DNA from: an uncultured Clostridia bacterium
Lineage (GTDB): Bacteria > Bacillota > Clostridia > UMGS1883
Assembly (NCBI GenBank): GCA_934476455.1
Contig: CAKSNY010000005.1
Span: 31,455 to 95,454, forward strand
Reading direction: 5' to 3'
Length of the DNA: 64,000 nt
This document shows positions 1 to 64,000 of this stretch, in pieces. How positions within the stretch are numbered: position 1 is the first letter of the stretch; every line of letters begins with the position of its first letter. A program made the position numbers and the translations under genes. The notes below the pieces were generated by a model. It had not been told where the DNA came from and searched no databases. It was given only the letters and a program-made list of their open reading frames with translations.

Positions 1-3000
1 ATACGCTTTTTCTTCACATATAGTCAGTATAAAGCTCTTTGATGTGCTATATGCTCCGTTCGAAATATTTGCCGTAAGCATTGTTGTCTGCGCACCGCTT
101 CCGTATGCAGGCGGATTTATCAATGCAACCGTATTCCCTTCGCCATTCTGCGTTATGGTAAGGTATCCGTTCGATACAGACCAACCGATACTTGTTCCAA
201 ACTTCCAGTCAGTTACAAGATTAAGCGGCAGCGTTACCGCCTTTATAGATTCACTGCTGATGTTTGAGAATGAAAGCTCCTCTGCCGCACGCTCTACTTT
301 TTCTTTATCGGATATAAACGGTTTTACGGTAAAGGTGAAGGTTTTTTCCAGATATGCATAACGCTTACTTATCCTTGCGGTAAGAGTTACGGTCTTTTCC
401 CCTTCGCCTGCATCGGGATTTATGACATTGCCGCCGTTATCGATAACATCTTCATCACTTGATACCCAGTTAACCTCTACCCCGCCTTCAAATTCGGTTT
501 GCAAGGCAATATTCCGCGTTATTGCATTTGGGTCTTCTGCCGTAATGTAAGCTTCGGTCAAAAGATTATAAACATCATTTACCAAAACATCATCTGACGG
601 GAGCTTTGTAACCGTTACATTAAAATTACGGCTCTGCGTTATGCCCTCCAACACAGTTTTTGCAGTAATGGTTACTGTTTTATCGCCATCTGTAAATTCG
701 GGCCGTATTATATATGCGACATAGTTTGCAATGCGGATAACATCAGTGTTATTTGACGACCACGTGATTGCGCTCATATTTACACTGCCTGTTTTATCAA
801 GGCTGTAATCCTTTAAAAGTGTTTCCGGCATTGTGATGGCATCAAGGTCCTCCTGCATTGTTTTTACAGGGTTTTTAAGCACCTTAAGATTAAACGTAAC
901 CGGTAAGCTTTCCCCGTTATAAGAAAGTGTTGCCGTAAGTACTACATCAATATTTGTGTCGCCGCGAACAACCGTGCCGTCGCTCTTAATAACATCGGTG
1001 TTACTGCTTGACCAGCTGATTGCTGCGCCCTCAATGCTGTAAATAAAATACAGTCTGTTTCTGATTGCGTTTGCTTTTTCATATGTTATCAGGCTTAAAT
1101 CAAGCGCTCCCCTAGCCTTTTGAAGAACGGCCTTTGCAGTAGGATATGCTTTAACTGTAAGTACAAAGGTACGTGTGACATCCTGCGCACCTGCTTTACA
1201 AAGTGTTGCAGTAAGGATAACAGTTTCATCACTCTCTCCAATTGCAGGTCTTGTTACAAATCCGTCATTTGTTATAACATCAGTTTTATCAGATTCCCAC
1301 GAAATTGCAACGCCATCAGGAGCCACAATAGGAAGTATTCGAAGATGCTTTGTTATCTCTGTCAGCTTTTCGTAGCTGATACGCTCCTCCGTAAGCCAAT
1401 TCTTCGCAACTGCGTTGAGGGTATTATCAGCCGTTATACTGTCGCTCTTTAAAATCTTTAAAGCAAAGCTTTTTGAAAGCTTTGCATTCTGCACCAGTGA
1501 GGAGTCATCACTGCAGAAAATTTGTGCCGTCAGCTTCGCTTCCTGCGTATAGCTGCTGCGTGTTACCTTTCCGTCATCGGTCAGTACGTTTTTGTTATCG
1601 CTTTCCCACGTTACGTTTTTTCCTGAAACAATTAGCGGAAGCTCGTTTAAATCTGCAGTTATCGCGCCAAGAGGCTCGTCTGATATATCCTCTGCCGCTA
1701 ACTTGTCAGCTATAGCGGTAAGTTCTTCTTCTCTGTCCTTCCAGATAGTCACATCGTCAACATGCCACTTACCCTTTGTGCCTTCTTTCTGAATATCAAG
1801 CTCTACCGTTGATATATCGCCCCTATCATTAGCCGCGCCCTCGTAATAAAAGGCAAGAGGTACGGTATTTATTTTTTCGCCGTCTATATATACATCATAG
1901 GTGCGGTTTTGGGTGTCAGCCTCTATTATAAGCTCAAACCATCTATCCATCGGAAATTCTCCGAGAGCAGCGGTGCTTTTGTTCCTTCTGGCAGTAATTG
2001 TTCCCGCTGAATTAAAGGAAAGATATATCATATATTCTCCGTTAGTCCAGTAGTTTGAAAGGGCGCTGTCACGCACAACTACGGTAAAGGGCTTGTCGGA
2101 AGCTTCCTTTACATTAAGCCGCATCCCGATCTTTACCAATCCCGTAAGACCTTTAACTTCACCGTCTCTGTTACGAAGAGTAACGTAGGGGCGTTCATTG
2201 CCGCTGCTGGAATTAAAGCGGGTAAGCTCCAGCAGGTAGTTATTCATTTTATCCGGATCCATAATAAAGTTGGAGGTGTATGTCTTGTTCGCTCTGTCAG
2301 TACGATCCCAATTATTGTAACCGTAAACAGTGCTGCCAATCTTTGAATTATCAACAGTAAAGTTACTGTAGTGGTGTACTTCCCACGTTTCCTTGAAATT
2401 TGCATCCTTTATCGAATACTTGGGAATTATTTCAGGAAGCTCCCGCGCTACATCCACCGTCACGTTAAATTCCTTCTTTGCCGTTGCCCTTTTAAGACAC
2501 GCCGCATCTGCATCGGAGATTATATTTGCAGTCAGTGTAACATCCGTTTTTTCATTGCGTGCATAAACAACACCGTCTTTTGTAATAACATCGGGCAGGC
2601 TGCTTTCCCACTCAATCTTATATCCGTTCATTTCGGCAGGAAGATTAAGGTTTTTTGTTATATTATCAAGGCTTTCTGTGGAAATAACACTGTCTGTCAG
2701 CAAATCTTTAAACGCCGCAAAGTCATCTGTGCGGTCTTTCCACAACGCTGCATCATCAACATACCACGTGCCGGCAGTTCCTGTTTTTTCAATATTGTAT
2801 TCAAGAACTGCAACAGTAGAATTATGTGTTGAACTGTAAAAGTCGGCTGAAACGGAATTTATCTTTACCCCGTCAATATACACGTCATATACCTTTGCCG
2901 TTGTGTCAGCCTTTATTTCAAGATGAAACCACTTACCACGCGGATATGTTCCTATCTGCGTTTCCTGTGTGGGGGTCTTTACGGATATTTTCCCGTTTTT

Positions 3001-4281
3001 AAACAGAAGCATAGCAATGTATTTGCCGTTCACCCAGTATTGACTGCCGGATGCCTGGCTGTCACGAAGTGCAACAGTAAAATTAACGTCGGATTCCACC
3101 TTTTCTTTAAGGCGCATACCTGCGTCTACCCTGCCTGACAGAGAAACTGCATTGCCTGAGGCATCTCTTGCCACGCTGTACACTGCCTCCTCCTTTTGAG
3201 ATGCACTCCCCGTATAGGCGGTACGCACCATCTCCATAACACCGTTTGCAGTATTTTCCGGTTCTTTTATAATGTTTGTGGAAAGAGAATAGAATGAACG
3301 GTCTATTCTGTCCCATTTTTGATACTTTCCGTGTATTTGGCACACGCATTTTCCAAGGATTGCGTCAGCTGCCGTAAAATCACTGTAATGCGCTACATCC
3401 CATTCATCTTTAAAATTTCCGCCTACATACGGGTAGAGGCTCTCATCAACGGGGGTATCCTCTTCCCCGAAGGTATAAATCTCCACATCATCAATATAAA
3501 ACACATCATCGCTTTGTGCATTTGCGCCGAAATCTGCACCTGTAATATTCTTCCACGATTTAAATGAAAGATACCCTATATTTGATGCATCATTTGCGGT
3601 CTGCGCACTTCCGTTATAAAACGGTACGCCAACTGTATTGAGTTTTGAATTATCAAGATACACATCAAATGTACGCGAAGCTGTATCAATGATGAAATCA
3701 AGCTTAAACCACGTATCCTGTGCGCTGTATTTTCCTAAGCTTACGGCAGTTTCGCTTGAAGAAGAAGTCGAATAAATATCTCTTTTCGCCCATTTGTTAT
3801 TTTGCAATGGCTCACGAATTCTCAGGCGTATAATACTCTTTCCGTTTTCATCCTGAAGATCTATATAAAAGCTTGTCGAATATGTTGCGGCAACATTTAC
3901 ACGCATACTTGCCTTTATCTTTCCGCTGAGCGGTATATTATTTTTCCTCAGGCTTATGCAGGGAAGCCTCACACCCTCCTCATTATAGGGTGTAACGCTT
4001 TTCAAAACATGGTTTGAAGAGTCCTTGGGGTCTGCCACAATCCGGGCATACGAGGTTCCGGAGCCTGATGAAGGCGCCCACCCGTTATACGAAAGGGTGC
4101 TTATGTCGTTTCCCAGCTTATCGGCTTCAATTGTAAAGTCACTTTTATGAAACAATATCCACTTTGCATCATCAGGGGCAATATCTGCCGCACCGCCCAA
4201 AAGCGGCGGAATAATTATTACAGAGGCCAACATTGAAAGCACGCATACAAGCGCCGTCATTTTTTTTAATTTCAATTTCAT
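1..4281 (-). CDS. Giant secreted surface protein. The 5' end is in the window and the C-terminus lies off the left edge (at least 1427 aa). It has a signal peptide, LamG/concanavalin-like beta-sandwich modules and 7 short Ig-like modules.
   Basis: It is absent from the ORF track because there is no stop codon in the window. Hand translation of the minus strand from ATG 4281 (RBS AAGGGGG at 4288-4294) gives MKLKLKKMTALVCVLSMLASVIIIPPLLGGAADIAPDDAKWILFHKSDFTIEADKLGND. I re-checked the frame at 2700 (LTDSVISTESLDNITKNLNLPAEMNGYKIEWESSLPDVIT) and at 1800 (LDIQKEGTKGKWHVDDVTIWKDREEELTAIADKL). No complete ORF in this frame is listed, so the frame stays open to position 1. Confidence 0.8.
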   Translation of the reverse strand, partial: MKLKLKKMTALVCVLSMLASVIIIPPLLGGAADIAPDDAKWILFHKSDFTIEADKLGNDISTLSYNGWAPSSGSGTSYARIVADPKDSSNHVLKSVTPYNEEGVRLPCISLRKNNIPLSGKIKASMRVNVAATYSTSFYIDLQDENGKSIIRLRIREPLQNNKWAKRDIYSTSSSSETAVSLGKYSAQDTWFKLDFIIDTASRTFDVYLDNSKLNTVGVPFYNGSAQTANDASNIGYLSFKSWKNITGADFGANAQSDDVFYIDDVEIYTFGEEDTPVDESLYPYVGGNFKDEWDVAHYSDFTAADAILGKCVCQIHGKYQKWDRIDRSFYSLSTNIIKEPENTANGVMEMVRTAYTGSASQKEEAVYSVARDASGNAVSLSGRVDAGMRLKEKVESDVNFTVALRDSQASGSQYWVNGKYIAMLLFKNGKISVKTPTQETQIGTYPRGKWFHLEIKADTTAKVYDVYIDGVKINSVSADFYSSTHNSTVAVLEYNIEKTGTAGTWYVDDAALWKDRTDDFAAFKDLLTDSVISTESLDNITKNLNLPAEMNGYKIEWESSLPDVITKDGVVYARNEKTDVTLTANIISDADAACLKRATAKKEFNVTVDVARELPEIIPKYSIKDANFKETWEVHHYSNFTVDNSKIGSTVYGYNNWDRTDRANKTYTSNFIMDPDKMNNYLLELTRFNSSSGNERPYVTLRNRDGEVKGLTGLVKIGMRLNVKEASDKPFTVVVRDSALSNYWTNGEYMIYLSFNSAGTITARRNKSTAALGEFPMDRWFELIIEADTQNRTYDVYIDGEKINTVPLAFYYEGAANDRGDISTVELDIQKEGTKGKWHVDDVTIWKDREEELTAIADKLAAEDISDEPLGAITADLNELPLIVSGKNVTWESDNKNVLTDDGKVTRSSYTQEAKLTAQIFCSDDSSLVQNAKLSKSFALKILKSDSITADNTLNAVAKNWLTEERISYEKLTEITKHLRILPIVAPDGVAISWESDKTDVITNDGFVTRPAIGESDETVILTATLCKAGAQDVTRTFVLTVKAYPTAKAVLQKARGALDLSLITYEKANAIRNRLYFIYSIEGAAISWSSSNTDVIKSDGTVVRGDTNIDVVLTATLSYNGESLPVTFNLKVLKNPVKTMQEDLDAITMPETLLKDYSLDKTGSVNMSAITWSSNNTDVIRIANYVAYIIRPEFTDGDKTVTITAKTVLEGITQSRNFNVTVTKLPSDDVLVNDVYNLLTEAYITAEDPNAITRNIALQTEFEGGVEVNWVSSDEDVIDNGGNVINPDAGEGEKTVTLTARISKRYAYLEKTFTFTVKPFISDKEKVERAAEELSFSNISSESIKAVTLPLNLVTDWKFGTSIGWSVSNGYLTITQNGEGNTVALINPPAYGSGAQTTMLTANISNGAYSTSKSFILTICEEKAY

Positions 4282-4292
4282 TGTGCACCCCC

Positions 4293-6965
4293 TTAACCTT
4301 CAATAATAACTACCATTCTTGTATTATTGTAGCGTTGCCATACAAACACATCCTGCCCTATATGAATATCCTCGTGGCGCATAGGCTCTACCTTCTTTTT
4401 CTCTCTGTCATAACTGTATATAACAGTGCCGTCACCGATATATATAGGAACATCGTAATTGGGAACGCCGTTTCGTGTTGTGTTTAAAGTCATTCCCGGC
4501 ATATTGTAGCGCGACACCGTACCAAAGGAGCAAATCATTGCCGCATTTGGCTGCGGCTGATACGAGGTTTTATCCCAATTCTGGAAAGGCATTGCCAAAG
4601 CATCATTACAGTCAAAAAGTTTCTGATAAACCTCTGCCACACGGTCATCTTCGCTATAAAGCGCACGCTTTAACAGCACGTCATTATCCTGATATTGAAT
4701 AATTACGCCGGGTTTTATATCATGCTGTGCCTGGGGATTTGACGAAAGTGTATCAGATGCAAGGACTTGCTTTTTACCATCGCTCTCGTATCCTTCTATC
4801 ACCATATAATCCCTGCCTTCACCATTTACCGTATGATATACCTTTTCAACAATCATTACAGGCGAATTGGCAGAGCTTATATAAACCTCACTCGCCTTTG
4901 TGTCAGGGGTGAAACGTTCCGTATTATCCGTCATAACTATAGCGCCTATGCGCATATTGTCCACATCATAAAGTGTCATCGGCTTATTTGCACCGTTTGA
5001 AATTAAAAGCTGTGCTCGTGAAACCGAAAAATCCTCCTCATAAAAACCGCCGTTGGGAATACGGAAAAGAAGAGTTTCCTCGTCTGCTATAAATTCCTGG
5101 TCAATAATCCCATTGCTGTAATAACGCTGAGAAAGGGGTTCGTCCAGAGAGAAATTATTCTTATCCCCTGCCTGTGCTGCAAGATATATAGCATCTATCT
5201 CTCCATCATTTCCAAGGCTGTAGCTTATAAGCTCCTTGGTATTTTCGTTTGCAATCATATACTGTGCAGCATCGGCGGCAGTCATTTTTGTTTTGCTGTA
5301 CGATGAACCCGTTTTTCTGCCGAAGGTTATCCTTTTCTTTCCGTCAAGTTCCATATTTCGGAAAACATTATCCTCCGTCAGTATACGAAATCCTGCCTTA
5401 TGTGCCAGTGTACCGCTTACTGCAACATTTGTTACATATCCGTAATAACGTTCCTTGGCATTACCATCTTCTATAATCTTGTCGGCAGCAACGATTTTTC
5501 CTGCATCGTCAAACAGGAACATAGCTTTATCCCCAAGTGCAATTTCCCCGTATCCGTCTAAGTTTTTTTCCTTTGCGTCAAGATAGCTCTGCGACACACG
5601 GTATTCTTTACCGTCAACCGTATAATGCACGGGGGATTCTTTATCCCATGCCTCAAGTGTTCCCGTAACAGGCTGTGCTTCGTTTACAAAAATCCACGTA
5701 TATTCACCGTCAAGGCTTTTTGCAGCCCATATTACACTGCCTGCAAGAAGTGATGACGGCTCGACCTTCTCACTGCCCTTTTGAATAAGAATAACCCTGT
5801 CTTCGTCCTCTTTTCCGATATTTACATATTTTGAATATCTGCCGTAAATATTTTTATCCGTTACAGAGGTAACTACTATTGTTTCATAGCTCCATATAAC
5901 AACCGTATCATATGCGCCGTCACGGTTTGTATCGGCAAGGATTACCTCTCCCGACTCGGGATGAAGAAGCGATGCCTTAAGGTTTTGCGTTGTCACAGTA
6001 TTGCCGTTATATACATACGTCATTGAGGAATTAAGTGTTTCGCTGTAAGTTTTATTATTCAGTGTCCACACAATTTTGCCGAGAGTGGTTGCATCGGCAT
6101 CAATATCCTCCGCTTTAATCGTTTCTGTATAATCTGTATTGTAGCTTCTTGTCATAAAGACAACGGTGTCCTGACCTTTTTCATTTTCCTTCACATATGC
6201 CTCAACCGTTTTTGTGAAAAAGCCTGTGCAGGAAGAAAGTGTTGTTTTATACACAGTTCCGGAGATGGATACCTCATCCTCCTTAAGTGCGCTTGCCCCC
6301 GTAAGTGATGCGCCGTAAATTCCGTCTACAAGACCTTTTACAATTTTTACATCCAAAATGCCGAGCAGTGTTCCTTTACCGCGGACGTACGTTTTATTTT
6401 CAGTATTGAAGGTCATTTCCATCATCGGCGCTTCAAGTGCGTTTGCAAGAAGGCGTGCAATCGTTTTTCTTGCAGCAGCCTTTTCCCCCGTTTCCACACC
6501 GCCAAGAAGATTAAGGCTTACCGCCTGTGCAAGATAGCCTGCGGGATATCCCTGTTTTTCGGCGGCAACACTGTAACCGAGCGAGGATACCAGCATCTTT
6601 ACAGCCTGATTGACAGTTATATTATCCATAGGTCCAAAGCTTAACCCGTCATAACCCGAAACAATACCTATGTTGTACGCAAGGGTGATATATCCCGATG
6701 CCCAGTTACCTCCCTCTACATCCCAAAACGGAGTTTCAGGCACGGGTGCGCAGATGCTTTCATAGCCGTTTATACGCATCAGCATTGCACAAAATTCTGC
6801 ACGTGTAATAAGTCCGTCAGGTCTGAGGTCACCGTCCTCATATCCCCTTATAATACCAAGCTGATTCATAAGAATCATAGCCTCATCGGTTGTTACGGCA
6901 AATGCAGCTGATATATTAAAAATCAGCAGTGACGCCACTAAAAGCACGCATATAATTTTTTTCAT
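4293..6965 (-). CDS. Secreted S-layer-homology (SLH) anchored protein, 890 aa, function unknown. Paralog of 49942-52773.
   Basis: Signal peptide MKKIICVLLVASLLIFNISAAFA. N-terminal SLH repeats are present (LITRAEFCAMLMRI; FWDVEGGNWASGYITLAYNIGIVSGY...ITVNQAVKMLVSSLGY; GYPAGYLAQAVSLNLLGG). The beta-rich remainder carries ADTNRDGAYDTVVI, matched by LTDNDGDGVYDVLN in the 943-aa paralog. Confidence 0.85.
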   Translation of the reverse strand: MKKIICVLLVASLLIFNISAAFAVTTDEAMILMNQLGIIRGYEDGDLRPDGLITRAEFCAMLMRINGYESICAPVPETPFWDVEGGNWASGYITLAYNIGIVSGYDGLSFGPMDNITVNQAVKMLVSSLGYSVAAEKQGYPAGYLAQAVSLNLLGGVETGEKAAARKTIARLLANALEAPMMEMTFNTENKTYVRGKGTLLGILDVKIVKGLVDGIYGASLTGASALKEDEVSISGTVYKTTLSSCTGFFTKTVEAYVKENEKGQDTVVFMTRSYNTDYTETIKAEDIDADATTLGKIVWTLNNKTYSETLNSSMTYVYNGNTVTTQNLKASLLHPESGEVILADTNRDGAYDTVVIWSYETIVVTSVTDKNIYGRYSKYVNIGKEDEDRVILIQKGSEKVEPSSLLAGSVIWAAKSLDGEYTWIFVNEAQPVTGTLEAWDKESPVHYTVDGKEYRVSQSYLDAKEKNLDGYGEIALGDKAMFLFDDAGKIVAADKIIEDGNAKERYYGYVTNVAVSGTLAHKAGFRILTEDNVFRNMELDGKKRITFGRKTGSSYSKTKMTAADAAQYMIANENTKELISYSLGNDGEIDAIYLAAQAGDKNNFSLDEPLSQRYYSNGIIDQEFIADEETLLFRIPNGGFYEEDFSVSRAQLLISNGANKPMTLYDVDNMRIGAIVMTDNTERFTPDTKASEVYISSANSPVMIVEKVYHTVNGEGRDYMVIEGYESDGKKQVLASDTLSSNPQAQHDIKPGVIIQYQDNDVLLKRALYSEDDRVAEVYQKLFDCNDALAMPFQNWDKTSYQPQPNAAMICSFGTVSRYNMPGMTLNTTRNGVPNYDVPIYIGDGTVIYSYDREKKKVEPMRHEDIHIGQDVFVWQRYNNTRMVVIIEG

Positions 6966-6982
6966 AATCTTTCGCCTCTTTC

Positions 6983-9900
6983 CTATTTAACAATCACCTT
7001 AAATTTGACAAACGTATTTCTGTCTTCCGAAAAGCCCGTAAGGGTGGTTTCCCCCTTTGTATAGGCGGTCAATGTATTCGTTTCAGAATTAAATCTTGCA
7101 ACGCTCGGATTCTGATTATACCAGTTTACCGTCTTATTTTCCGCATCGTCGGGATAAATTGTTACCTTGATTTTTCTTTCTTCATTCTGTGATAAGAAAT
7201 ACTCTTGCTCATCGGTTTTTATCGATTTAACCTTCACACTGTCAAGCGGCACCGCCCATGCATTCCAGGCGGACATTCTTTTTGAAAGAAATCTTCCCGT
7301 ATATTCCTCTATAATATCTGCCGTAAACTGTGCGCCGTTGGGACAATAGTAGGTAACAGAAGAAAGCGTCCCTCTTATTGCGTGCTCCAGAAGGTACAGA
7401 CTGTATGGCATTGCATCATTTTTACCGCACCAGCGAATGTTTTTATATGAAGTACTGTCCTTGAAAATTCTGTTGTGATAATATGCGTCAATTATATTCT
7501 CCGCAATTTTTCTCGCAAGGTCGAGATATGCACCGTTTCCCGTAGTTTCATATAAATATGATGCAATTATGCTGTTCATCGGTGTTTGATTTGTTGTAGA
7601 AAGATTGACACCGGGATTTGTTGAGCCATACTCTCCCCAATCTCCAAGGCCTCGCTTTTCTGCCATATTTCTTAGTGTTTCCCATATAATTCTGCGCTCC
7701 GTCTCTTTATCGGTACGGTGCGCCGTTTTACTGAATACCGTAAGATACGCTAAAAACATCGAGTCCGTTACGCTTTCCTCCCGCATAACGTAATTAATGC
7801 TCCGGTTATAATAATATCCCGGTCTTTCAACAATGAATCCCGTCATATCCACACCGTTTGCCCATATGGGCTTCACCTTGTCGGTGTTGGGGTTATATGC
7901 AATTTTCGCATAATTTGAAAGTCTTTTAAGGTTATAGTTCTCAATTTCCTTTACCCAGTTCTCAAGCAAAAGCTTTTCCTCTGCAGATGCATTTGCTGCT
8001 GCATTGTTAAGCTCGTCAACAAGAATAAATTCTACAGGCTGTGCAGAAAATTCCATATAGCTGGTGCCAAACATTGCATTTGCTTCTCTGCACTGGTTTT
8101 CTGCTTCCTCCTCTGTCATAAGCCCTTTCCTTACAACTTCATCCTTAAACTGAACGTATGCGCGGTCTCCATAGGTTGTCCATGTATATACAGAGTTGTA
8201 TTCAAGTATTTTTTTTATCCATTCGGGGCTGTCTATCGGGTCGGGAAATTCTTTTACGCCCGGGGCGCCGTATGCCGTAGTAAACATATATCCGCCAAGT
8301 CCCGTATTTTCATCGCACACATCTGCAAACTTTTTCCAGAGTCTGCGCGCCCATTTAAGCGCATTTACATCGCCTGATGTTTTGTAAGCCTCTGCCATTA
8401 TGTACAAAAAGTCGTTCGCCGCAAGGCGAAAACCACAGTTTAGTGTAGGAACAAGCTCCGGTCTGTATGCCTCATCATCAAATTCACTGTTCCACCACGA
8501 AAGTTCCGGCTTAGCCGTAAAGCTTCCGTGACGGTTAAAGTCAAACGTATTAAAATCTTTTATATGTATGCTCCACACGCTCTGCGCAATTGTAAGGGGC
8601 AGCGAAGGGTCAACTCTGCCAAAGGCATCAAGATAGACAAAATTATCTTTAAGCTCGTGCGTATTTACATCGGGCTCCGCTTCGTTTGGTGTACCTGTCC
8701 TTAAATCCACAGCCGCATGTCCTCCCCAATACGGCAGGCTGTTCGCAGGGGAAAGATAGTGGTCTACATAATACCGATGAATTTCATCTACTCTGTCTTT
8801 GTACTTATCATCATATATCCAGTTACCTATACCGTCCATCATCCTCATCAGATTTCCTTGCGAGGCAAGGTCTGATAGTACTGCCGGTGCAGGATTTTTT
8901 GTAGTTGTGGGATACGGCCATTCATACGGCATATCGGTAAGGGTATTGTAACCGTCGGATATAAGCGGTGTTCCGTTCCACCTGTCTGCCCCAAGCTTTA
9001 ATATTTCATCTAAAAACTCTGTCAAAATGTTAACTCTGTCATTGTCCTCCATACACGTTTTCCAGTCAAGAAGCATAATATCGCAGCTTTTCGATATCAA
9101 TGGATTTTCCTTGGAGGTTGCTTTAAGAGTTATTTTACTGTTTCTGTAACGGTCAAGCTTTCCGCCCGTTGTTATAATTCCCTTTTCCGGATCAATTGTG
9201 ACCTCCGGCGGAACATTTCCCTCCAGCGACCACGTTACATTACCCTCCATTTCATCTGCGGTCGAATTTAAAAGCGCCGCCTTGTACAAAAATTGGTTGC
9301 TGTCCTCTTTTCTCCAGCAAATTCTGGCAGGGCCCTGTATTTTTATATTATTGAGCGCATCCTCTGTAAGGTCTACCGTCATTGTATAGTTAACAGAGGC
9401 ATCATCTCTGCTCTTTACAAAAATATCAAATCTGGTTGCCGCTGCACTGTCCGTAACCTTCAGTATCAAAGTGTTTCCATCAATACTTGCCTGTATTCCG
9501 GAAACGGGCGCAAACATATAATCAACTGCCGCACCTTCAATCTCAATACCGCCGCTGTCTAAAACTGCCGCAGTATAGGTATAGCTTCTCTCACCCGTTT
9601 TCGGAATACTGATTTTATCGGGACCTTTAAGCTTTATACTTCCCTGCTCCTGACTTGTGTATATTCTGATATTATCAACATAGTGACCCGGAGAATAGCA
9701 TGTATAGCTTGAAAAATAGTCTGCCTTATAATCACTTACCGGAAGATTTTCCGCAATCATTGTGTTTGAAAGAAATACATCTGCTGTCTTTTTTAAGAGA
9801 TCAATCCTTATTTTTAAATCATACCAGCGGTTTGCAAGATAATTTTCCACAATCGTTATCCTTGTAATACCTCCGCTGCGGTATACAATATTTCCGCTTT

Positions 9901-10279
9901 CAGTTTCAAGGGTAACAATCGGCTCCTGCTCGCGCCCTACCGCAAGAATTACCACGCCATCGTTTTTTACACTTTTTTGCATATAGGACATTTCCACTGC
10001 AAGCGGAATATTGCTGTAAGTGGTTCCAAATTCCTTTTTAAGCGTAGTATACCGGCCATCCCTTGTATTTTCTATAAGAACGGCTTTGTTGTTATAAAGC
10101 TCTTTAACCTCAATATTGCCGCCGCCCTCGCCTAATGTAAAGCCTGACGGGTCAGTGCCTGCCGTTTCGCTTTCAAAGTCAGTATTTATTATAAATAAAG
10201 AGTCTGCTGTCAATGCTTGGTGCGGCATTATTACCGCTATAAGACTTACCGACAGTAGTATCGAAAGTATTCGTTTCAT
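6983..10279 (-). CDS. Secreted multidomain protein (about 1098 aa): LamG-like module, 2 Ig-like modules, a roughly 600-aa core of unassigned family, and a C-terminal Big_2-like domain. Candidate extracellular polysaccharide lyase or hydrolase.
   Basis: The ORF track entry 6983-10288 starts at GTG. The ATG at 10279 has AAGGAG 8 nt upstream and gives the signal peptide MKRILSILLSVSLIAVIMPHQALTADS. The C-terminal VTIYPDDAENKTVNWYNQNPSVARFNSETNTLTAYTKGETTLTG is Big_2-like. I cannot assign the core to a family by eye. Confidence 0.7.
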   Translation of the reverse strand: MKRILSILLSVSLIAVIMPHQALTADSLFIINTDFESETAGTDPSGFTLGEGGGNIEVKELYNNKAVLIENTRDGRYTTLKKEFGTTYSNIPLAVEMSYMQKSVKNDGVVILAVGREQEPIVTLETESGNIVYRSGGITRITIVENYLANRWYDLKIRIDLLKKTADVFLSNTMIAENLPVSDYKADYFSSYTCYSPGHYVDNIRIYTSQEQGSIKLKGPDKISIPKTGERSYTYTAAVLDSGGIEIEGAAVDYMFAPVSGIQASIDGNTLILKVTDSAAATRFDIFVKSRDDASVNYTMTVDLTEDALNNIKIQGPARICWRKEDSNQFLYKAALLNSTADEMEGNVTWSLEGNVPPEVTIDPEKGIITTGGKLDRYRNSKITLKATSKENPLISKSCDIMLLDWKTCMEDNDRVNILTEFLDEILKLGADRWNGTPLISDGYNTLTDMPYEWPYPTTTKNPAPAVLSDLASQGNLMRMMDGIGNWIYDDKYKDRVDEIHRYYVDHYLSPANSLPYWGGHAAVDLRTGTPNEAEPDVNTHELKDNFVYLDAFGRVDPSLPLTIAQSVWSIHIKDFNTFDFNRHGSFTAKPELSWWNSEFDDEAYRPELVPTLNCGFRLAANDFLYIMAEAYKTSGDVNALKWARRLWKKFADVCDENTGLGGYMFTTAYGAPGVKEFPDPIDSPEWIKKILEYNSVYTWTTYGDRAYVQFKDEVVRKGLMTEEEAENQCREANAMFGTSYMEFSAQPVEFILVDELNNAAANASAEEKLLLENWVKEIENYNLKRLSNYAKIAYNPNTDKVKPIWANGVDMTGFIVERPGYYYNRSINYVMREESVTDSMFLAYLTVFSKTAHRTDKETERRIIWETLRNMAEKRGLGDWGEYGSTNPGVNLSTTNQTPMNSIIASYLYETTGNGAYLDLARKIAENIIDAYYHNRIFKDSTSYKNIRWCGKNDAMPYSLYLLEHAIRGTLSSVTYYCPNGAQFTADIIEEYTGRFLSKRMSAWNAWAVPLDSVKVKSIKTDEQEYFLSQNEERKIKVTIYPDDAENKTVNWYNQNPSVARFNSETNTLTAYTKGETTLTGFSEDRNTFVKFKVIVK

Positions 10280-10301
10280 AGACCTCACTCCTTTTCATGC
10301 A

Positions 10302-11324
10302 TCAGACAAACCTGCTTAAAAACATAAGCGTTATTCCGTCTGAATACCCGGACTCAACAAATTTGATATTGTAATAGCCGGCAACATCCTGGCAGTCTGT
10401 ACCGCCGGAGGCGAATTTTGCCGCACCGTCATCGTAAAATTCCAGCGCTTCATTTATTTCCTTTGCCCAGCTTATATAGCTTTCATCTAAAATTTCCGCC
10501 TCGTTTCCTCTTATCGCTGCATAACCGAAAAGCTGTGACGCGGTAGACTCCTCGTAGCTGTCCTCTTGATCAACAAGTGTTCTGATCATACCTTTTTCTG
10601 TTTTAAGCGATTTTGCCTTTGCCATAACGGTTTTGAAAATACTTTTAAAATTATCAGGGCAATTTTCCGTTCCCAGTATATTAAAAATTTCTGAAAGGGC
10701 AGCTACTACCCAGCCGTTTCCCCTGCCCCAGTGTGCGCCGAGGCGTTTTTCCTCTATACAATGATATCCGTGGCTGAAAAGCTGTGCATCCGCGTCAAAA
10801 AGACATTCAAGGTGTATCTTAAACTGCTCTATACCGTCACGTAAAAGCTTTTCGTCACCTATCTCTTTTCCGTACGCAACCATAAACATTCCTGCCATAA
10901 AAACACTGTCTGCCCACAGCTGATTTTTATAATCTTCAAGACCGCCTCTGCTCCATACGTGTGCAAGGGCGCCGTTTGTTGTCTTAAGTGCAGCCTCCTT
11001 TGTCCACGCTGCATATGTATCACATATATCCTTATAAAAGCTGTCCTTCGTTTTTTTGTAAAGCGTAAGCGCTGCATAACACGGAATTACACAGTTTACA
11101 GAGCCGAAAATCTTTTTTTCATTGTTTCTTTTAAACCATGCCTTTAAAAAGGCGGCGTACTCCTCCTCTTTTGTCGCTTCATATGCTTTTGCAATACCTG
11201 CAAGGCAAACCCCCTGGCTCCATTCCCAGTAGTCAATAAATCTGCCTTTTTTTTCATCGTTTTCAATAATTGTACCAAGCAGTTTTTTCATATGTTCCCT
11301 TGCGGTATTTTTACTAATAAGCAT
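10302..11324 (-). CDS. GH105/GH88-type unsaturated uronyl hydrolase (YteR/YesR-like), cytoplasmic.
   Basis: 340 aa with no signal peptide. Family-typical motifs are present: YWEWSQGV, LWADSVFMAGMF, HWGRGNGWV. The RBS AAAGGGGGA lies upstream of ATG 11324. Confidence 0.8.
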   Translation of the reverse strand: MLISKNTAREHMKKLLGTIIENDEKKGRFIDYWEWSQGVCLAGIAKAYEATKEEEYAAFLKAWFKRNNEKKIFGSVNCVIPCYAALTLYKKTKDSFYKDICDTYAAWTKEAALKTTNGALAHVWSRGGLEDYKNQLWADSVFMAGMFMVAYGKEIGDEKLLRDGIEQFKIHLECLFDADAQLFSHGYHCIEEKRLGAHWGRGNGWVVAALSEIFNILGTENCPDNFKSIFKTVMAKAKSLKTEKGMIRTLVDQEDSYEESTASQLFGYAAIRGNEAEILDESYISWAKEINEALEFYDDGAAKFASGGTDCQDVAGYYNIKFVESGYSDGITLMFLSRFV

Positions 11325-11412
11325 ATTGCGGATCCCCCTTTAATTTTCGCCGCAAAAATATACGGCGCCATCCCATTATTTAATGTTATTTTACGGCTGC
11401 AAAAGCAAAAAA

Positions 11413-11445
11413 GTCAATAGACACTTTCTGTCAATTGGACAATTT
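11413..11445 (-). promoter_or_regulatory. Operator-like bipartite motif, copy 3, facing the GH105 operon.
   Basis: The minus strand reads AAATTGTCCAATTGACAGAAAGTGTCTATTGAC, which fits TGTCC-N13-TGTCTATTGAC. The 3' end forms a TTGACT -35-like hexamer, followed 18 nt later by TAAAAT. Confidence 0.55.
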
Positions 11446-11535
11446 ATAATGTCATTTACGGGCATACTTTTTTTAATTTTTACACAAATGGCTTTATAAC
11501 CGCTTTTTGCAGCTTTTTTCCTTTTAATTTTAGTT

Positions 11536-11570
11536 TTAATTGTCCAGTTGTGAAAATCTGTCTATTGAAA
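11536..11570 (+). promoter_or_regulatory. Operator-like bipartite motif, copy 4, facing the SBP gene.
   Basis: TTAATTGTCCAGTTGTGAAAATCTGTCTATTGAAA fits TGTCC-N13-TGTCTATTGAAA. It lies 55 nt upstream of ATG 11625. Confidence 0.55.
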
Positions 11571-11624
11571 ATAAATATAAAGTATGTTATCGTAAAATCA
11601 ACAAAACAAGGAGGTATAGAAAAA

Positions 11625-13211
11625 ATGAAATTCAAAAAAAGACTTGCTCTTCCTCTGGCTCTTGCACTGTTTCTTTGTGCGTGCACGGGCGGTGGCGGCA
11701 GTCCAAAAACTGCCCGGGGCGACACTGCGGCGCTTGGCGATTATCCTATCCAAAGCGATACCGAGCTTACCTATTGGGTTGCACTCAACGGAAACGTTGC
11801 GGCAACAGCTTCAAACCTTGGTGACACACCGTTTGCCAAAGAGCTTGAAAAGCAGACGGGTATAAAGGTAAAATATATACACCCTGCGTTAGGTCAGGAG
11901 AGTGAAGCCTTCAGCCTTATGGTTGCTTCAAACGAGCTGGCAGACATCGTGGAAGAAGCATGGAGCGTTGCTTTGGGAGGCCCTACCACTTCAATTGACG
12001 ACAAAATTATTGTTGAGCTTAACGAATATATGAAAGATTATGCACCTGCTTTTTATTCTTATTTAAAAGAAAATCCTGACATTGACAAAGCTGTAAAAAC
12101 CGATCAGGGACAATACTATGTTTTTCCGTTTATACGCGGCAATGACAAGCTTCTTATCTCCGCGGGACCCATAATCCGTAAGGATTGGCTTGATGAGCTC
12201 GGTATGGATATTCCCAAAACTTTAGAAGACTGGGAAAAGATGCTTATCCGTTTCCGCGACGAAAAGGGTGCAACCGCACCGCTTACCCTGCAAAAAAACC
12301 AGAAAAGTATGCTTTTTGCCCTTATGTCAACGACCTCTTACTTCTATAATGACGGCGGCACAATTAAGTACGGACCGCTGGAAGAAGAATATTATGAAGC
12401 ATTAAAGACGCTTAACCGCTGGTTTAAGGAAGGTCTTCTTGACAAAAACTACACAATGGTTGACAGTTCTATTCAAGACTCCAACATTCTTAACGGCAAG
12501 TCAGGCGCAACCTTCGGCAGCGGCGGAAGCGGGCTTGGAAAGTGGATGCAGACAATGAATGGCAAAGACAGCAAGTACGATCTTATCGGTGTTTCATATC
12601 CCTATATCGGAGATGTTCCTGCACAGTATATTCCCGTACAGCCACCGTGGGGCGGCTCAGGTGCGGCAATCACAACAGCCTGCAAAAACATTCCCATTGC
12701 TATGAAGTTTCTTGACTACTCTTATACAGAGGCAGGACATATTCTCAATAATTTCGGTATTGAGGGCAAAAGCTTCAACTATGTTGATGGTCAGCCAATT
12801 TATACTGATTACATTATGAAAAACAGTGAAGGACTTACGGTAAGTCAGGCAATGGGACAGTATAACCGTGCAAACTACCTCGGACCGTTCGTTCAGGATG
12901 TACGTTACATTGAACAATATTATGAAACAGACCGTCAGAAGGAGGCTCTTACAGCTTGGTTCAGCGGTCCAAAGGAATCTACAAGCAAGGCGCTTCCCTC
13001 GACAACCTTTACCCCCGGCGAAAACACAGAATTTTCTGCTATAGTTAACGAAGCGACAAAATACTGCACAGAGACAACTGCGGCATTCATTTCAGGCGCA
13101 AAATCACTTGATGAATATGATAAGTTCATTAAAGATTTGAAAGACCTTAAGATTGACCGTGCCATCGAGATTTATCAGACCGCGCTTAACCGTTACAACA
13201 ACAGAAAATAA
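11625..13211 (+). CDS. ABC transporter extracellular sugar-binding lipoprotein (large LplA/YtcQ-like family-1 SBP).
   Basis: The in-frame ATG at 11625 is preceded by AAGGAGG (11608-11614). The lipoprotein signal is MKFKKRLALPLALALFLCAC (lipobox LCAC). About 528 aa. The 11550 start in the ORF track is an upstream artefact. Confidence 0.88.
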   Translation: MKFKKRLALPLALALFLCACTGGGGSPKTARGDTAALGDYPIQSDTELTYWVALNGNVAATASNLGDTPFAKELEKQTGIKVKYIHPALGQESEAFSLMVASNELADIVEEAWSVALGGPTTSIDDKIIVELNEYMKDYAPAFYSYLKENPDIDKAVKTDQGQYYVFPFIRGNDKLLISAGPIIRKDWLDELGMDIPKTLEDWEKMLIRFRDEKGATAPLTLQKNQKSMLFALMSTTSYFYNDGGTIKYGPLEEEYYEALKTLNRWFKEGLLDKNYTMVDSSIQDSNILNGKSGATFGSGGSGLGKWMQTMNGKDSKYDLIGVSYPYIGDVPAQYIPVQPPWGGSGAAITTACKNIPIAMKFLDYSYTEAGHILNNFGIEGKSFNYVDGQPIYTDYIMKNSEGLTVSQAMGQYNRANYLGPFVQDVRYIEQYYETDRQKEALTAWFSGPKESTSKALPSTTFTPGENTEFSAIVNEATKYCTETTAAFISGAKSLDEYDKFIKDLKDLKIDRAIEIYQTALNRYNNRK

Positions 13212-13234
13212 ATATAAAGATAAAGATAAAAAAA

Positions 13235-13270
13235 CCTCCCGTAATCACAAAGATTTCGGGAGGTTTTTTG
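13235..13270. terminator. Bidirectional rho-independent terminator between the convergent SBP and regulator genes.
   Basis: Stem CCTCCCG (13235-13241) pairs with CGGGAGG (13257-13263). An A-run lies upstream and TTTTTT lies downstream. Confidence 0.8.
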
Positions 13271-13289
13271 TTATTGTGTTTATTTCTTC

Positions 13290-15533
13290 TTATTTCTTCA
13301 GGCTGCTTCTGTATGCACTTGGTGTTATGCCCTCATATTTTTTAAATATACGGTTAAATGTTCGTATATGCCCGTAGCCTACCTTCTGCGAAATTTCCAT
13401 AATTGTAAGAGAGGTATTTTCCATCATTTCTTTCGCCTTATGCACTCTGTAGTTATTTATATAGTCTACCATCGTTGTTGTACAGTTCTTTTTAAACAGC
13501 TTTGAAAGATATGCAGGATAAACATCAAAATGATCTCCGATTGAATTTATATTCAGGTTAATATCTTGATAATTCTCCTCTATATAGCGGCATACGGCAT
13601 CAAATTTTGCACTGTCATCAAGCTTATTTTTGGGAGCGCAGCTTTCGTTTGCAAGCTTAATAAGCTTTTGTTGCAGCTCGCCAAGCGTTGCCGATGACAG
13701 AAGCTCCTGCGCATTAAAGCTCTGCTTTCCCATCGTTTCGGGAACTTTTAATACTGCCGCCGAAAGATCAAACATCAGCATTTTAATATTTTCAAGAGAA
13801 AGCGTTTCATCCTTTTTTATACTCTCAAAAAGCTCGTTTATATAGGCTGCGGCATCCTCTTTCTCCCCCATTTGCAAAAGATTGATAAGCTTTTTTTCTT
13901 GTTCAAGGCTGAAATGGTGATCAGATACACTCGTTTTCTTAATTTCACCAAAAAACAGTGATTTTTCTATTGCCCTCATTCTTTTGTACTCCAGCGCATA
14001 CATAGCCTCACTGTATGCACTGCTGAGCATATTTGCACCGCTGTGAACACCCGACACACAAACTGTAAGTTTAAGCGCAAAGTGCTTTTTTATCATAGAA
14101 AGCCCATAATTTATTATTCTTTCAAAGAACTCTATATCTGCCGCTATATGACTTGCTACACATACAATATTATTTTCCACATTCACCACATATCCCGAGC
14201 TTTTTGCCGTAGTAAATATTTCCTCAAAAATATTGCCTATGATAAAGCGTACCTCAAGCTGCTTTTGCTCCTCGCTGAGATTTTCCTCCGGCAAAAATGC
14301 CGCAAACTCTTCCGGATTAAACGCAAAAACAACAATGCTGCCCGGATGCACTTTAATATCATATTCCTTAAATGCTTCCTCCATCTCACCGTGCGGCAAT
14401 GTCCCTTTAAGAATTTGCGCCAAAGCATTTGCGTGCAGACTTAATTTGTATTTTTCAGCAATAGTTTCTAAATTTTTGTTCTTTGTAAATGAATTTTCAA
14501 GTGAGGTTCTTATTTTTTTATACTCGTCTTCATAATCACTCAGTCCGCAAAGCTCCAAAAGCTCTTTAACGGGCTTGTAATCACGCCGCACGAAATACCA
14601 CGCCAGCGCTACGCCTATCAGGATACAAAACAGTATAACGCCTACCGAAACAAGCCTCATTTTAAATATTTCACGGTATAACAGATTTTTATGTCCCACG
14701 GTTACAAGCGTCATACTGATTGTATCATACGTAACACGGTTTACCTGCACAATATTATTTTTCTTTTTCTCCCTTTTTAAAAGCTCTTCCATGCTCCGCG
14801 GTAAATTTTTCTCAGATGCGTCTGCTTCAAGAAGGCCGCCGTTACTTGTAAAAAGATAAATATCACAATCCGTAAGCCATCTGTTATCGGGAATACGTTT
14901 AAAAAAGTCGCTCTTTTTAACAATAACGGAAAAAGATATATTTCCGTAGCGGTGCAGAATATTTTGCGGAAAAGCCATATGGTATGTCATCATTTCGGAA
15001 GGCGTCACACTGCCCACATCCTTAGCGCCGTCAGAAATACTGTAAGTACTGTCTTTTACAAAATGGCTTTTTTTCCACTGCTCATAAGAAATAATATTGC
15101 TGTCAAAATATGTTTCATAGTAAAACTTACTGTCATAAACTCCGTTTTCTGCAATAACCATATCTGTTGCCGGCTGGTAAATATATGCGCGTTCATAATT
15201 ATCGCGGTATATTCTGCTTTCTCCAAACCAGTCTAAAAAGTTTTGCGCCCCTTGTGAATAGATTATTTTATCCTTAGGTACAGATAGGATTTTTTCAAGG
15301 TCATCGTGAAAGGCAACCTCGGCATAATACTTCCTTATACTGACTAAAACATCTTTTACATTATCTGCCGCTATGCTTGTAACCAAATCATTGTTTTCCT
15401 TAAGCTGCTCCGTCATTTTATCGGAATACCCGTCCGTAAGCGTAAGCGAAGATACAATGGGAACAAGCAGTATAATGGCATATGATAAAATCCAAGTTAC
15501 TATTAGTTTTGGTTTTTTCTTGATAAATTTCAT
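13290..15533 (-). CDS. Membrane-spanning AraC-family one-component regulator (YesS-like): TM, extracytoplasmic sensor, TM, cytoplasmic linker, AraC HTH.
   Basis: The C-terminal AraC HTH is YQDINLNINSIGDHFDVYPAYLSKLFKK...YRVHKAKEMMENTSLTIMEISQKVGYGHIRTFNRIFKKYEGITPSAYR. Hydrophobic segments are LIVTWILSYAIILLVPIVSSL and LVSVGVILFCILIGVALAWYFV. The ATG at 15533 is preferred over the GTG at 15539. Confidence 0.85.
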   Translation of the reverse strand: MKFIKKKPKLIVTWILSYAIILLVPIVSSLTLTDGYSDKMTEQLKENNDLVTSIAADNVKDVLVSIRKYYAEVAFHDDLEKILSVPKDKIIYSQGAQNFLDWFGESRIYRDNYERAYIYQPATDMVIAENGVYDSKFYYETYFDSNIISYEQWKKSHFVKDSTYSISDGAKDVGSVTPSEMMTYHMAFPQNILHRYGNISFSVIVKKSDFFKRIPDNRWLTDCDIYLFTSNGGLLEADASEKNLPRSMEELLKREKKKNNIVQVNRVTYDTISMTLVTVGHKNLLYREIFKMRLVSVGVILFCILIGVALAWYFVRRDYKPVKELLELCGLSDYEDEYKKIRTSLENSFTKNKNLETIAEKYKLSLHANALAQILKGTLPHGEMEEAFKEYDIKVHPGSIVVFAFNPEEFAAFLPEENLSEEQKQLEVRFIIGNIFEEIFTTAKSSGYVVNVENNIVCVASHIAADIEFFERIINYGLSMIKKHFALKLTVCVSGVHSGANMLSSAYSEAMYALEYKRMRAIEKSLFFGEIKKTSVSDHHFSLEQEKKLINLLQMGEKEDAAAYINELFESIKKDETLSLENIKMLMFDLSAAVLKVPETMGKQSFNAQELLSSATLGELQQKLIKLANESCAPKNKLDDSAKFDAVCRYIEENYQDINLNINSIGDHFDVYPAYLSKLFKKNCTTTMVDYINNYRVHKAKEMMENTSLTIMEISQKVGYGHIRTFNRIFKKYEGITPSAYRSSLKK

Positions 15534-15587
15534 ACCCACACCCCACTGCTGCTATTATAAAAGAAAAAACGGATTTTGTAAAGGTGT

Positions 15588-15628
15588 TTCCATTTATTGT
15601 CCTGTGTTCCCTTTGTTGTCTATTTACA
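15588..15628 (+). promoter_or_regulatory. Operator-like bipartite motif, copy 1, overlapping the -35 of the permease operon promoter.
   Basis: TTCCATTTATTGTCCTGTGTTCCCTTTGTTGTCTATTTACA. TTTACA (15623-15628), then N16, then TACAAT (15645-15650). Confidence 0.65.
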
Positions 15629-15677
15629 ATAAAGTATTTTATGCTACAATAAATCTATCAAGGTTAGGAGGATTTGT

Positions 15678-16553
15678 ATGAAATCGAAAATCAAAACATT
15701 TGATATGATTAACATTTTAATTATGTTAATTCTGGTTCCAATTATGCTCTATCCCATATGGCATGTAATTATGGCTTCATTTTCGGAAAGCTCGCTTCTT
15801 ACGGGGCATACGGGACTTATATTAAAGCCGCAAGGGTTTAGTGTTGATTCGTACAGGCTTATGGTTAAAAACCCAATGATTTTTAAGGGTTATCTTAACA
15901 CAATCTTCATTGTTGTAGTGGGCGTAACGCTTAATGTAGCTTTCACGGCGCTTGGTGCATACTGTCTTTCAAGAAAGGGCCTTTACTGGCAAAAACACAT
16001 TATGATGATTATGGTTTTTACGATGTATTTTTCCGGCGGCCTTATTCCCCGTTACCTTATGATTACACAAAGCTATCACATGACAAACTCGTATTGGTCA
16101 TTGATTCTCCCCGGACTTATCAGTACATATAACCTTATTATTATGCGCACCTCCTTTGCGGCACTTCCCGACAGCCTCGAGGAATCAGCGAAGCTTGATG
16201 GTGCAGGCGCAATCAGAATTCTTGTAAGCATAGTAATACCGCTCTCAATGCCGGTTATCGCTGTTATGATACTCTATTACGCGGTGGGACACTGGAATGC
16301 GTGGTTTGATGCAAGTATTTATATCAAAGAACGTGAAAAGTTCCCGCTTCAGCTTATACTTCGTGAAATACTTATTATAAATGATACAAACAGTATGACA
16401 CAGGGCAGCGGTGATGCCTCTGATCAGATGGCAATCGGCGAAACCGTAAAATATGCAGTTATTGTTGTTTCTACACTGCCTATTTTATGCGTCTATCCGT
16501 TTTTACAAAAATATTTCCAAAAGGGCGTTATGATAGGCGCGGTTAAGGGTTAA
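15678..16553 (+). CDS. Carbohydrate ABC transporter permease (LplC/YtcP-like).
   Basis: 291 aa and multi-TM. It carries an EAA-type loop, LEESAKLDGAGAIRILVSIVIPLS. The RBS AGGAGG lies upstream. Confidence 0.9.
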   Translation: MKSKIKTFDMINILIMLILVPIMLYPIWHVIMASFSESSLLTGHTGLILKPQGFSVDSYRLMVKNPMIFKGYLNTIFIVVVGVTLNVAFTALGAYCLSRKGLYWQKHIMMIMVFTMYFSGGLIPRYLMITQSYHMTNSYWSLILPGLISTYNLIIMRTSFAALPDSLEESAKLDGAGAIRILVSIVIPLSMPVIAVMILYYAVGHWNAWFDASIYIKEREKFPLQLILREILIINDTNSMTQGSGDASDQMAIGETVKYAVIVVSTLPILCVYPFLQKYFQKGVMIGAVKG

Positions 16554-16566
16554 GGGAGGAATACCA

Positions 16567-17514
16567 ATGCAGAAAATTAAAAAACGGAATGATATATATA
16601 AGGAAAGCTGGTTTACAACCGTTTCCAAGGATTTTAAGCGTAATCGTACAATTTATTTGTTACTTATACCCGTACTTCTATACTACATTATGTTTCATTA
16701 TGCACCGATGTACGGCTCTGTAATAGCATTTCAGAATTTCAAGCCCCAAAAAGGAATTTTGGGAAGTGATTTTGTAGGCTTGATGCACTTTAAAAATTTC
16801 TTCAACAGCCCGTTTTTCGGAAGAATTCTTTTTAATACACTGAGAATCAGTTTTGCTTCAATTATATTTGGTTTTCCCGCACCGATTATCCTTGCACTGC
16901 TGCTTAACGAGCTGAAATTTCCCCGTTTTGCTAAAGTAGTGCAAAATATTACGTATATGCCGCACTTTATTTCTCTGGTTGTTATTTGCAGCCTTATACG
17001 CGAATTTACGCTTGATACGGGTGTTATAAACTACATACTGGGCTTTTTTGGGTTTACGCCGACATCGCTTCTTAATTTCCCGCAATACTTTACCACAGTT
17101 TACGTTGCATCGGGAATATGGCAGGAAATCGGCTGGGGGTCTATAATTTATCTTGCGGCGCTTTCAGGTCTTGACCCTGCTCTTTACGAGGCTGCAACAA
17201 TTGACGGTGCAAACAGATTTGACCAGATGCTTCACGTTACACTTCCCGGTATATTGCCAACAATTATAATTATGCTTATATTAAAGCTCGGTCAGGTTTT
17301 AAGTGTCGGTTATGAAAAAATTATTCTTCTTTATAACGATAACACAATGAGTGTTGCAGATGTTATCTCAACTTATGTTTATGCAAAAGGACTTTTAGAC
17401 CTTGACTGGAGCTTCAGTTCTGCAGTCGGGCTCTTTAACTCAATAATCAATTTCCTTTTCCTGAACGCAGCAAACTTTATCAGCAAAAAGACAAGCGAAT
17501 ACAGCTTGTGGTAA
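16567..17514 (+). CDS. Carbohydrate ABC transporter permease (LplB/YteP-like).
   Basis: 315 aa and multi-TM. The EAA loop is YEAATIDGANRFDQMLHVTLPGI. The RBS GGGAGGA lies upstream. Confidence 0.9.
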   Translation: MQKIKKRNDIYKESWFTTVSKDFKRNRTIYLLLIPVLLYYIMFHYAPMYGSVIAFQNFKPQKGILGSDFVGLMHFKNFFNSPFFGRILFNTLRISFASIIFGFPAPIILALLLNELKFPRFAKVVQNITYMPHFISLVVICSLIREFTLDTGVINYILGFFGFTPTSLLNFPQYFTTVYVASGIWQEIGWGSIIYLAALSGLDPALYEAATIDGANRFDQMLHVTLPGILPTIIIMLILKLGQVLSVGYEKIILLYNDNTMSVADVISTYVYAKGLLDLDWSFSSAVGLFNSIINFLFLNAANFISKKTSEYSLW

Positions 17515-17527
17515 AAAAATGGGGGGT

Positions 17528-17555
17528 TGTAGCAAAATGGAATCATTTTGCTACA
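17528..17555 (+). terminator. Hairpin downstream of the permease operon.
   Basis: A 12-bp stem: TGTAGCAAAATG, loop GAAT, CATTTTGCTACA. The trailing T-tract is weak (CCACCTTTATTT). Confidence 0.45.
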
Positions 17556-17625
17556 CCACCTTTATTTGGTGTATTTAGACGTGGAAATAGCCCCCCTGCT
17601 TTGCGTAATACAAGGCAGGGGGTTA

Positions 17626-17937
17626 TTAGTATAAAAAGGAAGGAAATGTCACTATTTTGTTTCCTCTGTTGATATTAAGCACTTTCGCAATAGGACCAAG
17701 TTCGTGGGTAGGGTAATTGTCACAGTTTCTGTTGAGATAGTTTCTAAGCCTGTAATGACGATTTTCTATTCCGCCTGCAATTTCATCACAAAGATAATGA
17801 TTATCCCCTCCGCTGCAGTGAACAACTTATCCAAATATCACCGTACGTGCCATATTGAGAGCTGTCAACTCCTTCTGCCCATAACAGCAATTCTCAAGCA
17901 TCAGTATTCCGCGCTGTCCCATACCTATACATCCTAA
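17626..17937 (-). pseudogene. Internal fragment of a Gfo/Idh/MocA-family (GH109-like / YteT-like) oxidoreductase gene with an in-frame stop.
   Basis: The minus-strand translation is LGCIGMGQRGILMLENCCYGQKELTALNMARTVIFG*VVHCSGGDNHYLCDEIAGGIENRHYRLRNYLNRNCDNYPTHELGPIAKVLNINRGNKIVTFPSFLY*. The motifs MLENCCYG..EL..LNM and YPTHxLGP...NINRGN are typical of this family. The TAA at 17827-17829 interrupts the frame. Only about 100 of roughly 450 aa are present. Confidence 0.55.
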
Positions 17938-17978
17938 TCAAATTTTGCTCATTATAAACTACCCCTCTCATTTTAACT

Positions 17979-18839
17979 TTAAATTTTAAAAAGTATAAGA
18001 GCCAAAGTCGCAATTATAACACCTATAATCTGTTTTTTATTAAACTTCTCTTTAAATATAAACAATGATATTAAAAACGTAATCAGGTTCGTAATGCCGG
18101 CACTTACCGGTGAAACTATACTGATAGGCATCATCATATTTACTATTAATCCAAGCCAATTAGTAACACCGTTTGAAATTCCCGATAAGGCAGCATATAC
18201 TCCTCCGTTTTTCATAATATACAGTATATTTCCTCTATCTTTTATAAGACCTATTTCAATCAGGGATACTGCGGAAAAGGCCAATGTAATAATCATAAAT
18301 TCATTTGAATACATATCATTGAATTTAACTTGCTGCATTTTCATCAATATTCCTAAAAATCCTGACGCAAACAGACTGATAATTATAGCCGCACACCATA
18401 AAGGAGTAATTGCTTTCTTTGCACTTTCAGTGCTATTTTCAGATTTTATAAGGTATATGGAAATGAGCATCAGAATAATACCTATATATGTAAAAGCAGA
18501 AACGGGATCATTCAAAAATACAATGCCGTACACTATTGAAAACATGAGGGAATATGAAAGAATCAGCATGGTAAGGGCAAACGAACCACATCCCAATGCT
18601 ATATAAGTGAAAATTGATGCGCTGCTGTAGCAAATACCGCCCAATATACCGTAAGGAACAATGCCCCCTGTAAAATTAATCCCATTAGTGTCTGAAATCA
18701 CAAAGAACAACATTGAAAACAATGATACAATACCTGTAAAAAGGAATCCACCCTCAGAATATTTTGAATTATACTTTTTTATAAGTGTGCCTTCAACCAT
18801 ATGCACCATGGTTTTTAGAATGATAAGCAAAACAGCCAT
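17979..18839 (-). CDS. EamA/DMT-superfamily membrane transporter (about 10 TM).
   Basis: 286 aa and almost entirely hydrophobic, with an internally duplicated 5-TM layout. Its ATG lies 1 nt after the stop of the upstream GH-like gene. The RBS GGAGGAAG sits inside that gene's 3' end. Confidence 0.7.
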   Translation of the reverse strand: MAVLLIILKTMVHMVEGTLIKKYNSKYSEGGFLFTGIVSLFSMLFFVISDTNGINFTGGIVPYGILGGICYSSASIFTYIALGCGSFALTMLILSYSLMFSIVYGIVFLNDPVSAFTYIGIILMLISIYLIKSENSTESAKKAITPLWCAAIIISLFASGFLGILMKMQQVKFNDMYSNEFMIITLAFSAVSLIEIGLIKDRGNILYIMKNGGVYAALSGISNGVTNWLGLIVNMMMPISIVSPVSAGITNLITFLISLFIFKEKFNKKQIIGVIIATLALILFKI

Positions 18840-18840
18840 T

Positions 18841-20781
18841 TTATACTTCCTCCACCGTTAAGGTTAATACCTTTCCTGCCTCTGCCTCTATATTCAGAGT
18901 TTTTCCGTCATATCTGCATCCTTTGGGAAGATTTACAAAAGTATATCCTTCTGCCGGAATATAAAGTTCTCCGCCATTCCAACTGAATATGTTAAACGTC
19001 TCTTTCCCGTCACATACAAACAAGCTGTCACCGCCGAAGGTTTGTGCCGTTATTCTTCCATCCTCCGCTATAAGCTCCCAATCCCCGTTTTCGTTATAAA
19101 ACGGATGTCCATCTGTTTTTTTGCCGCTCAGGCTGAGAAGATTTTTAAGCGCTTTCATTTCGTTATCGGGGAGCCTTATTCCGTCGTGGAACTTATTAAC
19201 ATAGTAAAGTGACGGCGTGGAATATACCGTTGCCTTTATGTAGGTTTCCTTAACCCAATCGGTAAGCATTATCGCACCGTCTGAATCTATCAGAAGATTA
19301 GGGCACGCGAGAGCCGACGCTCTTGCTCGCAGCTCCCTCTCCTCATATACATTCTGTATATCGTGCAAACGGTTCATTGCCATTACTGTTTCAAATCTCG
19401 GATCACATCCGCTTCCGTTAAGGAGAACGTCACTCTTCACCTTAACTGCCGCCTTCTGGAATTCTTCATAAAATCGGTACATTTCCTTAATACCTATACC
19501 ATTTTCAGGATTTTGATAATGCACATCTCTGTCAGGTCTTCTGAGATTAGCCAGAAAGTCCATTTTTAGTCCATCACAGTTAAGTGCGTCACTGTCACAG
19601 CTGAAGAACAGTCTTGAGAGCTCGTCAAAGTATTCTCCTATTTTGTCAGAGGTAAAGTCCACATAATATTTTCCGTCTACTATACCTCCGCTGAGTGCGT
19701 CAGGTGAAAGGACCCCCATCCTTTGAGCCAATGTCTCAAATCCGTTAGACGGATTATCTATCAGCGGCGCACTCCATAAAAGAACCTTATGCCCTCCCTC
19801 GTGACATTCATCAATAAATTTCCTTAAATCAGAAAATCTTTCTTCGTCCACCTTTGCCTCTGCACTGAATTCGTGCTGCCAGAAAGCGTCAATTACTATT
19901 GTAAAGTCATTTTTACCCAAGATTTCCTCGGCACGTTTAAGCCACATTCTCAGCCATTCCGTAGTAAATTCGTCACAACCCCAGTCATCTGCCGTATACC
20001 AGTTATACTGCAAGTCCATCATCTGGTCGCCGTATGTAACAAGAAGCGGCCTTTTCCACCAAGAGGGAATTTCCTTCCTCTTTTCGGGAAGCAGGTTTCT
20101 CTTTCCAAGCTCTTCCCTAAAAAGACTGATGCTTTCCCACCGGGTTTTTGGGAAAGTGATAAGAAGCCTCGGTGCCTTATATGTATCCCCCTTTTTTGTT
20201 ACCAATTTTCCGCCGCGGTTCTCCACAAGTATTCCAAGCCTTGGTGTCATTCTATATTCAAATGAATCGGGCAAATCCAAAAGACCGAATGCTATCCAGC
20301 CACTGCGGTTTCCCACACAGAAATTCAGCGGCGGCGGCGCGAAATATGCATTCATTGTACAATCACAGAAAACCTTTTCAAAGGCACGGTTTACACCCTC
20401 GTTATTTCTTGGTGCGGGTGCAAAATATTTAATGCAGTCCACCATATACATACCCTTAGGACCGTTTCTGAAAAGCTCTGTCTGCTGTACATATACGTCT
20501 TTTCTTGCCTCTGCAGAAAAGGAAACCTCTATACTGTCCTCGTTAAGCAGGAAAGAAAGGCTTATTGTTCCGAAACGGTCGCACAGGCTTTTCGCAGAAA
20601 CAGTAAGCGTATTTCCCTCAAAGGAATATTCAGGCTTTACGGTTTGTATCTCCTCTCCGCCTTCGGCAAAAAGTGCCGATGCAGGTATTTTCAGATATCT
20701 TCCTCCATCGCTGTTATACAAAATAACCTCGTTAGCAATCTCACTATATTCAAAAATATAGTTACGTTTATTAATTACCAT
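18841..20781 (-). CDS. Cytoplasmic glycoside-hydrolase-like protein, 646 aa. A clan GH-D (GH36-like) TIM barrel is suspected.
   Basis: No signal peptide. CDGLKMDFLAN resembles the (F/L)K(I/M)DF nucleophile strand of GH36-type alpha-galactosidases. The RBS GGAGGAG lies upstream of ATG 20781. The family call is tentative. Confidence 0.5.
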   Translation of the reverse strand: MVINKRNYIFEYSEIANEVILYNSDGGRYLKIPASALFAEGGEEIQTVKPEYSFEGNTLTVSAKSLCDRFGTISLSFLLNEDSIEVSFSAEARKDVYVQQTELFRNGPKGMYMVDCIKYFAPAPRNNEGVNRAFEKVFCDCTMNAYFAPPPLNFCVGNRSGWIAFGLLDLPDSFEYRMTPRLGILVENRGGKLVTKKGDTYKAPRLLITFPKTRWESISLFREELGKRNLLPEKRKEIPSWWKRPLLVTYGDQMMDLQYNWYTADDWGCDEFTTEWLRMWLKRAEEILGKNDFTIVIDAFWQHEFSAEAKVDEERFSDLRKFIDECHEGGHKVLLWSAPLIDNPSNGFETLAQRMGVLSPDALSGGIVDGKYYVDFTSDKIGEYFDELSRLFFSCDSDALNCDGLKMDFLANLRRPDRDVHYQNPENGIGIKEMYRFYEEFQKAAVKVKSDVLLNGSGCDPRFETVMAMNRLHDIQNVYEERELRARASALACPNLLIDSDGAIMLTDWVKETYIKATVYSTPSLYYVNKFHDGIRLPDNEMKALKNLLSLSGKKTDGHPFYNENGDWELIAEDGRITAQTFGGDSLFVCDGKETFNIFSWNGGELYIPAEGYTFVNLPKGCRYDGKTLNIEAEAGKVLTLTVEEV

Positions 20782-20840
20782 GGTTCTCCTCCAATATAGA
20801 ATGATTATATCAGCGTCATTCTATCAAAGAATTTTTTTAC

Positions 20841-20881
20841 TGTAAATAGACAACAAGAGGAACATAGGACAATAAGTGGAA
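20841..20881 (-). promoter_or_regulatory. Operator-like bipartite motif, copy 2, overlapping the -35 of the GH36-like/DMT operon promoter.
   Basis: The minus strand reads TTCCACTTATTGTCCTATGTTCCTCTTGTTGTCTATTTACA, 37/41 identical to copy 1. It is followed by N17 and then TAGAAT (plus-strand 20818-20823). Confidence 0.65.
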
Positions 20882-21794
20882 CTTAATTAAAATAATTTTT
20901 AAAGCAATCCTTTTTTATAATTGTGAATGACTTAGCATGGGGCTGCAGACATATTCTTGGATTGACAACCTAAAAACAGTCTAAGAATATTGAACCGATT
21001 CTCCTCTTGTGCTTTTATTATTGCATGGCAACTTTCCAATATTAATTATATTTATTAAGTATTAGTGATTTTAAAGCGACATATAGATACTACATATAGT
21101 ATTATAATTGTAAATTATCTGTAAATAAGCTTTACAACCACAATATATTGTGTTAGAATACACTTGTTAATTGATTTGTGCGTGGGGTTCCCCCGGATTG
21201 TTTTTTCAATCCTATCATACGAGATGTAATGGTTGTAGTTAATGTAAACAGCATAGTTTTAAATACCGCCGTTATTACTTGCAAAGACAGTACAAAAAAT
21301 AAAACAAGTATGCGTACATATCCGTTGCTTGATGATATTGAAGAAATACTGTTGAGGATAAAAAAGCAGCAGGACGAATACAAAAAATTATTCGGCAGCT
21401 GTTATCAGGAAAGCGGATATGTATTTACAAAAGAGGATGGCTCTATGCGCCGTCCGAGTTACCCAACTCAGATGCTGACAAAAACCTTAAAGAAAAATAA
21501 CATGCCGCACCTGCGCTGGCATGACCTTCGGCACAGTTGTGCCGGCATTCTTATAATGAAAGGCTGGCAGATGAAAGAAATTTCAGGATGGTTGGGGCAC
21601 GCTGATGTAGGAACGACAATGAATATTTACGGTCACTTAAATCTTGACCACAAACGCAAATTGGGCAGCACTTTAAACGGTTTATTTGATAAAAATACAC
21701 CTGAGCGGTTAGAAATCGGTTAGAAATCTGAGTTTTTGAAGAATTTCAAAGCCAACGCAAAAAACCGTCTAACCCTATTGGTTAAGCGGTTTTT
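20882..21794. mobile_element. Decayed remnant of an earlier integrative element: an AT-rich non-coding stretch, a truncated integrase and a terminator.
   Basis: There is an abrupt switch to AT-rich sequence right after the conserved promoter motif. It has the same int-terminator-att arrangement as the intact element to its right. Confidence 0.5.
21240..21723 (+). pseudogene. Truncated tyrosine recombinase (phage-integrase family). Only the C-terminal catalytic part remains.
   Basis: TKNKTSMRTYPLLDDI...HLRWHDLRHSCAGILIMKGWQMKEISGWLGHADVGTTMNIYGHL aligns with the C-terminal half of the intact Int (PKTASSKRTIPLLPDI...HALRHAFAT...LGHSSIALTADIYSHV). The N-terminal arm-binding and core-binding region (about 200 aa) is missing. 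Confidence 0.75.
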
Positions 21795-21841
21795 ACTGGT
21801 GAGCCATCGGAGATTCGAACCCCGGACAACTTGATTAAAAG
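21795..21841 (-). repeat. Distal att direct repeat: the displaced 3' portion of tRNA-Lys.
   Basis: ACTGGTGAGCCATCGGAGATTCGAACCCCGGACAACTTGATTAAAAG is 47/47 identical to 28627-28673. Confidence 0.9.
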
Positions 21842-21954
21842 AAATATATAATGGATTTTATTAAATATATATTACCTATAATTTGATTAATGATTTATTT
21901 CTATTTTAATTTGTTTTATTATTTACTAAATTTTAATTTTTACTTTTATGCTTT

Positions 21955-21977
21955 TTGTGGTCAGCATTGTGGTCAAA
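21955..21977 (+). repeat. Tandem TTGTGGTCA pair (12-bp period) near the distal end of the element. Candidate integrase arm-type sites.
   Basis: The sequence is TTGTGGTCAgcaTTGTGGTCAAA. The same tandem pair occurs at 28536-28558. Confidence 0.5.
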
Positions 21978-22036
21978 ATAAAATACCTATTCTTTTATCC
22001 TTTGCATAATAATATATACAAATAGTATAGTTTGAG

Positions 22037-22065
22037 TTGACAATTAGACGGATTTGATATATACT
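22037..22065 (+). promoter_or_regulatory. Sigma-70/SigA-type promoter for the cargo operon.
   Basis: TTGACA (22037-22042), N17, TATACT (22060-22065). Confidence 0.6.
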
Positions 22066-22108
22066 ATATGTATATTGAATATATACTAATTGTACGGAGG
22101 TTTTGTAT

Positions 22109-23767
22109 ATGAATACATCTGAAAACAAACCATATAAAAGCACTTGTTTATCATGTGGTAAGGAATGGTACTACACAAAAAAGGATTTAAGGCAATCAGA
22201 AATAAATCGTGGCACGAACGAAAGCCGTAAAAGCCTTGGTAATTTAACTTCTATGTTCGGCAAAAATAAAGTATCGGATATTATAAACAACGTTGATGAA
22301 CTTCCAGAAATAGCACATAAATGTCCTGCGTGCGGCTCAAAAAATGTATCTCTGGAATTTATAGGCGAAAAGAAAAAACTTAGCCGTAAGGCAATTACGG
22401 GCATAATATCGGGGTCTGTCGCTTTGCTGGTTATAATTATACTGTCAATAGCTATTCCCGTATCTATACACATTAAAAATAATACGGAGCAGGTTTTATC
22501 AAATATAACCTTTGAGGGTGTAGACAATAATTCCGCTCCGCTTGCCGCATATGATTTAAAATTATTCAAAGAGCAATCTACATATACAGTTGTTGCAACG
22601 CTAAAGAAAAACAGTACAGAACCGCAAGAGGGGTATTTTGAGTTTAATATATCATTGTTTGATGAAAATGGGAAACGCATTAAATCAGACCATATTAATA
22701 CTATGCCGACACCCGATAATAATACATATTCTTTGCTTAAATACGGAAACGAGGAATACCTTGAACACAATATTTATATCATAGATAAATCAAAGCCTGT
22801 CAAAGTCGTATTTTCGGATATTAAAGAGCTTGACAAGACTTATTTTATAAGTTATATGTTAGAACAGTCAAAAAGCTATTTAGCAAAGCAAGATACGGAA
22901 AACTCAAAAAAATATGCGTTGGAAGTATTAAAGTATGACCCCGAAAATATTGAAGCAAAAGCACTATCGGGACAAATTGCACTTAATACCCCTACCCCCG
23001 AACCAAAGGCAAACAATGTTATTATCGGCTCTGATAAAGATAGTGTACGAAAGATATTTGACGGCTATAAAGAAACTAAATCTATTATGTCAGACAACGC
23101 ACTTGACTTTGAAAATAATGACTTGCTTATAACTGTATATTTTAACGGCGAAGACAAGGCAGACGGTGTACTGTTTATGCAAAACAGTTTTGACGGTGTA
23201 GACACTCTGACGGGCGAGGGGTCATATATAAGCAAGCATTATGATGAGCTTGTAGCTATGGCAACAAATGACCCTAATGTTAAAATCGAAACCGACTTGA
23301 CTAAATATAACAGTCAAGGGGTTAAAAAATATCCTATGGAAATATACATAGGAAATATACCTGAAAGCAAACCAAAAAGCACAGAAAATACGGACAGCGG
23401 ATATGCACAATTCAATCCAGAGACAGGACATTTTGAAAAAACAGACGAAAAAACAGAGCCGAAACAGCAATCCAACAATACGGAAACAAAACCGAAAAGC
23501 GAGTTTTCCTATTGTCTGACAAGCGGTATTGTTCAAGGGGTTAAATTATATTCCGCTCCGAATAATGATAGCTATGTAGGTACTATTACATCATTCAGCA
23601 ATGATATATTAGACGAGCGAGGGAAAAAGACTAAAGCTGTTTATATAAGCGGCGGTAAAAATGACGGTTGGTATAAAAGAAGCGAGGTAGGACAGCTTTA
23701 TGTGCGTAATGATGACCCTTGCTTACCGTCTGGAAGATATGTAGCGGAAAGTATGGGTATAGACTAA
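22109..23767 (+). CDS. Cargo membrane protein of unknown function (about 552 aa): cytoplasmic CxxC...CxxC zinc ribbon, 1 TM, large extracytoplasmic region.
   Basis: ATG 22109 lies 8 nt after GGAGG. The zinc-ribbon motif is CLSCGKEWYY...HKCPACGSKN. The TM segment is ITGIISGSVALLVIIILSIAIPV. The region contains a TPR-like stretch (YLAKQDTENSKKYALEVLKYDPENIEAKAL) and a Pro/Thr/Lys-rich linker. The C-terminal module (GVKLYSAPNNDSYVGTI...GWYKRSEVGQLYV) may be SH3b-like. Confidence 0.7.
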   Translation: MNTSENKPYKSTCLSCGKEWYYTKKDLRQSEINRGTNESRKSLGNLTSMFGKNKVSDIINNVDELPEIAHKCPACGSKNVSLEFIGEKKKLSRKAITGIISGSVALLVIIILSIAIPVSIHIKNNTEQVLSNITFEGVDNNSAPLAAYDLKLFKEQSTYTVVATLKKNSTEPQEGYFEFNISLFDENGKRIKSDHINTMPTPDNNTYSLLKYGNEEYLEHNIYIIDKSKPVKVVFSDIKELDKTYFISYMLEQSKSYLAKQDTENSKKYALEVLKYDPENIEAKALSGQIALNTPTPEPKANNVIIGSDKDSVRKIFDGYKETKSIMSDNALDFENNDLLITVYFNGEDKADGVLFMQNSFDGVDTLTGEGSYISKHYDELVAMATNDPNVKIETDLTKYNSQGVKKYPMEIYIGNIPESKPKSTENTDSGYAQFNPETGHFEKTDEKTEPKQQSNNTETKPKSEFSYCLTSGIVQGVKLYSAPNNDSYVGTITSFSNDILDERGKKTKAVYISGGKNDGWYKRSEVGQLYVRNDDPCLPSGRYVAESMGID

Positions 23768-23810
23768 TAAAATAATTTAATTTATAAAATGATTAAAAGA
23801 GGATATTTAT

Positions 23811-23993
23811 ATGATGAGTTTTTTCTTGCCGCTGTTGTTGGCAATAGCTATACCTATTTTAATGATTGTCGGCGGCTTTAAATCTATGGAGCAAAAAGCC
23901 AATTCGCCCTATGGGTGCGGTTGCGGTGGCTGTCTTGTAATGGTGCTGGGGATTTTATTTCTGCTTGCCGTACTTGGTTTTCTTTTTATCTAA
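23811..23993 (+). CDS. Small two-TM membrane protein (60 aa) with a CGCGGC loop motif.
   Basis: MMSFFLPLLLAIAIPILMIVGGFKSMEQKANSPYGCGCGGCLVMVLGILFLLAVLGFLFI. The RBS AAGAGGA lies upstream. It is followed directly by a terminator. Confidence 0.55.
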   Translation: MMSFFLPLLLAIAIPILMIVGGFKSMEQKANSPYGCGCGGCLVMVLGILFLLAVLGFLFI

Positions 23994-23999
23994 CACAGA

Positions 24000-24036
24000 G
24001 CATACCAATGGCTAAAAACCTTGGTATGCTTTTTCT
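24000..24036 (+). terminator. Rho-independent terminator of the cargo operon.
   Basis: Stem GCATACCAA pairs with TTGGTATGC, followed by TTTTT. Confidence 0.8.
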
Positions 24037-24420
24037 ATACCTACTACCTGTCCTTGTTTTCCGAAAAATAAAATTTTAATATAAAAGGTATCAGACTGTT
24101 AAAGGGTATGAGTAAGCTATATTGTATATAAGTCTAATTTGTATATTCGTCTATTGGTATTATTGGTAATACGGCTTCTATGGCTATTTAAAGACATTTT
24201 TATTTTACCGCTCTTTTGTTAAAATTTTTCACTTGTATGTATTATGATACTTATATAATTAAAGATATATATTCTTTGCCGCCCTTAATTTGACTTGTGA
24301 GAGAGAATAATATAAAAATACACGGTAAAAGTTTTTGATTTACGGAGCGGAAATTTAAAAATGCCGCTTATACCTGATATAAGTATAGTAAACTGTACTG
24401 CCAGTTATTACGTGTATTAT

Positions 24421-24449
24421 TTGACAACATCAAATTTCCCTGATATAAT
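24421..24449 (+). promoter_or_regulatory. Perfect-consensus promoter for the recombinase-like/XRE operon.
   Basis: TTGACA (24421-24426), N17, TATAAT (24444-24449). Confidence 0.7.
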
Positions 24450-24486
24450 ATACTAAAAAATTTAACCTTAGACATGAGAGGTCGGC

Positions 24487-25254
24487 ATGGAAGTTTACGC
24501 TTATTGCAACACATTTAAAGGTGGGTTGTCAGACGAGAAAAAATTAAATAAGTATGCGTTAGCCCACGACTATGATATAGTCCATACGTTTTATGATAAC
24601 AGCATATATAGCCGCATGGGTATATACAGATTGTTAAATAAAATTGAACATACAAGTATTAAAACAATAATCGTATATTCATTAGACCATTTATGGGGTG
24701 ATGAAGAATTACACTATATGCTTGTCTTAAAATTAAAATCAATCGAAGCAAATATAAAATGTGTCACAGAGCCGCAATACAGCATATATACGGACGATAT
24801 AACAAAAGAATGTAATTCTATATTAAAGTATCTAAATAGGCTTCTGCCGTCCGTTTTATCCGCAAAAATGGCACGGGGACGGACAGAAAAAGCAGAAAAC
24901 GGATATAAACCTAATGGTCGCATACCGTTAGGATATAAAAGAAATCAAAGCGGAAATATTGTTATTGATGATAAAGAAGCCGAAATTGTAAGACTTATTT
25001 TTAAACAATATCTATACTGTAATTCGCTTGAACAGCTTAGACTTTACCTTTCCGAACATCATATTACAAGCCGCCGAAACATACCTTTTAAGCGTGAAAC
25101 ATTACGTTATATATTGCATAATGATTTTTATATTGGTATTGTTACGTATGGTCATAAAAAGATACACGGACACCATAAAGCGATTATAGATAAACGAATG
25201 TTTTATAACGTGCAAAATGCACTTTCAAGTAATAGAAACTGTACTAATAAATAA
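24487..25254 (+). CDS. Serine-recombinase-like protein (resolvase-fold plus 'recombinase' DNA-binding domain). The catalytic residues are substituted and the zinc-ribbon/coiled-coil C-terminus is absent.
   Basis: The N-terminus VYAYCNTFKG sits where Y-x-R-V-S-T is expected (R to Y, S to N). LDHLWG sits where LDRLSR is expected. The recombinase-domain pattern is present: GRIPLGYKR...IDDKEAEIVRLIFKQYL...LRYILHNDFYIGIV...HHKAIIDKRMFYNVQ. The protein ends at 255 aa. Confidence 0.7.
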   Translation: MEVYAYCNTFKGGLSDEKKLNKYALAHDYDIVHTFYDNSIYSRMGIYRLLNKIEHTSIKTIIVYSLDHLWGDEELHYMLVLKLKSIEANIKCVTEPQYSIYTDDITKECNSILKYLNRLLPSVLSAKMARGRTEKAENGYKPNGRIPLGYKRNQSGNIVIDDKEAEIVRLIFKQYLYCNSLEQLRLYLSEHHITSRRNIPFKRETLRYILHNDFYIGIVTYGHKKIHGHHKAIIDKRMFYNVQNALSSNRNCTNK

Positions 25255-25330
25255 CCTTATCTATACTTAAAATATCTTCATAAAACAATCCTTTTAGTAT
25301 AAACTATATATACAAGGAGTTGTATTTATT

Positions 25331-25741
25331 ATGAAGATAAAAAAGCAAAGGGGTAGACAGGTGAGTAATAGAGGTCGAACACCTATTACAGAACGTAAAC
25401 CGCATACAAAAGAAATTGATTTAAAGCTTGACCGCATAGGAAATATAATCAGAGAAGCACGGCTAAATCAAGGCTTGACACAAGAGGAATTAGCGGAGCT
25501 TGTGGACGTTACACCTGCCTATATCGGGCATATAGAACGCAATCAGCGGAGTTTTTCCCTGCAAACGCTTGTAAAGCTTGTTACAGAGCTTGACATAGAT
25601 ATGAACTATCTTTTTTCCGAAAGTGCTCCCACAAGTGAGGAACAGATTGTTATAGACTTTAAACAGCTTATAAAAGGAAAACCGCTCCAGACACAAGAAG
25701 CGGTTTTAGACATAGTGCGCACGGCATTAAAACATCTTTAA
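25331..25741 (+). CDS. XRE-family helix-turn-helix transcriptional regulator.
   Basis: IREARLNQGLTQEELAELVDVTPAYIGHIERNQRSFSLQTLVKLVTELDIDMNYLF. The RBS AAGGAG lies upstream. Confidence 0.85.
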   Translation: MKIKKQRGRQVSNRGRTPITERKPHTKEIDLKLDRIGNIIREARLNQGLTQEELAELVDVTPAYIGHIERNQRSFSLQTLVKLVTELDIDMNYLFSESAPTSEEQIVIDFKQLIKGKPLQTQEAVLDIVRTALKHL

Positions 25742-26670
25742 ATTTTAATTATTTGTTCTAAATATTCATCTTTTGAAAGACTGCCCTTTACGGCTTCATC
25801 ACGTAATGCGGTAGCCTTTTTTATTTGTATATCCAATTCCTCTTTTGTAATTTTCCCCGTCCTTTTCCGTGCGTAAAGACGTTTATATGCCCTTTGGTAT
25901 TCGCCTATAATCGGGTCTTTTAAGGTTTTGTTTTTAAAGCTGTTTACCGCTCCGACTTCTTGACAGGTTTTTGATGTACCCGAAATTTTACGGTCACAGT
26001 ATTTTTTATTATAATTTCCCTTTACCGCAAACAGCCTACCGCAGTTTTCGCATTTTCTCACGAATATATTATATTGCAACATTTTCATAAATTCAAGGTA
26101 CAATAACGATGATATATCGGAAGCAATATATTCCTCACAAAGCGTTAAATCATTAGACACCGTATATACAATTTCTGCCTTGCCGTTTAATTCGTGAGAA
26201 TAATTAAGATACCTTTCCAATGGGTTAAACTTCTCATTTTCGTCCTGTTTTAACAAACAGGCATTAACCGCCGCCCTATATTCTTTTTGAAGCTTTACAA
26301 GGTCAAATATATCAAACAATTTCATATAGTCTATATCGTGAAGTGCAGAATATTCAACCTCATATGCGTATGGGTGTTCGGTGGCTTTTAAAGCGTCATA
26401 TAAAGCCATTCGGACATACTTTTCCTCATCAGACATATTGTTATCAATTTGAAGAATGATACCTTTGTAACCTTTATACCCTCTGCCTGTAGGTCGGCAT
26501 TTTCTGATATTTTCAGCTTTAAGCTGTTTAATTATTTCTACTTCTTTTTGGTATGTGCTTAAATCTAATTCCAAAAAATCAAGCAAGAGAGTGCCTATTT
26601 CAAATTCCTCGTTTGTTATAGGTAAATACATATGTTTTTTATCTATTGTAATGTATTTGCTTACATTCAT
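25738..26670 (-). CDS. Hypothetical 310-aa protein with a C-terminal Cys-rich zinc-ribbon-like motif.
   Basis: The motif is RKCENCGRLFAVKGNYNKKYCDRKISGTSKTCQEVGA. The C-terminal tail is basic. The RBS AAAGGAG lies upstream. Its 3' end overlaps the XRE gene's stop by 4 nt, in convergent orientation. Confidence 0.65.
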   Translation of the reverse strand: MNVSKYITIDKKHMYLPITNEEFEIGTLLLDFLELDLSTYQKEVEIIKQLKAENIRKCRPTGRGYKGYKGIILQIDNNMSDEEKYVRMALYDALKATEHPYAYEVEYSALHDIDYMKLFDIFDLVKLQKEYRAAVNACLLKQDENEKFNPLERYLNYSHELNGKAEIVYTVSNDLTLCEEYIASDISSLLYLEFMKMLQYNIFVRKCENCGRLFAVKGNYNKKYCDRKISGTSKTCQEVGAVNSFKNKTLKDPIIGEYQRAYKRLYARKRTGKITKEELDIQIKKATALRDEAVKGSLSKDEYLEQIIKI

Positions 26671-26712
26671 TCTATACAGCTCCTTTTATCAAATACCTAA
26701 TCTTATAATCCT

Positions 26713-26755
26713 ATTATATATTATACTTGACAAGTTGTCAATAGTGTGCTATAAT
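26713..26755. promoter_or_regulatory. Back-to-back divergent consensus promoters that share a palindromic -35 region.
   Basis: Plus strand: TTGACA (26727-26732), N17, TATAAT (26750-26755), reading toward xis-int. Minus strand: TTGACA (complement of 26736-26741), N17, TATAAT (complement of 26713-26718), reading toward the 310-aa gene. The core is the palindrome TTGACAAGTTGTCAA. Confidence 0.7.
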
Positions 26756-26812
26756 AAATATACAATATATATTTATTAATATCAATTACCTATTATAAGG
26801 AGTTGTATTATT

Positions 26813-27019
26813 ATGAAAACATTAAAAAGAAAAATCAGAACTTTGGACGAATTGCCAGCGGTTATGACTGTTGATGATGTTATGGAAATATTGAGAATAT
26901 CGAAAGCAAATGCTTACAAGATTATGGCTTCTGATAATTTTCCGACATTAAGAATAGGAAAGCGTGTTTTAGCGGAAAAAACAGCATTTACAAACTGGCT
27001 TAGAGGTTTGACTCTTTAA
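26813..27019 (+). CDS. xis: Excisionase-type (MerR-like winged-helix) DNA-binding protein.
   Basis: 68 aa. The sequence MTVDDVMEILRISKANAYKIMASDNFPTLRIGKRVLAEKTAFTNWL matches that type. It lies immediately upstream of int. Confidence 0.75.
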   Translation: MKTLKRKIRTLDELPAVMTVDDVMEILRISKANAYKIMASDNFPTLRIGKRVLAEKTAFTNWLRGLTL

Positions 27020-27068
27020 TAAAATATATATTGCAGTATTTATCGAAGAAATTAAGGAAGTGTTTATT

Positions 27069-28196
27069 GTGGCAAAAAAGAGAGCGAACGGAGAGGGAAG
27101 TATAAGGCAAAGAAAAGACGGACGTTGGGAGGGGCTTTACTCTATCAATAATAAGCGTAAAAGCGTATATGGCAAAACACAAGAGGAAGTAAGAAAAAAA
27201 TTAAATAAGGTGTTAAATGATATTGATAACGGAATATATATTGAGGATTGCCGTATAACAATGGGCGAATGGCTTCACACTTGGTTATATGATTATAAAA
27301 AGAATACAGTCAAGCAAAAGACTTTTGAGGGGTATGAAGCCCTTGTCAACAAACATCTTATTCCCGCATTTTCAAAAATACAACTAAAAAAATTATCAGT
27401 AGATAACGTACAAAGATTTATTAATCAGAAGATAAGCGAGGGGCTTTCATCAAGGACGATACGATATATAAATACTCTGCTTCATAGTGCGTTGAAACAG
27501 GCAATAAATAACGGTCTTATTGTGCGCAATGTGGCAGAAGCGGTAACGCTCCCAGAGCGCAAGCAAAAAGACAGAAAATTTTTAACGGCAGAGGAACAGG
27601 AACGCTTTATAAAATGTTTGTCAGATGAAAAATCTGGCTTTGTATTACTTTTTGCGTTATCCACAGGTTTAAGGCGCGGTGAGCTTCTGGCTCTTAGGTG
27701 GTCTAATTATGACAGTCAAAAGAAGTATATCACCGTAACGGAAAATTTAAGCCGATTAAAAGGGGCAGACGGAAAATCTCATTTAACTTTTACCACTCCT
27801 AAGACGGCTTCAAGCAAGCGAACTATACCGCTTTTGCCAGATATAGCGAACAAGTTAAATATACATAGACAACAACAGGCAGTAAATCGTCTTAAAGCAG
27901 GTCAGTTGTGGGAAGATAATGATTTGATTTTCTGTACTGATTTTGGAAAACCTCTTGAGCCGAGAAACTTATTTCGTATTCTTGACAGAGTATGCGATAA
28001 AGCTGAAATAGCGCATATAAATGTACACGCTTTACGGCACGCATTTGCTACACGTGCATTAGAAAACGGAATACCGTTAAAGGTTGTTTCGGATATGCTG
28101 GGTCATAGCAGTATAGCACTTACGGCAGATATTTATTCTCATGTGTCAGTTGAAACAATGGAAAATGAGTTGCAAAAGCTGTCAAACGCATTTTAA
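27069..28196 (+). CDS. int: Tyrosine site-specific integrase (Tn916/phage-integrase family).
   Basis: GTG 27069 lies 8 nt after TAAGGAAG (the ORF track gives 27060). The N-terminal arm-binding-type segment is RKDGRWEGLYSINNKRKSVYGKTQEEVRKKLNKV. The catalytic residue pattern is TGLRRGELLAL...HALRHAFAT...LGHSSIALTADIYSHV. Confidence 0.9.
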   Translation: MAKKRANGEGSIRQRKDGRWEGLYSINNKRKSVYGKTQEEVRKKLNKVLNDIDNGIYIEDCRITMGEWLHTWLYDYKKNTVKQKTFEGYEALVNKHLIPAFSKIQLKKLSVDNVQRFINQKISEGLSSRTIRYINTLLHSALKQAINNGLIVRNVAEAVTLPERKQKDRKFLTAEEQERFIKCLSDEKSGFVLLFALSTGLRRGELLALRWSNYDSQKKYITVTENLSRLKGADGKSHLTFTTPKTASSKRTIPLLPDIANKLNIHRQQQAVNRLKAGQLWEDNDLIFCTDFGKPLEPRNLFRILDRVCDKAEIAHINVHALRHAFATRALENGIPLKVVSDMLGHSSIALTADIYSHVSVETMENELQKLSNAF

Positions 28197-28209
28197 AGGA
28201 GAAATCAAA

Positions 28210-28488
28210 ATGAATGAATATGAAAAAATTTTAAATAATTTTTTGGCTGAAAATAAATACAAAGCTATTTTAGATTTTGCAAAACATAATAGGAAGTATA
28301 GAAAATTAAAAGACATAAACACACAAAACAGCATTATAATATCCAAAACACTGAAAAAAGATGATTTAGATAAATTTGAAAACTTTAAAGAAAATGTATA
28401 CAGTCTGTATGATATGGAAAGTGATATGCTATATATTCAAGGTTATAGGGATTGTATAAAGCTTTTAAAAATCATTGGTTTAATATAG
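28210..28488 (+). CDS. Small hypothetical protein (92 aa) downstream of int.
   Basis: ATG 28210 is preceded by AAGGAGAAA. The sequence is MNEYEKILNNFLAENKYKAILDFAKHNRKYRKLKD... and I recognise no motif in it. Confidence 0.5.
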   Translation: MNEYEKILNNFLAENKYKAILDFAKHNRKYRKLKDINTQNSIIISKTLKKDDLDKFENFKENVYSLYDMESDMLYIQGYRDCIKLLKIIGLI

Positions 28489-28535
28489 CCGCCGCCCGTT
28501 CTGATTTTATATCGGAATGGGTGATTTTTTGTCTG

Positions 28536-28558
28536 TTGTGGTCAAAATTGTGGTCAAA
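28536..28558 (+). repeat. Tandem TTGTGGTCAAA pair (12-bp period) near the tRNA-proximal end of the element. Candidate arm-type sites.
   Basis: TTGTGGTCAAAaTTGTGGTCAAA. It matches the pair at 21955-21977 in the same orientation. Confidence 0.5.
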
Positions 28559-28587
28559 GCGTTTTTAGGGGAAGAAAAAAAGGACAC

Positions 28588-28625
28588 GAAAAAACGGCTT
28601 AAACCGTATAGGTAAGCCGTTTTTT
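28588..28625. terminator. Element-encoded bidirectional terminator abutting the tRNA-Lys 3' end.
   Basis: Stem ACGGCTTA (28594-28601) pairs with TAAGCCGT (28613-28620). It is flanked by an A-run and a T-run. On the minus strand it lies directly downstream of the tRNA operon. Confidence 0.7.
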
Positions 28626-28626
28626 A

Positions 28627-28673
28627 ACTGGTGAGCCATCGGAGATTCGAACCCCGGACAACTTGATTAAAAG
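28627..28673 (-). repeat. Proximal att direct repeat, inside the functional tRNA-Lys.
   Basis: It is identical to 21795-21841. Identity ends at the 5' edge of the anticodon loop (28673). Confidence 0.9.
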
Positions 28674-28704
28674 TCAAGTGCTCTGCCGACTGAGCTAATG
28701 GCCC
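28629..28704 (-). tRNA. trnK: tRNA-Lys (anticodon UUU), CCA encoded.
   Basis: The reverse complement is GGGCCATTAGCTCAGTCGGCAGAGCACTTGACTTTTAATCAAGTTGTCCGGGGTTCGAATCTCCGATGGCTCACCA. It folds as a cloverleaf with anticodon loop CTTTTAA. Confidence 0.9.
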
Positions 28705-28709
28705 GTATA

Positions 28710-28786
28710 TGGCTGGGCTGGCAGGACTTGAACCTGCGCATACCAGAGTCAAAGTCTGGTGCCTTAACCGACTTGGCTACAGCCCA
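28710..28786 (-). tRNA. trnQ: tRNA-Gln (anticodon UUG), CCA encoded.
   Basis: The reverse complement is TGGGCTGTAGCCAAGTCGGTTAAGGCACCAGACTTTGACTCTGGTATGCGCAGGTTCAAGTCCTGCCAGCCCAGCCA. The anticodon loop is CTTTGAC. Confidence 0.88.
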
Positions 28787-28856
28787 ACATTGCTGTAACA
28801 CGGCGGCGGAAACCCGCCCCGGTCCTTCATCGCCGAGTGCAACTCAAGTTGGAAAG

Positions 28857-28934
28857 TGGGGTGGATACAGGGATTCGAACCCTGGGCCTCTAGAGCCACA
28901 ATCTAGCGCTCTAACCAACTGAGCTATACCCACC
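28857..28934 (-). tRNA. trnH: tRNA-His (anticodon GUG) with G(-1), CCA encoded.
   Basis: The reverse complement is GGTGGGTATAGCTCAGTTGGTTAGAGCGCTAGATTGTGGCTCTAGAGGCCCAGGGTTCGAATCCCTGTATCCACCCCA. The anticodon loop is TTGTGGC. Confidence 0.88.
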
Positions 28935-28937
28935 ATA

Positions 28938-29014
<77 letters not shown>

Positions 29015-29018
29015 AAAA

Positions 29019-29092
29019 TGGAGCGGGTGATGGGAATCGAACCCACCTATCCAGCTTGGAAGGCTGGTGTTCTACCAATGAACTACACCCGC
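29019..29092 (-). tRNA. trnG: tRNA-Gly (anticodon UCC), CCA encoded.
   Basis: The reverse complement is GCGGGTGTAGTTCATTGGTAGAACACCAGCCTTCCAAGCTGGATAGGTGGGTTCGATTCCCATCACCCGCTCCA. The anticodon loop is CTTCCAA. Confidence 0.88.
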
Positions 29093-29107
29093 GCTTGCGA
29101 CTTTAAA

Positions 29108-29136
29108 AGTATAGCAAATATGACAGCATTTGTCAA
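29108..29136 (-). promoter_or_regulatory. Promoter of the five-tRNA operon.
   Basis: On the minus strand: TTGACA (29136-29131), N17, TATACT (29113-29108). This places the -10 about 15 nt upstream of the tRNA-Gly 5' end. Confidence 0.65.
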
Positions 29137-29162
29137 TACATTTTTTATAAATTTTCTATCTT

Positions 29163-30167
29163 TTATGCAATATAGTCCGCAATCGGCGTGCTGCACATTG
29201 CATTGACAAGGCGTATGTTTTCGTTTATATCATCTATTGCGGCAAGCTCGCAAGGAGAATATTTATACCTTAACGGCAGTGCCAGCGTTCCGACAGGCAC
29301 ACCGCCGCCGCAAAATTGCATTGCGCCCGCATCACTTGTGCCGCCGTCCGACACTTCTATCTGATACAAAATATTGCTCTGCCTTGCGCAGTCAAGCATA
29401 AATTTTTTTGCAAAGGGGTGTATTATATACGTACCGTCCTTAATTCTTATTACCGCGCCGCCGCCAAGCTTTACGTTAAGCTCTTTTGATGACGGCGTAT
29501 CACCCGTTTGAGAGGTGCTTAAAGAAATCGCCATATCCGGGTTTATGCCGTACGGTGCGGTTTTTGCGCCGCGCAGCCCCAGCGTGTTTTGTACGGTAAA
29601 AACTGCGTATATATCGTTTTTAACTTTTAAATAAGCAATTTCCTTAAGCAGCTTTATCAAAATATAGCACCCTATGCGCCCGGAAAGTGCCTTCGCGCTT
29701 ACAGCGTTTCCAAGCACTTCAAACGGTGTGTCAAAAACAGCCATATCGCCGACGGAAACCTTTTTTTCGGCTTCCTCCTTTGAATTTGCACCTATGTCTA
29801 TATACATTTTGTCAAAATCAACCGCCGCAGCGTCCTCGCGGTTTTCGTAGGATATAACGCCCCTTGTGCCGTTTTGAAATACAATGCGCCTGTTTATGCA
29901 GTCGTGCTTTGAAACAGCTCCTACGCGGGCAAAACGCACAAATCCCATATTGTCCGTATATTTCGCCATAATACCCGTTTCGTCCATATTTGCAGTAAGC
30001 ATAAGGCGCTTTCCGCTGCCCTCTTTATGGCATATAAGGTTTCCGAGGGCGTCTGTTTTTATCTCAATCGGCATATCCTTAAGCGTATCCTTAATAAACC
30101 CGTGCACGGCTTCTTCCCTGCCGCCGGACGCGCAAAGCTGTGTAAGTGTTTTTAAAAGTTCCATCAA
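29163..30167 (-). CDS. M42-family (TET/FrvX/YsdC-like) peptidase homolog with degenerate metal-binding residues; probable pseudo-enzyme subunit.
   Basis: It aligns along its whole length with the two upstream paralogs. However, it has ANMDETG for AHMDE(V/L)G, ALSGRIG for (L/I)DDRxG, VQNTLGLRGA for QEE(V/L)G(L/M)RGA, ISLST for AVDVG/VIEGT, and RYKYSP for RY(I/M)HS. Confidence 0.8.
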   Translation of the reverse strand: MMELLKTLTQLCASGGREEAVHGFIKDTLKDMPIEIKTDALGNLICHKEGSGKRLMLTANMDETGIMAKYTDNMGFVRFARVGAVSKHDCINRRIVFQNGTRGVISYENREDAAAVDFDKMYIDIGANSKEEAEKKVSVGDMAVFDTPFEVLGNAVSAKALSGRIGCYILIKLLKEIAYLKVKNDIYAVFTVQNTLGLRGAKTAPYGINPDMAISLSTSQTGDTPSSKELNVKLGGGAVIRIKDGTYIIHPFAKKFMLDCARQSNILYQIEVSDGGTSDAGAMQFCGGGVPVGTLALPLRYKYSPCELAAIDDINENIRLVNAMCSTPIADYIA

Positions 30168-31171
30168 ATACCGCTCCTTTCGATATTTTTTAATATCTCA
30201 CGTGACAGGCGCAGCACATTTTCCGCATCACTTATCTGCATAACGCTGACAGGTGAGTGAATATATCTGCACGGCACAGCAAGCACCGCTGTTTTTACGC
30301 CTCCGCAAGAATATGCAATAGCGCCCGCGTCTGTTCCGCCCGCCGTGGTTCGCTTTATCTGAAGCGGAATGTTATACTCTTTTGAAATGCGCTTTATATA
30401 GTCAAAATACGCCTTATTTGACACCGCCGCGCCGTCAAGCGCCGTCATAACCGCACCGCGGCCCGTGGTTGTCACATATTCTTCGGGAATGCTTCCCGAA
30501 ACATCCGTGCAGGTTGTTCCCTCTATTACAAGAGCTATATCGGGCTTTATTTGGTATGCGGCGGTTTTTGCGCCGCGCAGCCCGACCTCCTCCTGAGTTG
30601 TGAAAACAAAATATATATCGCTTTCGTACTCCTCTTCCATAAGCTCAAGAAGCACCGCGCAGCCTACTCGGTCGTCAAGCGCTTTGCTTTTAACGTATCC
30701 GCTCTCCAGTTCTTTAAAAGGGCTGTCAAAAACCGCATAATCGCCGGGTGAAACGGCTTGTTCTGCCTCTTCTTTTGAAGAGGCGCCTATATCAATCGAC
30801 ATATCCGTTATTTTAAGCGGTGTGCCCATCTCCGCGCGCGATTGCAAATGAACAGCTTTTGCGCCCGTAACACCGGAGATTTTGCTCTCCCCTATATAAA
30901 CTCTCTTTCCGCTTAAAACAGCCGTTTCTATCCCGCCTACGGCGTCAAACTTCAGGTAGCCGTCATCGGTTATTTTTGTTATGATAAGCCCCACCTCGTC
31001 CATATGTGCGGCAACCATAACGCGCTTGCCCTTTCCCGCCTTATGGCATATAAGGTTTCCCATACAATCTACGCTGACCTGCGCGTGATGTATATGCTCT
31101 TTTAAAAAGGCGCGCACCTCATCCTCAAAGCCCGAAACGCCGGAAAGCTGCGTCAGTTCTTTTATAAGCAT
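30164..31171 (-). CDS. M42-family aminopeptidase (TET/FrvX/YsdC-like).
   Basis: AAHMDEVG, ALDDRVG, TQEEVGLRGA and RYIHSP are all intact. There is a 4-nt overlap with the downstream paralog. Confidence 0.85.
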   Translation of the reverse strand: MLIKELTQLSGVSGFEDEVRAFLKEHIHHAQVSVDCMGNLICHKAGKGKRVMVAAHMDEVGLIITKITDDGYLKFDAVGGIETAVLSGKRVYIGESKISGVTGAKAVHLQSRAEMGTPLKITDMSIDIGASSKEEAEQAVSPGDYAVFDSPFKELESGYVKSKALDDRVGCAVLLELMEEEYESDIYFVFTTQEEVGLRGAKTAAYQIKPDIALVIEGTTCTDVSGSIPEEYVTTTGRGAVMTALDGAAVSNKAYFDYIKRISKEYNIPLQIKRTTAGGTDAGAIAYSCGGVKTAVLAVPCRYIHSPVSVMQISDAENVLRLSREILKNIERSGI

Positions 31172-32199
31172 GGCGACGTCTCCCCTTTTATGTTTAAAAT
31201 TGCACCCGAAATAATCCGCGCCGCATTTTCAATATCCTGTATATCGCACACCTCATAGCTTGAGTGCATATACCGAAGCGGTACGGATAAAAGCGCCGTT
31301 TTTACGCCGCTGCCCGAAACCTGTATTTCCCATGCGTCTGTTCCGGTACTGCCGGCGCATACCTCTGTTTGAAAAGGTATATCCTCTTTTTTTGCAAAAG
31401 ACATTATGCTTTTTGTAAATGCCCTGTCAAGGTTTGGGCCGACGGTTATAATCGGTCCCTTGCCGCAGGCAAAGCTTTCCTCCGTTACGCCGTCCGATAT
31501 TCCGTAGCCGACATCCACGGCAATTGCATAGTTGGGTAAAATATGCCCTGCCGCAGCACGCGCGCCGCGCATACCAAGCTCCTCTTGTACGGCGGCAACC
31601 GCGTATATGTTTACGGGCAATTCATTTTTTGAAACTGTCTCCAAAACGCGTAAAACAACGCAAAGCCCGCCGCGGTCGTCAATGCACCGTGCCGCGCGCA
31701 TATTTCCCATAAGGCGCGTATATCCGGTATTTATCGTTATAACGTCGCCTATATTTACAAAAGCTTCCGCGTCGGTTTTTGCTTTAAACCCAACGTCAAC
31801 GCACATATCCCCGATTTTTATACCCTTTTCCTTATCCTTTACAAGATGCGGCGGAAGCGCGCCTATCACACCGCAAAGCCTTTTTTTGCCGTGTACGGTG
31901 ACCTCTGTTCCCGGTAAAATCTTCTGGTCAAAGCCGCCCAATGTTACAAAGCGCAGCATTCCCTCATCGGTAACAGAGCTTACAAGCATTCCAAGCTCGT
32001 CCATATGCGCCTCAATCATAACGGAGGAGGCGTTCTTTTCTTTTGCGGTGCATTTTCCTATAACGTTACCCATTTTGTCGCAGAAAACACTGTCGCAATA
32101 TTTTTCAAAAAGCGTTTTAAGTAAGCTGCGCATGCCGCCCTCGTTTCCGCTTACGCCATACTCACCGTCAAGAATTTTTAAAAATTCGTCAGCAGACAT
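31162..32199 (-). CDS. M42-family aminopeptidase (TET/FrvX/YsdC-like).
   Basis: EAHMDELG, CIDDRGG, VQEELGMRGA, AVDVG and RYMHSS are all intact. Confidence 0.85.
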   Translation of the reverse strand: MSADEFLKILDGEYGVSGNEGGMRSLLKTLFEKYCDSVFCDKMGNVIGKCTAKEKNASSVMIEAHMDELGMLVSSVTDEGMLRFVTLGGFDQKILPGTEVTVHGKKRLCGVIGALPPHLVKDKEKGIKIGDMCVDVGFKAKTDAEAFVNIGDVITINTGYTRLMGNMRAARCIDDRGGLCVVLRVLETVSKNELPVNIYAVAAVQEELGMRGARAAAGHILPNYAIAVDVGYGISDGVTEESFACGKGPIITVGPNLDRAFTKSIMSFAKKEDIPFQTEVCAGSTGTDAWEIQVSGSGVKTALLSVPLRYMHSSYEVCDIQDIENAARIISGAILNIKGETSPCL

Positions 32200-32210
32200 T
32201 TTATCACCCT

Positions 32211-33581
32211 TTAAAGACTGTTTACAATACTCTTAAACAAATTTCCGCGCTGTTCAAAATTATCAAACATATCAAAGCTTGTGCTTGCGTTTGATAAAAG
32301 CACAACATCGCCCGGCGCGGCGTGCTGCTTTGCCGTGAGAACCGCCTCTTCATAATTTGTGCAGACAACGGTTTTTATATCCTTGCCTGTTCCCGTTTTT
32401 TTCACATAATCGGAAAGCGCCTTTTGTATAAGGGGCGCGGTTTTTCCTATAAGTACGATAAATTTTGTTTTGGTTGCAAGCGCCTCTCCCAAATCGTCGT
32501 ACGGTATTCCCTTGTCTTTTCCGCCTGCGATTAAAATAACCTTGTCAAATACCTTAAGCGTGTTTATGGTACGGTTCGGGCTTGAATCGATAGAGCTGTT
32601 ATAGTAGCGCACGCCGTCTTTCTCGCGCACAAATTCTATCCTGTGTTCTACGCCGCCGAAGCTTTTTGCCACGTGTACTATCGCTTCTTTTTTTGCATAC
32701 GGATATGCTGCCGCAATTGCCGCCATATAGTTTGAAACGTTATGCGCACCCGGAATTTTTATGTCGGACGTATTCATTATTTTTTCCGAAAAGGCGTATA
32801 TTTCCCCGTTTTTTTCATAGACGGAGCAATCCTCGCTTCTGCCGAAGGTGCGAACCTCCCCGGGGGCGGTAAGCGCACATTCAAACGATTTTTCGTTTTC
32901 ACGGTTTACCACCAATACGCCGCTTTTATCCTGATGAAGGTAGATATTTTTCTTTGCGTCTATATATTCTCCGTACGACTTGTGCACGTCGAGATGGTTT
33001 GGCGAAAGGTTTGTAATAACCGCCGTATCTGCGCTTTTTTTCATCGTATGAAGCTGAAAGCTTGACAGCTCCACGACAACCATATCGTCTTTTTCTATTT
33101 TGTCTGCATCGCACAAAAGAGGTTTTCCTATATTTCCGCCGAGGTGGCAGCGGTAGCCGCTCTCCTGCAAAATCTTATATATAAGCGTTGTTGTGGTGGT
33201 TTTTCCGTCGCTGCCCGTTACACCTATAATCCTTGCCGGGCAAATTTCAAAAAATACCTCCATCTCGCTTGTTACCGTGCTTCCGTTTTCCTTTGCCTTT
33301 AAAAGCGCCGGATGGTCAAAACGCATACCGGGTGTTTTAAATATAATATCGCCGGAAAGGTCTTTCAGGTAATCCTCCCCGCAGTTAAGCACAACCCCCA
33401 TTTCCGAAAGCTCTTTTACGTTTTTTATTTTATCCTCCGTTTTTTTGTCGCACGCCGTAACGCGGGCACCGCTTTCGCACAAAAGGCGTATAAGCGGAAG
33501 ATTGCTTATCCCTATGCCGACAACGCTTATGTCTTTTCCCTTTACAAACTTTTTAAAAGCTTCAAATTTATTATTTATCAT
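32211..33581 (-). CDS. murD: UDP-N-acetylmuramoyl-L-alanine--D-glutamate ligase.
   Basis: 456 aa. It has the N-terminal Rossmann motif VVGIGISN, the Mur-ligase P-loop GVTGSDGKTTTT, and C-terminal GGKDKG and SFDMF.NFE.RG motifs. Confidence 0.9.
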   Translation of the reverse strand: MINNKFEAFKKFVKGKDISVVGIGISNLPLIRLLCESGARVTACDKKTEDKIKNVKELSEMGVVLNCGEDYLKDLSGDIIFKTPGMRFDHPALLKAKENGSTVTSEMEVFFEICPARIIGVTGSDGKTTTTTLIYKILQESGYRCHLGGNIGKPLLCDADKIEKDDMVVVELSSFQLHTMKKSADTAVITNLSPNHLDVHKSYGEYIDAKKNIYLHQDKSGVLVVNRENEKSFECALTAPGEVRTFGRSEDCSVYEKNGEIYAFSEKIMNTSDIKIPGAHNVSNYMAAIAAAYPYAKKEAIVHVAKSFGGVEHRIEFVREKDGVRYYNSSIDSSPNRTINTLKVFDKVILIAGGKDKGIPYDDLGEALATKTKFIVLIGKTAPLIQKALSDYVKKTGTGKDIKTVVCTNYEEAVLTAKQHAAPGDVVLLSNASTSFDMFDNFEQRGNLFKSIVNSL

Positions 33582-33591
33582 ATCCGCACCC

Positions 33592-34209
33592 TTATCTTAT
33601 AAAATTGGTTTTGACTTTCTTTTCCGTTTCGGGCGCGGTTACTCCGTTCTTTTTGCCCATATCTATACATTTTAAAATCCACGCCATATTTTTTGCCGTT
33701 GTACGCATTACCTGCATACCCTCCTCGTCCTTTAAAACCTCCTCCGGGGAAGAGCCGTGAACCATTGCCCAGTACTGCCCCGTTATAATCGGCATTTGAT
33801 TAAATTCGGGATATTTTAAAAGCTGGTCAAGCGTGCTTGCAGCGCCGCCGCGCCTGCACGAGGCAACCACCGCGCACGGCTTTTGGCAAAGCTTTTTTCC
33901 CGCTGCGTAAAACAGCCTGTCTAAAAATGATGTCATCGCGCCGGAGGCTGAGGCATAGTGTACCGGCGAACCGAATACAACAGCGTCTGCGCCGTCAAGC
34001 AGCGCTATGGCGTCGTTTACACAGTCCTCTGTTACGCATCTGCCGTTTTCACTGCAAAATCCGCAGCCCATACAGCCCTTTGTTGCCTTTCCCGCATGGA
34101 AAATCTCTGCCGATATACCCTCTTTCAAAAGCGTATCTTTCATTTGGCAAAGCGCCGTGTACGTGCAGCCCTTTTCGCGCGGGCTTCCGTTAAATAAAAC
34201 AACCTTCAT
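33592..34209 (-). CDS. Flavodoxin-like FMN reductase / iron-sulfur flavoprotein family protein.
   Basis: MKVVLFNGSPREKGCTY... with the Cys cluster CMGCGFCSENGRC and GSPVHYASASGAMTSFLDRLFY. ATG 34209 lies 8 nt after AGGAAG (the ORF track gives TTG 34215). Confidence 0.75.
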   Translation of the reverse strand: MKVVLFNGSPREKGCTYTALCQMKDTLLKEGISAEIFHAGKATKGCMGCGFCSENGRCVTEDCVNDAIALLDGADAVVFGSPVHYASASGAMTSFLDRLFYAAGKKLCQKPCAVVASCRRGGAASTLDQLLKYPEFNQMPIITGQYWAMVHGSSPEEVLKDEEGMQVMRTTAKNMAWILKCIDMGKKNGVTAPETEKKVKTNFIR

Positions 34210-34226
34210 TTTCAAATCTTCCTTTC

Positions 34227-35282
34227 TTACGGATTACAGTTTTTGCAGGGCGTAAAGTCTGCGTTTTCTGCCTCTTCTCTCGTTTTAAAATTTTTCGCGT
34301 TTTCCGCTTTGGGCAAATTTTTACAGCTTGAGGTATGGTATTTTCTACTTTTTACGTTTGCAATGTAAAAAACAGCCTCTTTTTGCTTTTCGTCAACTTT
34401 AAAGATATTTCCGCTGCTGTCAGAAAAGCTTTTCCCGTCACATTTTATGACTATCGACCCCGAAATATCACATCTAAGGATATTTGCGCCGCATTTTCTG
34501 AGCCTGTCAAGCGCCTCTTTTTGCGGATGCCCGTACGAATTGCCTTTTTCACACTGCACCGCGGCGCATACCGGCGATACCTTTTCCAAAAAAAGAGAGG
34601 TTGACGCGTTCCTGCTTCCGTGATGCCCCACCTTTAAAACGCCCGCCGATATATCCCCGCCCGATTTTACAAGCTCCTCCTCGACGGCTTTTTCGGCGTC
34701 GCCCATAAAAAGCATACGCGCTTTTTTATATGTAACAAGCGTGACAAGCGAATTGTCGTTTGTATTTCCGAAATCTTTTTTCGGGGAAATAAATTGAAAT
34801 CTTATCCCGCCAAACTCGTATATACAGCCGAACTCCGGCATTGTAATGCGGTAGTTGTTTTTGTCAAGCACATCTAACATATGCTCGTAAAAATAGCCCG
34901 TTGAAGGCTCGTCCGTAAGGTATATTTCGCCTATGTCAAACGCTTCAAAAACGGCTGCCGCACCGCCGAGATGGTCCTCATGCGGGTGTGTGCCTATAAA
35001 TGCCGCTATTTTCTCTACACCTGCGCCTTCAAGATATTCGCACAGCTTAAGGCTGCTGCTGCCGGGACCGGAGTCTATCAAAATTGCGGTGTCGCCGGTT
35101 TTTATAAGCGTGCAGTCGCCCTGCCCCACATCTATAAAATGCAACTCCAATCCGTCTGCCTTATATTCGCTTTTGTTTTCGGCTCCGCTTTTCTCTGTAT
35201 TAACCCAAGTACACCCCGCCGTAAACAATAAAAGCGCCAGGAAAACCGCCGCATAACATTTTATTTTGAATAAATTTTTCAT
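34227..35282 (-). CDS. ComEC/Rec2-type MBL-fold metallo-hydrolase lipoprotein with a C-terminal Ada-like Zn motif.
   Basis: ATG 35282 gives MKNLFKIKCYAAVFLALLLFTAGC (lipobox). It has the HxHxDH motif GTHPHEDHLGG. The C-terminus is KYHTSSCKNLPKAENAKNFKTREEAENADFTPCKNCNP. Confidence 0.8.
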   Translation of the reverse strand: MKNLFKIKCYAAVFLALLLFTAGCTWVNTEKSGAENKSEYKADGLELHFIDVGQGDCTLIKTGDTAILIDSGPGSSSLKLCEYLEGAGVEKIAAFIGTHPHEDHLGGAAAVFEAFDIGEIYLTDEPSTGYFYEHMLDVLDKNNYRITMPEFGCIYEFGGIRFQFISPKKDFGNTNDNSLVTLVTYKKARMLFMGDAEKAVEEELVKSGGDISAGVLKVGHHGSRNASTSLFLEKVSPVCAAVQCEKGNSYGHPQKEALDRLRKCGANILRCDISGSIVIKCDGKSFSDSSGNIFKVDEKQKEAVFYIANVKSRKYHTSSCKNLPKAENAKNFKTREEAENADFTPCKNCNP

Positions 35283-35303
35283 ACACGATTTCCCCCACAC
35301 TGT

Positions 35304-35331
35304 AAAAAAGCCTGACGTGAACCGTCAGGCT
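35304..35331 (-). terminator. Rho-independent terminator after ptsH.
   Basis: On the minus strand: AGCCTGACG, loop GTTCA, CGTCAGGCT, followed by TTTTTT. Confidence 0.85.
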
Positions 35332-35340
35332 GCAAAAATC

Positions 35341-35604
35341 TTATTCCGCAAAATTCGTTTTAACAAGGTTTGCCAATTCGTTCACGGCAGCCTCTTCATC
35401 GGCGCCGTCGGCAATTACCGTTATTGCCGTGCCCCGTGTAACCCCTAAAGATAACACCCCGAGCAGGCTTTTCGCATTAACCTTTCTGTCGTCGCGGGCA
35501 ATCCATACGCCGGATGTAAATTCATTGGCTTTCTGTATAAAGAAGGTTGCCGGACGTGCATGCAGACCAACCTGATTTTGCACGACTATTTCTTTTGAAT
35601 ACAT
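35341..35604 (-). CDS. ptsH: Phosphocarrier protein HPr.
   Basis: MYSKEIVVQNQVGLHARPATFF contains His15. KVNAKSLLGVLSLG contains Ser46. 87 aa counted from the internal ATG at 35604. Confidence 0.9.
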   Translation of the reverse strand: MYSKEIVVQNQVGLHARPATFFIQKANEFTSGVWIARDDRKVNAKSLLGVLSLGVTRGTAITVIADGADEEAAVNELANLVKTNFAE

Positions 35605-35699
35605 AGACCCAAATCTCCTCACAAAATTACTGTGTTATAAAGTATACAACTTTTTTAACGATTAGTCAATAAAAATTTAATCTTTTTTATTAGGTTTGT

Positions 35700-36335
35700 T
35701 CATTTTTTGTTAAAATATGCCTCCGGCACAAAGCCCACAACAAGCGTCTGCGCAATGGGCATTGACGACTCTACCTCTATGCGGCTGTAGGCAAGCGGCA
35801 TAAGTATTTCCATCTCCACCGTAACGGTAAGGTCCACCGTGTGAAGCGTTTGGTTTATGCCGGCCTCCTCGAAACGGTGCGTAATGTCCGCGCCGGTTAC
35901 GCTTATCGGGCAAAACCTTATCGGAATTTTAGGTCCCGTGCCGCAGAAAATATCCGCGCCCATAATACTTGAAAGATAGATATAATGCTCTACAACACAA
36001 AGCTCGTCAAGGCGCTGCCCTATCTCTATGCCGAGGTCGTTTGTAAATTTGTTTATAAAGGTCGCGTTTGATGTGACAGACGTTACGCGCCCGCTTGCAT
36101 CGCGCGATATATTTACAATTTTGTCGTAGGAGAAAAGCTCCTCAAGCATTACTTTTTGAACCTCGTAATCCACCGCCTGCGAAATTTCGTTTTTTGCATA
36201 GCTTTGCGAAAGCGATTTCAGCCGCGGCCGTGCTGTGCGGCAAAACCAAATGCCCGTAAAAACAAGTGTAAAGCCCGTGCAAAACAGAAAAAGCGCAGCC
36301 AAAAGCTTTATCCTACGCTTGCGTTTTCTTTTCAT
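35700..36335 (-). CDS. yunB: Sporulation protein YunB-like.
   Basis: 211 aa. It has a basic N-terminus plus a single TM, then GPKIPIRFCPISVTGADITHRFEEAGINQTLHTVDLTVTVEMEILMP...PIAQTLVVGFVPEAYF, which matches my recollection of the YunB family pattern. Confidence 0.6.
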   Translation of the reverse strand: MKRKRKRRIKLLAALFLFCTGFTLVFTGIWFCRTARPRLKSLSQSYAKNEISQAVDYEVQKVMLEELFSYDKIVNISRDASGRVTSVTSNATFINKFTNDLGIEIGQRLDELCVVEHYIYLSSIMGADIFCGTGPKIPIRFCPISVTGADITHRFEEAGINQTLHTVDLTVTVEMEILMPLAYSRIEVESSMPIAQTLVVGFVPEAYFNKK

Positions 36336-36391
36336 AAAGTGCTACCGCCCCCGCATTATTATATGCGGCGGGCGGCATAAAAGTGCATATT

Positions 36392-39300
36392 TTATTTTGT
36401 TAAAAGCGCGGCAGCCTCGCCTGCGGTTATAAACCGCTTCGGATAGAAAAACCCGTTCTCGCCTTTTAAAATTTTGCCCTTTGAAAGCTCTTTTACAGCT
36501 TCTTTGGCATAATCTTTTATGCTTTCACCGTCAGCGTAGCCGTATGCGCCCCCTGCCGGATATATTTCGTAAAGCGGGTCTTGTTTTATCATCCTGTACA
36601 TCATTACCGCTGCCTCCTCACGCGTGATAAAGCCGTCCTTTTGTTCTTTTACAACGCCCATATCCATTGCCTTTTTAATAAAATCGCCGTCATACGAAAC
36701 GTCAAACACCGACAAAAGCGTCTTTATAAATTCGGCGCGCGTCAAGGGTAAATCAAGGTCGTTTAAAAACGCGCTTCCGTCCTCAAGCCTTCCGTTTTCA
36801 AAAAGGCTTTTCACCGCATAAAACGCCCAGTGTCCGTTATCCTTTATCGGGAAAATCGGTCTTTCGCCGCTTTGGGCGCTTTTTACGATTTCGGCAAGCT
36901 TAAAATACGTTTTCTCTTTTCCGGAAACTTTTTTTGGTATATCCGCTTTTGACCCCTCTATTTCCACGCCGCTTCCGCCGTTATTGTATATGTGAAGCTT
37001 GCCGGAGGTTTTAACGGCGTCCTCCGTATCAAGGTAATCATACAGCTTTTCACCGTTTACAAAAAGCGTTATGCGCACACCGCCGCCCTCTGTAACGGTG
37101 CCGAACTCTATCTCGCAGGACTCGCCGTTTTTTATATACTTGTTTTCCGTTTCAAAAAAGAACCTCTTTGCGCCGTTAAACCTTTGCAGCTCTATTACGT
37201 TTTCCTTTACGAGGAAAATGTATTCGCGCGTGTTCCACGGCTCTGTGGTATTTGCCGCCGAGCGCAGCCCAATGCTTGTGTAGCCGCCCGGAGAAATAAA
37301 AAACCGTGCGCGCATTTTTAAAACGGTGTTTTGCTTTATGCTTCCGTTAAAGCCGTAGCTTCCGTCGTTTCGGCATACTGCGGTGCCGCCGCTTAAGGCG
37401 GTGTTTTTGCTCCACATTTCGCCCTGTTTTATAAAATCTTCTATATTTATGTATTCGGGGTTTGTGCTGTTTTCAAAAACGGTAACGGCATTTCTTACGT
37501 TTTCAAGCGCATTTTCCAAAGCCTTGTTTGTTTTTGTCGGCTTTAAAAGAATTTCCTGTGCTTTTTTCATTTCCCTCTCCAGCGGCAGATGCGCACCCGC
37601 GATAAGCTCGCTCGTGTTTTCGCTTTCCGGCAGATTTTGATATATCTCACGCACATTTGAAAGAAAGGCATAAAGCTTTTCTTCGCTGAGCGCAGTGTCA
37701 TCTTTTGCGGCAGTTGTAAACGTGAAAAATCCGCCGTCGGAAAATCTTTTGTTTTCATCTTTGTAAAGATAAGACGAGGCGATTGCCTCCACACGCCAGT
37801 AATATGTTGTTTCCCCGAAACTTAAGTTGCGGAAACGCCTGTAGGTGTCGTATAAAACATCGTCGTAAACAATGTCTGTAAAGGCGCTGTCACGCGCCAC
37901 GGTAAGGCGGTACTTGTCCGCGCCGGAAATATCCTCCCACGACAATACAACGTCGCCCGCGTCCACACCCGTTTCGCCGTTTGCGGGGGATATTAAAGAA
38001 AACTGCTTAAGCTTTGCTTCTGTTTCGCCCTCTATACCGTATTGTTCTCTGTTAATTTCGGGAAGCTTACCCTCCTCCCCCTTTGACAGAGCAAGGTTGT
38101 TTTCAATCGTACCCGTTTTTTGTGCAATACCGCTTGTAATGTCAAACTTACCGCCGAGGCTTACATTGTTTTTTACAACATTTCCGCGCGGCGCTAAAAT
38201 ATAATCGCCCTTTAAAATGTCTCGCAAATAAGGATATTTTGTGTTGTAATATTCGTTATCCGGCGTATAATCGCGAAACATATAAAGCTCAAACATTTCC
38301 TTTGATTTCGGATAAAGCGACCTGTAATCCTCTTCAAGACGTCCGGCATTATACATATCAAGCGCCTTTTTGCTGTGGGAAAGCGCCTCCTCATCGGAGG
38401 AATTGTCTATGTTAAACAAATATACGCTTCTGCCCAAAATGTTTAAAAATATGTTGTTTTCAACATCGCAGTACTGCGCCGAATGAAGCGTTATTCCCGT
38501 TGTCAGGTTTTCAAACAGATTATCGTAAACCGAAACGCCCGTCATATAATCATCGCAGTAAATTGCGCTTCTTCCGCTTTTTCCCGTCATTTTAAAATCG
38601 TGAAAATAATTGTTTCTTATAACGTTGCCGCCGTTTGTCCAGCTGCGGCCTGCGTACAGCGCGCCCGCGTCGCCCGTTTCCGTAACGGCGTCGTAAATAT
38701 CGTTATATTCAATTATGTTGTCGTTTCCCATAAAGCGTATTACATAGTGCGGCGTGTTGTGTATTCTGTTGTGCGAAACAACGTCGCCCACGCCCAAAAG
38801 CCCTATCGCCTCGCAATACCGTTTTCCGATTACGGCAAAGCGCTCCATATGGTTGTTTGTGATAATATTTTTGCTCGGCGAAAGCGTTTTTTTGTCGCCG
38901 CCCGTTATAAGCACACATCCTTTTCCGATGTCGTGCATATAGTTTTTTGAAATCGTATTTTCTTTCCCGTTTTTAATGTAAACCGCCTGCTGACCTATGT
39001 TTTGAAATTCGCACTCTGTTACGGTGTTTTCGTTTGAATTTTCCATAACCACGCCGCAGCCGCACGTTCCCTCAAATATAATATTTTTAAAAGTAACGCG
39101 TGCGGCGCCGCTTAATAAAAACAAAGGCTCTGTGCTTGCCGTAAACTCGGCGTCCGCCGTGTTAAGCGGATAAACGTAAAGCACGCCGCTTTCACGGTCG
39201 AGATACCATTCGCCCGGGCTGTCAAGCTCCTCCAAAAGGTTTATAAAGCGCACCTCGCCGCCGTCGGCTATACCGTGAACGGTTTGCGCCGCAGTTTCAA

Positions 39301-40000
39301 AACGGCTGTTTTTAAGATCCGCCGTTTTTATTGTAAAGGTTTCGTCCGCCCAGTCAAAATTAAAATTGCCGTAAGCATAAAAATCCTTTGCACCCTCCCA
39401 GCGCATCGGACGCGCCTCGTCAATTTCAAAAAGATAGCCTTCTCCGGAGGATGCAGTGTTTTTTATCTTTGTAAAGGCCTTGTTCGGCCATTCGGCAAGG
39501 GTTTGCATTTTCCCGTTTTGTATAAGCAGCGGCGAAGAAGGCGTTTCCATTTTGTGGCGCTCGACACGCCGCACTGCGCCGAAATCTTCTATTCCGTATT
39601 TTGAAAGGGCTGCTGCACGCACCTTGCCTCGCGCGTTTTCGGGAAGTCTTTTTAAAACGTCCTTGTCCGTAACTGCGGAAAACGCTTCTTTCGGGATATT
39701 TTGGGTCATTGTTACATATGCACCCTCCTCCCCCGTTATATTTATCGGAAGGGCGTTATTTTCTATCTTCACGGTGTCTTTAAGGCGATGCGTGCCGCTT
39801 AAAAGTACAATATCGTGCTGCACGCCGCCCTTTTGTGATAATTCTATTGCACGCTCTATGTTTTTTACCGGCAAAGCGCGCGTCCCGGGGTTTTTGTCGT
39901 TTCCGTCCGGTGAAACATATACTTCTCCGCTTTGGGCAAAGCACACCGCCGCCGAAAGAAGCATAATTACCGCCGATAAAAATACAGTTAATTTTTTCAT
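36392..40000 (-). CDS. Secreted right-handed beta-helix protein (pectate-lyase-fold), plus an FN3-like domain, a LamG-like domain and C-terminal SLH anchor (about 1202 aa).
   Basis: ATG 40000 gives MKKLTVFLSAVIMLLSAAVCFA. Parallel beta-helix repeat signatures recur (NNHMERF, VSHNRIHNTPHYVIRFMGNDNIIEYNDIYD, GNVIRNNYFHD, GVSVYDNLFEN). The FN3-like segment is LISPANGETGVDAGDVVLSWEDISGADKYRL. The C-terminal SLH repeats include LTRAEFIKTLLSVF, ITREEAAVMMYRMI and ITAGEAAALLTK. Confidence 0.8.
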   Translation of the reverse strand: MKKLTVFLSAVIMLLSAAVCFAQSGEVYVSPDGNDKNPGTRALPVKNIERAIELSQKGGVQHDIVLLSGTHRLKDTVKIENNALPINITGEEGAYVTMTQNIPKEAFSAVTDKDVLKRLPENARGKVRAAALSKYGIEDFGAVRRVERHKMETPSSPLLIQNGKMQTLAEWPNKAFTKIKNTASSGEGYLFEIDEARPMRWEGAKDFYAYGNFNFDWADETFTIKTADLKNSRFETAAQTVHGIADGGEVRFINLLEELDSPGEWYLDRESGVLYVYPLNTADAEFTASTEPLFLLSGAARVTFKNIIFEGTCGCGVVMENSNENTVTECEFQNIGQQAVYIKNGKENTISKNYMHDIGKGCVLITGGDKKTLSPSKNIITNNHMERFAVIGKRYCEAIGLLGVGDVVSHNRIHNTPHYVIRFMGNDNIIEYNDIYDAVTETGDAGALYAGRSWTNGGNVIRNNYFHDFKMTGKSGRSAIYCDDYMTGVSVYDNLFENLTTGITLHSAQYCDVENNIFLNILGRSVYLFNIDNSSDEEALSHSKKALDMYNAGRLEEDYRSLYPKSKEMFELYMFRDYTPDNEYYNTKYPYLRDILKGDYILAPRGNVVKNNVSLGGKFDITSGIAQKTGTIENNLALSKGEEGKLPEINREQYGIEGETEAKLKQFSLISPANGETGVDAGDVVLSWEDISGADKYRLTVARDSAFTDIVYDDVLYDTYRRFRNLSFGETTYYWRVEAIASSYLYKDENKRFSDGGFFTFTTAAKDDTALSEEKLYAFLSNVREIYQNLPESENTSELIAGAHLPLEREMKKAQEILLKPTKTNKALENALENVRNAVTVFENSTNPEYINIEDFIKQGEMWSKNTALSGGTAVCRNDGSYGFNGSIKQNTVLKMRARFFISPGGYTSIGLRSAANTTEPWNTREYIFLVKENVIELQRFNGAKRFFFETENKYIKNGESCEIEFGTVTEGGGVRITLFVNGEKLYDYLDTEDAVKTSGKLHIYNNGGSGVEIEGSKADIPKKVSGKEKTYFKLAEIVKSAQSGERPIFPIKDNGHWAFYAVKSLFENGRLEDGSAFLNDLDLPLTRAEFIKTLLSVFDVSYDGDFIKKAMDMGVVKEQKDGFITREEAAVMMYRMIKQDPLYEIYPAGGAYGYADGESIKDYAKEAVKELSKGKILKGENGFFYPKRFITAGEAAALLTK

Positions 40001-40008
40001 TTTCACAC

Positions 40009-41985
40009 CTACCCTATCACAAGTATTTCGTGGTTTAAAAGCTTCGGCACGGTAAATTGCAGCACGCCGTTTTCATATGTAAAGTCTGTATTTCCCTTTT
40101 GCGTGTGCGAATAAACGTATTCGGGGCGCTTGTCTGCTTTAAGGCGTACTTTTACGTTGTAAAGCGGAACAATGTCTTCTATAATTTCCGTATTTACGCC
40201 GCGCAAAACAGGCTGCGCATAAAGAAGCTGCAATATTTTTCTGCCGTCGCACTTTTCTGAAAGGCTTACTATGCCGCCCGCGGGCAAATCCGTTTCAAGC
40301 GCTTTTTCGTTTCCCAGCAAAGCGTCCAGTGCATAATGCACAATCTCTTTTGATACAATCGACCCGTTTTTTCTGTAATCTTTAAATATTTCCCACGGGA
40401 TGAAAACGGTTTTATCTGTTTTGATTATACCGTCCTCGGCGCTTTTCGGGTTTGCCGGCGCATGCTTGTGCGACGAAAAATGAAGCGCCGTTCTGTTAAA
40501 ATACGGGTTTACCCTGTGCGCTGTACATTCCCCGTGCGTTTTTTTAACCGCATAGCCCTGTTCGTACATAACAAAATCGCTTTCGCCCAGGCTTTTAAGC
40601 GGAAACAGCGGGTGTATGTAGTCGGGTCTGTAAGGATTTTCTCCCAAAAACTCTACTCCGAAAAATTCGGGCAGCTTTCCTTCAAAAAGTGCGCTTTTTC
40701 CCGTGGCAAGCACCTTTCCGCCGCCCGATACGTAATCTGAAAGCTTTTTGTAAAGCGCGGCGTCAAGCTCTATTGTGTCGGGCAAAACAATCAGCTTGTA
40801 CAAATTAAAATCGGCGTATGTGTCTATCACGTTAAAAAGGTATTTCCCCTCGTGCAAAATCCTCAGCGCGCCCTCATCCTGCGCATTTGCCATTATATCC
40901 ATATCGCCTGAAAACGCCGTTTTCTGATAGTAGCTGTCAATTGCCTCCGCAGATAAAAGCGCTATATCCGCTATGGGGCGTGTTTCCTTTATGTATTGCT
41001 CTTTTTCCTCCAGCTCGCTGTATGCCGCGCCTATAAGCTTGTAGGTTGCAGCGTCCGCTTTTCCGGACGGGTGCAGCTGGTCGCCCACGGATGATGCAGC
41101 GCCGTATACGCAGTTTAGCGCAACCTCGTACCTCAGTGCGTTCGGGTGTTTAAAGCCGCCGTTTTCGCCCCACGCCGTGTGAAATTTGCCCGTCATCCCG
41201 AGGTAATCCACACCGAGCGTACGCACATATGCCGCAGAAAGCGGGAAATGCTCGTACCCGTAGTCGCCCGTTGGCAGGCTTTCAAGCTCGCAGTGGGAAT
41301 TTGTGCCCGCAATGTCACGTCTGCCGCGTATAACATGCCCTCCGTTATGAAAAACGGGGAAATCTTTTTTGTATTTATCCACGGCGCTGCGTACGGCACG
41401 GGTATAGTTTATGTAAACCTCCTGCGCCAGCGCCGACGCGTTTTTATCATCATAAGGGTCAAGCCCGCGCCCGCGCATTGTGCGCACGCAGTTTTGGCAC
41501 CAGCACGGCACCACCCCCGCAATGTCAAGAAAAAGACCGTCAAAAGTAAATTTTTCCATAACCTCCTCTATCTGTCCGATAAGATAAGGAAGATACGGTG
41601 AATTAAAGCACATCCTGTGATACCCCGGCTCTGCAAAGCTGCGTGCCCAGGTTGTCTGCTCGTTTTTTGCGCGGATAAGCCATTCGGGGTGCCGCCGCGC
41701 CATCTTTTCGTCAAGCCCCGCCGAAATATAAATCCGGACCGCCGCGCCCGCCGCCCGTGCGGCGTCAATCTGTGCGCTTAAAAGGTCAAATTTTAAGTTA
41801 GGGTGCATCTCGCACTTTGTCGTCGGGTGATACGACCACCCGTGGTGGCATTTTGAAAAGAACGTTACGGAATCTATATGCCCCTCCTTAAGCGCCGCAA
41901 TAAAGCCCTCGCGGTCAAATTCTTCACCGATGCCGGGTATGTCCTCGCTTGTGTGAAAGTCAAGGTGCAGTTGTCTGAATTTCAA
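40009..41985 (-). CDS. Cytoplasmic TIM-barrel glycoside-hydrolase-like protein (GHL6 / beta-galactosidase-trimerisation-domain type), about 658 aa.
   Basis: TTG 41985 lies 7 nt after AAAGGAGAG and gives (M)KFRQLHLDFHTSEDIPGIG. There is no signal peptide. The 42054 start in the ORF track lacks an RBS. The family call is from memory of the LHLDFHT N-terminal signature and is tentative. Confidence 0.55.
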   Translation of the reverse strand: MKFRQLHLDFHTSEDIPGIGEEFDREGFIAALKEGHIDSVTFFSKCHHGWSYHPTTKCEMHPNLKFDLLSAQIDAARAAGAAVRIYISAGLDEKMARRHPEWLIRAKNEQTTWARSFAEPGYHRMCFNSPYLPYLIGQIEEVMEKFTFDGLFLDIAGVVPCWCQNCVRTMRGRGLDPYDDKNASALAQEVYINYTRAVRSAVDKYKKDFPVFHNGGHVIRGRRDIAGTNSHCELESLPTGDYGYEHFPLSAAYVRTLGVDYLGMTGKFHTAWGENGGFKHPNALRYEVALNCVYGAASSVGDQLHPSGKADAATYKLIGAAYSELEEKEQYIKETRPIADIALLSAEAIDSYYQKTAFSGDMDIMANAQDEGALRILHEGKYLFNVIDTYADFNLYKLIVLPDTIELDAALYKKLSDYVSGGGKVLATGKSALFEGKLPEFFGVEFLGENPYRPDYIHPLFPLKSLGESDFVMYEQGYAVKKTHGECTAHRVNPYFNRTALHFSSHKHAPANPKSAEDGIIKTDKTVFIPWEIFKDYRKNGSIVSKEIVHYALDALLGNEKALETDLPAGGIVSLSEKCDGRKILQLLYAQPVLRGVNTEIIEDIVPLYNVKVRLKADKRPEYVYSHTQKGNTDFTYENGVLQFTVPKLLNHEILVIG

Positions 41986-42091
41986 GCTAAACTCTCCTTT
42001 GTCTTTTACGTTTATGTAGTAAAAAAGGGGACATAAAGCGCCGCCTTGCGGCAATCCGAATGTCCCCCGTTTTTACATTTTAAATTGTCAT

Positions 42092-43525
42092 TTATTTAAC
42101 GGTTATCTTTTCGCAAACAGGCTCTAACGTTTCTCCCTGCTTCCATACGAAAACATAAATGTTTTTGCTGTTTGCCTCCACCGTGTTTGAAATCCCGGTG
42201 TATTCGTACGGCGCAAGCGGTGCCGACGTTTTAACAACGCCCGTAAGCGCGCCGTTTGCATCGTACTGTGCAAAAAGTGCGTTTGCCGAAATTTCGCTTT
42301 CGGTTTTGTTGTAAAGCGTTGCGCTTGCAAGGCTTCCCGAAAGGGCTTTGTTTGTTATAACAAGCTTTCCGGCTTTGTCGGTGCGGCCATCGTTTACAAA
42401 CGCGCGTGCAATAATTACATTATCCTTTAAAGCATCGCTTGTATGTGTTCCCAAAACCGTAATACGCGCGGTATGCTTTTTGTCCTTGTCAAGCCCTGTT
42501 ACCGTTCCGCGCGGAAATTCCATCGGCCATGTTCCGCCGTTATAGGTGTTGTAGTTACCTATAAATTCGCCGTCAATTTCAAGACGGAAATTACCGCCGT
42601 ATTGGTTGCTGCGTGTGCCCAGGCACAGGCTGTCGCCATAAAAGTCAAAGCTTACACTGTCGCCTGCGTTCTCGCTCATTTTAAGCGCTGCGGTATATCC
42701 GCCCTTGTAGGCGCTGTTTTCGCTCCAATCACCGGTAAAGTTCATTTCACTGTAACCAAGTGTCCGCGGCGCGCCCTCTTGGCGGTAAGCCGCCTCGGAA
42801 AGCCATGCGGCGTTTTTGTCGGGTACGAGATAATATGTACCTGTTGTAAGTTCTTTTATAATCTCGTCTGCATACAGCTTATAGCCCGTATCGTTCGGGT
42901 GCGTCCCGTCGCCGAGGATTGTTCCCTCCGCACCGGAGGCTGTAACATAGCCGCCTTTCCTTATATAGCTTTCAAGGTCTATCGCCTTTATGCCGTACCG
43001 TGTGCAAAGCTCATCATATACGTCTGCAAATGAAATTTCATTTTCTTTGTTTATTGCGTCATCGGTGGTATTTATAAATATTACCGCAGGGGCGTTTTCC
43101 TCTGCCGCAAGGCGGCGGATTATCCCCTCCATATAGCCCTTGACTTTGCCGCGCGCTTCCGAATTTGTTTTCTTGCGGTCATTATAGTGGTCGTTTACGG
43201 AAAACTCTATAAACACGATGTCGGGCTTATAGCTTAATACATCGCTTGTCAGCCTGTAATAACCGTACGGGGAATCCGTTCCCGGAATACCCGCATTTAC
43301 ATAGTTTACGGTTTTTCCCGCAAATGCGGTTTTTAAGTATTCGCCGGTCTGTGAAACATAGTTTTTACTTATATCGCTTGCACCTGCGCCCTGCGTTATC
43401 GAGCCGCCCAAAAATACAGCCGTAACACTGTCTTTGTTAAATTCCTTTGTTTGAGCGTTTGCACCTATTGCCATACACAAAACCGATATTAAAACAGCTG
43501 TTGCGCAAAGTAATTTTCTTTTCAT
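42092..43525 (-). CDS. Secreted SGNH/GDSL hydrolase (carbohydrate esterase candidate, CE12/YesT-like) with a C-terminal beta-sandwich extension.
   Basis: Signal peptide MKRKLLCATAVLISVLCMAIGANA. SGNH blocks are present: VFLGGSITQG, NAGIPGTDS, IEFSVNDH, DGTHPNDTGY. Confidence 0.8.
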   Translation of the reverse strand: MKRKLLCATAVLISVLCMAIGANAQTKEFNKDSVTAVFLGGSITQGAGASDISKNYVSQTGEYLKTAFAGKTVNYVNAGIPGTDSPYGYYRLTSDVLSYKPDIVFIEFSVNDHYNDRKKTNSEARGKVKGYMEGIIRRLAAEENAPAVIFINTTDDAINKENEISFADVYDELCTRYGIKAIDLESYIRKGGYVTASGAEGTILGDGTHPNDTGYKLYADEIIKELTTGTYYLVPDKNAAWLSEAAYRQEGAPRTLGYSEMNFTGDWSENSAYKGGYTAALKMSENAGDSVSFDFYGDSLCLGTRSNQYGGNFRLEIDGEFIGNYNTYNGGTWPMEFPRGTVTGLDKDKKHTARITVLGTHTSDALKDNVIIARAFVNDGRTDKAGKLVITNKALSGSLASATLYNKTESEISANALFAQYDANGALTGVVKTSAPLAPYEYTGISNTVEANSKNIYVFVWKQGETLEPVCEKITVK

Positions 43526-43539
43526 TTTTATTTCCTCCT

Positions 43540-46500
43540 TTAATTGCTTGCCAAAACGCTGCCGTCTGCGGCGTATGCCGTAACAGCTGCCGAGTCTGCG
43601 GCTGTTTTAAGCGTCATTGTAAAGGTTTTCTCTTCGCCTGCCTTAAACAGCTTTGTAACGCCTGCCTGTGCATCTCCCGCTTTTGCCGCAACCTTAATTG
43701 TCTGCGCTGTGGAGGAGGTGTTTTTGCACACCGCCGTAACAACCATAATATTTCCTGTCTTTGAAGTTGTTTTTGTAACCTGTGCCGAAGCGGTTTCTGA
43801 AATTGTTACGGTAAGCGGGTTTGCAAGCGCCTTATTCGATGCCGAAACAACGTTTGCGGGAATTGTAAGGGTGTAATCGCCCAAAAGCTCCTTTGTATTT
43901 ACGGTAACCGTTTTCTTATCCTGTGAAAGCGAATATGTAAACGGATATTTTACGCCGCCCTTTGTCAGGGTAAGTGATGTAAGCGTGCGCGGCTCTACCG
44001 CTTCGCTGAAGGTTATCGTTTTTCCACTTGCAGCCGCCGTCATGGGCGTTTGTTTAACGGCATAAAACCTGTCAATAAATGTTACGGCTGCGCTTTCGCT
44101 GCTTGCAGTGTTTTTGCATGCCGCACCAAGTACAACATAGCTTACCTTTGTCATATTATATGCGCTGTCGGCATAGTCGTTTACAGCCTGACCGAGTGCG
44201 TACGGTCCGCCCTCGTATGTGTTCGTGCCGTCTGTCACCTTATAGCTGTACGTGTCAACGGTTTTTGCATCGCCGTCTATATTTACGCTTATTCTTATTG
44301 TATACCATGCGTTTGTATCAAGGTCGCAGATTTTAACCTTTCCGGGGTAATAGTATTTTCCGGATATTGCTGACGGGAAGTCTGCTGTTTTCGCATAAAG
44401 GGCGCCGTCTTCAGCCCAAACGGTTTTTGTATAAGAATAAGGATAAATTTCGTTGCCCTTATCCGTTACAAATGCTATCGGGAAATATTTTGCAGAAGCC
44501 TCTGTCATTTTAAAGGTACCCTCAATTATATAATTTCCCGCCGTCATTTTCTCGTTTTGGTATCTTATATTTGTAAGATTGCCGTCAATTCCGTAGTTTG
44601 ACACAAGCTTCAGCGCCGTGCGTGTGTCCTCGGTTACTGCGGTAATTGCCCCGCTTTCGCCTGTCTGCGCATAACCGTTTGATGTACCCGGCAATTCTGC
44701 GCAGTCATTATATACAATATAGTCGGGCGCCTGCGCCGTTGTAAAGGAAATCGTCTTTGCGGCGCTTACGGAGACGTTTTTGCTGTCAACCACGTTTTTG
44801 GGAATATTTATCACGTAATTTGCACTTCCGGACAAAACACCGCCCTGCGGCACAATTTTAAGCGTCTTTTTATCTTCCGAAAGCGTGTTTGTTGTGCTGA
44901 CCTGTGCGCCATCCTTTGTAAGCGTTACAAGCTCCTTTGAAAAATCGCCCAACGCCCTGTCGAAAGTAACCGACAGTGTTTTTGAAACATCCACATCTGT
45001 TTCGTTGTTTGCAACCGATGTGCTTTCAACCGAAAGCGGTGTGCCTACGCCGTCAAGCTTAAAATTATCCATTTCCACGCTTGCGGTAACACTGTTTTTA
45101 TATGCTATTGCATTACCGAGGTTTATGCCCGTGATGTTCGTCATATTAAAGCTGTCCTGGTCGGACGCGTTGTAATGCAAAGCATGACCGAGCGCATACG
45201 GACCGCCTACATAGTTTTGTGTACCGTCGTCTATGACATAGCTGTATGTGTCATAGGTGGCGCTGTCACCGTCTACATTTATTGTAACGCTTATGTTGTA
45301 GGTCTTTGTGCTGTCTATATCTGCAATATAGGTATACGCACCGCTTGCCGCTGTATCAAACCCGGGGTGTCCCGTCCACGAATATTGGCTGTTTATGCCA
45401 TCCTTTCTTGTCCATGCGTACAGCTTTCCGTTTGATGCAACTATATTTACTGCACTGTAACGGTAGTTTCCCTGTGACTTATTCGTTTGAAATGTAATCG
45501 GCGCATAAACTGCGTCTGTCAGCTGGTTAAACTTAAAATCTGCGCTTACGGTGTAATTGCCTTTATTAAATGTATTCGTAAAGTCAGGTCCTTCTGCTGC
45601 ATTTTTAATGCGTCCGAAGTTGCTTGCAGATGTTGTTTTTGCCACCGTTCCTTTATCTGATGTTCCTTTTGCTACCGATACACCGTTCTCCCACGGGAAC
45701 GTAAATTTTCCGCTGTTTGAGTTATTATAGCTTACATCACTGCCGTAATTAAGCGTTGTACTATAAAGGGTTTTGCTTTCAAATTCGCTTGTATCATCGG
45801 TTGTGTATATTAAAATGTCCTTCATGAATACATCGCCGAAGCCCGGGTCGTCTGCCCCCTCAATGCCTTTCGCCGTTACATAGCCCACAGCTATTGTGTC
45901 AAGCGAGGTGATTTTTGTATTTTTAAATCCCCAGTTCATTGCCGGTATACCAAGCTTAAGCGTATTTGCCGAGGTGTATTCCTTAGCGCCGTCTGTTACA
46001 TACACCTTATAGGTTGCTTCATTTGTTCCGGTTTGGTCGTAATTTACAAGCATTTTTACCGTATACCACACATCGGGCTTTACAGCACAAATCTTTTCCT
46101 TTGTTGTATCGTCCTGATTAACCTGATTTCCGTTATATCCGCTGTTATCACGTGTTGCATAGAGTACGCCGTCCTGAATGTAAACCGTCTTTGATACATT
46201 GTTTATGTCTTTTGCACCGTTGTAAAACGACACAGGTATGTACAATACGCCCGCGTTTACCTTTTTAAGCTTAAATTTATAGCTTACAACGGCGCCCGAC
46301 GGGATTTTGCCGCCCGTAATATTGGCGCTTCTTAAATAATACACATTCGAGTTTCCCGTTCCCTTATAAAACATTTCCTGCGCCTTTTCCTCTGCACTGT
46401 ATACAAGGCTTGAAGAATCGGAATGCGGTCCGTAAGTAAAGGTTGAATTTGGATTATCGGCGCCGGCAACATATATTGCGCCGCTGTCAAGCGGCTGTGA

Positions 46501-46596
46501 CGCAAGCACCGTCTGTGTGCTTGCAAAAGACGGCACGGCAATAATTGCGGCTGTCATTACAAGCGCCGTAAAAATCGATAATAATTTTTTTACCAT
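43540..46596 (-). CDS. Secreted 1018-aa surface/binding protein with three related beta-sandwich modules and SbsA-type Ig-like domains. No catalytic or anchor motif is recognisable.
   Basis: Signal peptide MVKKLLSIFTALVMTAAIIAVPSFAST. Repeated modules include TYNISVTINVDGDSATYDTYSYVIDDGTQNYVGGPYALGHA and WYTIRISVNIDGDAKTVDTYSYKVTDGTNTYEGGPYALGQA. An Ig-like segment is LSVESTSVANNETDVDVSKTLSVTFDRAL. Confidence 0.8.
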   Translation of the reverse strand: MVKKLLSIFTALVMTAAIIAVPSFASTQTVLASQPLDSGAIYVAGADNPNSTFTYGPHSDSSSLVYSAEEKAQEMFYKGTGNSNVYYLRSANITGGKIPSGAVVSYKFKLKKVNAGVLYIPVSFYNGAKDINNVSKTVYIQDGVLYATRDNSGYNGNQVNQDDTTKEKICAVKPDVWYTVKMLVNYDQTGTNEATYKVYVTDGAKEYTSANTLKLGIPAMNWGFKNTKITSLDTIAVGYVTAKGIEGADDPGFGDVFMKDILIYTTDDTSEFESKTLYSTTLNYGSDVSYNNSNSGKFTFPWENGVSVAKGTSDKGTVAKTTSASNFGRIKNAAEGPDFTNTFNKGNYTVSADFKFNQLTDAVYAPITFQTNKSQGNYRYSAVNIVASNGKLYAWTRKDGINSQYSWTGHPGFDTAASGAYTYIADIDSTKTYNISVTINVDGDSATYDTYSYVIDDGTQNYVGGPYALGHALHYNASDQDSFNMTNITGINLGNAIAYKNSVTASVEMDNFKLDGVGTPLSVESTSVANNETDVDVSKTLSVTFDRALGDFSKELVTLTKDGAQVSTTNTLSEDKKTLKIVPQGGVLSGSANYVINIPKNVVDSKNVSVSAAKTISFTTAQAPDYIVYNDCAELPGTSNGYAQTGESGAITAVTEDTRTALKLVSNYGIDGNLTNIRYQNEKMTAGNYIIEGTFKMTEASAKYFPIAFVTDKGNEIYPYSYTKTVWAEDGALYAKTADFPSAISGKYYYPGKVKICDLDTNAWYTIRISVNIDGDAKTVDTYSYKVTDGTNTYEGGPYALGQAVNDYADSAYNMTKVSYVVLGAACKNTASSESAAVTFIDRFYAVKQTPMTAAASGKTITFSEAVEPRTLTSLTLTKGGVKYPFTYSLSQDKKTVTVNTKELLGDYTLTIPANVVSASNKALANPLTVTISETASAQVTKTTSKTGNIMVVTAVCKNTSSTAQTIKVAAKAGDAQAGVTKLFKAGEEKTFTMTLKTAADSAAVTAYAADGSVLASN

Positions 46597-46620
46597 TTTT
46601 ACATCTCCTTTTATTTGTTT

Positions 46621-48054
46621 TTATTTTTTATTTTTCATAAACTCGTCAACCTGGCGCTGAATTTCCTTCTTTATTTTTTCAGAGCCTGCGTCTTCAAGCT
46701 TTTTGCGGTGTTTCTCCCACGATTCCTCCGTGTAGTTGTAAAGCACATAGGACGAGCTTACAGCCGATACCGCGGAAATTTCGTTTTTAATGGGTGTAAT
46801 GTCCAGGTTAAAGCCGATAAGCGGAGAAAGGATGGCTTCGTTATTTTGCTTTTCCGTCTGCTCCCAAACGTCGTCCTCCTGCCCTTCCATTACAAGGGCG
46901 TTAAACTGGTTGCCGAACTTCCAGCTTGCGTTCGGGGTGTAGCCGCTGTTTTGTGTAAGAACAACCTTGTTTTCGTTATTCAAGGTGTAGTGCTTGCCCT
47001 CTATACCGAAGCAAATAAGGTTATAAAGCTCCTTGTCGGTATTTAAAAGGCTTATAAACTTAACCGCTTTTTCCGGATTTTTGGAATTTCTGCCTACGGC
47101 AATCATTGTTTTAGCGCCGCCGTCACGGAACATATAGGGCTTGTTCCATGCGACATATTCCACCTCCTGACCTATGGTGTTTTTAACCTCTGCCAAAACG
47201 CCGGGCTTATACCCCTCGCACGCTACGGCATATTTGCCCTGGCTGTAATCGAGCGTATCGTCGCTGAGCCCTACAATATCCTGTCTTATATATCCTTTCT
47301 TAAGCCAGTCGCGGAAGGTAAGCACGCCCTCTTTCCATTCCGGCGTATCGTAGATAAAGAATACCTCGCTTGAAGAGCCGTCCGTTCTTATTGCAACGTT
47401 GGACTGTATAACCTCATACTTGCCCTCAAAAAACAGCCATACGCCCCAGTTGTTACGAAACGGAATAACGTTTTTTCCCTCTCCGTTTTTAACCATTTCC
47501 AAAAACGGCTCTATATCCTTTGCGCATTTCACGCTGCCAAAGTCAAAATCGTATTTATCGGCATAGCGCTTTTGTACGGTAAAGCCGACGGGAAGCGCAA
47601 ATATCTGCAAATTGGGCACCGCGTATATACGGTCGTTATTGCGTGCAAACTCCCACGCGTATTCGGGCAGCGCGTCGTAAAGCTCGGGCGCTTCCTTTGC
47701 AATAATATCCGTAATATCCAAAAGCCCCTCGTTTGATACGGCGCTGCTGTACGGATTTACAAACCCCGTAAAGCACAAATCAAACGGCTCTCCCGCTGCC
47801 ATATTCATACGCATTTTTTCGCTGAACGAGCCTGTGTCCACAAACTGCAAATTGATTTTTGCACCGATTTTCTTTTCCGTGATTTCGTTCACCTTGCTTA
47901 TTACGCTTTCAATGTCCGACTGCTTGTCACCCGGAACATACCACGTAAGCGTGGGCACAGAATCCTTTGACGCTTTTTTCCCGCAGCCCGTAAATGCCGC
48001 AAGCGATACAAGCATTACAAGCGCAAGAATTGAAGATAAAACCTTTTTTTTCAT
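46621..48054 (-). CDS. ABC transporter extracellular sugar-binding lipoprotein.
   Basis: MKKKVLSSILALVMLVSLAAFTGC (lipobox FTGC). 477 aa. It is followed by two permease genes. Confidence 0.88.
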   Translation of the reverse strand: MKKKVLSSILALVMLVSLAAFTGCGKKASKDSVPTLTWYVPGDKQSDIESVISKVNEITEKKIGAKINLQFVDTGSFSEKMRMNMAAGEPFDLCFTGFVNPYSSAVSNEGLLDITDIIAKEAPELYDALPEYAWEFARNNDRIYAVPNLQIFALPVGFTVQKRYADKYDFDFGSVKCAKDIEPFLEMVKNGEGKNVIPFRNNWGVWLFFEGKYEVIQSNVAIRTDGSSSEVFFIYDTPEWKEGVLTFRDWLKKGYIRQDIVGLSDDTLDYSQGKYAVACEGYKPGVLAEVKNTIGQEVEYVAWNKPYMFRDGGAKTMIAVGRNSKNPEKAVKFISLLNTDKELYNLICFGIEGKHYTLNNENKVVLTQNSGYTPNASWKFGNQFNALVMEGQEDDVWEQTEKQNNEAILSPLIGFNLDITPIKNEISAVSAVSSSYVLYNYTEESWEKHRKKLEDAGSEKIKKEIQRQVDEFMKNKK

Positions 48055-48092
48055 TATCTCTTTCCTTTCTTATATGTATAAATTTAAATTTA

Positions 48093-48977
48093 TTAACCCT
48101 TTACCGAGCCTACCGTAAGACCCTTTACAAAGTATTTCTGGAAGAACGGAAATACCACCAATGCGGGACCTGCAACAAGCACCGCCGTTGCCATACGTAC
48201 CGTTTCCGAGGGGATTTCCTCCGCCGACATAAGGTTTGCCATATTGTTCATTGTGCTGTCTTGTAAAAGCTTTATATTGTTCATTACCCTTTGCAAAAGG
48301 TATTGTAAGCTTACGAGAGAGTCGTCGTTAATATAAAGCATTGCCTCGTACCAGCAGTTCCATTTTGCCAGGAATACGAACAGCGCCACCGTAGCAAGCA
48401 CCGGCTTTGAAAGCGGAAGTATCATTATAAAAAGTATTTTATATTCGCTTGCGCCGTCAAGCACGGCAGATTCCACAATTTCCTCCGGTATGCCCGCAAA
48501 GAACGTACGTATCATAAATATGTACCACGGGTTTATCAGCGACGGCAGTATATATACCCAAATTGTGTCGTTAAGGTGCAGATACTGCGTAAGCAAAATA
48601 TACGTAGGCACCAAGCCGCCTGAAAACAGCATTGTAAAATACAGGTAAAACGATATACCGCTGCGCCCGCGCATTTCCTTTCTTGTAAGCGGATACGCTA
48701 TAAGCGACATCAAAAGCAGCGACAAAACCATAGACACAACCGAAAATATAAACGTAACCTTATACGCATTTATAATGGACTGCGGGTTTTTAAACAAATA
48801 CTTGTACGCCGAAAAATCAACATTCATAGGCAGTATTTTATAGCCGAAGTTTGATATGTCCTGCTCGCGCGAGAGCGACACGCTGACAATCATTATAAAC
48901 GGCACCAGTATTAAAACACACGCAACCGCAAAGTAAAGCGTTATAATAAAGCGCGACCTTTTTCCCGATTTTTCCAT
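48093..48977 (-). CDS. Carbohydrate ABC transporter permease (LplC-like).
   Basis: 294 aa and multi-TM. The EAA loop is IVESAVLDGASEYKILFMIILPLS. It is a paralog of 15678-16553. Confidence 0.9.
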   Translation of the reverse strand: MEKSGKRSRFIITLYFAVACVLILVPFIMIVSVSLSREQDISNFGYKILPMNVDFSAYKYLFKNPQSIINAYKVTFIFSVVSMVLSLLLMSLIAYPLTRKEMRGRSGISFYLYFTMLFSGGLVPTYILLTQYLHLNDTIWVYILPSLINPWYIFMIRTFFAGIPEEIVESAVLDGASEYKILFIMILPLSKPVLATVALFVFLAKWNCWYEAMLYINDDSLVSLQYLLQRVMNNIKLLQDSTMNNMANLMSAEEIPSETVRMATAVLVAGPALVVFPFFQKYFVKGLTVGSVKG

Positions 48978-48991
48978 TTACATACACCTCC

Positions 48992-49918
48992 TTAAAACAA
49001 CGCCCTGTCGGGGTCTATTTTTCTGCTTATCGTATTTGTTATCATTACCATAATAAAGCCCACAACAGACTGCAAAAGACCTACCGCAGAGCCCATGCCC
49101 ATATCGCCTATCTCGCGCAATGCACGGAAAATATAGGTGTCTACAACGTCTGTCGTTTGATAAAGCGCGCCGCTGTCACGCGGGAGCTGGTAAAACATTC
49201 CGAAATCCGCACGGAAAATGTTTCCTATTTTAAGTATGGTAAGAATACTTATAAGCGGAACCATTGTCGGAATAATTACGTGGCGTATAATCTGGCGGTT
49301 GTTTGCGCCGTCTATCTCGCCCGCCTCTATTATGGAGGAATCTATTCCCATAAGTGCGGCATAGTAGGTTATGCTGTCCATACCCACCGATTTCCACAGG
49401 TACACTATAACAAATATCACCGGCCAGGGCTTGGGGTCTGAGTACCAGTCCACAGAGTCCATCCCTGCATTTGTAAGCCATGTGTTTAATATACCGAAAC
49501 GCGTATTTAAAAACCCGTACAGCATATAAGAGGCTATAACCCACGACACAAAGTGCGGTGTGATAAATATTGTCTGAATTGTTTTTATTGTGTTTCTGTG
49601 GTTAAGCTGATACAAAAGTATCGCCACCAAAAGCGACATTATTGTGCCGGTAAGTATAAACAGCGCGTTTAAATAAAGCGTGTTAAACGTTATCCTTGCA
49701 AACTCTGTCGATTTGAAAAAGAATTTAAAATTGTCAAAGCCAACCCATTTGCTCCCGAAAACGCCTGTCGAGTAGCGGTAATCTTTAAATGCAATGATAA
49801 TTCCGGCCATCGGCAGATAGTTAAATATCAAAACCAAAAGCATAGGAAGCAGACACATTGAAAAAAGCTGAAGCTCGCGCTTGTTTACCTTTTTCCCTTT
49901 TACCTTGTTTTTACGCAT
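48992..49918 (-). CDS. Carbohydrate ABC transporter permease (LplB-like).
   Basis: ATG 49918 is preceded by AAGGAGAG and gives MRKNKVKGKKVNKRELQLFSMCLLP. The EAA loop is IIEAGEIDGANNRQIIRHVIIPTM. The ORF-track start at 50038 would overlap the upstream gene. Confidence 0.9.
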   Translation of the reverse strand: MRKNKVKGKKVNKRELQLFSMCLLPMLLVLIFNYLPMAGIIIAFKDYRYSTGVFGSKWVGFDNFKFFFKSTEFARITFNTLYLNALFILTGTIMSLLVAILLYQLNHRNTIKTIQTIFITPHFVSWVIASYMLYGFLNTRFGILNTWLTNAGMDSVDWYSDPKPWPVIFVIVYLWKSVGMDSITYYAALMGIDSSIIEAGEIDGANNRQIIRHVIIPTMVPLISILTILKIGNIFRADFGMFYQLPRDSGALYQTTDVVDTYIFRALREIGDMGMGSAVGLLQSVVGFIMVMITNTISRKIDPDRALF

Positions 49919-49941
49919 TTTTTTCTCTCCTTGATGAAAAT

Positions 49942-52773
49942 TTACCTGTAAACCACAAGCCCCTGGAACCACTGCCAGCTTATGTGTATAAAAACATCGT
50001 CGCCGCGGAAAACATCCTTTGAGGTTGCCCTTCTCCACGATTTTTCCGATGTGTCGAAAATAAGTACGTTTGCGTTCATCGTTGCGCCTATTTTCTTAAA
50101 TCCTGACGGCTGCGCCGGGTCGGGCGCTTCAAATACAACGGTGTTGCCGCTTTTTTCTATCACGGGGCGCAGCGTCATAAACATTTCACCGTGAACACGC
50201 GCCTCCCCGCCGGATTCGTCGCTGCTGCGCGTAAAATATGCCGGGGTGCCGTTATATATGCTGTCACTGTCAAGCAAAAATGCCACCTGGTATATCTCGC
50301 CCGAGGCGTTGGTGTTTACCGCAATTATGTCGCCGGGGCGAACATCGTCAAACGTTTTCGAGCCGCACCACGTTGTGTCCGTGCTTAAATTGTCGCTTAT
50401 GAAAGACTTATTTACGCTGCCCGTCATACTTACGTATTCTATTTGCTTTCGCATTTGCCCCTCATTTGTGTCAAGCGCATAGCGCACCGCCGTAACAAGG
50501 TTAGCCCTGTACGTTCCCATTGTTGCCGAAGTGCTTCCCGAGGTAAAACTTCCGCTGTGCTTTATCACGGCAACGCCTATGGAATAGTTTTCGTCCGCGT
50601 CGTAAATTTCAACATTTGCATACTTTGCCGTGTTATATGAAAGCGAGCTGCGGTCCGTTACAAGGCAATTTTTAGAGTCCGTCGGGTCGGATTCCGTAAA
50701 TCCGTCCTCAACGGTCAGTATAACAAGCGTATCCGCCGTCATATTATACAGTTCGCCGTAGCGGTAGTTGTAATTGTTATACGCCTTTGTAAGAACACAG
50801 TCACGCGAGAAATGCTCTGTATCTACGCCTTTATCGTCGTTTATTTTCGGCAGGAAAATTTCGTCTAACGTGCCGTCCTCCGTAAGGGTGTATTTTATCA
50901 GCATACGGTCGGAAAGAAGCGCAATTGCGTTTTCCGCAGACATTCTTTTTCCGTCAACCTTAAGCTCTGATTTTGAATATACCGCGACAGACTTTTTTTC
51001 GGGCTGCGCTATTCTAAGCCCTATTCTCTTTTTTACACCTTTTGTGTCAAGCACTGCCTTTAAAACATATCCGTATGTGCCGCTTAAGCCTTCCTTTATG
51101 CTTATATAGGCAATCCGCCCTGCGGCATCCGTTACGTATGTAGCCTTTTTGCCCACCGATACCGAGCCTGCCGAAACCATACTTGCGGTTTTATACGCAA
51201 TTTCGTCTATATATATGTTTTCCCCGTCCTTTGCCGTTACGGTTCCTTCCTTTACGCTGTCGGTTAAAATTATTTCATACCGCCCGCTTGCGCTGCGCGG
51301 TGTTATAACGGACAGGCAGTCGTACTCTTTTATTTCCGACATCTTAACGCTTCCGCCGCCGGGCGTGCGTATAATATAGTCGCGGTCTTTAAGGTCAAGC
51401 GTTTTTTGGTATTTGTCAAACACGCGTTCAGACTCTGCGCTTGCCGCCTCTGTTACATAGATGTCATACGCGGCGGCATTTAAAACGTCGTACACTCCGT
51501 CGCCGTCGTTATCCGTAAGGGCTATATATCCGTCGTCAAACACAAAATCCGCGTCTGTTGCAACGGAAAGATATGTGTTATTTTTTATATACGCCGCGGA
51601 AGCTGAAACCGTCAGCGTTTGCATCCCTTTATTTTTGTTATGCTTTACATATGCCCCTGCGCGCTGTACGTTTTTCACCTCGGTTACATCGGTTGCGTCA
51701 ATATATACCCTGTCTTTGTAATCGGGTATAAGCGCTAAGGCGGTGTCGTCCTTTGTGTAACATTCAACCGCACAGCCGAGCATGCCGTCGCCGTCAAAGT
51801 ACAAATCTTTATATATCTGCGAGTTTACGCATACCATATTGTCCGAGCATTTCCCCCCGCCGTAAGAGGAAAAGCGGTTTCCGTTTACAATGCCCTCCGT
51901 TTTATCTATACACATATAGCTTGAAAGCACCGTTTCGCCCGCTGTCGGGGCAAATTCAACCTTGTTTTCGCTTATCGTTTTTACAGAAAGTATTTCCACA
52001 TCCAAAAGCTCGTACAAAAGCTTTGCAAACGAAAGCCTTGTTACATTTCCCGAAAGGCTTTTTATGCTGTTTGAAAATACCTTTTTGTCGTACATAACGC
52101 GTACGTAACCGTTGGGGTAGCCGCCTTTTACCTTTGCGGCGTTTTCAAAGCCTATTACATACGTCATCATTTTTGCAAGCTGTTCGTAATTTACCGCGTC
52201 GTCCGGGTGAAACAGCCCGTCATCAGACCCTCGCACAAGCCCCATAACGTATGCCGCACGCACCGCCTGCGCGGCTTTATGCCCTTCGGGCAAATCGTCA
52301 AAAATTACGGTGTTTTGTATTTTCTCTGCCTGCGCCTTTGCCTCGGGGAACAAATCGGGATAGGTAAGCGTTGTTTTTATAACGCCGTCCTCGGTTTTTG
52401 TTTCCTCGGAAAAGCCGAACAGCTTTATAAGCGTTATAACCGCGTCGCCGCGCGTTACGGGCGCCTGCATATCCGAAAAGCTTAATTCGTCCCAGTCTGC
52501 AATGTTAAGCCTTTTTAAAAGCTTTATATACTTTTCGTCCTTTTCCGAAAATTCCGTTTTTGAGTTCTCCGGTGTTTTTTCAGTCTGCTTGTCATCGCCG
52601 CTTTCATCTTCGGGTGCTGTTTGGTCTTTCATCTCTTCTTCAAACTGTTCGCTTTCCATCTCCATCTGTCCTTCGGAAAGCTCGCCCTCGGCAAAGGCGT
52701 TTTTCTGCGGCACCGCACACTGCAGCATTGCCGCAAAAAGCAATATGCTTATTAGTTTTTTCAATCTTTCCAC
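49942..52773 (-). CDS. Secreted SLH-anchored protein, 943 aa, function unknown. Paralog of 4293-6965.
   Basis: Signal peptide (M)KKLISILLFAAMLQCAVPQKNAFA. The start is either GTG 52773 or TTG 52764. It has an acidic low-complexity stretch, then SLH repeats (VTRGDAVITLIKLFGF; HKAAQAVRAAYVMGLVRGSDDGLFHPDDAVNYEQLAKMMTYVIGF; GYPNGYVRVMYDKKVF). The C-terminal similarity to the 890-aa protein includes GDDVFIHISWQ vs GQDVFVWQRY. Confidence 0.85.
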   Translation of the reverse strand: MERLKKLISILLFAAMLQCAVPQKNAFAEGELSEGQMEMESEQFEEEMKDQTAPEDESGDDKQTEKTPENSKTEFSEKDEKYIKLLKRLNIADWDELSFSDMQAPVTRGDAVITLIKLFGFSEETKTEDGVIKTTLTYPDLFPEAKAQAEKIQNTVIFDDLPEGHKAAQAVRAAYVMGLVRGSDDGLFHPDDAVNYEQLAKMMTYVIGFENAAKVKGGYPNGYVRVMYDKKVFSNSIKSLSGNVTRLSFAKLLYELLDVEILSVKTISENKVEFAPTAGETVLSSYMCIDKTEGIVNGNRFSSYGGGKCSDNMVCVNSQIYKDLYFDGDGMLGCAVECYTKDDTALALIPDYKDRVYIDATDVTEVKNVQRAGAYVKHNKNKGMQTLTVSASAAYIKNNTYLSVATDADFVFDDGYIALTDNDGDGVYDVLNAAAYDIYVTEAASAESERVFDKYQKTLDLKDRDYIIRTPGGGSVKMSEIKEYDCLSVITPRSASGRYEIILTDSVKEGTVTAKDGENIYIDEIAYKTASMVSAGSVSVGKKATYVTDAAGRIAYISIKEGLSGTYGYVLKAVLDTKGVKKRIGLRIAQPEKKSVAVYSKSELKVDGKRMSAENAIALLSDRMLIKYTLTEDGTLDEIFLPKINDDKGVDTEHFSRDCVLTKAYNNYNYRYGELYNMTADTLVILTVEDGFTESDPTDSKNCLVTDRSSLSYNTAKYANVEIYDADENYSIGVAVIKHSGSFTSGSTSATMGTYRANLVTAVRYALDTNEGQMRKQIEYVSMTGSVNKSFISDNLSTDTTWCGSKTFDDVRPGDIIAVNTNASGEIYQVAFLLDSDSIYNGTPAYFTRSSDESGGEARVHGEMFMTLRPVIEKSGNTVVFEAPDPAQPSGFKKIGATMNANVLIFDTSEKSWRRATSKDVFRGDDVFIHISWQWFQGLVVYR

Positions 52774-52778
52774 CTGCC

Positions 52779-55700
52779 TTATTCAGTGACTGAATCGTAC
52801 AGTCTGCGTATAACTGCCGCTGCCTGCGCCCGTGTAAGCGTTTCCTTCGGGCAAAATGTTCCGTCCGGCATACCGTTTAAAAGCTTAAGCCCTGCTGCTG
52901 CCTTTACATCCTCCGCTGCCCATGCGCTTATATTTTCATCATCGTTAAAGCCGGCAGATTCAGCCGCCGCGCTCTTTCCTGCGGCACGGTATGTGCGCAT
53001 AAGCATTGCCGCCATTTCCTCACGCGTTACGCTGTCATTCGGGCGGAAGCTTTCGCCGTTTTGCACTATGCCGTTTTTAACAGCCGCCTTAAGTGCGCCC
53101 GTATACCATGCGTCGGGCGCTGTGTCGTTAAAGCTGTAGTCGGCTTCTCCGCTTTGGCGTGCGGAGCGCACCAGGAGAGCAACAAGCTCTGCACGGGTAA
53201 CGCCGCTTTCAGGCTCGAAAAGCTCCTTCGTTTTGCCGTTTACAATTCCCTTATTGTATAGGTAGGAAATATCCTCCTCTGCCCAATGTCCTTTAACGTC
53301 TGAAAAAGCAGTTTTTGCGCTGTTTATATCATCATTTTTTACGATTGACGGGCTGTAGCTTGTGCTTCCGCCGCCACCGCCGCCACCGCCCTGCGGCGGT
53401 GTGTAAACCGTTATCGCGTTAATTCTTAATATAAGGGCGTCCTTTCTCGGGCACTCGGGAAGAAGGGCTGCCGCCTCTCTCGCCTGTGCAATCAGTGCAG
53501 CCGTTCTTCCTGTTTCAGCCTCTGTGCACTTTGTAAGCGCATCGTTATAAATATCCGTTATATCCGTTATCACCACATCGTCAAGGTAAAAGCTGCCGTT
53601 CATTTTAAAGCCAAGCGTAAGCGTTCCGCTGCCCGGGCGGGCAAAATCTCCGTTAAACAAAGTCCATACGGAGGACGCAACGCTTTTATCGGAAATAATT
53701 TTTTCGCCGTTTTGCGTTTGCACTACATTTAAAACTCCGCCGTTTTCCTTCATTACATATCCCGACAAATGGTAAATATGGTCCTGCCTTATATAATCGT
53801 TTTCCAAAAGCGCTTCGGCTGAAACTGCGTAGCAGTTTTCTCCGCCGTGGCTTTTTTCACTTGTAACAGTGCCGCCCGTCCATTTTTGGTTTGAACCCTC
53901 AAATCCGGGGTTATCCGCCAAATTTGAAAGCTTTAAAACGGTTATGTCAAAGCTTATCTCCTTTGTTATTTCGCCCAGTGTAAGGGTGGCGGTAAGCCTT
54001 GCGTTTTTATTTTCAAACGCGTTTTGTGTAACCTCGCCCGTGTTTGAAATTACGCTTGTATCGGTGCTGTTCCATAAAACGTTTACGCTGTACGCCGCAT
54101 TTTCATATGTAACGGGAATATTATTTGCAAGCGGTTTCAAATTCTTTGTGACAGAGGTCTGTGCCTCGTCCGAAATGCTTTGCCATGTAATTTGTGCCGC
54201 AGCTGTATTAACTATTGCTTCTTCGTTTAAATACTCGCCCACTGCAACGGTTTTTCTTGCCGATTTTACAACCCCGTCATACTCGGCTACAGCTAAAAGC
54301 GTAAAGTCTCCTGTATCTGCGTTTTCGTCTATTGTTAAAAATTCACCGTCAACCGCCACGCCGCGCTGTGCGTTTTCGGCGTGCCATTCTACGCTTGCCG
54401 AAACGGTGCTTTCGCTGCGGTCGTACGATATTGCCGAAAGCTTAACGCGTTTTGTTCCGCTTTGCGGCTTTCTGAAAGAATCGGGGCATTTTATTTCAAC
54501 ACGGTTTAAAGAGTTAAACGTAATCGTTACATTATCTATATAGTAGGCAGGCTCTACACTGTTTCCGCTGTCAAAAATCCAGAAGGTGAAATCCTCGTCC
54601 GCATTGCAGATTTTTGTGTACGAAAGCGTTACCCATTCGCCGCTTTTTGCCGTTACCTCCGAAAGCTTTGTACCGTTTGCGTCCGAGCTTAGCATAAAGG
54701 TATGATTTTCACGCCCGTCCGGCAGCCTTAAATCTGCCGAAATTGTGTATCTTCTTCCTTTTTTAAGGCGAACCGTCTGCTGTATTCCCTGGTATCTTCC
54801 GCTTCTTCCGCTTATATACACGCCGTAGCTGTTGTCCTTTCCCTCGCCGGGCATTCTTCTTGCGGTTGCCCAGTTGGCATACCAGCTGCCCTTTGTTGTT
54901 CCTCTGTCTATAACGTCGCTTCCGTCAAAGCTTTGTTCAAAATCGCCGTTTATTATAAGTTCGTCACGCGCGCTTGTTATAAGGTTAAACGTTTTCGACG
55001 CGCTTGCCCCGTCATACTTTGCCGTTGCGGTAAGCGTTACGCGGTGTATTTGTGAATCGCTTGCCAAAAGTGTGCCGTCGTTTTTTATTATTGTTTCATC
55101 GGACGACTGCCACTCTATCACAGCGCCGTAACGCCCTACGGTGCGAAGCGAAAGATTTTTTGTAATTGCCTCTAAGCTTTCATCCGTAACGTCTGTGTTT
55201 GAAAGCGCTGCAATTTCTTTTTCCACAATTGATTGGGGCGAAATATACGGCGTTACCGAAATTTCTTTTGTCTGTGTTTTAGCTGTTCCCAAATCCGTTA
55301 CCTTAACGGTAAGCGTTATTGTTTTTGCGCTGCTTTCCTCCGTTACAAACCCTTCGTGGATATTAAGCACGCCGTTTTCTATGCTTACGCCGGCATTTTC
55401 CGCTTCTTCATCCACAGACCACTGCACTGCGCAGTCTGTTATGTCGCTGTTTCCATATCTTACGTTTACACTGTAATTTTCACTTTTTGCACCGCTTTGC
55501 GGCATAATCGCGCTGTCGGCGCCCAAAATATCAACCGTGCAATCCTTTATGTAATCGCTTGTTACGGTGTATTCGTCAAGGTAAAACGTGTTTTGCACAC
55601 CGGAGGCGTCTATTATCATAAATCTAAAGCCTGTCAGTTCGCTGCTCGGTATATACTTAACCTCTGCCCGCGTCCACTGTCCGCTCTTTGCGCTCACGCT

Positions 55701-56891
55701 TCCGAGCCGCCTGTAGCTTTCGCTCGGAAGTACAATATTCATCGTATGGTCTGCATCGCCGTCGGGCAGACGAATGTAAAAGAAAAATTTATACGGTATG
55801 CCCTTTTTAAGGTTCACCCTTTGCATAACCGACATTGAGTTTGCATTTCTTCCCGAAATTTTAAGGTAGTAGTCTCCGCGCCGTGCCGCTATGCTCTCGT
55901 TTGACATAACGCGTGTAACCGTACCCGGCGACCACCAGCCCTCCCATGTTTCGCCCAGGGCGCCGAGTTCGTTTTCAAACGAGCCGTTTATACACAGGTT
56001 TGCTGCGGGGTCTGTAACCTCCTGTGCTGAGAAAGGCTCTATTATTACAGCCTTTGTCTGCTTTTTGGAAGCTCCGAAGTCCGTTGCCTCTACGCTTACA
56101 TAAACGGTTTTTTCGCCGCTTTCCTCGGTTACAAAGCCCTCGGGAACGTTAAGCGTGCCGTCTTCTATGCTTACGCCCGCGTTTTCCGCACCTTCATCCA
56201 CAGACCACGAAATATCATATCCCTCGGGCGCGTCCGCACCCTTGTACTTAACGCTTTTTGTATAGTCCATTGTCAAATCGCCCGAAAGCGGCATTTTCAC
56301 AATCTCATCGCCGGAAATGCTTATCACGCAGTCGTTTATGTATTCGCTTGTAACGATGTAGTCGTCCATATAGTACGCACTTAAAACAGGTGTGGAAGCA
56401 TCCATCAGCATAAGCTTAAACCCCGTCTTGTCCTCTGCCGGGGTATATTTTCCTGTCGCTTCAACCCATTCGCCGCTTTTAAGCGTCACGGTGCAAATCT
56501 CTTTGTAGCTTTCCGAAGGAATTACAAGCTTCATACTCTTTTCCTCCGCACCGTCCGGAAGGCGCAGCTTTATGCTGAATTTATACTCTATTCCCTTCTT
56601 CAGGTCAACTGGCTGCTCCAGCCCCTGGTAGGCTGCGCTTCTGTCTGCAACATAAACGCCGTAACTTCCGCCGAAGCCCTCGCCCTCTTTTCTTGTGGCG
56701 CTTGCCCAGTTGGCATACCAGCCGCCCTTCGTTTCACCGCGCGGGATATAGTTTGCCCCGTCAAACGTTTCTTCAAAGGAGCCGTTTGTTATCAGGTTTT
56801 TCGGATTTGCGGCAAGCGCGCCGTGCACTGCCGCAAAAGAAAGCAGCCCTGCAAGCGCTGCCGTCTTCACCGCAAAAAATCTTTTTCCCAT
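52779..56891 (-). CDS. Giant secreted protein (about 1370 aa): 4 CBM4/9/22-like jelly-roll modules interleaved with Ig-like modules, a Gly8 linker and 3 C-terminal SLH repeats.
   Basis: ATG 56891 lies 8 nt after GGAGGG and gives MGKRFFAVKTAALAGLLSFAAVHGALA. CBM-type openings recur: NLITNGSFEE, NLCINGSFEN, ELIINGDFEQ, NLADNPGFEG. The SLH repeats are FSDVKGHWAEEDISYLYNKGIVNG...VTRAELVALL, FNDTAPDAWYTGALKAAVKNGIV...VTREEMAAML and FNDDENISAWAAEDVKAAAGLKLLNG...LTRAQAAAVI. Confidence 0.85.
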   Translation of the reverse strand: MGKRFFAVKTAALAGLLSFAAVHGALAANPKNLITNGSFEETFDGANYIPRGETKGGWYANWASATRKEGEGFGGSYGVYVADRSAAYQGLEQPVDLKKGIEYKFSIKLRLPDGAEEKSMKLVIPSESYKEICTVTLKSGEWVEATGKYTPAEDKTGFKLMLMDASTPVLSAYYMDDYIVTSEYINDCVISISGDEIVKMPLSGDLTMDYTKSVKYKGADAPEGYDISWSVDEGAENAGVSIEDGTLNVPEGFVTEESGEKTVYVSVEATDFGASKKQTKAVIIEPFSAQEVTDPAANLCINGSFENELGALGETWEGWWSPGTVTRVMSNESIAARRGDYYLKISGRNANSMSVMQRVNLKKGIPYKFFFYIRLPDGDADHTMNIVLPSESYRRLGSVSAKSGQWTRAEVKYIPSSELTGFRFMIIDASGVQNTFYLDEYTVTSDYIKDCTVDILGADSAIMPQSGAKSENYSVNVRYGNSDITDCAVQWSVDEEAENAGVSIENGVLNIHEGFVTEESSAKTITLTVKVTDLGTAKTQTKEISVTPYISPQSIVEKEIAALSNTDVTDESLEAITKNLSLRTVGRYGAVIEWQSSDETIIKNDGTLLASDSQIHRVTLTATAKYDGASASKTFNLITSARDELIINGDFEQSFDGSDVIDRGTTKGSWYANWATARRMPGEGKDNSYGVYISGRSGRYQGIQQTVRLKKGRRYTISADLRLPDGRENHTFMLSSDANGTKLSEVTAKSGEWVTLSYTKICNADEDFTFWIFDSGNSVEPAYYIDNVTITFNSLNRVEIKCPDSFRKPQSGTKRVKLSAISYDRSESTVSASVEWHAENAQRGVAVDGEFLTIDENADTGDFTLLAVAEYDGVVKSARKTVAVGEYLNEEAIVNTAAAQITWQSISDEAQTSVTKNLKPLANNIPVTYENAAYSVNVLWNSTDTSVISNTGEVTQNAFENKNARLTATLTLGEITKEISFDITVLKLSNLADNPGFEGSNQKWTGGTVTSEKSHGGENCYAVSAEALLENDYIRQDHIYHLSGYVMKENGGVLNVVQTQNGEKIISDKSVASSVWTLFNGDFARPGSGTLTLGFKMNGSFYLDDVVITDITDIYNDALTKCTEAETGRTAALIAQAREAAALLPECPRKDALILRINAITVYTPPQGGGGGGGGSTSYSPSIVKNDDINSAKTAFSDVKGHWAEEDISYLYNKGIVNGKTKELFEPESGVTRAELVALLVRSARQSGEADYSFNDTAPDAWYTGALKAAVKNGIVQNGESFRPNDSVTREEMAAMLMRTYRAAGKSAAAESAGFNDDENISAWAAEDVKAAAGLKLLNGMPDGTFCPKETLTRAQAAAVIRRLYDSVTE

Positions 56892-56971
56892 TACGTTGTC
56901 CCTCCATACTTTTCTATGGTTATATGTTACCACCGTTTTACTTATCGTGATAGAGGTTCATTTTTACATTT

Positions 56972-57021
56972 GGTTTAAATAGCGGTTTTTTGAGGTTTAA
57001 ATTTATACATAGGGGTTTAAA
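56972..57021. repeat. Three direct GGTTTAAA repeats in the divergent control region of locus B.
   Basis: GGTTTAAA occurs at 56972-56979, 56994-57001 and 57014-57021, with spacings of 22 and 20 bp. The repeats lie between the giant-gene start (56891) and the DMT/regulator promoter. Confidence 0.5.
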
Positions 57022-57110
57022 ATCCGCACCCTCAGTTTTTTCTTTTCGCGCGCCTTATATATATAATAGGTTCAAAATGCTGCAAGTGCGTTTCTGCAAA
57101 ATTTTGGTAA

Positions 57111-57139
57111 TTGACTTATTGAAACCCGGATGTTAAAAT
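57111..57139 (+). promoter_or_regulatory. Promoter for the DMT-regulator operon.
   Basis: TTGACT (57111-57116), N17, TAAAAT (57134-57139). Confidence 0.6.
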
Positions 57140-57173
57140 TGTAGTATCGAATTTTATGTTTGGAGAATTTATT

Positions 57174-58103
57174 ATGCACACAAAAAAAGCGCCGGCATAC
57201 CTGGCGTCTGTAATTCGTTCGGCAATATACGGCAGCTCTGTTCTTTTTACGGGACGGCTGCTTCAAACCGTAGACGGTTTTGATGTTCTGGCTCTCAGAT
57301 TTTTTATTACCGCGGCGGCGTTTCTTATATTGGGGGCATTTAAGGTTGTGGACCTCGGCTTTTTGAAAAAGAAAGAGGTTTTACTGCTTATTCCCACGGC
57401 TCTTTTCGAGCCTGTGCTTTATTTTATTTTTGAAACGTTCGGCATAGCCGGCACCACGGCTATTGTTGCGGGGCTGATATTTGCCACAACCTCGGTTTTT
57501 ACAATGCTTTTTGAAACGCTTATTTTAGGCGAGCGTACAACGTCTTTGCAAAAAGGGTTTATGTTTTTGCGTATTTCAGGCGCCGTAATTGTTGTTTTCG
57601 CGGCGGGCGGCGGCGGAAAAAACACCGTTTTCGGTGTTGTATGCGCGTTTATGGCTGCGATAAGCGGGGCGCTTTTTTGCGTATTTTCCAGAAAATCGTC
57701 CGAAAACTTCGGTTCTATGGAAATTACGTGTTTTACCTCATTTTCGGGCTTTATCGTTTTTAATGCCATAAATGTTTGCCGCCATATATCAGGCGGCACG
57801 CTGCACGGCTATTTTTCGCCCCTTTTTGACCGCGAGCTTATCGTAGGATTTTTGTTTTTAAGCCTGCTTTCCTCAATATTGGCAACAGCGCTTAACAATT
57901 TTTCGTTCTCGCGTATTCAGGCGTCGCTTGTGTCTGCCCTGGGCGGTCTTTCAACGGTGTTTACTATGGCGCTGGGCGTTTTTGTAAACGGAGAAAAGCT
58001 TGGGCTTCTCCATTTAATAAGCGCGGCGCTGCTTATCCTGGGCGGTGTGGGAATGAATATGGTTCCCGATGCAAACTCCAAAGATAAAGAGGTGGCTGTA
58101 TGA
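57174..58103 (+). CDS. EamA/DMT-superfamily membrane transporter.
   Basis: About 309 aa and 10 TM, with two EamA-like halves. ATG 57174 lies 9 nt after GGAG (the ORF track gives 57156). Its stop overlaps the regulator's start (ATGA at 58100-58103). Confidence 0.75.
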   Translation: MHTKKAPAYLASVIRSAIYGSSVLFTGRLLQTVDGFDVLALRFFITAAAFLILGAFKVVDLGFLKKKEVLLLIPTALFEPVLYFIFETFGIAGTTAIVAGLIFATTSVFTMLFETLILGERTTSLQKGFMFLRISGAVIVVFAAGGGGKNTVFGVVCAFMAAISGALFCVFSRKSSENFGSMEITCFTSFSGFIVFNAINVCRHISGGTLHGYFSPLFDRELIVGFLFLSLLSSILATALNNFSFSRIQASLVSALGGLSTVFTMALGVFVNGEKLGLLHLISAALLILGGVGMNMVPDANSKDKEVAV

Positions 58104-60385
58104 AAAACTTAAAGCTGAAAAATTCAAAATATCTGACAGGGCTTTTCAAGGTTATTTCCGTTTCGACAGTTGTTCTTATAGCTATTTTGTCCACCATATT
58201 TTACATAAGCGCGCAGCACTATATAGAACGCGCATTGTATAATTCTTTTTTCGACGAATTTAAAAGAACGGAATCCGTGCTCGAAAGCCTGACAGAGGAT
58301 ATGCGCACACACCTTACCTATCTTCAGCAAACCGCGCAGGTTCAAACGCTTATGAATTCCGAAGAAATTTCGCGTTCGGCAGAGCGCTCGGCGCTCAGCG
58401 TGCTTTCGGCATACCGAAATTCAAACTCCATTATTCATTCGATATACGTATACAACAGCCGCCTTGACCGTTACTATATCGCAGGCAGCCAAAACCGCAC
58501 ACATAATAATAAAGATTTTTACGACAGCGAAATAACGGATATTATAAAAGGCGGCACCATAACGGATTTTTCGCAGTCTGTTTCGCGCAGTATTCCGGAG
58601 GACGAGTATTCCCCCGACAAAAAAATAAACGTGTTTACGTATATTCTGCCCGAAAACTATTCGCAAAGTCAGTATGAAAAAAGCTATATTGTAATTAACG
58701 TGCTTACGGAGGATATACTTAAGTTTTTGTTTAACAATTCTCACGACTCGCAGTCGCAAATGTTTTTCTACGACAGCGAAAAAAGCGCCGTTATTTCATA
58801 CGAGGGGCAAAACTCTTACAAAAAAATCGGCGATAAAATATCAAAAAAGGCAGAAAAAAGCGGCTATTTCATATATCGGCAGTCACACGGCGAAAAATAC
58901 CTTGTAATGTATCAAATGCTGCAATCGCCCGAGTGGGCGCTCGTAAACCTTACGCCGTATTCCACCGTTTCCGAGCAGATAGACCGCTTCCGTATTACCA
59001 CGCTTATTATTCTTTTGACAATGCTTGCCGTAACGCTTCTTTTTTGTTTTTACACCTCCAAAACGGTTTACAAGCCCATAAGCAGCGTTTTTGAAAAAAT
59101 ACAGAAAATGACGGCGGATTACTCGCGCAGCAGCTTCAGCGATATATCAGACTCTGTCGACGCCCTGCGCGACGAAATGGCACACCTTAACAGCTTCAGG
59201 CAAAAAAATTCTTATATAATAAAAAACGAAACGTTAAAAAGCTTTATTTTTACGGACAGTGAAAGCGAAATACCGGTGCTTAATTCCGTAAAGGATAACA
59301 CTGAATCCGTCGCGCTTGTGCTTTTTAAGATTGACGGCTATAACGACTATACGGAAAAATACTCCTATTCGGACCGTATGCTTTACAAATACTCTTTTAT
59401 AAATATTATAGAGGAGCTTGTGGGCGAGCATTTTAAATGCGATTTTATAGACGTATCGGACGAAGCAATTACAGGAATTGTAAAATGCGACCCCAAAAAA
59501 GACAAATCTGCTTTAAAAACCGCTTTTCTTCGTATAAAACAAGCTATAGAGGTTAATTTCGGCATTACGCTTTCCTGCTTTGTAAGCACAAAGGTTAATC
59601 TTCCGTCCAACCTTTCGGATATTTACGAAAATCTTTACGGGATTTCGCTTTACCGCTTCCATTACGGCAAGGGCTGTATACTGTTTTCCGATTCCTTCGA
59701 CGAGGCGGCGTTTGCCCCGTCACCGCTTAACACAGACGATATTAAGCCGCTGAGCAACGAAATACGTCTTCATCATTACGAGCAGAGCCTAAGCGCGCTT
59801 AAGGGCATTATTAAGCAAATATATTCCCTAAACTACACAGCCGCAAAAATTTCTGTATATCATTTGTTTATTGAAATTTTTTCCGCGCTTACCTCCATTG
59901 AAAAAAACTTTAACCATTCGCTTGAAATTAACTACACGATGATGTTTGACAAAATAACCAATCAAACGGAAACGCTTTACGAAATCGAAACCGAGCTTGT
60001 AACGCTTTTAGACTGCGCCTTCAACGCAATTAACGTTAAAAAAGCAAACAAGGTACATTACATTATAGAAAGCGTGTGCGACTATGTTGCAAATAACTAC
60101 AGCAATGTAAATTTGTGTTCCACTATGATTGCCGATTCCATAAAGCTTTCAACACGTTACCTTACAAAAATCTTTTCGGAAAATATGTCGGTATCTTTGC
60201 CGAATTACATTACAAATTACAGGATAGAAAAATCGAAAGAGCTTCTTTTAAATACCGACCTGTCCGTTAAAGAAATCGTCGAGCGTATCGGCTGGATAAA
60301 CCTTAAATATTTTTACACAATATTCAAAAAAACAACCGGCGTAACGCCGGGCGATTTCCGCTCCTCGGGCGGAAAGGAAAAATAA
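58100..60385 (+). CDS. Membrane-spanning AraC-family one-component regulator (YesS-like, 761 aa). Paralog in architecture to 13290-15533.
   Basis: TM segments are VISVSTVVLIAILSTIFYISA and ITTLIILLTMLAVTLLFCFYT. The C-terminal AraC HTH is YSNVNLCSTMIADSIKLSTRYLTKIFSE...YRIEKSKELLLNTDLSVKEIVERIGWINLKYFYTIFKKTTGVTPGDFR. Confidence 0.85.
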   Translation: MKNLKLKNSKYLTGLFKVISVSTVVLIAILSTIFYISAQHYIERALYNSFFDEFKRTESVLESLTEDMRTHLTYLQQTAQVQTLMNSEEISRSAERSALSVLSAYRNSNSIIHSIYVYNSRLDRYYIAGSQNRTHNNKDFYDSEITDIIKGGTITDFSQSVSRSIPEDEYSPDKKINVFTYILPENYSQSQYEKSYIVINVLTEDILKFLFNNSHDSQSQMFFYDSEKSAVISYEGQNSYKKIGDKISKKAEKSGYFIYRQSHGEKYLVMYQMLQSPEWALVNLTPYSTVSEQIDRFRITTLIILLTMLAVTLLFCFYTSKTVYKPISSVFEKIQKMTADYSRSSFSDISDSVDALRDEMAHLNSFRQKNSYIIKNETLKSFIFTDSESEIPVLNSVKDNTESVALVLFKIDGYNDYTEKYSYSDRMLYKYSFINIIEELVGEHFKCDFIDVSDEAITGIVKCDPKKDKSALKTAFLRIKQAIEVNFGITLSCFVSTKVNLPSNLSDIYENLYGISLYRFHYGKGCILFSDSFDEAAFAPSPLNTDDIKPLSNEIRLHHYEQSLSALKGIIKQIYSLNYTAAKISVYHLFIEIFSALTSIEKNFNHSLEINYTMMFDKITNQTETLYEIETELVTLLDCAFNAINVKKANKVHYIIESVCDYVANNYSNVNLCSTMIADSIKLSTRYLTKIFSENMSVSLPNYITNYRIEKSKELLLNTDLSVKEIVERIGWINLKYFYTIFKKTTGVTPGDFRSSGGKEK

Positions 60386-60584
60386 AAAGGCGGCGCGGAA
60401 ATTAACCACAGCCCAGTAAAGAAGTATTGCCCTGATAAACATTTTTTACGAATTTCTGTTTTTAAAAAGGCTCAAAATCCGATAGGATTACTCGTTTTTT
60501 TGCCTTAAAATTCATCAAAAATTATTGTTTACAGGTTTCAAAGCGGTTTTGAAGGTCGGAGTTTAAGATTTAGACAAGAAAAAA

Positions 60585-60618
60585 GGCACCGTAACTTTGT
60601 GTATACGGTGCCTTTTTT
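60585..60618. terminator. Bidirectional rho-independent terminator.
   Basis: Stem GGCACCGTA (60585-60593) pairs with TACGGTGCC (60604-60612). It is flanked by AAAAAA and TTTTTT. Confidence 0.8.
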
Positions 60619-60661
60619 ACAAAGTACAAACTTAAAATACGGTTTCAAAACCAATGCTTCT

Positions 60662-61552
60662 TTATCGGATTGCGGCTTTATCCGCGCCGCTTTTTGTTTT
60701 TACAAGTTCATTCAATACTTGTTCTACAATCTTTGGATACCTTTCGTATGAAAATTTACGCGCAAACATCTTATTTGAATTTTTTAATATTTCGTAATAT
60801 CCTTCATCAATTATTGGGGGAGAACTGCCGTGACGACTCCAATCAATATAATGTTGCCCATATCCTGTAACATTTTTGCAAAACGAAGAATTGTATGCGA
60901 GTGTTTGAAGGAAGATTTCATCTGCACATCTTGTAAAAGAATATCTTTTTTTTATTTCTTTTTCATTTCTCACAACATACCTAGCAAGAGCGTCCGTTAT
61001 ACTGAAATAGACGCTCCCTTTCATATAAATCATATCGTCAATTCTTCTTTTGCCCTTTATTACACAAATTACTCTTGATAACAGCTTCCCTATTCCAAAT
61101 TTATCCATTATATTTCTTCCTAATATGTTAAATCTAAAATAGTAACCGTCTATTCGATTTAAAAAGTTTTTACTTTTATTTGCAACATTATCATATCCTA
61201 TAAACTCTTTTCCGGAGTTTTCTTCAAAATATTTATGAATTTCACTTATTGGTTTTATAGGGAGATCCGCACCTGTAATCAAATGGTAATAATCATAATT
61301 TTTTTCACTTATAGCCTTTTTTAGAAGCTGAATTTCACAATTTATCTGCGAATAACCTCCCCAGTAACAATTCCTGCGTTCAATAAAATAAAGTTTCGAT
61401 TTCGTTGTTAATAATCCGAGCATATCAATCGTTATTTTGCTTTTTTTATCCCAATGTATAAAAATATCATTGTTATAATCATCAAGTGCACATACAAGTC
61501 GTCTTAATAATTCAGGTTCGTTATGTGCCATTATTAAATATGCGTGGTTCAT
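60662..61552 (-). CDS. GT14-type (core-2/I-branching, 'Branch' domain) glycosyltransferase.
   Basis: The N-terminus is MNHAYLIMAHNEPELLRRLVCALDDYNNDIFIHWDKKS, and later motifs include WGGYSQINCEIQLLKKA, GADLPIKP and GSVYFSIT, typical of bacterial Branch-domain enzymes. The gene is visibly AT-rich. Confidence 0.65.
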   Translation of the reverse strand: MNHAYLIMAHNEPELLRRLVCALDDYNNDIFIHWDKKSKITIDMLGLLTTKSKLYFIERRNCYWGGYSQINCEIQLLKKAISEKNYDYYHLITGADLPIKPISEIHKYFEENSGKEFIGYDNVANKSKNFLNRIDGYYFRFNILGRNIMDKFGIGKLLSRVICVIKGKRRIDDMIYMKGSVYFSITDALARYVVRNEKEIKKRYSFTRCADEIFLQTLAYNSSFCKNVTGYGQHYIDWSRHGSSPPIIDEGYYEILKNSNKMFARKFSYERYPKIVEQVLNELVKTKSGADKAAIR

Positions 61553-61622
61553 TTGCTTTTAACCCCTACTATAATATTACTATAATTCAATATTATCAGT
61601 AGATTATTAGTATGTCAACCAT

Positions 61623-61644
61623 TTTTACTAATTTTATAGTAAAA
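61623..61644. promoter_or_regulatory. Inverted repeat (candidate XRE operator) in the GT14/XRE divergent region.
   Basis: TTTTACTA, N6, TAGTAAAA. Nearby is a tandem TACTATAAT-AT-TACTATAAT at 61567-61586. Confidence 0.45.
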
Positions 61645-61670
61645 TCATAAATTATAGGGGGATTATTACT

Positions 61671-61949
61671 ATGAATAGAATTAGAAATTTGCGTGAAGAT
61701 AAAGATTTGCGCCAAATAGATGTTTCAAAATCAACCGGGATAGATCAGAAAACACTCTCAAACTATGAAACCGGAAAAACGAACCCTGACAGCTATGCCA
61801 TTATTAAGCTTGCCGACTTTTTCTCGGTATCAACTGATTTCCTATTAGGTTGCAGCGATATCAATGTAAAAAATAACGCGGATATATTAAAGCATATTAC
61901 GCGAATTGAAGCGGAGCTTTCCTATATAAAAAAACTCTTTATAAAATAA
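61671..61949 (+). CDS. XRE-family HTH transcriptional regulator (92 aa).
   Basis: IRNLREDKDLRQIDVSKSTGIDQKTLSNYETGKTNPDSYAIIKLADFFSVSTDFLLG. Confidence 0.85.
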   Translation: MNRIRNLREDKDLRQIDVSKSTGIDQKTLSNYETGKTNPDSYAIIKLADFFSVSTDFLLGCSDINVKNNADILKHITRIEAELSYIKKLFIK

Positions 61950-61953
61950 AACA

Positions 61954-62027
61954 CAAGATGTTGACGCATCCCATCTTCTCAGAACTTTCGTTCTGTCATC
62001 AAGGATACGTCAACATCTTGTATTTTT
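61954..62027. terminator. Long nested hairpin between the convergent XRE and asnA genes (bidirectional terminator candidate).
   Basis: The outer arms are CAAGATGTTGACGCATCC and GGATACGTCAACATCTTG (18 bp, 1 mismatch). The inner hairpin is CAGAAC-TTTC-GTTCTG. An A-run lies before it and TATTTTT after it. Confidence 0.6.
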
Positions 62028-62057
62028 GAGTCGCATATTTAAGTTTTATAATACCTC

Positions 62058-63065
62058 TTACAGCAAAAAGATATTATGCTTATTGCAGATTTCGCGCATT
62101 TCCTCAGACCATACCGAAACCTGAACCTCCCCGATATGCGCCTTTCCAAGCATTTGCATACACAGGCGCGACTGCCCTATTCCGCCGCCGATTGTGAGCG
62201 GCAGTGTTTCCTCGTCAATCATTTTGTGATATTTGTACTTCATTCTGTCAAGGGAATTTGCCGCTTCAAGCTGGCGCCTTAAAGCATTTTTGTCTACCCT
62301 TATTCCCATAGATGAAATTTCAAACGCACGCTCCAGGCAATCGTTCCATACCAAAATGTCGCCGTTTAAGCTCCAGTCGTCGTAGTCGGGCGCTCTGCCG
62401 TCATGCTTCTGCCCGTTTGAGAGAACGTCCCCTATTTGCATTATAAACACGGTTCTGTGCTCACGCACGATGGCGTCCTCCCTCTCTTTCGGGGTAAAAT
62501 TCGGGTACATATTCAAAAGCTCCTGCGCTGTTACAAAAAACACCTCGCGCTCAATCGACTTTGTAAGCTGCGGAAATGTTGTATTAAGTATTTCCTGTGT
62601 ATCGGCGGCAGCCTTTACTATTTTTTTAACCGTTTTTTTAAGAAATTCCGCATTTCTTTCTTCACGGCTTATAACCCTTTCCCAATCCCACTGGTCTACA
62701 AATATAGAGTGGAGATTATCCATATCGTCATCACGGCGCACTGCGTTCATATCCGTGTATATTCCCTCGTCCGCACCGTAACCGTAGCGGTAGAGAGCCA
62801 TTCTTTTCCACTTTGCAAGCGACTGTACAATTTCAACCGTTTCGTCTCCGCCGCGAATGTCAAACTCTACCTTTCTTTCCGTACCGTTAAGGTCATCGTT
62901 TATACCGCTTGACTTTGTAACAACAACAGGCGCCGTTACACGGTCAAGATTAAGCTCCGAAGCAAGCATTTTCTGGAAATTGTCCTTAACCGTTTTTATT
63001 GCGCGCTGCGTGTCGCGCAGCGAAAGCCTTGATTCGTACCCGTCGGGTAAAATAAGATTACTCAT
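62058..63065 (-). CDS. asnA: Aspartate--ammonia ligase (asparagine synthetase A).
   Basis: 335 aa. It is collinear with E. coli AsnA motifs: VQSLAKWKR, FVDQWDWERV, RAPDYDDWSLNGDILVWN, EISSMGIRVD, TIGGGIGQSRL. Confidence 0.92.
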   Translation of the reverse strand: MSNLILPDGYESRLSLRDTQRAIKTVKDNFQKMLASELNLDRVTAPVVVTKSSGINDDLNGTERKVEFDIRGGDETVEIVQSLAKWKRMALYRYGYGADEGIYTDMNAVRRDDDMDNLHSIFVDQWDWERVISREERNAEFLKKTVKKIVKAAADTQEILNTTFPQLTKSIEREVFFVTAQELLNMYPNFTPKEREDAIVREHRTVFIMQIGDVLSNGQKHDGRAPDYDDWSLNGDILVWNDCLERAFEISSMGIRVDKNALRRQLEAANSLDRMKYKYHKMIDEETLPLTIGGGIGQSRLCMQMLGKAHIGEVQVSVWSEEMREICNKHNIFLL

Positions 63066-63172
63066 CTGTTATCATCCTTTAAAAACTTGACTTTAGAAAA
63101 TTTATAATATAATATTGTATAAGGTACGGTTTGTTTTGTCAACAGTTTTTAATATATTTTGAGGTTTTTTGT

Positions 63173-64000
63173 ATGCGGAATTTATCTTACGAATATGCGG
63201 CAGAAATAATAAAAAAACTTAACAGAGCGGGGTTTGAAGCATATTTTGTGGGCGGCTGTGTGCGCGATATGCTTTTAAAAAGAAAATGCAGCGATTTTGA
63301 CATAGCAACAAGCGCCGCGCCGCCGGATATAATACGCGCCGTAATGCCCGAAAAAGCATATCTTACCGGCGGGAAGCACGGCACCGTTACCGTGGTGCGC
63401 AATGCAGAGCATTGCGAGGTTACGCCGTACCGCGTTGACGGAAAGTACATAAACCACCGCAGCCCCGAAAACGTAACCTTTACACCGCTTTTGACAGAGG
63501 ATTTAAAACGGCGTGATTTTACAATAAATGCTATGGCTATGACGCCGGGCGGCGATATAACAGACCCTTTCGGGGGTATATCCGACATTAAAAACAAGCT
63601 TTTACGCTGCGTCGGAAATCCGAAAACGCGCTTTTGTGAGGACGCGCTGCGGATTTTGCGCGCACTGCGCTTTTCGGCAACGCTGGGCTTTGATATTGAA
63701 AGAAAAACCTGTGATGCCGTTTTTTCGGAAAAAGAGCTTATAAAAAAGCTTTCCCGCGAGAGAGTATTTTCAGAGCTTTCGCGCCTGATTTGCGGTGATT
63801 ACTGCGACGGGGTTATTGCAAAATTCAAAGGCATTTTGGCGTTGGCTCTTAATACGGATGAAAACGGTTTTTCGCCCTTACCCCTTTCACCGCTTAAAAA
63901 AAGCGTTTCTCTGCGGCTGGCAGCGCTTCTTTACGGCAATTCGGGCTATAAAAATATTTTAAGCACCCTCAGGTTAAGCAACAAACAAAAAAACGATACG
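63173..64000 (+). CDS. cca: CCA-adding tRNA nucleotidyltransferase, 5' partial (runs off the right edge).
   Basis: Hand translation from ATG 63173 gives MRNLSYEYAAEIIKKLNRAGFEAYFVGGCVRDMLLKRKCSDFDIATSA...LKRRDFTINAMAM...EDALRILRALRF. The frame stays open to 64000. It is not in the ORF track because there is no stop. Confidence 0.88.
   Translation, partial: MRNLSYEYAAEIIKKLNRAGFEAYFVGGCVRDMLLKRKCSDFDIATSAAPPDIIRAVMPEKAYLTGGKHGTVTVVRNAEHCEVTPYRVDGKYINHRSPENVTFTPLLTEDLKRRDFTINAMAMTPGGDITDPFGGISDIKNKLLRCVGNPKTRFCEDALRILRALRFSATLGFDIERKTCDAVFSEKELIKKLSRERVFSELSRLICGDYCDGVIAKFKGILALALNTDENGFSPLPLSPLKKSVSLRLAALLYGNSGYKNILSTLRLSNKQKNDT

Follow-up and report, generated by a model that had tools for sequence, protein, structure and literature searches.

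Within 21 kb, the stretch of DNA analysed here (64,000 nucleotides from an uncultured Clostridia bacterium; henceforth, the window) encodes an AraC-family regulator, an ABC solute-binding protein (SBP), two permeases, a GH88/GH105 protein, a PL2 protein, and a GH31-like enzyme. The co-location of a regulator, a transporter, and at least one CAZyme qualifies this locus (locus A) as a gpPUL, for which AraC-type proteins are the commonest regulators (PMC5320581). Are these genes controlled together and, if so, by which protein and through which DNA site? A previous inspection of the same DNA (the sequence-only reading) had proposed that a bipartite operator, present in four copies, sits on the -35 of every promoter in locus A and serves the adjacent regulator.

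A bipartite motif upstream of carbohydrate genes

The first target operon occupies positions 1..11324 on the minus strand and encodes GH88/GH105 (10302-11324), a PL2 pectate-lyase-domain protein (6983-10288), an SLH protein (4293-6965), and a giant SLH/aBig_2 protein (1-4281) extending past the window edge. The SBP gene (11625..13211) and the operon for the two ABC permeases (15678..17514, followed by a terminator at 17592-17622) are on the plus strand; the fourth target, again on the minus strand (17979..20781), encodes the GH31-like enzyme (646 aa; 18841-20781) and an EamA/DMT transporter (17979-18839). The former had been labeled "GH36-like", but Pfam returned GH31 alone, and weakly so (E = 8e-8); no sequence homologue of it was found in the PDB. 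The candidate cognate regulator (747 aa) is encoded at 13290..15533 on the minus strand, its ATG start at 15533 agreeing with homologues of 747 aa, and no other regulator gene was found in locus A.

Reading the window confirmed the coordinates and sequences of the four copies, all of which match ATTGTCC-N13/14-TGTCTATT, a bipartite motif of 28-29 bp, exactly. Copy 3 (11416..11443, minus strand, N13; 25.3 bits) belongs to the promoter of the GH105/GH88 - PL2 lyase - SLH operon and copy 4 (11539..11566, plus strand, N13; 26.6 bits) to that of the SBP gene; copy 1 (15588..15624, plus strand) and copy 2 (20845..20881, minus strand), both in a 15+4+15 layout and scoring 27.0 bits, belong to the permease and the GH31-like - EamA promoters, respectively. 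The pattern TGTCC-N12-15-TGTCTATT matched four times against 0.00 matches expected (100 shuffles of the window), and every occurrence of TGTCTATT in the window fell within one of the four copies. When the window was scanned with a position weight matrix (PWM), the runner-up position scored 13.1 bits, which is inside the random range (maxima of 11.9-22.2 bits across 20 Markov windows), and no convincing degenerate copy was found. In the window together with ~75 kb of related loci, the sole weaker site was the GH105 promoter of one relative (L091; 19.2 bits).

The GTDB genome collection (185,579 reference genomes, 596 Gb) was searched for exact matches to the pattern; the same species is represented there by a fragmented MAG whose identity to the window is 99.1-99.7%. 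This search returned 93 matching stretches. Eight also had matching flanks; they were found in three related gut Clostridia/Oscillospiraceae MAGs, and each of the eight precedes carbohydrate genes in promoter position. Of the remaining 85, nearly all were single matches in unrelated taxa, and clustered copies occurred only in those three among the 185,579 genomes; the operator sequence appears to be specific to a small Oscillospiraceae/Clostridia clade. Because the sites from the collection scans, this one and that of metagenomes, were picked by the exact core pattern, the invariance of their core is partly built in; the window and the loci fetched by protein are free of that bias. A pattern scan of metagenomes gave, among the matches listed, ~119 background matches that had no promoter around them and, at L144, one genuine permease promoter. 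Two further copies were found in the same species, one at the promoter of a GDSL esterase gene just past the window's left edge, the other at the promoter of a GH2-GH123 operon unlinked to the regulator gene. Thus, the count of four holds within the window; for the species, at least two copies have to be added, and what had been described as a four-promoter regulon is one of at least six promoters.

Promoter position and direct-repeat architecture

Promoters, including their -35/-10 pairs, were predicted by an independent sigma-A promoter scan. In all four copies, the two thymines that close the motif also open a predicted -35, and each copy is oriented toward its downstream operon, both in line with what had been claimed. 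The predicted promoters are TTGACT-18-TAAAAT for the GH105 operon (11388..11417, minus strand), TTGAAA-17-TGnTATCGT for the SBP gene (11565..11593, plus strand), TTTACA-16-TGnTACAAT for the permease operon (15623..15650, plus strand), and TTTACA-17-TGnTAGAAT for the GH31-like - EamA operon (20818..20846, minus strand). At the four motif-bearing promoters of the window as well as at all orthologous and additional ones, TGTCTA is directly followed by TTKAnn, a spacer of 16-18 bp, and a -10 box that in many cases has the TGn extension. The regulator's own predicted promoter (15554..15582, minus strand), a near-consensus TTTACA-17-TATAAT that diverges from the permease promoter, is separated from the operator by 14 bp and does not overlap the motif, so that "every promoter in locus A" was too strong a statement.

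Part of the second half-site previously proposed, the terminal TT of TGTCTATT, belongs to the -35 hexamer. The unit that repeats is TTGTCY, both times in the same orientation, and the one nearer the promoter stops one base short of that hexamer. Copy 1 is a direct repeat of 15 bp (TTCCATTTATTGTCC / TTCCCTTTGTTGTCT) with a 4-bp gap, that is, a period of 19, and in the 19-bp sites the half-site extends to the 15-bp unit TTCCnTTTrTTGTCY. The period is 19 bp at the permease, GH31-like, GDSL, and GH2 promoters; at the GH105 and SBP promoters of the window, it is 18 bp. Self-similarity was best at an offset of 19 in nine of 10 N14 sites; as to the N13 sites, that of the SBP promoter peaked at 18 and that of the GH105 promoter at 25, with 18 second. 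The information profile of the sites comprises two conserved blocks. Dyad symmetry was not found inside any of the motif sites examined, and a palindromic operator of the LacI/GntR repressor type was rejected on this ground. Copies 3 and 4, an inverted pair 93 nt apart that serves divergent promoters, account for the 31-nt inverted repeat at 11414-11568. In being a non-palindromic direct repeat that abuts the -35 in fixed orientation at the predicted promoters, with a candidate cognate regulator of the AraC double-HTH type encoded nearby, the site resembles AraC/XylS class II operators; their half-site periodicity of ~21 bp is not shared (19 in N14 and 18 in N13 sites), and the spacing differs by 1 bp among sites and among orthologous promoters.

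Could the same protein, from the same site, be a repressor or a dual regulator, with an inducer relieving a block of access for sigma region 4 or the alpha-CTD? By sequence, the target promoters look strong (9-10 of 12 consensus matches; TTTACA, TTGACT, or TTGAAA, 16-18-bp spacers, and good -10s, three with extended TGn), which is unusual for strict dependence on an activator and would also suit repression or dual control; the site, moreover, touches the -35. Repression is nevertheless unlikely: the conserved element is located wholly upstream of the -35 and not across the -35, the -10, or +1, and each of the six or more independent promoters has it in the same orientation and at the same distance from the -35. 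Fixed orientation and distance favor an activator that contacts RNA polymerase, whereas a steric repressor needs neither. Pure repressors are also rare in the AraC family. YesS, a large AraC-family protein in a rhamnogalacturonan locus of B. subtilis, was experimentally shown to be an activator (PMC2788870).

That the motif binds no protein and is either an RNA element or a promoter cassette that duplication or gene conversion has spread is scarcely credible. Copies 1 and 2 are indeed 37/41 identical (four mismatches), as had been reported, which would suit a cassette; their similarity, however, ends abruptly at the motif edges (46 bp by BLAST), N13 and N14 sites have only the two half-sites in common, and the motif is conserved in an island-like manner across lineages of 58-99% regulator identity (see below). 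A duplicated cassette was rejected because the similarity of copies 1 and 2 is confined to the motif. An RNA element was rejected because the copies do not fold (z-scores of +0.65 to -1.8) and belong to no significant Rfam family; given its position upstream of the predicted -35, the motif would not be transcribed.

Conservation of the motif and of the adjacent regulator

Copy 1 is kept in all orthologous loci, which span 58-99% regulator identity. In the intergenic region between the regulator and the permease genes, the motif, both -35s, and both -10s are kept at regulator identities of 91, 88, 62, and 58%, whereas the bases around them diverge, that is, conservation is island-like. Both hexamers of the regulator promoter are conserved in the orthologues, and one locus (L005) has a 12-bp insertion between this promoter and the operator. 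Copy 2 is kept in L224, L225, and L227; copies 3 and 4 are kept in L006 and, in a relative of the 62% type (L091), as ATTGTCT-N14-TGTCTATT and with N14 spacing, respectively. The GDSL promoter motif is kept in two lineages. The GH31-like gene has the site where the regulator shares the locus (L224, L225, and L227), but upstream of GH31-like orthologues in regulator-less loci (71, 64, and 53% identity) the site is absent, the best scores being 12.7-13.0 bits. Therefore, the motif tracks the regulator rather than the target gene.

The regulator comprises, in this order, a transmembrane segment (TM; residues ~12-34), an external domain (~35-295), a second TM (~296-318), GGDEF_2-like and helical cytoplasmic modules, and a C-terminal AraC double HTH (about residues 640-747; PF12833, 6e-19; PF00165, 2e-14). 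The two-TM topology is deduced from the hydrophobic stretches in the sequence, and the structural model has a long helix (285-317), then a GGDEF_2-like α/β module, and then the HTH. The cytoplasmic half is the only usable part of the AlphaFold model; as pLDDT is below 50 for residues 1-365, the external sensor domain has no fold assignment. The closest structures are the DNA-binding domains of YesN, AraT, and AraC (TM score up to 0.92), and sequence and fold matches of the HTH in the PDB also include those of SoxS and MarA. Across the orthologues sharing the motif, the recognition-helix segments of both HTHs (YPAYLSKLFKK and GYGHIRTFNRIFKKYEG) are virtually invariant, but they differ in the nearest non-orthologous homologue found (25% identity) and in the paralogue encoded at locus B. 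Among orthologues, identity is 73-74% in the HTH domain versus 56-58% in the ectodomain.

This co-conservation bears on whether the motif, though a real operator, belongs to a factor encoded elsewhere (a YesN-type response regulator with AraC output or another direct-repeat binder), the adjacent regulator controlling something else. Binding of the adjacent regulator to the motif is a prediction, the genome does encode another AraC-type regulator (at locus B), and the GH2-GH123 target operon is unlinked to the adjacent regulator. Yet, the motif-bearing permease promoter is divergent from the gene of this regulator in every lineage sampled, the GH31-like orthologues are without the motif in just those loci that do not have this regulator, the recognition helices are conserved together with the motif, and locus A lacks a second regulator gene. 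We consider another factor quite improbable.

Proposed mechanism and relation to known systems

The best explanation, which we hold to be probably correct, is that the motif is a tandem direct-repeat operator with a period of 18-19 bp from which the adjacent 747-aa, two-TM, AraC-family sensor activates in the class II position. Four computational lines, each independent of the others, point to an operator at the position of an AraC-type activator and to a regulon of the regulator encoded at 13290-15533: footprinting down to 58% regulator identity, co-occurrence with the regulator, direct-repeat geometry, and co-conserved recognition helices. Two subunits would bind head-to-tail to the two half-sites, occupying about -37 to -51 and -56 to -70 relative to the assumed transcription start, and the bound regulator, made from its separate near-consensus promoter, would activate sigma-A RNA polymerase from there. 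The inducer would be a pectin- or rhamnogalacturonan-derived oligosaccharide, sensed outside the cell by the external domain (~260 aa). Co-induced would be an importer (ABC SBP and permeases) along with GH105, the PL2 lyase, SLH-anchored surface proteins, the GH31-like enzyme and the DMT transporter, the GDSL esterase, and GH2 and GH123.

Several observations count against this explanation: the apparent strength of the target promoters themselves, the period (18-19 bp versus the reported 21 bp), the 1-bp variation in spacing among sites and orthologous promoters, and the distance to the GH2-GH123 promoter, at least one unlinked site that a membrane-tethered regulator would need to reach. The stronger version, in which a membrane-tethered AraC one-component sensor occupies at least six promoters, at least one of them unlinked, through an 18-19-bp-phased tandem operator, is a long shot. 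If true, several chromosomal loci would be drawn to the membrane by a sensor with a dimer geometry undescribed for the family or, alternatively, the DNA-binding domain would be released from the membrane to reach the promoters. Analogous direct-repeat operators, each private to one regulator, may serve the sister regulator in the window and others in the genome, which would make for a family of paralogous switches, one per glycan.

Operators and regulons of the AraC-type regulators governing polysaccharide use in gut Firmicutes have almost never been defined, and neither the motif nor the clade was found described in the literature searched. The present site, precise and conserved, is very probably an operator, and the regulon predicted from it in an uncultured gut Oscillospiraceae/Clostridia lineage is coherent and comprises at least six promoters; it would link an ABC importer to GH105, PL2, a GDSL esterase, GH2, GH123, and an uncharacterized GH31-like enzyme, thereby tying unlinked genes to one substrate response. 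Defined half-sites with a natural spacing of 18-19 bp also make the specificity of a membrane-anchored AraC sensor accessible to experiment. The known workings of such switches are unchanged by it; it is a gene switch of an ordinary kind, and a well-supported one.

Class II activation in the AraC family is exemplified by AraC at araI1-araI2 (araBAD of E. coli), XylS at Pm, and RhaS at rhaBAD. At araBAD, the half-sites are tandem and direct, the proximal one abutting or overlapping the -35 and the distal one centered near -63. The present system is alike in its tandem direct half-sites, the proximal one at the -35, in the C-terminal double HTH of its regulator, and in the sugar response proposed here; the occupancy predicted above, which rests on predicted promoters, is close to the araI2/araI1 layout. 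In contrast, units of 15 bp with a gap of 3-4 bp give a period of 18-19 bp and not 21 bp, and the regulator is a membrane-anchored protein of 747 aa with an external sensor whereas AraC is a cytoplasmic cupin-domain protein. Unlike those of AraC class II systems, the predicted promoters here have good -35 boxes.

In YesS, an external domain between two TMs is followed by a cytoplasmic region and, at the C terminus, an AraC HTH, and the regulator of locus A, with its ~750 aa and the topology deduced above, has the same layout. Likened by description, both are large AraC-family proteins, YesS also being of ~750 aa, in a locus with GH105 and a CUT1-type ABC oligosaccharide importer. Locus A lacks the YesMN two-component pair of the B. 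subtilis yes locus, and the enzyme set of the present system (PL2, GH31-like, GH2, GH123, and the SLH surface proteins) differs from that of the YesS locus. In comparative genomics, YesS (RhgR) is treated as a local RG regulon, and AraC-family sugar regulators typically have direct-repeat operators with a period of 21 bp (PMC3870299). Predicted AraC regulons in the style of RegPrecise (Rodionov group) have this 21-bp period, versus 18-19 bp here, but are likewise local, comprising one to several operons of CAZyme and ABC genes under a lineage-specific direct-repeat motif.

Operator copies and promoters in locus A

The four copies of the bipartite operator TGTCC-N13/14-TGTCTATT proposed by the sequence-only reading, at the promoters of the permeases (copy 1, 15588-15628, +), the GH31-like enzyme (copy 2, 20841-20881, −), GH105 (copy 3, 11413-11445, −) and the solute-binding protein (SBP; copy 4, 11536-11570, +), proved correct in position and sequence when checked in the window sequence, as did the near-identity of copies 1 and 2 (mismatch at 4 of 41 positions). 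TGTCC-N12-15-TGTCTATT matched four times in the window, compared with 0.00 matches expected from 100 dinucleotide-preserving shuffles, and each of the four TGTCTATT octamers in the 64 kb is part of an operator copy. With a two-block weight matrix (PWM), trained only on sites not picked by the exact pattern, the four sites scored 25.3-27.0 bits. The next best window position reached 13.1 bits, which is within the best-score range of 20 random windows (11.9-22.2), and no further credible site with three or fewer mismatches was found in the window. Thus, the sites in the window number exactly four, with no background of weaker ones.

Gene assignments were made with Pfam unless otherwise stated. 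Copies 3 and 4 are opposed operators, 93 nt apart, at divergent promoters. On one side lie, all on the minus strand, GH88/GH105 (10302-11324), a 1101-aa secreted protein (6983-10288) with a Big_2 and a Pectate_lyase_2 (PL2) domain, an SLH-anchored protein (4293-6965), and a giant SLH/aBig_2 protein continuing past the left window edge (1-4281). The PL2 match is full length (E = 2.4e-84, residues 440-990); the lyase feeding GH105 therefore belongs to a recognisable family. On the other side, the SBP gene (11625-13211, +) is followed by that of the AraC-family regulator (13290-15533, −) and those of two ABC permeases (15678-17514, +). The GH31-like 646-aa enzyme (18841-20781, −) was assigned from a weak match to the GH31 TIM barrel (E = 8e-8) and is encoded next to an EamA/DMT transporter (17979-18839, −). 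By sequence, no PDB relative of this enzyme was found; its more than 100 homologues, down to ∼31% identity, occur, among others, in Planctomycetota and in Clostridia from the gut and the environment. It looks like an uncharacterised glycosidase family that is paired with the EamA transporter in this clade.

An independent promoter scan predicted a sigma-A-type promoter at all four copies: TTGACT-18-TAAAAT for the GH105 operon, TTGAAA-17-TGnTATCGT for SBP, TTTACA-16-TGnTACAAT for the permeases, and TTTACA-17-TGnTAGAAT for GH31-like-EamA. Each copy is directed to its own downstream genes and abuts the −35, as had been claimed, the final TT of the motif being the first two bases of the hexamer. 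Part of the second half-site of that reading, the TT of TGTCTATT, belongs to the −35 itself. The predicted promoter of the regulator (15582, TTTACA-17-TATAAT), the region's best consensus match, lies 14 bp outside the operator; the statement that every promoter in locus A carries the operator therefore applies to four of five transcription units.

Within the sites, TTGTCY is the repeated unit, in direct orientation. Self-similarity was strongest at offset 19 in nine of 10 sites with a 14-nt gap (N14), most of which can be divided into a pair of 15-bp units (TTCCnTTTrTTGTCY) 4 bp apart; sites with a 13-nt gap (N13) retain the TTGTCY cores only, with a period of 18 bp. In a distant relative, the orthologous SBP and GH105 promoters are of the N14 type, so a 1-bp shift is tolerated. 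If transcription starts ∼7 nt after the −10, the two units would span roughly −37 to −51 and −56 to −70.

Occurrence and conservation of the operator

When 185,579 species-representative genomes (596 Gb) were scanned with the exact pattern ATTGTCC-N13/14-TGTCTATTKA, only 93 stretches matched. Of these, 85 were nearly all single matches across unrelated phyla (about 5e-4 per genome), and eight, with flanks also matching, were in three gut Clostridia/Oscillospiraceae MAGs. MAG CAKSGG01, from a Hadza gut sample, represents the window's own species (99.1-99.7% identity), and all four of its matches are in promoter position: those of the permeases and the GH31-like gene, plus two additional ones, both TGTCTATTTACA-17-TAGAAT. 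One is upstream of a gene for a 648-aa GDSL esterase, which, by synteny with a second lineage (L050) where this site is conserved, follows the giant SLH gene directly past the window's left edge; the other precedes an unlinked GH2 beta-galactosidase-GH123 operon. The proposed four-promoter regulon therefore holds within the window but extends to at least six promoters in the species, a census resting on CAKSGG01, a fragmented MAG. A metagenome scan yielded, among the matches listed, one further permease promoter and ∼119 background matches without promoter context.

Because the exact core pattern served to preselect the sites from the collection scans, part of the invariance of their cores is built in; footprinting was based on the window and on protein-fetched loci, found by looser criteria. 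These comparison loci are contigs encoding relatives of the regulator, which are few (99, 93, 91, 88, 62, and 58% identity, the next falling to 25%). In every lineage sampled, the regulator gene and the permease operon are arranged divergently, and four islands are conserved in the region between them, namely the −10 and −35 of the regulator, the operator, and the −35/−10 of the permeases, set apart by diverging bases. The 58% lineage carries a 12-bp insertion between regulator promoter and operator that leaves the distance from operator to permease −35 unchanged, evidence that the operator belongs with the permease promoter. The SBP and GH105 operators are both kept in the 91% lineage and in a 62%-type relative, whose GH105 site was missed by the exact pattern because its distal core is TGTCT.

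The relatives also differ from the window in gene content. A GH3 gene, probably co-transcribed, follows the regulator gene on the same strand after 2-31 bp in three contigs (L001 10403-12421; L008 2372-4381; L227 8867-10876); in the window strain it is absent from this position, and the convergent SBP gene is next instead. Right after EamA, the GH31-like operon of relatives contains an intact gene for a 408-aa Gfo/Idh/MocA-GH109_C protein (L006 1070-2296; L227 3148-4374), of which only fragments are left at window positions 17626-17937 (17903-17634 aligns with L006 1446-1715, and 17637-17577 with L006 2346-2407), which supports the view that the window strain retains a relic of this gene. Window positions 17894-19021, which cover EamA and the terminal part of the GH31-like gene, are 98.9% identical to 1-1128 of L006, a 91%-type contig, compared with 85-89% for the rest of the locus; this mosaic suggests recent recombination between lineages. 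Same-species strains (L224/L225 1-4300 versus window 20950-28700) carry a different integrase-bearing element beside the GH31-like promoter, past which they encode a 1428-aa heparinase II/III-like lyase (DSE-like_N/Hepar_II_III_C). At its edge, locus A is a hot spot of variable integration.

The regulator and its paralogue

The many homologues of the GH31-like gene form a graded identity series. The operator precedes this gene in loci that include the 747-aa regulator, both in the same species (L224, L225) and in another lineage (L227). At orthologues in other contexts (71, 64, and 53% identity), none was found in the 14-22 kb scanned, the best PWM scores (12.7-13.0 bits) being background; these contexts, which lack the 747-aa regulator, comprise one locus with a PocR-AraC, one with a small cupin-AraC, and one with the gene inside a different operon. 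By this comparison, the motif tracks the presence of the regulator and not that of the target gene. That a different, unlinked factor binds the operator appears quite improbable.

In the regulator, hydrophobic helices (∼12-34 and 296-318) bracket a region of ∼260 aa; the cytoplasmic part consists of a GGDEF_2-like α/β module and a helical linker, then a C-terminal AraC double HTH. Solved relatives exist for the HTH only (best, by sequence and fold, the DNA-binding domains of YesN, AraT, and AraC), and the sensor half was modeled poorly (pLDDT <50). In orthologues at 58-62%, identity is higher in the HTH domain (73-74%) than in the ectodomain (56-58%), and both recognition-helix segments, YPAYLSKLFKK and GYGHIRTFNRIFKKYEG, show virtually no variation. 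Other sequences occupy these segments in the 25% homologue and in the window's second membrane AraC sensor (58100-60385; 39% identity, HTH domain only), encoded in locus B. There, three of the window's seven copies of GGTTTAAA form a direct repeat within 50 bp (starts 56972, 56994, and 57014, periods 22 and 20, span 56972-57021), in the region of divergent promoters that separates the surface-protein/ABC operon from the EamA-second sensor operon (57156-60385). The triplet is a candidate for an operator private to this paralogue; being a different repeat, it would fit one private operator per paralogue.

Proposed mode of action and comparison with known systems

AraC at araI1-I2 and XylS at Pm place their proximal subunit such that it meets sigma region 4 at the −35. 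Class II activation is likewise the most likely mechanism here: the tandem half-sites would be occupied by two regulator subunits in head-to-tail arrangement, of which the proximal one would make the same contact. Activation is favored most strongly by the orientation and the zero-base distance to the −35, which are invariant at six independent promoters and in orthologues, a fixed geometry required by a polymerase-contacting activator. A steric repressor would not need it, and repression or dual control is accordingly unlikely, despite target promoters that look strong on their own. YesS, a comparable protein of B. subtilis, is an activator (PMC2788870).

The enzyme set (GH105, PL2, GDSL esterase, and GH2) suggests that the inducer might be an extracellularly sensed pectic or rhamnogalacturonan-type oligosaccharide. 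In L001, the 62%-type locus adjoins a bacterial microcompartment cluster (24-5119; BMC shell proteins, aldehyde dehydrogenase, PTAC, and RnfC-like) with a DeoR regulator. The cluster is of the type for fucose/rhamnose-derived propanediol, a neighbor that fits a rhamnose-containing substrate.

No prior description of the motif or of the clade's regulon was found in the searched literature. The case is solidly supported computationally and mechanistically ordinary, with binding and activation as predictions. Gram-positive PULs are regulated most often by AraC-type proteins (PMC5320581), and for AraC-family sugar regulators, comparative genomics has reported direct repeats that are lineage specific and have a 21-bp period (PMC3870299). 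The system described here follows the same logic as those regulons but differs by its 18-19-bp period and its membrane-anchored regulator.

Follow-up and report, generated by a model that had tools for sequence, protein, structure and literature searches.

The window analyzed here, a stretch of 64,000 nucleotides from an uncultured Clostridia bacterium, contains a segment that is delimited by two direct repeats and differs in base composition from its surroundings (33.6% GC in the interior versus 43.8% in the remaining window; Table 1). The window contains two exact copies of the 47-bp repeat ACTGGTGAGCCATCGGAGATTCGAACCCCGGACAACTTGATTAAAAG, at 21795-21841 and 28627-28673, and no others, whereas none is expected by chance (100 shuffles); the repeat grows to 52 nt (21790-21841 and 28622-28673) if one mismatch is allowed. 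It covers nucleotides 32-76 of tRNA-Lys, which start at the 5' edge of the anticodon loop and include the CCA end, plus 2 nt downstream. The tRNA-Lys(ttt) gene, identified by ARAGORN and Rfam at 28629-28704 on the minus strand, is the first member of a Lys-Gln-His-Arg-Gly tRNA cluster. The perfect repeats, their match to the 3' part of the tRNA and the AT richness of the segment had been described in the initial annotation, and all three were confirmed, as was the presence of every gene listed there: those for Int, Xis, an XRE regulator, a 310-aa protein, a serine-recombinase homolog and proteins of 552, 60 and 92 aa.

The element entered the 3' part of tRNA-Lys(UUU) by site-specific recombination and re-supplies nucleotides 32-76 together with a terminator: the right-arm hairpin at 28583-28626 ends transcription of the tRNA operon after the insertion. 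The initial annotation missed a truncated second integrase (21178-21723) that adjoins the left repeat from outside. This fragment, which is still present in a contig with an empty site (L010, see below), is what remains of an element that occupied this tRNA-Lys site earlier.

Table 1. Features of the element and its left border (positions in the window)
Position	Strand	Feature	Basis
21178..21723	+	Outside the element: C-terminal half of a second tyrosine integrase, then terminator hairpin	Partial PF00589 match; 30% identity to element Int
21795..21841	.	Distal att core (attL), partial tRNA-Lys copy (nt 32-76 + 2 nt)	Exact 47-bp repeat; no second copy in empty-site contig L010
21836..21882	.	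Left-arm stretch beside core, similar to xis promoter/operator region 26750-26796	74% identity over 47 nt
21955..21975	+	Left-arm TTGTGGTCA doublet, 12-bp spacing; putative arm-type integrase sites	Motif count
22037..22065	+	Promoter-like site upstream of cargo gene	TTGACA-17-TATACT, 11/12 matches; consensus match only
22109..23767	+	Cargo membrane protein, 552 aa	ORF; TM prediction; alignment; AF2
23811..23993	+	60-aa peptide, two TM helices, Cys-rich loop (CGCGGC)	ORF; TM prediction
23994..24365	.	Conserved noncoding block, ~370 bp	86-95% identical in L019, L020, L034, L037, L039
24421..24449	+	Sigma-70-type promoter, extended -10, upstream of the operon of serine-recombinase homolog and XRE	12/12 matches
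24487..25254	+	Serine-recombinase homolog, truncated, 255 aa	PF07508 6.8e-21; PF00239 4e-7; phrog_95
25331..25741	+	XRE-family HTH regulator, 136 aa	PF01381 2.8e-16; phage-repressor PHROGs
25738..26670	-	DUF6076 protein, 310 aa	PF19553 8.7e-29
26671..26812	.	Switch region between DUF6076 and xis	Two divergent promoters, each 12/12 matches
26813..27019	+	Excisionase/AlpA-type HTH_17 protein (Xis), 68 aa	PF12728 4.9e-7; weak TIGR01764 'excise'
27069..28196	+	Tyrosine integrase, 375 aa	PF00589 end to end 2.4e-28; SAM-like N-terminal domain; phrog_1 1.5e-80
28210..28488	+	92-aa ORF contiguous with int, DUF6809-like	phrog_28204
28493..28626	+	Right arm: terminator 28493-28523; TTGTGGTCA doublet 28536-28556; hairpin and T-run 28583-28626	
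28627..28673	.	tRNA-proximal att core (attR), inside intact tRNA-Lys(ttt) gene 28629-28704 (minus)	Exact repeat and tRNA call

Integration module and proposed regulatory switch

As judged from its full-length PF00589 match, the integrase is intact; its nearest solved relatives include 'Int protein' chains (6emy) and Xer recombinases. The xis gene always lies directly upstream of int. The ORF that follows int is kept in close relatives, and its homologs with 31-40% identity accompany other int modules. The TTGTGGTCA motif is present in the window in 5 copies, as compared with 0.26 expected. Doublets of this motif were observed inside both ends of most relatives, at tRNA-Lys(ttt), tRNA-Lys(ctt) and tRNA-Met, including relatives with ~40% DUF6076 identity; in a few relatives, only one end has a doublet and the opposite end has one exact copy instead, and the incomplete locus L024 has no doublet. 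Position and conservation suggest that the doublets are putative arm-type sites. The integrase would bind the doublets of both arms and the anticodon-stem/loop core, and together with the HTH_17 Xis it would excise the element as a 6832-bp circle. The similarity between the left-arm stretch beside the core and the xis promoter region is also found in L019 (81% identical), and the two are possibly a shared protein-binding site. The geometry of the right arm recurs at the ends of the neighboring integrase remnant and of the phage-like neighbor of the element in L003.

Excision may be governed by the switch region. The leftward DUF6076 promoter (26741 to 26713) and the rightward xis-int promoter (26727-26755) overlap by 15 bp and would be mutually exclusive. 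The -35 boxes of the two promoters together form the palindrome CTTGACAAGTTGTCAA, unique in the window, and a perfect 11-bp inverted repeat at 26752-26778 covers the xis transcript start. This switch architecture is kept in distant family members.

The DUF6076 protein is characterized by (i) an N-terminal DFLELDL motif, (ii) a zinc ribbon with four cysteines (C207, C210, C225 and C236) that are invariant, and (iii) a basic C-terminal helical bundle. Its AF2 model (pLDDT 85.7, pTM 0.77) has no match in PDB by fold, and neither has its sequence. The C-terminal domain is common to 2759 clusters, and the N-termini vary. DUF6076 is the family's signature gene and, judged by its position and conservation, probably a regulator; alternatively, it could be an unrecognized replication or mobilization protein. 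An XRE gene is present in every family locus that reaches far enough, and a regulatory role is suggested for it by the same two features. DUF6076, with its conserved zinc-ribbon/helical C-terminal domain and variable N-terminus, and the XRE protein would serve as maintenance regulators.

The serine-recombinase homolog, which counts as cargo along with the 552-aa protein and the 60-aa peptide, comprises the resolvase N-terminal and 'Recombinase' domains and lacks a zinc ribbon and a coiled coil. The substitution of its catalytic residues, pointed out in the initial annotation, corresponds to R8Y, S10N, R68H and R71G relative to gamma-delta resolvase, and the homolog in L040 (46% identical, similar length) has lost the same residues. 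By these alignments, the protein is catalytically dead and conserved as such. L019, L020 and L025 lack the gene.

Cargo genes and noncoding block

The 552-aa protein consists of an N-terminal cytoplasmic zinc ribbon (CxxC...CxxC), one transmembrane helix (aa 93-125) and an extracytoplasmic part with an Ig-like beta-sandwich, helical repeats, an invariant core (aa ~305-416) and an SH3-like C-terminus. It has no match in Pfam, PHROG, NCBIfam or PADLOC, and Foldseek gives only generic beta-sandwich matches for its AF2 model (pLDDT 72). Only 25 homologs could be found; they come exclusively from metagenomes or MAGs, and their alignment is modular. The 60-aa peptide is 95-100% conserved among close relatives and has no significant family match. 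The cargo operon appears to have its own strong promoter and would be active while the element is integrated. The encoded protein, predicted to be membrane-anchored, extracytoplasmic and rapidly reshuffled, most likely provides a surface or phage-exclusion-type conversion function, as suggested by position and conservation; PADLOC gave no defense match for the cargo.

A terminator hairpin (23999-24035) lies in the noncoding block, as does a ~20-nt motif containing CCGC that is present three times, at 24185, at 24256 and, inverted, at 24345. The block has no Rfam match, and its RNA fold z-score of -0.58 is not significant. It may act in cis as an oriT, ori or pac site.

Distribution and recent mobility

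In contig L010 from another metagenome, flanks sharing 99.98% and 99.73% identity with the window enclose one copy of the core and an intact tRNA-Lys gene. Thus, the site is empty in L010, the element is present or absent between near-identical chromosomes, and the 7-kb segment is not fixed, contrary to the second of the two refuting conditions named in the initial annotation. A copy that is 99.74% identical over 6877 bp was found in a second context (L003-L006), between partial tRNA-Lys copies without a full tRNA and with phage-like flanks, an arrangement read from part of the 31.8-kb contig L003. Copies with 96-97% identity (L019, L035 and L036) belong to other species with unrelated flanks, whose tRNA clusters are only 84-88% identical. 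DUF6076 is 97-99% identical across five different GTDB species representatives, and a population variant (L001) has a 180-bp deletion within this gene. The empty site, the 99.7% copy elsewhere and the 96-97% copies in species with 84-88% tRNAs show that the element is intact and recently mobile. No excised circle or attP junction was seen. Logan contigs of ~6.85 kb were considered as excised circles and rejected, since assembly breaks at the 47-bp repeat account for them.

The element is one member of an undescribed family from uncultured gut Clostridia. Family elements are 5.1-7.2 kb long, have repeats of 43-46 bp and target tRNA-Lys(ttt), tRNA-Lys(ctt) or tRNA-Met(cat). XRE, DUF6076, Xis and the tyrosine integrase form the shared core and occur together in every locus long enough to show them. 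The architecture, the arm sites and the switch are kept in relatives down to 40% protein identity and across the three tRNA targets.

Transfer route and relation to known systems

No relaxase, replication, conjugation, packaging, virion or known defense genes were found in the element using Pfam, PHROGs, NCBIfam and PADLOC. The absence of replication, conjugation, relaxase and virion genes claimed in the initial annotation withstood this search for a contrary hit, and its description of the element as a 'minimal hitch-hiking island' that is 'neither ICE, IME nor prophage' agrees with the evidence. On balance, the segment 21795-28673 is probably an intact, recently active, non-autonomous integrative element of ~6.8 kb. 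Since no transfer, replication or packaging gene is recognizable, its cell-to-cell movement presumably needs a helper. The transfer route is the least certain step of this explanation. Helper dependence is favored, most likely with a link to prophages sharing the tRNA site, and we tentatively suggest that transfer is tied to temperate phages at this site by tandem accretion and subsequent co-excision, co-packaging or lateral transduction.

Several observations connect the family with phages. DUF6076 members occur in phage regulatory/early regions: members above the Pfam threshold lie beside an XRE repressor, an antirepressor and an endolysin in a 45.9-kb IMG/VR phage, and one is also carried by Ruminococcus phage NatCom_38182. 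A divergent Xis-DUF6076 pair is present in L054. In L003, the element lies between a gene for a MuF-type polyvalent protein and genes for a holin and an amidase; both flanks have 78-82% homologs on a single IMG/VR phage contig, and a related prophage terminus has the order 'amidase, then partial tRNA', like the right flank of L003. L020-L022 adjoin a MuF fragment and two barstar genes. This adjacency is merely circumstantial, because tandem arrays at tRNA hot spots form with or without co-transfer. A DNA search with the whole element against phage (INPHARED) and plasmid (PLSDB) collections gave tRNA core matches only, and no family element was found in IMG/VR or INPHARED, collections that select for the viral hallmark genes missing from the element.

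Lysogeny modules of temperate Firmicutes phages comprise int, xis, an XRE-type regulator and a constitutive membrane/surface 'sie/ltp'-type moron. The element has the same set of int, xis, XRE-type regulator and a membrane/surface protein of predicted constitutive expression, and DUF6076 occurs in the modules of real phages; in contrast to such modules, the element stands alone as a mobile unit and has two att arms of its own. SaPI/PICI islands resemble the element in having an integrase, an excisionase and divergent regulators as a switch, and in being phage-derived and non-autonomous. PICIs have a length of 10-15 kb and, unlike the element, possess pri-rep and genes for packaging (terS, cpm or ppi).

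It is unlikely that the element is a true minimalist phage satellite, whose helper phage would flip the DUF6076/xis switch, with excision, amplification and packaging of concatemers in full-size helper capsids, and whose cargo would interfere with competing phages. Such a lifestyle is suggested by the PICMIs of Vibrionaceae, satellites of ~6 genes packaged as 8-mer concatemers (PMC10803314), which share with the 6.8-kb element a very small genome, few genes, int, an AlpA/Xis-type HTH protein, a small gene contiguous with int, genes of unknown function and the lack of capsid-remodeling genes. The phage-type regulatory genes, the phage DNA adjoining several loci and the conserved noncoding block, which could house a pac or cos site, are also consistent with it. 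However, the element lacks a primase or Rep, a defining core gene of PICMIs and PICIs, as well as terS; INPHARED phages share no DNA with it beyond the tRNA core, IMG/VR yields no family member, and no candidate helper was identified. PICMIs are defined by int, alpA, primase and insertion beside fis (PMC10803314), whereas the element targets a tRNA and has DUF6076 and XRE as signature genes.

We consider it equally doubtful that the element is a relaxase-less integrative mobilizable element of the MGI type, the excised circle of which would be moved by a co-resident ICE or conjugative plasmid recognizing an oriT mimic, perhaps within the conserved 370-bp noncoding block. MGIs such as MGIVflInd1 are site-specific, helper-dependent and devoid of relaxase, coupling protein and T4SS genes, and MGIs encoding only an integrase and a directionality factor, with a helper-like oriT, are documented (PMC5704250). 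The element likewise has int and xis and no relaxase, its noncoding block is highly conserved with direct and inverted repeats, and IMEs of Firmicutes are known to use tRNA-Lys as an integration site (PMC5704250). On the other hand, MGIs are 18-33 kb long, belong to Gammaproteobacteria and have an oriT recognizably like that of the helper ICE (PMC5704250), whereas the PLSDB search found no helper, no oriT similarity and no shared plasmid DNA outside the tRNA core. Moreover, no conjugative element was seen beside any family member, the identifiable neighbors are phage-like, the families matched by the regulatory genes and by the ORF that follows int are those of phages, and the noncoding block is conserved among close relatives only, not family-wide.

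Finally, it is highly improbable that the element is immobile and represents what is left of a decayed prophage or ICE, namely its lysogeny module with both att repeats still in place: the gene set, with int and xis, regulators of the repressor type and a membrane 'moron', the adjoining integrase fragment and the L001 deletion would fit, but this reading is already contradicted by the perfect repeats, the empty site in a >99.7%-identical chromosome, the copies with identical boundaries at other sites and in other species (96-99.7% identity) and the compact architecture conserved across the family.

Two other known systems resemble the element. Tycheposons of Prochlorococcus (bioRxiv 10.1101/2020.12.28.424599) also combine a tyrosine recombinase, a tRNA 3' target, partial tRNA repeats, cargo and frequent arrays at tRNA hot spots with no dedicated transfer machinery, and vesicles or capsids were proposed as their transfer vehicle. 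They differ in their lineage-specific, inward-facing integrase and in replication hallmark genes, e.g. primase/helicase; in the element, int points outward to the tRNA, a replication module is missing, and the host phylum and core genes are different. The CIME/IME/ICE arrays of Firmicutes (e.g. the IME_Sag2603_tRNAlys composite; PMC5704250) use the same tRNA-Lys 3' end, and their tandem, decayed or intact neighbors share the core, as do the remnant in the window and the L003 array. Whereas CIMEs have lost theirs (PMC5704250), the integrase of the element is intact; its array neighbors are phage-like rather than conjugative, and co-mobilization of the array is putative here. The element encodes its own insertion and excision, has no recognizable genes for copying or exporting itself, and presumably rides on a helper.

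A site-specific island in tRNA-Lys and its recent movement

Comparison of the element with its surroundings and with related contigs revealed three features of tRNA islands: (i) it lies between direct repeats, one copy of which makes up the 3' portion of an intact tRNA gene, (ii) a full-length tyrosine integrase gene lies at one element end, adjoining the tRNA, and (iii) its presence is polymorphic, with a precise empty site. The 47-bp core (ACTGGTGAGCC...ATTAAAAG) occurs in exactly two copies in the window, where none would be expected by chance; it grows to 52 nt if one mismatch is allowed, and there is no third copy in the window. The right copy sits in tRNA-Lys(ttt), which heads a Lys-Gln-His-Arg-Gly cluster. 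Starting at the 5' edge of the anticodon loop and reaching the CCA end, the repeat covers nucleotides 32-76 of the tRNA plus two downstream bases. The element is thus inserted site-specifically into tRNA-Lys and restores the tRNA. The perfect repeats, their span within the tRNA, the AT-rich interior (33.6% GC vs 43.8% in the rest of the window) and the list of eight genes, all recovered by ORF calling and Pfam/PHROG matches, agree with the initial annotation. Coordinates are collected in the table.

Features of the element, its surroundings and related loci
Feature	Sequence	Position	Strand	Properties
Truncated tyrosine integrase	window	21178-21723	+	C-terminal half only; directly outside left repeat
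Terminator hairpin	window	21760-21794		follows truncated integrase
Core, left copy	window	21795-21841		47 bp
Left arm	window	21836-21882		abuts att core
Non-coding block	window	23994-24365		~370 bp
Serine-recombinase homologue	window	24487-25254		255 aa; resolvase and 'Recombinase' domains; without zinc ribbon and coiled coil
DUF6076-xis spacer	window	26671-26812		142 bp
xis promoter/operator	window	26750-26796		
Tyrosine integrase (Int)	window	27069-28196	+	375 aa; PF00589 positions 1-170/172, 2.4e-28; SAM-like N-terminal domain
Core, right copy	window	28627-28673		47 bp
tRNA-Lys(ttt)	window	28629-28704	-	holds right core copy
Deletion in DUF6076 gene	L001	14217-14396		180 bp
Array features	L003	1298-9547, 9693-9733, 16525-16565, 16736-17758		
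91-aa zinc-ribbon protein	L007	1980-2255		equivalents in L035, L037, L039
Left neighbours of tRNA-Met member	L020	6841-9489		also in L021, L022
Family element with third integrase type	L034, L037	7090-13100		43% identity
Serine-recombinase homologue	L040	10561-11325	-	46% identity
tRNA-Lys 3' match	L052	5171-5227		57 bp, 95%

The empty site was found in a contig from a Hadza metagenome (L010). It carries the same flanking genes; its left flank (6795 bp) is 99.98% identical to the window and its right flank (6327 bp) 99.73%. It has a single core copy together with an intact tRNA-Lys gene, which defines a precise unoccupied site. A search of related genomes for such a site had been proposed in the initial annotation, where a 7-kb segment fixed and syntenic in all relatives without repeats was named as evidence against its interpretation; the L010 site shows that this is not the case. 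The empty site also retains the truncated integrase gene found outside the left repeat, whose product is 30% identical to Int. This gene is therefore a remnant of an older occupant of the same tRNA-Lys and does not belong to the element. A tRNA-Lys 3' match also adjoins the recombinase gene of Dulem virus 51 (L052, PP511381.1), an 8.1-kb circular inovirus from lemur faeces, indicating that the core is an att site common to unrelated mobile elements.

The element has moved recently, both within and between species. In four independent assemblies (L003-L006) it occurs in a different context with 99.74% identity over 6877 bp. Three further copies (L019, L035 and L036) are 96-97% identical, whereas their flanks are unrelated and their tRNA clusters are merely 84-88% identical. 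The DUF6076 proteins of five different GTDB species representatives are 97-99% identical. Such near-identity across species argues for recent interspecies movement. At the chromosomal site occupied in the window, another contig (L001) carries a population variant of the element in which a deletion splits the DUF6076 gene into ORFs of 195 and 57 aa. Logan contigs of ~6.85 kb were considered as excised circles and rejected, since they terminate 30 nt inside each repeat, where assembly with k=31 would be expected to break.

The element family and its conserved cis sites

Related elements were traced from homologues of the cargo and DUF6076 proteins, and their repeats and tRNAs were mapped by script. 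They form a coherent family in metagenome-assembled genomes of uncultured gut Clostridia, with element sizes of 5.1-7.2 kb, repeats of 43-46 bp and insertion at the 3' end of tRNA-Lys(ttt), tRNA-Lys(ctt) or tRNA-Met(cat). Each family locus whose contig reaches far enough includes the genes XRE(+), DUF6076(-), Xis(+) and Int(+). The left half (cargo, XRE and DUF6076), 85-99% identical in protein sequence, is paired with three integrase modules that share 42-44% identity with their counterpart here, and the switch region between DUF6076 and xis is duplicated at the module junction in two loci (L020 and L039). Thus, the modules are swapped by recombination at the switch. In two loci with the third integrase type (L034 and L037), neither a tRNA gene nor a long direct repeat was found at the family element, and TTGTGGTCA doublets are present at both ends.

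Such TTGTGGTCA doublets sit 70-115 bp inside the ends of nearly all family elements. In most of them both ends carry a doublet, even in relatives whose DUF6076 is as little as 40% identical, and the doublets are best read as putative arm-type integrase sites. The spacer between DUF6076 and xis is conserved throughout the family. It contains two perfect matches to sigma-70-type promoters overlapping by 15 bp, the -35 boxes of which together make the palindrome CTTGACAAGTTGTCAA, and a perfect 11-bp inverted repeat across the xis transcript start; this architecture is that of a predicted mutually exclusive switch. The left arm and the xis promoter/operator are similar in sequence (74% identity, and 81% in L019, one of the copies with unrelated flanks), which suggests that a single protein may recognise the att arm as well as the excision promoter.

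The non-coding block is 86-95% identical among close relatives, whereas their cargo genes are just ~85% identical. It contains a CCGC-containing motif of ~20 nt in two direct copies and one inverted copy. The block has no Rfam match and its predicted RNA fold is not significant; over the whole element, Rfam detected nothing but the tRNA. If the element has a cis-acting site for transfer or replication, this block is the leading candidate.

Proteins of the element

Int reads outward, toward the tRNA, and its closest solved relatives in a PDB search include chains deposited as 'Int protein' (6emy) and Xer recombinases. Xis is an HTH_17 excisionase with a PF12728 match and a weak PF05930 match, and the 92-aa ORF that follows int matches phrog_28204.

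The serine-recombinase homologue has lost the catalytic serine and three arginines (R8Y, S10N, R68H and R71G). It fails as a large serine recombinase, as its catalytic residues are replaced and the chain ends after the Recombinase domain. Decay of a pseudogene was also rejected as an explanation, since a homologue of similar length in a distant family member (L040) keeps the same substitutions. The gene is absent from three loci (L019, L020 and L025) and hence is dispensable. The protein appears to be a conserved, exapted pseudo-recombinase.

The 310-aa four-cysteine protein belongs to Pfam family DUF6076 (100.9 bits vs a gathering threshold of 23.5 bits), for which no mention was found in the literature searched. 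Four of its cysteines (C207, C210, C225 and C236) are invariant; its N-terminus carries a DFLELDL motif, and its C-terminus is helical and basic. AlphaFold models the protein with confidence (pLDDT 85.7, pTM 0.77), and the model has no meaningful match among PDB folds, including HUH, Rep_trans and MobV-like folds; the BFVD search returned a single weak match (TM 0.34), and a sequence-profile search of the PDB gave nothing for either DUF6076 or the cargo protein. An exhaustive profile search yielded 2759 clusters, in which the C-terminal ~140 residues are conserved and the N-termini are variable, a pattern consistent with a DNA-binding module fused to varied sensor or effector domains. A member above the Pfam threshold is encoded in a 45.9-kb IMG/VR phage next to an XRE repressor, an antirepressor and an endolysin; further members occur near a primase-helicase in another viral contig and in the Ruminococcus phage NatCom_38182, and one (L054) is encoded divergently from a Xis-like gene.

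The cargo protein of 552 aa has an N-terminal CxxC...CxxC motif and one transmembrane helix, and received no family assignment from Pfam, PHROGs, NCBIfam, PADLOC or the PDB profile search. Its 25 homologues, the only ones found, reveal a modular organization with alternative N-termini, an optional Ig-like middle, an invariant core (aa ~305-416), seen again in distant family members, and an SH3-like end. Foldseek with the cargo model gave generic beta-sandwich matches only. PADLOC-DB contained no defence-system match for the cargo, the matches for the element being generic HTH ones (XRE) and a weak one for Xis (mad1, E 0.0026). The 60-aa peptide has two transmembrane helices. In four loci it is replaced by a 91-aa zinc-ribbon protein that is 47% identical to aa 7-84 at the cargo N-terminus, indicating a partial duplication of the cytoplasmic module of the cargo protein.

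Classification and possible routes between cells

None of the eight ORFs matched a relaxase, coupling protein, type IV secretion system (T4SS), Rep, primase, terminase or capsid family in Pfam, PHROGs, NCBIfam or PADLOC. The statement of the initial annotation that replication, conjugation, mobilisation and virion genes are lacking was borne out by Pfam, PHROGs and NCBIfam. A match of the cargo to a known relaxase or replication module, which would have spoken against its interpretation, did not appear in any of these databases; thus, that interpretation withstands both this comparison and the one with related genomes, which yielded the empty site.

Comparison with known classes of mobile elements placed the element outside most of them. 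Site-specific integration is common to ICEs and canonical IMEs; however, the relaxase, coupling protein and T4SS of an ICE have no family match among the eight ORFs (Pfam, NCBIfam and PHROGs), and for an IME there is no match to a relaxase, canonical or Rep-related; an oriT, its other mark, is not recognisable from sequence. For a prophage, terminase, portal, capsid, tail and lysis genes would be expected, whereas the PHROG matches are confined to the integration and regulation categories. PICIs and SaPIs share int, xis and divergent regulators with the element, but it lacks a pri-rep or replication initiator as well as packaging and capsid-redirection genes, and measures 6.8 kb vs 10-15 kb. 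It resembles PICMIs in its small size and its combination of an integrase with an AlpA-type regulator (PF00589, PF12728 and weak PF05930). PICMIs, however, have a core primase (DUF3987/DUF5906) and integrate next to fis (PMC10803314), whereas the element has no primase family match and occupies tRNA-Lys. Tycheposons likewise have a tRNA-targeting integrase, partial tRNA repeats and cargo; they are defined by an inward-facing integrase, shared replication hallmark genes and a lineage-specific integrase clade (bioRxiv 10.1101/2020.12.28.424599), whereas int here faces outward to the tRNA and primase and helicase are lacking. Shared tRNA-Lys arrays recall CIMEs, which keep att sites and have lost their integration genes, while int and xis are intact here. 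The element works most like relaxase-less MGIs, which combine an integrase and a directionality factor without conjugation proteins. It is best filed as a helper-dependent integrative island, set apart by its DUF6076/XRE/Xis/Int core and conserved cis elements.

In the proposed pathway, Int would bind the arm doublets and the core, and Xis would steer the reaction toward excision as a 6832-bp circle. The choice between maintenance and excision would fall to the overlapping promoters together with XRE and DUF6076, while the cargo operon would be expressed in the integrated state from its own near-consensus promoter. Transfer between cells presumably uses a helper.

A phage may be this helper, with arrays at the shared core allowing co-excision or lateral transduction. 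The regulatory genes of the element are of phage type, as is the PHROG match of the ORF after int. In L003-L006, the element lies between two partial tRNA-Lys (core) copies and the full tRNA is absent. The left flank encodes a polyvalent protein of MuF type with 2749 aa (LPD3, MTase, MuF_C and LPD38), after which come ATAGTCA repeats and a terminator; the right flank encodes an Amidase_2 endolysin together with a holin, and all four assemblies stop at one identical point within the holin gene. Both flanks have homologues of 78-82% identity on a single IMG/VR phage contig, and a related prophage ends with an amidase and then a partial tRNA, exactly as the right flank does. The arrangement could be either a tandem array of a phage-like element, this element and a prophage or a circular cointegrate, and the end of the related prophage favours the tandem array. 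Other contigs with a related amidase belong to different phages, and a scan of JGI metagenomes for this context returned only contigs of 1-2 kb. The tRNA-Met members L020-L022 adjoin, on the left, a Phage_Mu_F fragment, an IS3-type transposase pair and two tandem barstar immunity genes, which together resemble a prophage in decay at the same att site, of which the MuF-toxin/immunity end is left. This evidence leans toward phages and is circumstantial. Arrays, however, form at any shared hot spot (PMC5704250), and searches of viral collections turned up no family member: IMG/VR scans with the DUF6076 and cargo alignments revealed no element of the family, the former giving distant phage-borne homologues only, and whole-element DNA searches of INPHARED phages and PLSDB plasmids gave matches to the tRNA core only, one being an inovirus attP-like site. 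On these two grounds we regard phage-linked transfer as less likely than not, though it is the likeliest of the three routes considered.

Packaging of the element in the manner of a phage satellite is unlikely; PICMIs, for comparison, excise upon induction by a helper phage and are packaged as concatemers. Conjugative mobilisation from an oriT also seems improbable. By analogy with MGIs, a helper-like oriT would be expected, and the element has no similarity beyond the tRNA core to the plasmids of PLSDB, a collection of plasmids only. A wider reading, which we offer as speculative and improbable as a whole, would make the DUF6076/XRE/Xis/Int elements a new class of ultra-minimal 'hitcher' without replication, packaging or mobilisation genes of its own, inserting into the shared tRNA att core beside temperate phages, or into their attP, and co-excised and co-packaged with them; DUF6076 would be a novel type of master regulator coupling excision to the helper life cycle, and the dead serine recombinase a DNA-architectural or directionality factor.

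Many islands carry an integration module yet no evident means of transfer, and an account of their movement has long been missing (PMC5704250). The family described here is an unusually small and clean case, with about eight genes, exact ends, arm sites and a conserved promoter switch, and with clear evidence of recent spread between species of gut Clostridia. It also provides the first genomic context, and hence a testable role, for DUF6076, a family of thousands of protein clusters including some in real phages, and documents a conserved, catalytically dead serine recombinase. The element introduces no new principle. In clean, minimal and evidently successful form, it exemplifies a class that is poorly understood. 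If the cargo has a surface or phage-exclusion function, such elements would give rise to differences between strains of gut bacteria that are abundant but uncultured.

Follow-up and report, generated by a model that had tools for sequence, protein, structure and literature searches.

Gene content and organization of the locus

A co-directional cluster of nine genes (locus B) occupies positions 36392-56891 of the minus strand in the window, the whole 64-kb stretch of DNA analysed here (Table 1). The open reading frames lie where a preliminary description of this DNA had placed them, but they number nine and not ten, nine being also the sum of that description's own list; with its start sites the intergenic gaps measure 5, 23, 14, 38, 24, 14, 37 and 2 nt, in agreement with the range of 2-38 nt it had given. 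The gene order, from the divergent AraC gene through g1 to g8, is repeated on two contigs of other uncultured Clostridia (L001 and L002) at 41-91% protein identity, and the cluster is therefore more than a chance assembly. Identity to the L001 orthologues amounts to 86-91% for the importer and 41-59% for the surface proteins, as would be anticipated if a single ligand is imported while the exposed proteins evolve fast. The cluster is a real operon with which an uncultured Gram-positive bacterium harvests sugar, and the earlier reading of a co-directional locus for SLH-anchored glycan capture, degradation and import is supported.

Table 1. Positions of the genes and sequence elements of locus B and its flank
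Feature	Position	Strand	Description
g1	52779..56891	-	1370-aa secreted non-catalytic surface protein
g2	49942..52773	-	943-aa wall-anchored protein, undescribed family
g3	48992..49918	-	ABC permease, LplB/UgpA-like; BPD_transp_1 4e-11
g4	48093..48977	-	ABC permease, LplC/MalG-like; BPD_transp_1 6e-6
g5	46621..48054	-	Lipoprotein solute-binding protein; SBP_bac_1 + DUF3502
g6	43540..46596	-	1018-aa secreted protein, no SLH; Big_5 5e-14
g7	42092..43525	-	477-aa secreted O-acetyl esterase (predicted); Lipase_GDSL_2 8e-20
Hairpin + U6, g7-g8	42021..42068	-	GGGGACAU...AUGUCCCC then U6
g8	40009..41985 (re-assigned; 40009-42054 as called)	-	658-aa cytoplasmic GH151 alpha-L-fucosidase (predicted)
g9	36392..40006	-	1204-aa surface protein; Beta_helix 1e-19
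Three direct repeats ATTT(T)AAACC	56972..57021	-	20-22 bp apart; at -129, -109 and -87 from g1 start
EamA/DMT transporter	57156..58103	+	EamA 2e-27; upstream of and overlapping the AraC gene
AraC-family regulator	58100..60385	+	761-aa one-component, membrane-spanning; HTH_18 6e-18; divergent from the operon

Surface proteins

Three products had been described as wall-anchored, and SLH triads are indeed found in g1, g2 and g9. The first gene, preceded by a GGAGG ribosome-binding site 8 nt ahead of its ATG, encodes three repeats of a CBM_4_9 and an Ig-like module, detectable as internal repeats of the sequence, followed by two aBig_2 domains and one further CBM-like module, the fourth; a Gly-rich linker then leads to a C-terminal SLH triad that matches the Sap SLH structure (1e-18). 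The Pfam matches are strong throughout (CBM_4_9 3e-40 over three stretches, aBig_2 9e-22, three SLH 1e-35), and identity to the L001 orthologue is 46%. The core of about 350 aa that marks the canonical partner family beside other g2-like genes is absent from g1.

In the second protein, encoded 5 nt downstream, a signal peptide and an acidic disordered stretch precede the N-terminal SLH triad (approximately residues 77-256), and the remaining 680 aa or so are all-beta in structure. Pfam recognizes only the SLH domains, and the beta part has no Pfam or PDB match. An AlphaFold2 model (pLDDT 78) retrieved by Foldseek only relatives of its SLH part (SpaA-SLH and Sap, TM-score about 0.7) and nothing credible for residues 260-943. 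The profile of the g2 family recovers at least 150 full-length clusters at 50% identity, and all 52 members compared match only SLH, plus F5/8-C in six; some family members bear CBM32-type or Golvesin_C modules. These results agree with the earlier view that the SLH protein of about 900 aa is unassigned and recurrent. Its claimed recurrence in locus A, a separate utilisation locus of the window, holds in part: an 890-aa g2 paralogue (25% identity over 723 aa, E 1e-25) does lie beside an aBig_2 giant there, but the order of the two is reversed and the C-terminus of the giant falls beyond the window edge.

The architecture of g2, in which a long series of beta domains comes after an N-terminal SLH triad, is shared with the S-layer proteins Sap and EA1, and g1 and g2 might accordingly be general components of the envelope or S-layer whose genes only happen to neighbour catabolic genes; the g2-like proteins would then be S-layer paralogues that take no part in glycan capture. 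A weak Foldseek match of g2 to the Sap lattice (9g93, probability 0.10) points the same way, as do tandem arrays of three to four g2-like genes with no visible enzymes (L057, L097 and L110) and two loci (L007 and L011) in which a partner or a clear CAZyme context is missing. We nevertheless consider this quite unlikely. Genes of the g2 family are found within operons that combine ABC importers with CAZymes of many differing specificities, the two paralogues of this window belong to separate utilisation loci, and the CBM32-type or Golvesin_C modules named above occur on some family members. Moreover, g2-like genes are often translationally coupled to the gene of a C-terminal-SLH protein, with spacings to CBM-bearing SLH proteins as tight as +5, -8, -1, -1 and -4 nt. 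The domains and position of g1 and g2 suggest that they would serve in glycan capture.

Internal repeats in g6 reveal three copies of a beta domain of about 200 aa; the protein also has two Big_5 domains and, at its C-terminus, a small beta domain. With only three homologues among 5.8 billion proteins, g6 is, as far as sequence comparison reaches, restricted to this lineage. Its AlphaFold2 model is poor (pLDDT 52), and the Foldseek matches of this model to ConA/LamG-like jelly rolls (neurexin LNS, PL20 and PL14, TM-score about 0.5) are only suggestive of tandem jelly-roll-like domains. The role that we propose for g6 below would follow from domains and position, as for g1 and g2.

Importer and enzymes

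The permeases g3 (sugar permease matches in NCBIfam) and g4 (MalG/GlcU-like in NCBIfam) are each 91% identical to their L001 orthologues, and the binding protein g5, with the lipobox LAAFTGC, is 86% identical. Importers of this class usually have their ATPase encoded elsewhere. The nearest solved relative of g5 is the N-glycan binding protein SP0092/NgtS of S. pneumoniae (E 9e-47, full length), a level of homology that does not fix the ligand.

The esterase g7 comprises an SGNH domain, a CBM35-like lid domain and an extra C-terminal domain of about 90 aa. Residues 33-367 align with both domains of RiCE17/RiCEX (PDB 6HFZ, E 7e-21), and S42, N111 and D206/H209 of g7, read from the sequence, correspond to S41, N110 and D190/H193 of RiCEX. 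By this alignment g7 has the two-domain architecture of CE17 together with its catalytic triad. The target of CE17 is the axial 2-O-acetyl group of mannose. We found no evidence for CE12, and the solved structures matched include no rhamnogalacturonan acetylesterase.

The g8 product (Pfam GHL6 7e-29 and GH42M) aligns end to end with ALfuk2 (PDB 6TVK, E 1.9e-202), retains the catalytic D154 and E235 and the complementing His, and has no signal peptide that we could find in the sequence. This homology argues strongly for a GH151 alpha-L-fucosidase. The substrates of GH151 enzymes are aryl-fucosides and fucosyl disaccharides (PMC10154630), the latter limited to Fuc-GlcNAc and Fuc-a1,2-Gal, and g8 would therefore fit a final cytoplasmic step. 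Its start is better placed at the TTG at 41985, because a ribosome-binding site, AAAGGAGAG, lies 6 nt upstream, the product then opens with MKFRQLHLDFHTS, like Met1 of the solved homologue and the 659-aa L001 orthologue, and the catalytic residues are numbered D154/E235 exactly as in ALfuk2.

In g9 a parallel beta-helix (approximately residues 25-640) is followed by Fn3-like and LamG-like domains and a full C-terminal SLH triad (1059-1203; own HMM, E 2e-18). Searched against the PDB, the family profile of g9 matches 9rx2 (4.3e-71) and the GH141 fucosidase BT_1002 (5MQP, 2.7e-29), the latter strongly only over the N-terminal cap and insertion and weakly over the catalytic helix (domain E 0.92); the same search gave 3e-4 for RG lyase and 2.5e-4 for PL6 alginate lyase. 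Two invariant aspartates of g9, D446 and D486, are 40 residues apart, against 41 for D523 and D564 of BT_1002; in the alignment D446 falls on the Asp of the 5MQP stretch YDVAGVY, and the second Asp is not directly alignable. Two relatives, P0052 and P0120, are fused to a GH29 alpha-L-fucosidase, and GH141 now also holds endo-fucanases (PMC12786026). Homology makes g9 a GH141-related beta-helix protein, and its activity may be of the same type. We rejected assignment to pectate or RG lyases or to GH28, since the profile favours GH141. In the orthologous loci the place of g9 is taken by a different, 22%-identical beta-helix protein located elsewhere. No other enzyme of an established backbone-cleaving family is present in locus B. 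The products, said to be mostly unassignable, can in several cases be assigned (g5, g7, g8 and g9), and g1, g2 and g6 gave no such assignment; with the invariant Asp pair of g9, the secreted products lacking a catalytic motif drop from four of five to three (about 3300 aa).

The preliminary description had seen an overlap with the rhamnogalacturonan toolbox of Bacillus. On this view the locus would be related to that RG-I toolbox and would attack rhamnogalacturonan or pectin by means of an esterase, a beta-helix enzyme (lyase or hydrolase) and import of the LplABC type. Such parts are present: the transporter is of LplABC type with a DUF3502 binding protein, an SGNH esterase accompanies the beta-helix fold, there is a faint N-terminal match (residues 2-60 only) to the pectate lyase PelN (E 5e-4), BT_1002, a relative of g9, acts on RG-II, and the same window also contains, at a distance of 25 kb, a true pectin locus (PL2 and GH88/105). 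We regard this reading as highly improbable. The fucosidase is GH151, g7 matches CE17, and the g9 family sides with GH141 (3e-29) over the lyases; Pfam domain calls in locus B include no PL, GH28, GH105 or GH2/GH42, the PL, GH28 and GH105 genes of the window being in locus A; and the neighbours in the orthologous loci are GH3 and GH4 genes, not pectinases.

Regulation and transcript structure

The divergent membrane-spanning AraC gene and the EamA/DMT transporter are present as earlier described. In both L001 and L002 a 68%-identical orthologue of the regulator is likewise transcribed divergently from that of g1; the transporter gene was not found in these two loci and probably lies outside the system. 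Three of the seven occurrences of TTTAAACC in the window fall within the repeats upstream of g1, and related repeats, AWTTTRAACY, with the same spacing precede the g1 orthologues in L001 and L002, making the repeats a candidate operator for the AraC regulator.

With g8 starting at 41985, the g7-g8 gap widens to 106 nt. Contrary to the earlier statement that no internal terminator is visible in the cluster, this gap contains a strong hairpin (dG -30.4 kcal/mol, z -5.3, none of 200 shuffles as stable) followed by U6, with a hairpin and T5 at the equivalent position in L001. It is a candidate intrinsic terminator, attenuator or transcript-stabilising element. The positionally conserved hairpin, together with the lack of conservation of g9 at its position in orthologous loci, could mean that the nine genes form two unrelated units, a hairpin-ended g1-g7 for capture, import and deesterification and g8-g9 for hydrolysis of fucose glycans. 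We consider this quite unlikely: only about 30 nt separate the U-tract from the g8 ribosome-binding site, with no promoter-like site and no room for one, the g7-g8 linkage is conserved, the esterase gene being followed by that for GH151 in every orthologous locus seen, and g1-g7 alone would be left without any glycosidase.

Target glycan and proposed mechanism

We consider it reasonably probable that locus B is a Gram-positive polysaccharide-utilisation locus of SLH-bearing Clostridia directed at an O-acetylated glycan carrying alpha-L-fucose, because a GH151 enzyme (g8), a GH141-related protein with GH29-fused relatives (g9), the CE17 architecture of g7 and an NgtS-like binding protein (g5) coincide in it. 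We found no sulfatase, ENGase, mannosidase or fucose catabolic genes in locus B; the first absence counts against fucoidan, the second and third against N-glycans. The target might instead be a host or dietary glycoconjugate (fucosylated N-glycans, mucin-type or milk-type glycans) and not a structural polysaccharide, with g9 as an exo-fucosidase and the importer feeding small fucosyl-GlcNAc or Gal fragments to g8. The kinship of g5 with the pneumococcal N-glycan binder, the restricted disaccharide range of GH151, the mannose-linked acetyl groups targeted by CE17 and the origin of some related contigs in human-gut metagenomes all suit such a ligand. We still judge it unlikely, since neither the locus nor its orthologues hold an endo-beta-N-acetylglucosaminidase, mannosidase, sialidase, GH20 or GH95, the four-module CBM_4_9 array and the three-module jelly-roll protein suggest a polymeric ligand, and other related contigs come from bioreactor and fermentation metagenomes.

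For the O-acetylated, fucosylated glycan that we favour, the membrane AraC protein would sense a breakdown product and activate the promoter through the ATTTAAACC direct repeats. As their genes are 5 nt apart, g1 and g2 would be made in a fixed ratio, and their SLH triads would pin them to the pyruvylated wall polymer as a joint non-catalytic capture platform, to which secreted g6 might add binding capacity through its tandem jelly-roll-like modules. SLH-anchored g9 may act as endo-fucanase or exo-fucosidase, its GH141-type Asp pair cutting the glycan at the cell surface, and g7 would strip the O-acetyl groups. The oligosaccharides would be imported by g5 and g3/g4 with an ATPase encoded elsewhere, and cytoplasmic g8, as its strong homology indicates, would free L-fucose from small fucosyl-saccharides. 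The hairpin and U6 before g8 may lower or uncouple g8-g9 expression relative to g1-g7.

The surface layer had been thought to match no described Gram-positive system. The overall plan of the locus is the same as that of Paenibacillus sp. JDR-2 (Pjdr2 regulons) and relatives, in which intracellular GHs and divergent regulators accompany SLH and CBM surface proteins and the ABC importer encoded next to them (PMC4765114). The g2-like family and its frequent pairing with a C-terminal-SLH protein are the only features for which we found no description.

Organization of locus B

The minus-strand cluster called locus B consists of nine consecutive genes, g1 to g9 in transcription order, one fewer than the ten counted in the preliminary description; the domains listed there agree with the Pfam calls for all nine. 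With the start sites adopted in that description, the intergenic gaps are, as it had reported, short: 5, 23, 14, 38, 24, 14, 37 and 2 nt. An EamA transporter gene and a gene of the AraC family diverge from the cluster, and the sporulation gene yunB lies downstream, followed by a strong terminator. The SLH anchors ascribed to g1, g2 and g9 are all real, since residues 1059-1203 of g9 match an SLH HMM of our own, built from eight SLH triads, across nearly its full length (E 2e-18). Pfam and internal repeat analysis resolve g1 into three repeats of CBM_4_9 plus an Ig-like domain and a fourth CBM-like module, and its sequence identifies it as a predicted non-catalytic array. Cohesins and dockerins, the mark of a cellulosome-type assembly, have zero Pfam matches in the nine products. 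Rfam returns no riboswitch in locus B; its only matches, five tRNAs, lie in other parts of the window.

Features of locus B and of the remainder of the window, with amino acid identity to the orthologous locus on metagenomic contig L001
Feature	Window position (strand)	Length	Domains or description	Identity to L001
Locus B	36392-56891 (-)		nine genes
g1		1370 aa	3x CBM_4_9, 2x aBig_2, 3x SLH	46%
g2		943 aa	SLH only	59%
g3, g4		308, 294 aa	BPD_transp_1 permeases	90-91%
g5		477 aa	SBP_bac_1 + DUF3502; lipobox present	86%
g6		1018 aa	2x Big_5	41%, partial
g7		477 aa	GDSL (esterase)	61%
g8	TTG start at 41985	658 aa, corrected start (681 aa as first called)	GHL6 + Glyco_hydro_42M; no signal peptide	69%
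g9		1204 aa	Beta_helix/NosD, weak SLH
AraC-family gene		761 aa	divergent from locus B	68%
Direct repeats upstream of g1	56972-57021		ATTT(T)AAACC at -129, -109 and -87 from g1, 20-22 bp apart
g7-g8 spacer hairpin	42021-42068 (-)		stem followed by U6
Terminator after yunB	35331-35309
Metallo-beta-lactamase fold/Ada-type zinc-binding domain fusion	34227-35300 (-)	357 aa	flanked by FMN reductase and Mur ligase genes
Core-2/I-branching enzyme protein	60662-61552 (-)	296 aa	GT14-like "Branch"; 33% G+C; just past the AraC gene
Low-G+C block	~20000-28000		33-37% G+C against 43-49% elsewhere
tRNA cluster	28632-29092 (-)		five tRNAs, bordering the low-G+C block
Locus A	1-17514		second utilisation locus
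Locus A binding protein	11550-13211
Locus A AraC-like sensor	13290-15539	749 aa
Locus A permeases	15678-17514		two genes

Elsewhere in the window, the low-G+C block may be an island or an insertion. Locus A encodes a hydrolase of GH88/105, a PL2 pectate lyase of 1101 aa, a g2-like protein of 890 aa and, cut by the window edge, a giant protein of >1427 aa with seven aBig_2 domains and sialidase-like CBM domains.

Predicted enzymes and binding proteins

The cytoplasmic hydrolase g8 aligns end-to-end with ALfuk2 of Paenibacillus thiaminolyticus (PDB 6TVK; residues 24-680, numbered as first called, against 30-685; E 1.9e-202) and shares its three-domain layout of TIM barrel, GH42M-like domain and C-terminal beta domain. 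In ALfuk2 the nucleophile is D154, the acid/base is E235, and H503 is contributed by the neighbouring monomer (PMC10154630); all three alignment columns (Asp154, Glu235 and the complementing His503) are kept in g8. By family, g8 is thus a predicted GH151 alpha-L-fucosidase. GH151 enzymes cleave aryl-fucosides and fucosyl disaccharides and leave larger glycans uncut (PMC10154630), and this range of small substrates suits a final, cytoplasmic step for g8. We found no earlier description in the literature of a GH151 enzyme inside an SLH-type utilisation locus.

The N-terminal 720 aa of g9 belong to a widespread family of beta-helix proteins of ~670 aa (788 matches). A profile of 28 relatives, searched against the PDB, matches 9rx2 at E 4.3e-71 and, in three stretches, 5MQP (BT_1002, the founding GH141 alpha-L-fucosidase) at E 2.7e-29; lyases score 1e-4 or weaker. 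With BT_1002, g9 shares a parallel beta-helix, an N-terminal cap and an inserted beta-sandwich, although it is much closer to 9rx2, and unlike the GH141 enzymes BT_1002, Xyn141E and Wf141 it adds Fn3-like, LamG-like and SLH modules. The Pfam model GH141_M has no match in g9 and only sub-threshold matches in its relatives. Two aspartates, D446 and D486, are present in every one of the 28 relatives and lie 40 residues apart, as compared with 41 residues for the essential pair D523/D564 of BT_1002 (PMC12786026). D446 aligns with the Asp of YDVAGVY (5MQP SEQRES 528, presumed to be D523); the alignment ends before the second Asp. Like GH141, the relatives of g9 are tied to fucose, in their case by two natural proteins, P0052 (Alpha_L_fucos 4e-92) and P0120, in which a beta-helix of the g9 type is fused to a GH29 alpha-L-fucosidase domain. 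GH141 itself spans an exo-fucosidase acting on RG-II (BT_1002), a xylanase (Xyn141E) and endo-fucanases (Wf141) (PMC12786026). The structure 9rx2, to which the catalytic domain of g9 is closest among solved proteins, is deposited solely as a "parallel beta-helix repeat protein", and a literature search found no published function for it.

The secreted esterase g7 matches RiCE17 (RiCEX, PDB 6HFZ) of Roseburia intestinalis over residues 33-367 (32-360 of 378 in RiCE17, E 6.7e-21), so that the SGNH domain and the CBM35-like lid are both matched, as one unit. S42 (GGSIT), N111 (SVND) and D206-x-x-H209 of g7 are in place as read from the sequence, their counterparts in RiCEX being S41, the oxyanion-hole N110 and D190/H193. 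Architecture and catalytic residues therefore mark g7 as putatively CE17-like. It differs from RiCE17, an acetyl-mannan esterase that works after import and is encoded in a mannan locus, in being secreted, in carrying an additional C-terminal domain and in sitting in a fucosidase locus. The nearest solved relative of the binding protein g5 is the pneumococcal N-glycan binding protein SP0092/NgtS (E 9e-47, full length).

The 1018-aa secreted protein g6 is composed of three ~200-aa beta domains interleaved with its Big_5 domains; a search of 5.8 billion proteins gives it only three homologues. Its AF2 model, built from only 4 sequences, is poor (pLDDT 52); Foldseek matches this poor model to ConA/LamG-type jelly rolls, including the folds of PL14 and PL20 lyases, at TMt ~0.5, a likeness that may serve as a lead only. 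A docking domain common to g6 and g7 was rejected at the sequence level (local alignment of the C-terminal tails, score 27, z -0.5).

Transcript structure and candidate operator

The start of ALfuk2 aligns with residue 24 of g8 as first called. The sequence AAAGGAGAG, followed after 6 nt by TTG, opens a product beginning MKFRQLHLDFHTS, which has the same start as the 659-aa L001 orthologue and brings D154 and E235 into register with the numbering of ALfuk2. The corrected start widens the g7-g8 spacer to 106 nt. Contrary to the earlier impression that the cluster has no internal terminator, this spacer contains a strong hairpin, GGGGACAU...AUGUCCCC, followed by U6 (dG -30.4 kcal/mol, z -5.3; 0 of 200 shuffles fold as well). 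A different hairpin followed by T5 occupies the same place between esterase and GH151 genes in L001 (19770-19810), just before the ribosome-binding site; the position is kept, the sequence is not. The U-tract lies too close to the ribosome-binding site of g8 to leave space for a promoter; the hairpin would therefore either attenuate transcription within the cluster or form a stabilising end for the g1-g7 transcript, with transcription continuing into g8-g9 by read-through.

The three direct repeats upstream of g1 recur as AWTTTRAACY repeats, spaced by ~20 bp, ahead of the g1 orthologues in L001 (~6500-6545) and in a second metagenomic contig, L002 (~6480-6525), in spacers that have otherwise diverged. 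The octamer TTTAAACC occurs only seven times in the whole 64-kb window. A distance of about two helical turns is usual for the direct repeats bound by AraC-family activators; given this spacing, we infer that the ATTTAAACC repeats are a candidate operator of the conserved divergent AraC protein. All three spacers also retain a GTCAATTACCAAAA box.

Conservation of the locus

The gene order of locus B recurs in L001 and L002. Both contigs carry, in this order, a divergent AraC gene, a CBM_4_9/aBig_2/SLH protein, g2 (59% identity in either), two permeases, a binding protein with DUF3502, a Big_5 protein, a GDSL esterase and a GHL6 protein. Identity between the window and L001 follows a gradient, in which the importer is nearly fixed and the exposed proteins diverge. 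Neither contig has g9 at its position; another beta-helix protein (740 aa, F5/8-C plus beta-helix), 22% identical to g9, is encoded upstream of the AraC gene. The EamA gene is likewise absent from both and is therefore not counted in the system. A scan of a genome collection with the orthologue alignment returned only two metagenome-assembled genomes, one from an uncultured Clostridiales and the other from a Clostridia bacterium.

Relation to known utilisation systems and probable substrate

The reading with most support places locus B among Gram-positive utilisation loci such as those of Paenibacillus sp. JDR-2, whose regulons for xylan, beta-glucan and starch have similar SLH systems in Clostridium, Caldicellulosiruptor and Thermoanaerobacter (PMC4765114). 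In that plan, surface proteins with CBMs and triplicate SLH domains depolymerise the glycan near the wall, oligosaccharides enter by ABC import, and a cytoplasmic hydrolase follows (PMC4765114). Locus B likewise encodes CBM/SLH-triad surface proteins (g1, g2 and g9 carry the triads), an adjacent ABC importer with a lipoprotein binding protein (g3-g5), an intracellular glycoside hydrolase (g8) and a divergent regulator, an arrangement also kept in L001 and L002. The plan of the locus is thus a described one (PMC4765114), whereas the preliminary description had matched its surface layer with no described Gram-positive system. The two systems differ in that JDR-2 joins CBMs, catalytic module and SLH domains on one polypeptide, whereas locus B splits them among g1, g9 and the extra SLH protein g2; in the regulator, here a one-component membrane AraC; and in the enzymes, which here are GH141-like, CE17-like and GH151. 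For g2 and g6 no counterpart has been described in the JDR-2 system.

Taken together, the assignments of g8, g9, g7 and g5 point to an O-acetylated glycan bearing alpha-L-fucose as the probable substrate, and away from the Bacillus rhamnogalacturonan (Yes/Lpl) toolbox with which the locus had been linked. A rhamnogalacturonan lyase (PL11 or other), GH105, CE12 and GH28/GH42 are all absent from locus B, as is any other PL; the locus's sole common item with that toolbox is the LplABC-type importer; the pectin enzymes of the window, PL2 and GH88/105, are in locus A. Among fucose-bearing candidates, the absence of sulfatases argues against algal fucoidan and that of a xyloglucanase and a xylosidase against fucosylated xyloglucan. 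N-glycans, the ligands of the nearest solved relative of g5, are opposed as the main target by the absence of an ENGase and mannosidases. The matches of g9, g8 and g7 to GH141 (BT_1002), GH151 and CE17 also reduce the number of products held to be unassignable. On the whole, the original observations largely stand, and their interpretation stands in outline; it has had to be revised as to substrate class, the count of unassignable products, the terminator and the claim of an undescribed design.

The g2-like family and its partners

The AF2 model of g2 is usable (pLDDT 78) and contains a full SLH triad at residues ~77-256, which superposes on SpaA-SLH and Sap at TMt ~0.7. For the remaining 680 residues, all-beta in the model, Foldseek finds no credible match in the PDB. 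A beta-propeller was considered and rejected: the Foldseek matches to DDB1 have a probability of 0.1-0.35, TM <0.11 and rmsd ~30 A, and self-HHalign detects no blade-sized repeats, only weak ones of ~200 aa (probability <=39%).

A g2 profile searched against 1.8 billion cluster representatives (clusters at 50% identity) has at least 150 full-length matches; all matches listed have E <1e-165, and most are 840-1060 aa long. At E <= 1e-30 the number of proteins is 12,636, to be taken as a maximum, since an SLH triad by itself is enough for a good score. In all 52 of 52 diverse members the known Pfam domains are SLH, with F5/8 type C added in 6 and Golvesin_C in 2. A cluster look-up found no name for any member, and a literature search on SLH proteins of Monoglobus found nothing. 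Neighbouring genes differ widely from locus to locus, and very little DNA, if any, separates the g2-like gene from that of the upstream SLH protein.

Neighbours of g2-like genes and their junctions with the upstream partner gene (negative values denote overlaps; L numbers are metagenome contigs)
Locus or contig	Neighbours of the g2-like gene	Partner/g2-like junction
Locus B		+5 nt
Locus A	PL2, GH88/105
L001		-8 nt
L003	GH42, melibiase	-1 nt
L004, L005, L009	heparinase II/III-like lyases, GH20	+10 nt (L004), -1 nt (L005)
L010	GH10 xylanase
L012	ABC permeases	-4 nt

A metagenome sample collected by the third-SLH-repeat motif GGYPxGYLxVA yielded 55 non-redundant g2-like ORFs; it is biased by the motif, and its counts describe the sample only. 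The upstream gene is visible for 40 of these ORFs. Fourteen lie within 60 nt behind a protein on the same strand that ends in an SLH triad, three more lie behind such a protein at a greater distance, and four follow another g2-like gene. Ten downstream neighbours were scanned: two encode heparinase-like lyases, one each a GH2, a GH20, a BNR/sortilin + CBM96 protein, a GDSL esterase and a "stalk" (Cu_amine_oxidN1), and three have no Pfam match.

Many of the partners are proteins of ~560 aa with a common core of ~350 aa, and they constitute a second undescribed family. Its members, encoded directly upstream of g2-like genes, have an N-terminal core without Pfam match and a C-terminal SLH triad, and were observed in L004, L005, L009, L020, L035, L039, L065, L078, L098 and L101; the larger partners in L003 and L012 contain this core too. 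Membership of g1 in this family was rejected: the core HMM matches the L003 and L012 partners (1e-28 and 1e-22) and at E<0.01 misses g1, its L001 orthologue and the locus A giant. What links the pair of locus B to the canonical one is limited to the SLH triad at the partner's C-terminus and the position of the genes. In L057, L097, L110 and L030, three to four g2-like genes form tandem or convergent arrays with no partner gene between them, which suggests that the family also expands by itself.

In having an N-terminal SLH triad and a long multi-domain beta region, g2 resembles the S-layer proteins Sap and EA1 of B. anthracis and SpaA of P. alvei, and g2-like proteins could accordingly be S-layer paralogues. 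Outside the triad, however, there is no likeness to these proteins in sequence and none credible in fold. An S-layer protein is encoded by one highly expressed gene, whereas a genome carries several g2-like paralogues, placed in catabolic operons, which argues against a main S-layer protein. The likeness of g2 to the SusD/E/F proteins and surface glycan-binding proteins (SGBPs) of Bacteroidota is one of proposed function only, without homology: like SusD and the SGBPs, g2 is a locus-encoded, non-catalytic surface protein that varies with the substrate of the locus and adjoins importer genes, and it differs in being held in a monoderm envelope by an SLH anchor instead of a lipid anchor. We offer, tentatively and with more doubt than confidence, the proposal that g2-like proteins are a generic, unrecognised part of SLH-type utilisation loci in uncultured Clostridia, usually co-translated with a C-terminal-SLH protein, and that the two make up a capture or gating platform specific to each locus. 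Such a platform would present the glycan to surface enzymes and pass oligosaccharides to the ABC importer.

Biological significance

Fucose is carried by mucins, milk glycans, pectic side chains and algal and microbial fucans. Such glycans are a major carbon source in guts and digesters; little is known of their capture by uncultured Gram-positive anaerobes. Locus B offers a testable set of predicted enzymes: a surface enzyme resembling GH141, an esterase resembling CE17 and, together with its importer, a fucosidase of GH151. Further study is best directed at the g2-like family and at the way it pairs with proteins ending in SLH domains; the family is wall-anchored, has neither Pfam model nor structural relative, and is found in loci for many glycans. 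If its members are merely S-layer paralogues, locus B is an ordinary utilisation operon. If they bind or channel glycans, they would fill the Gram-positive gap of the SusD/SGBP concept and might include new CBM families; the two-protein platform, if real, would do for Gram-positive bacteria what the SusD/SGBP layer does for Bacteroidota, probably by means of new carbohydrate-binding folds.
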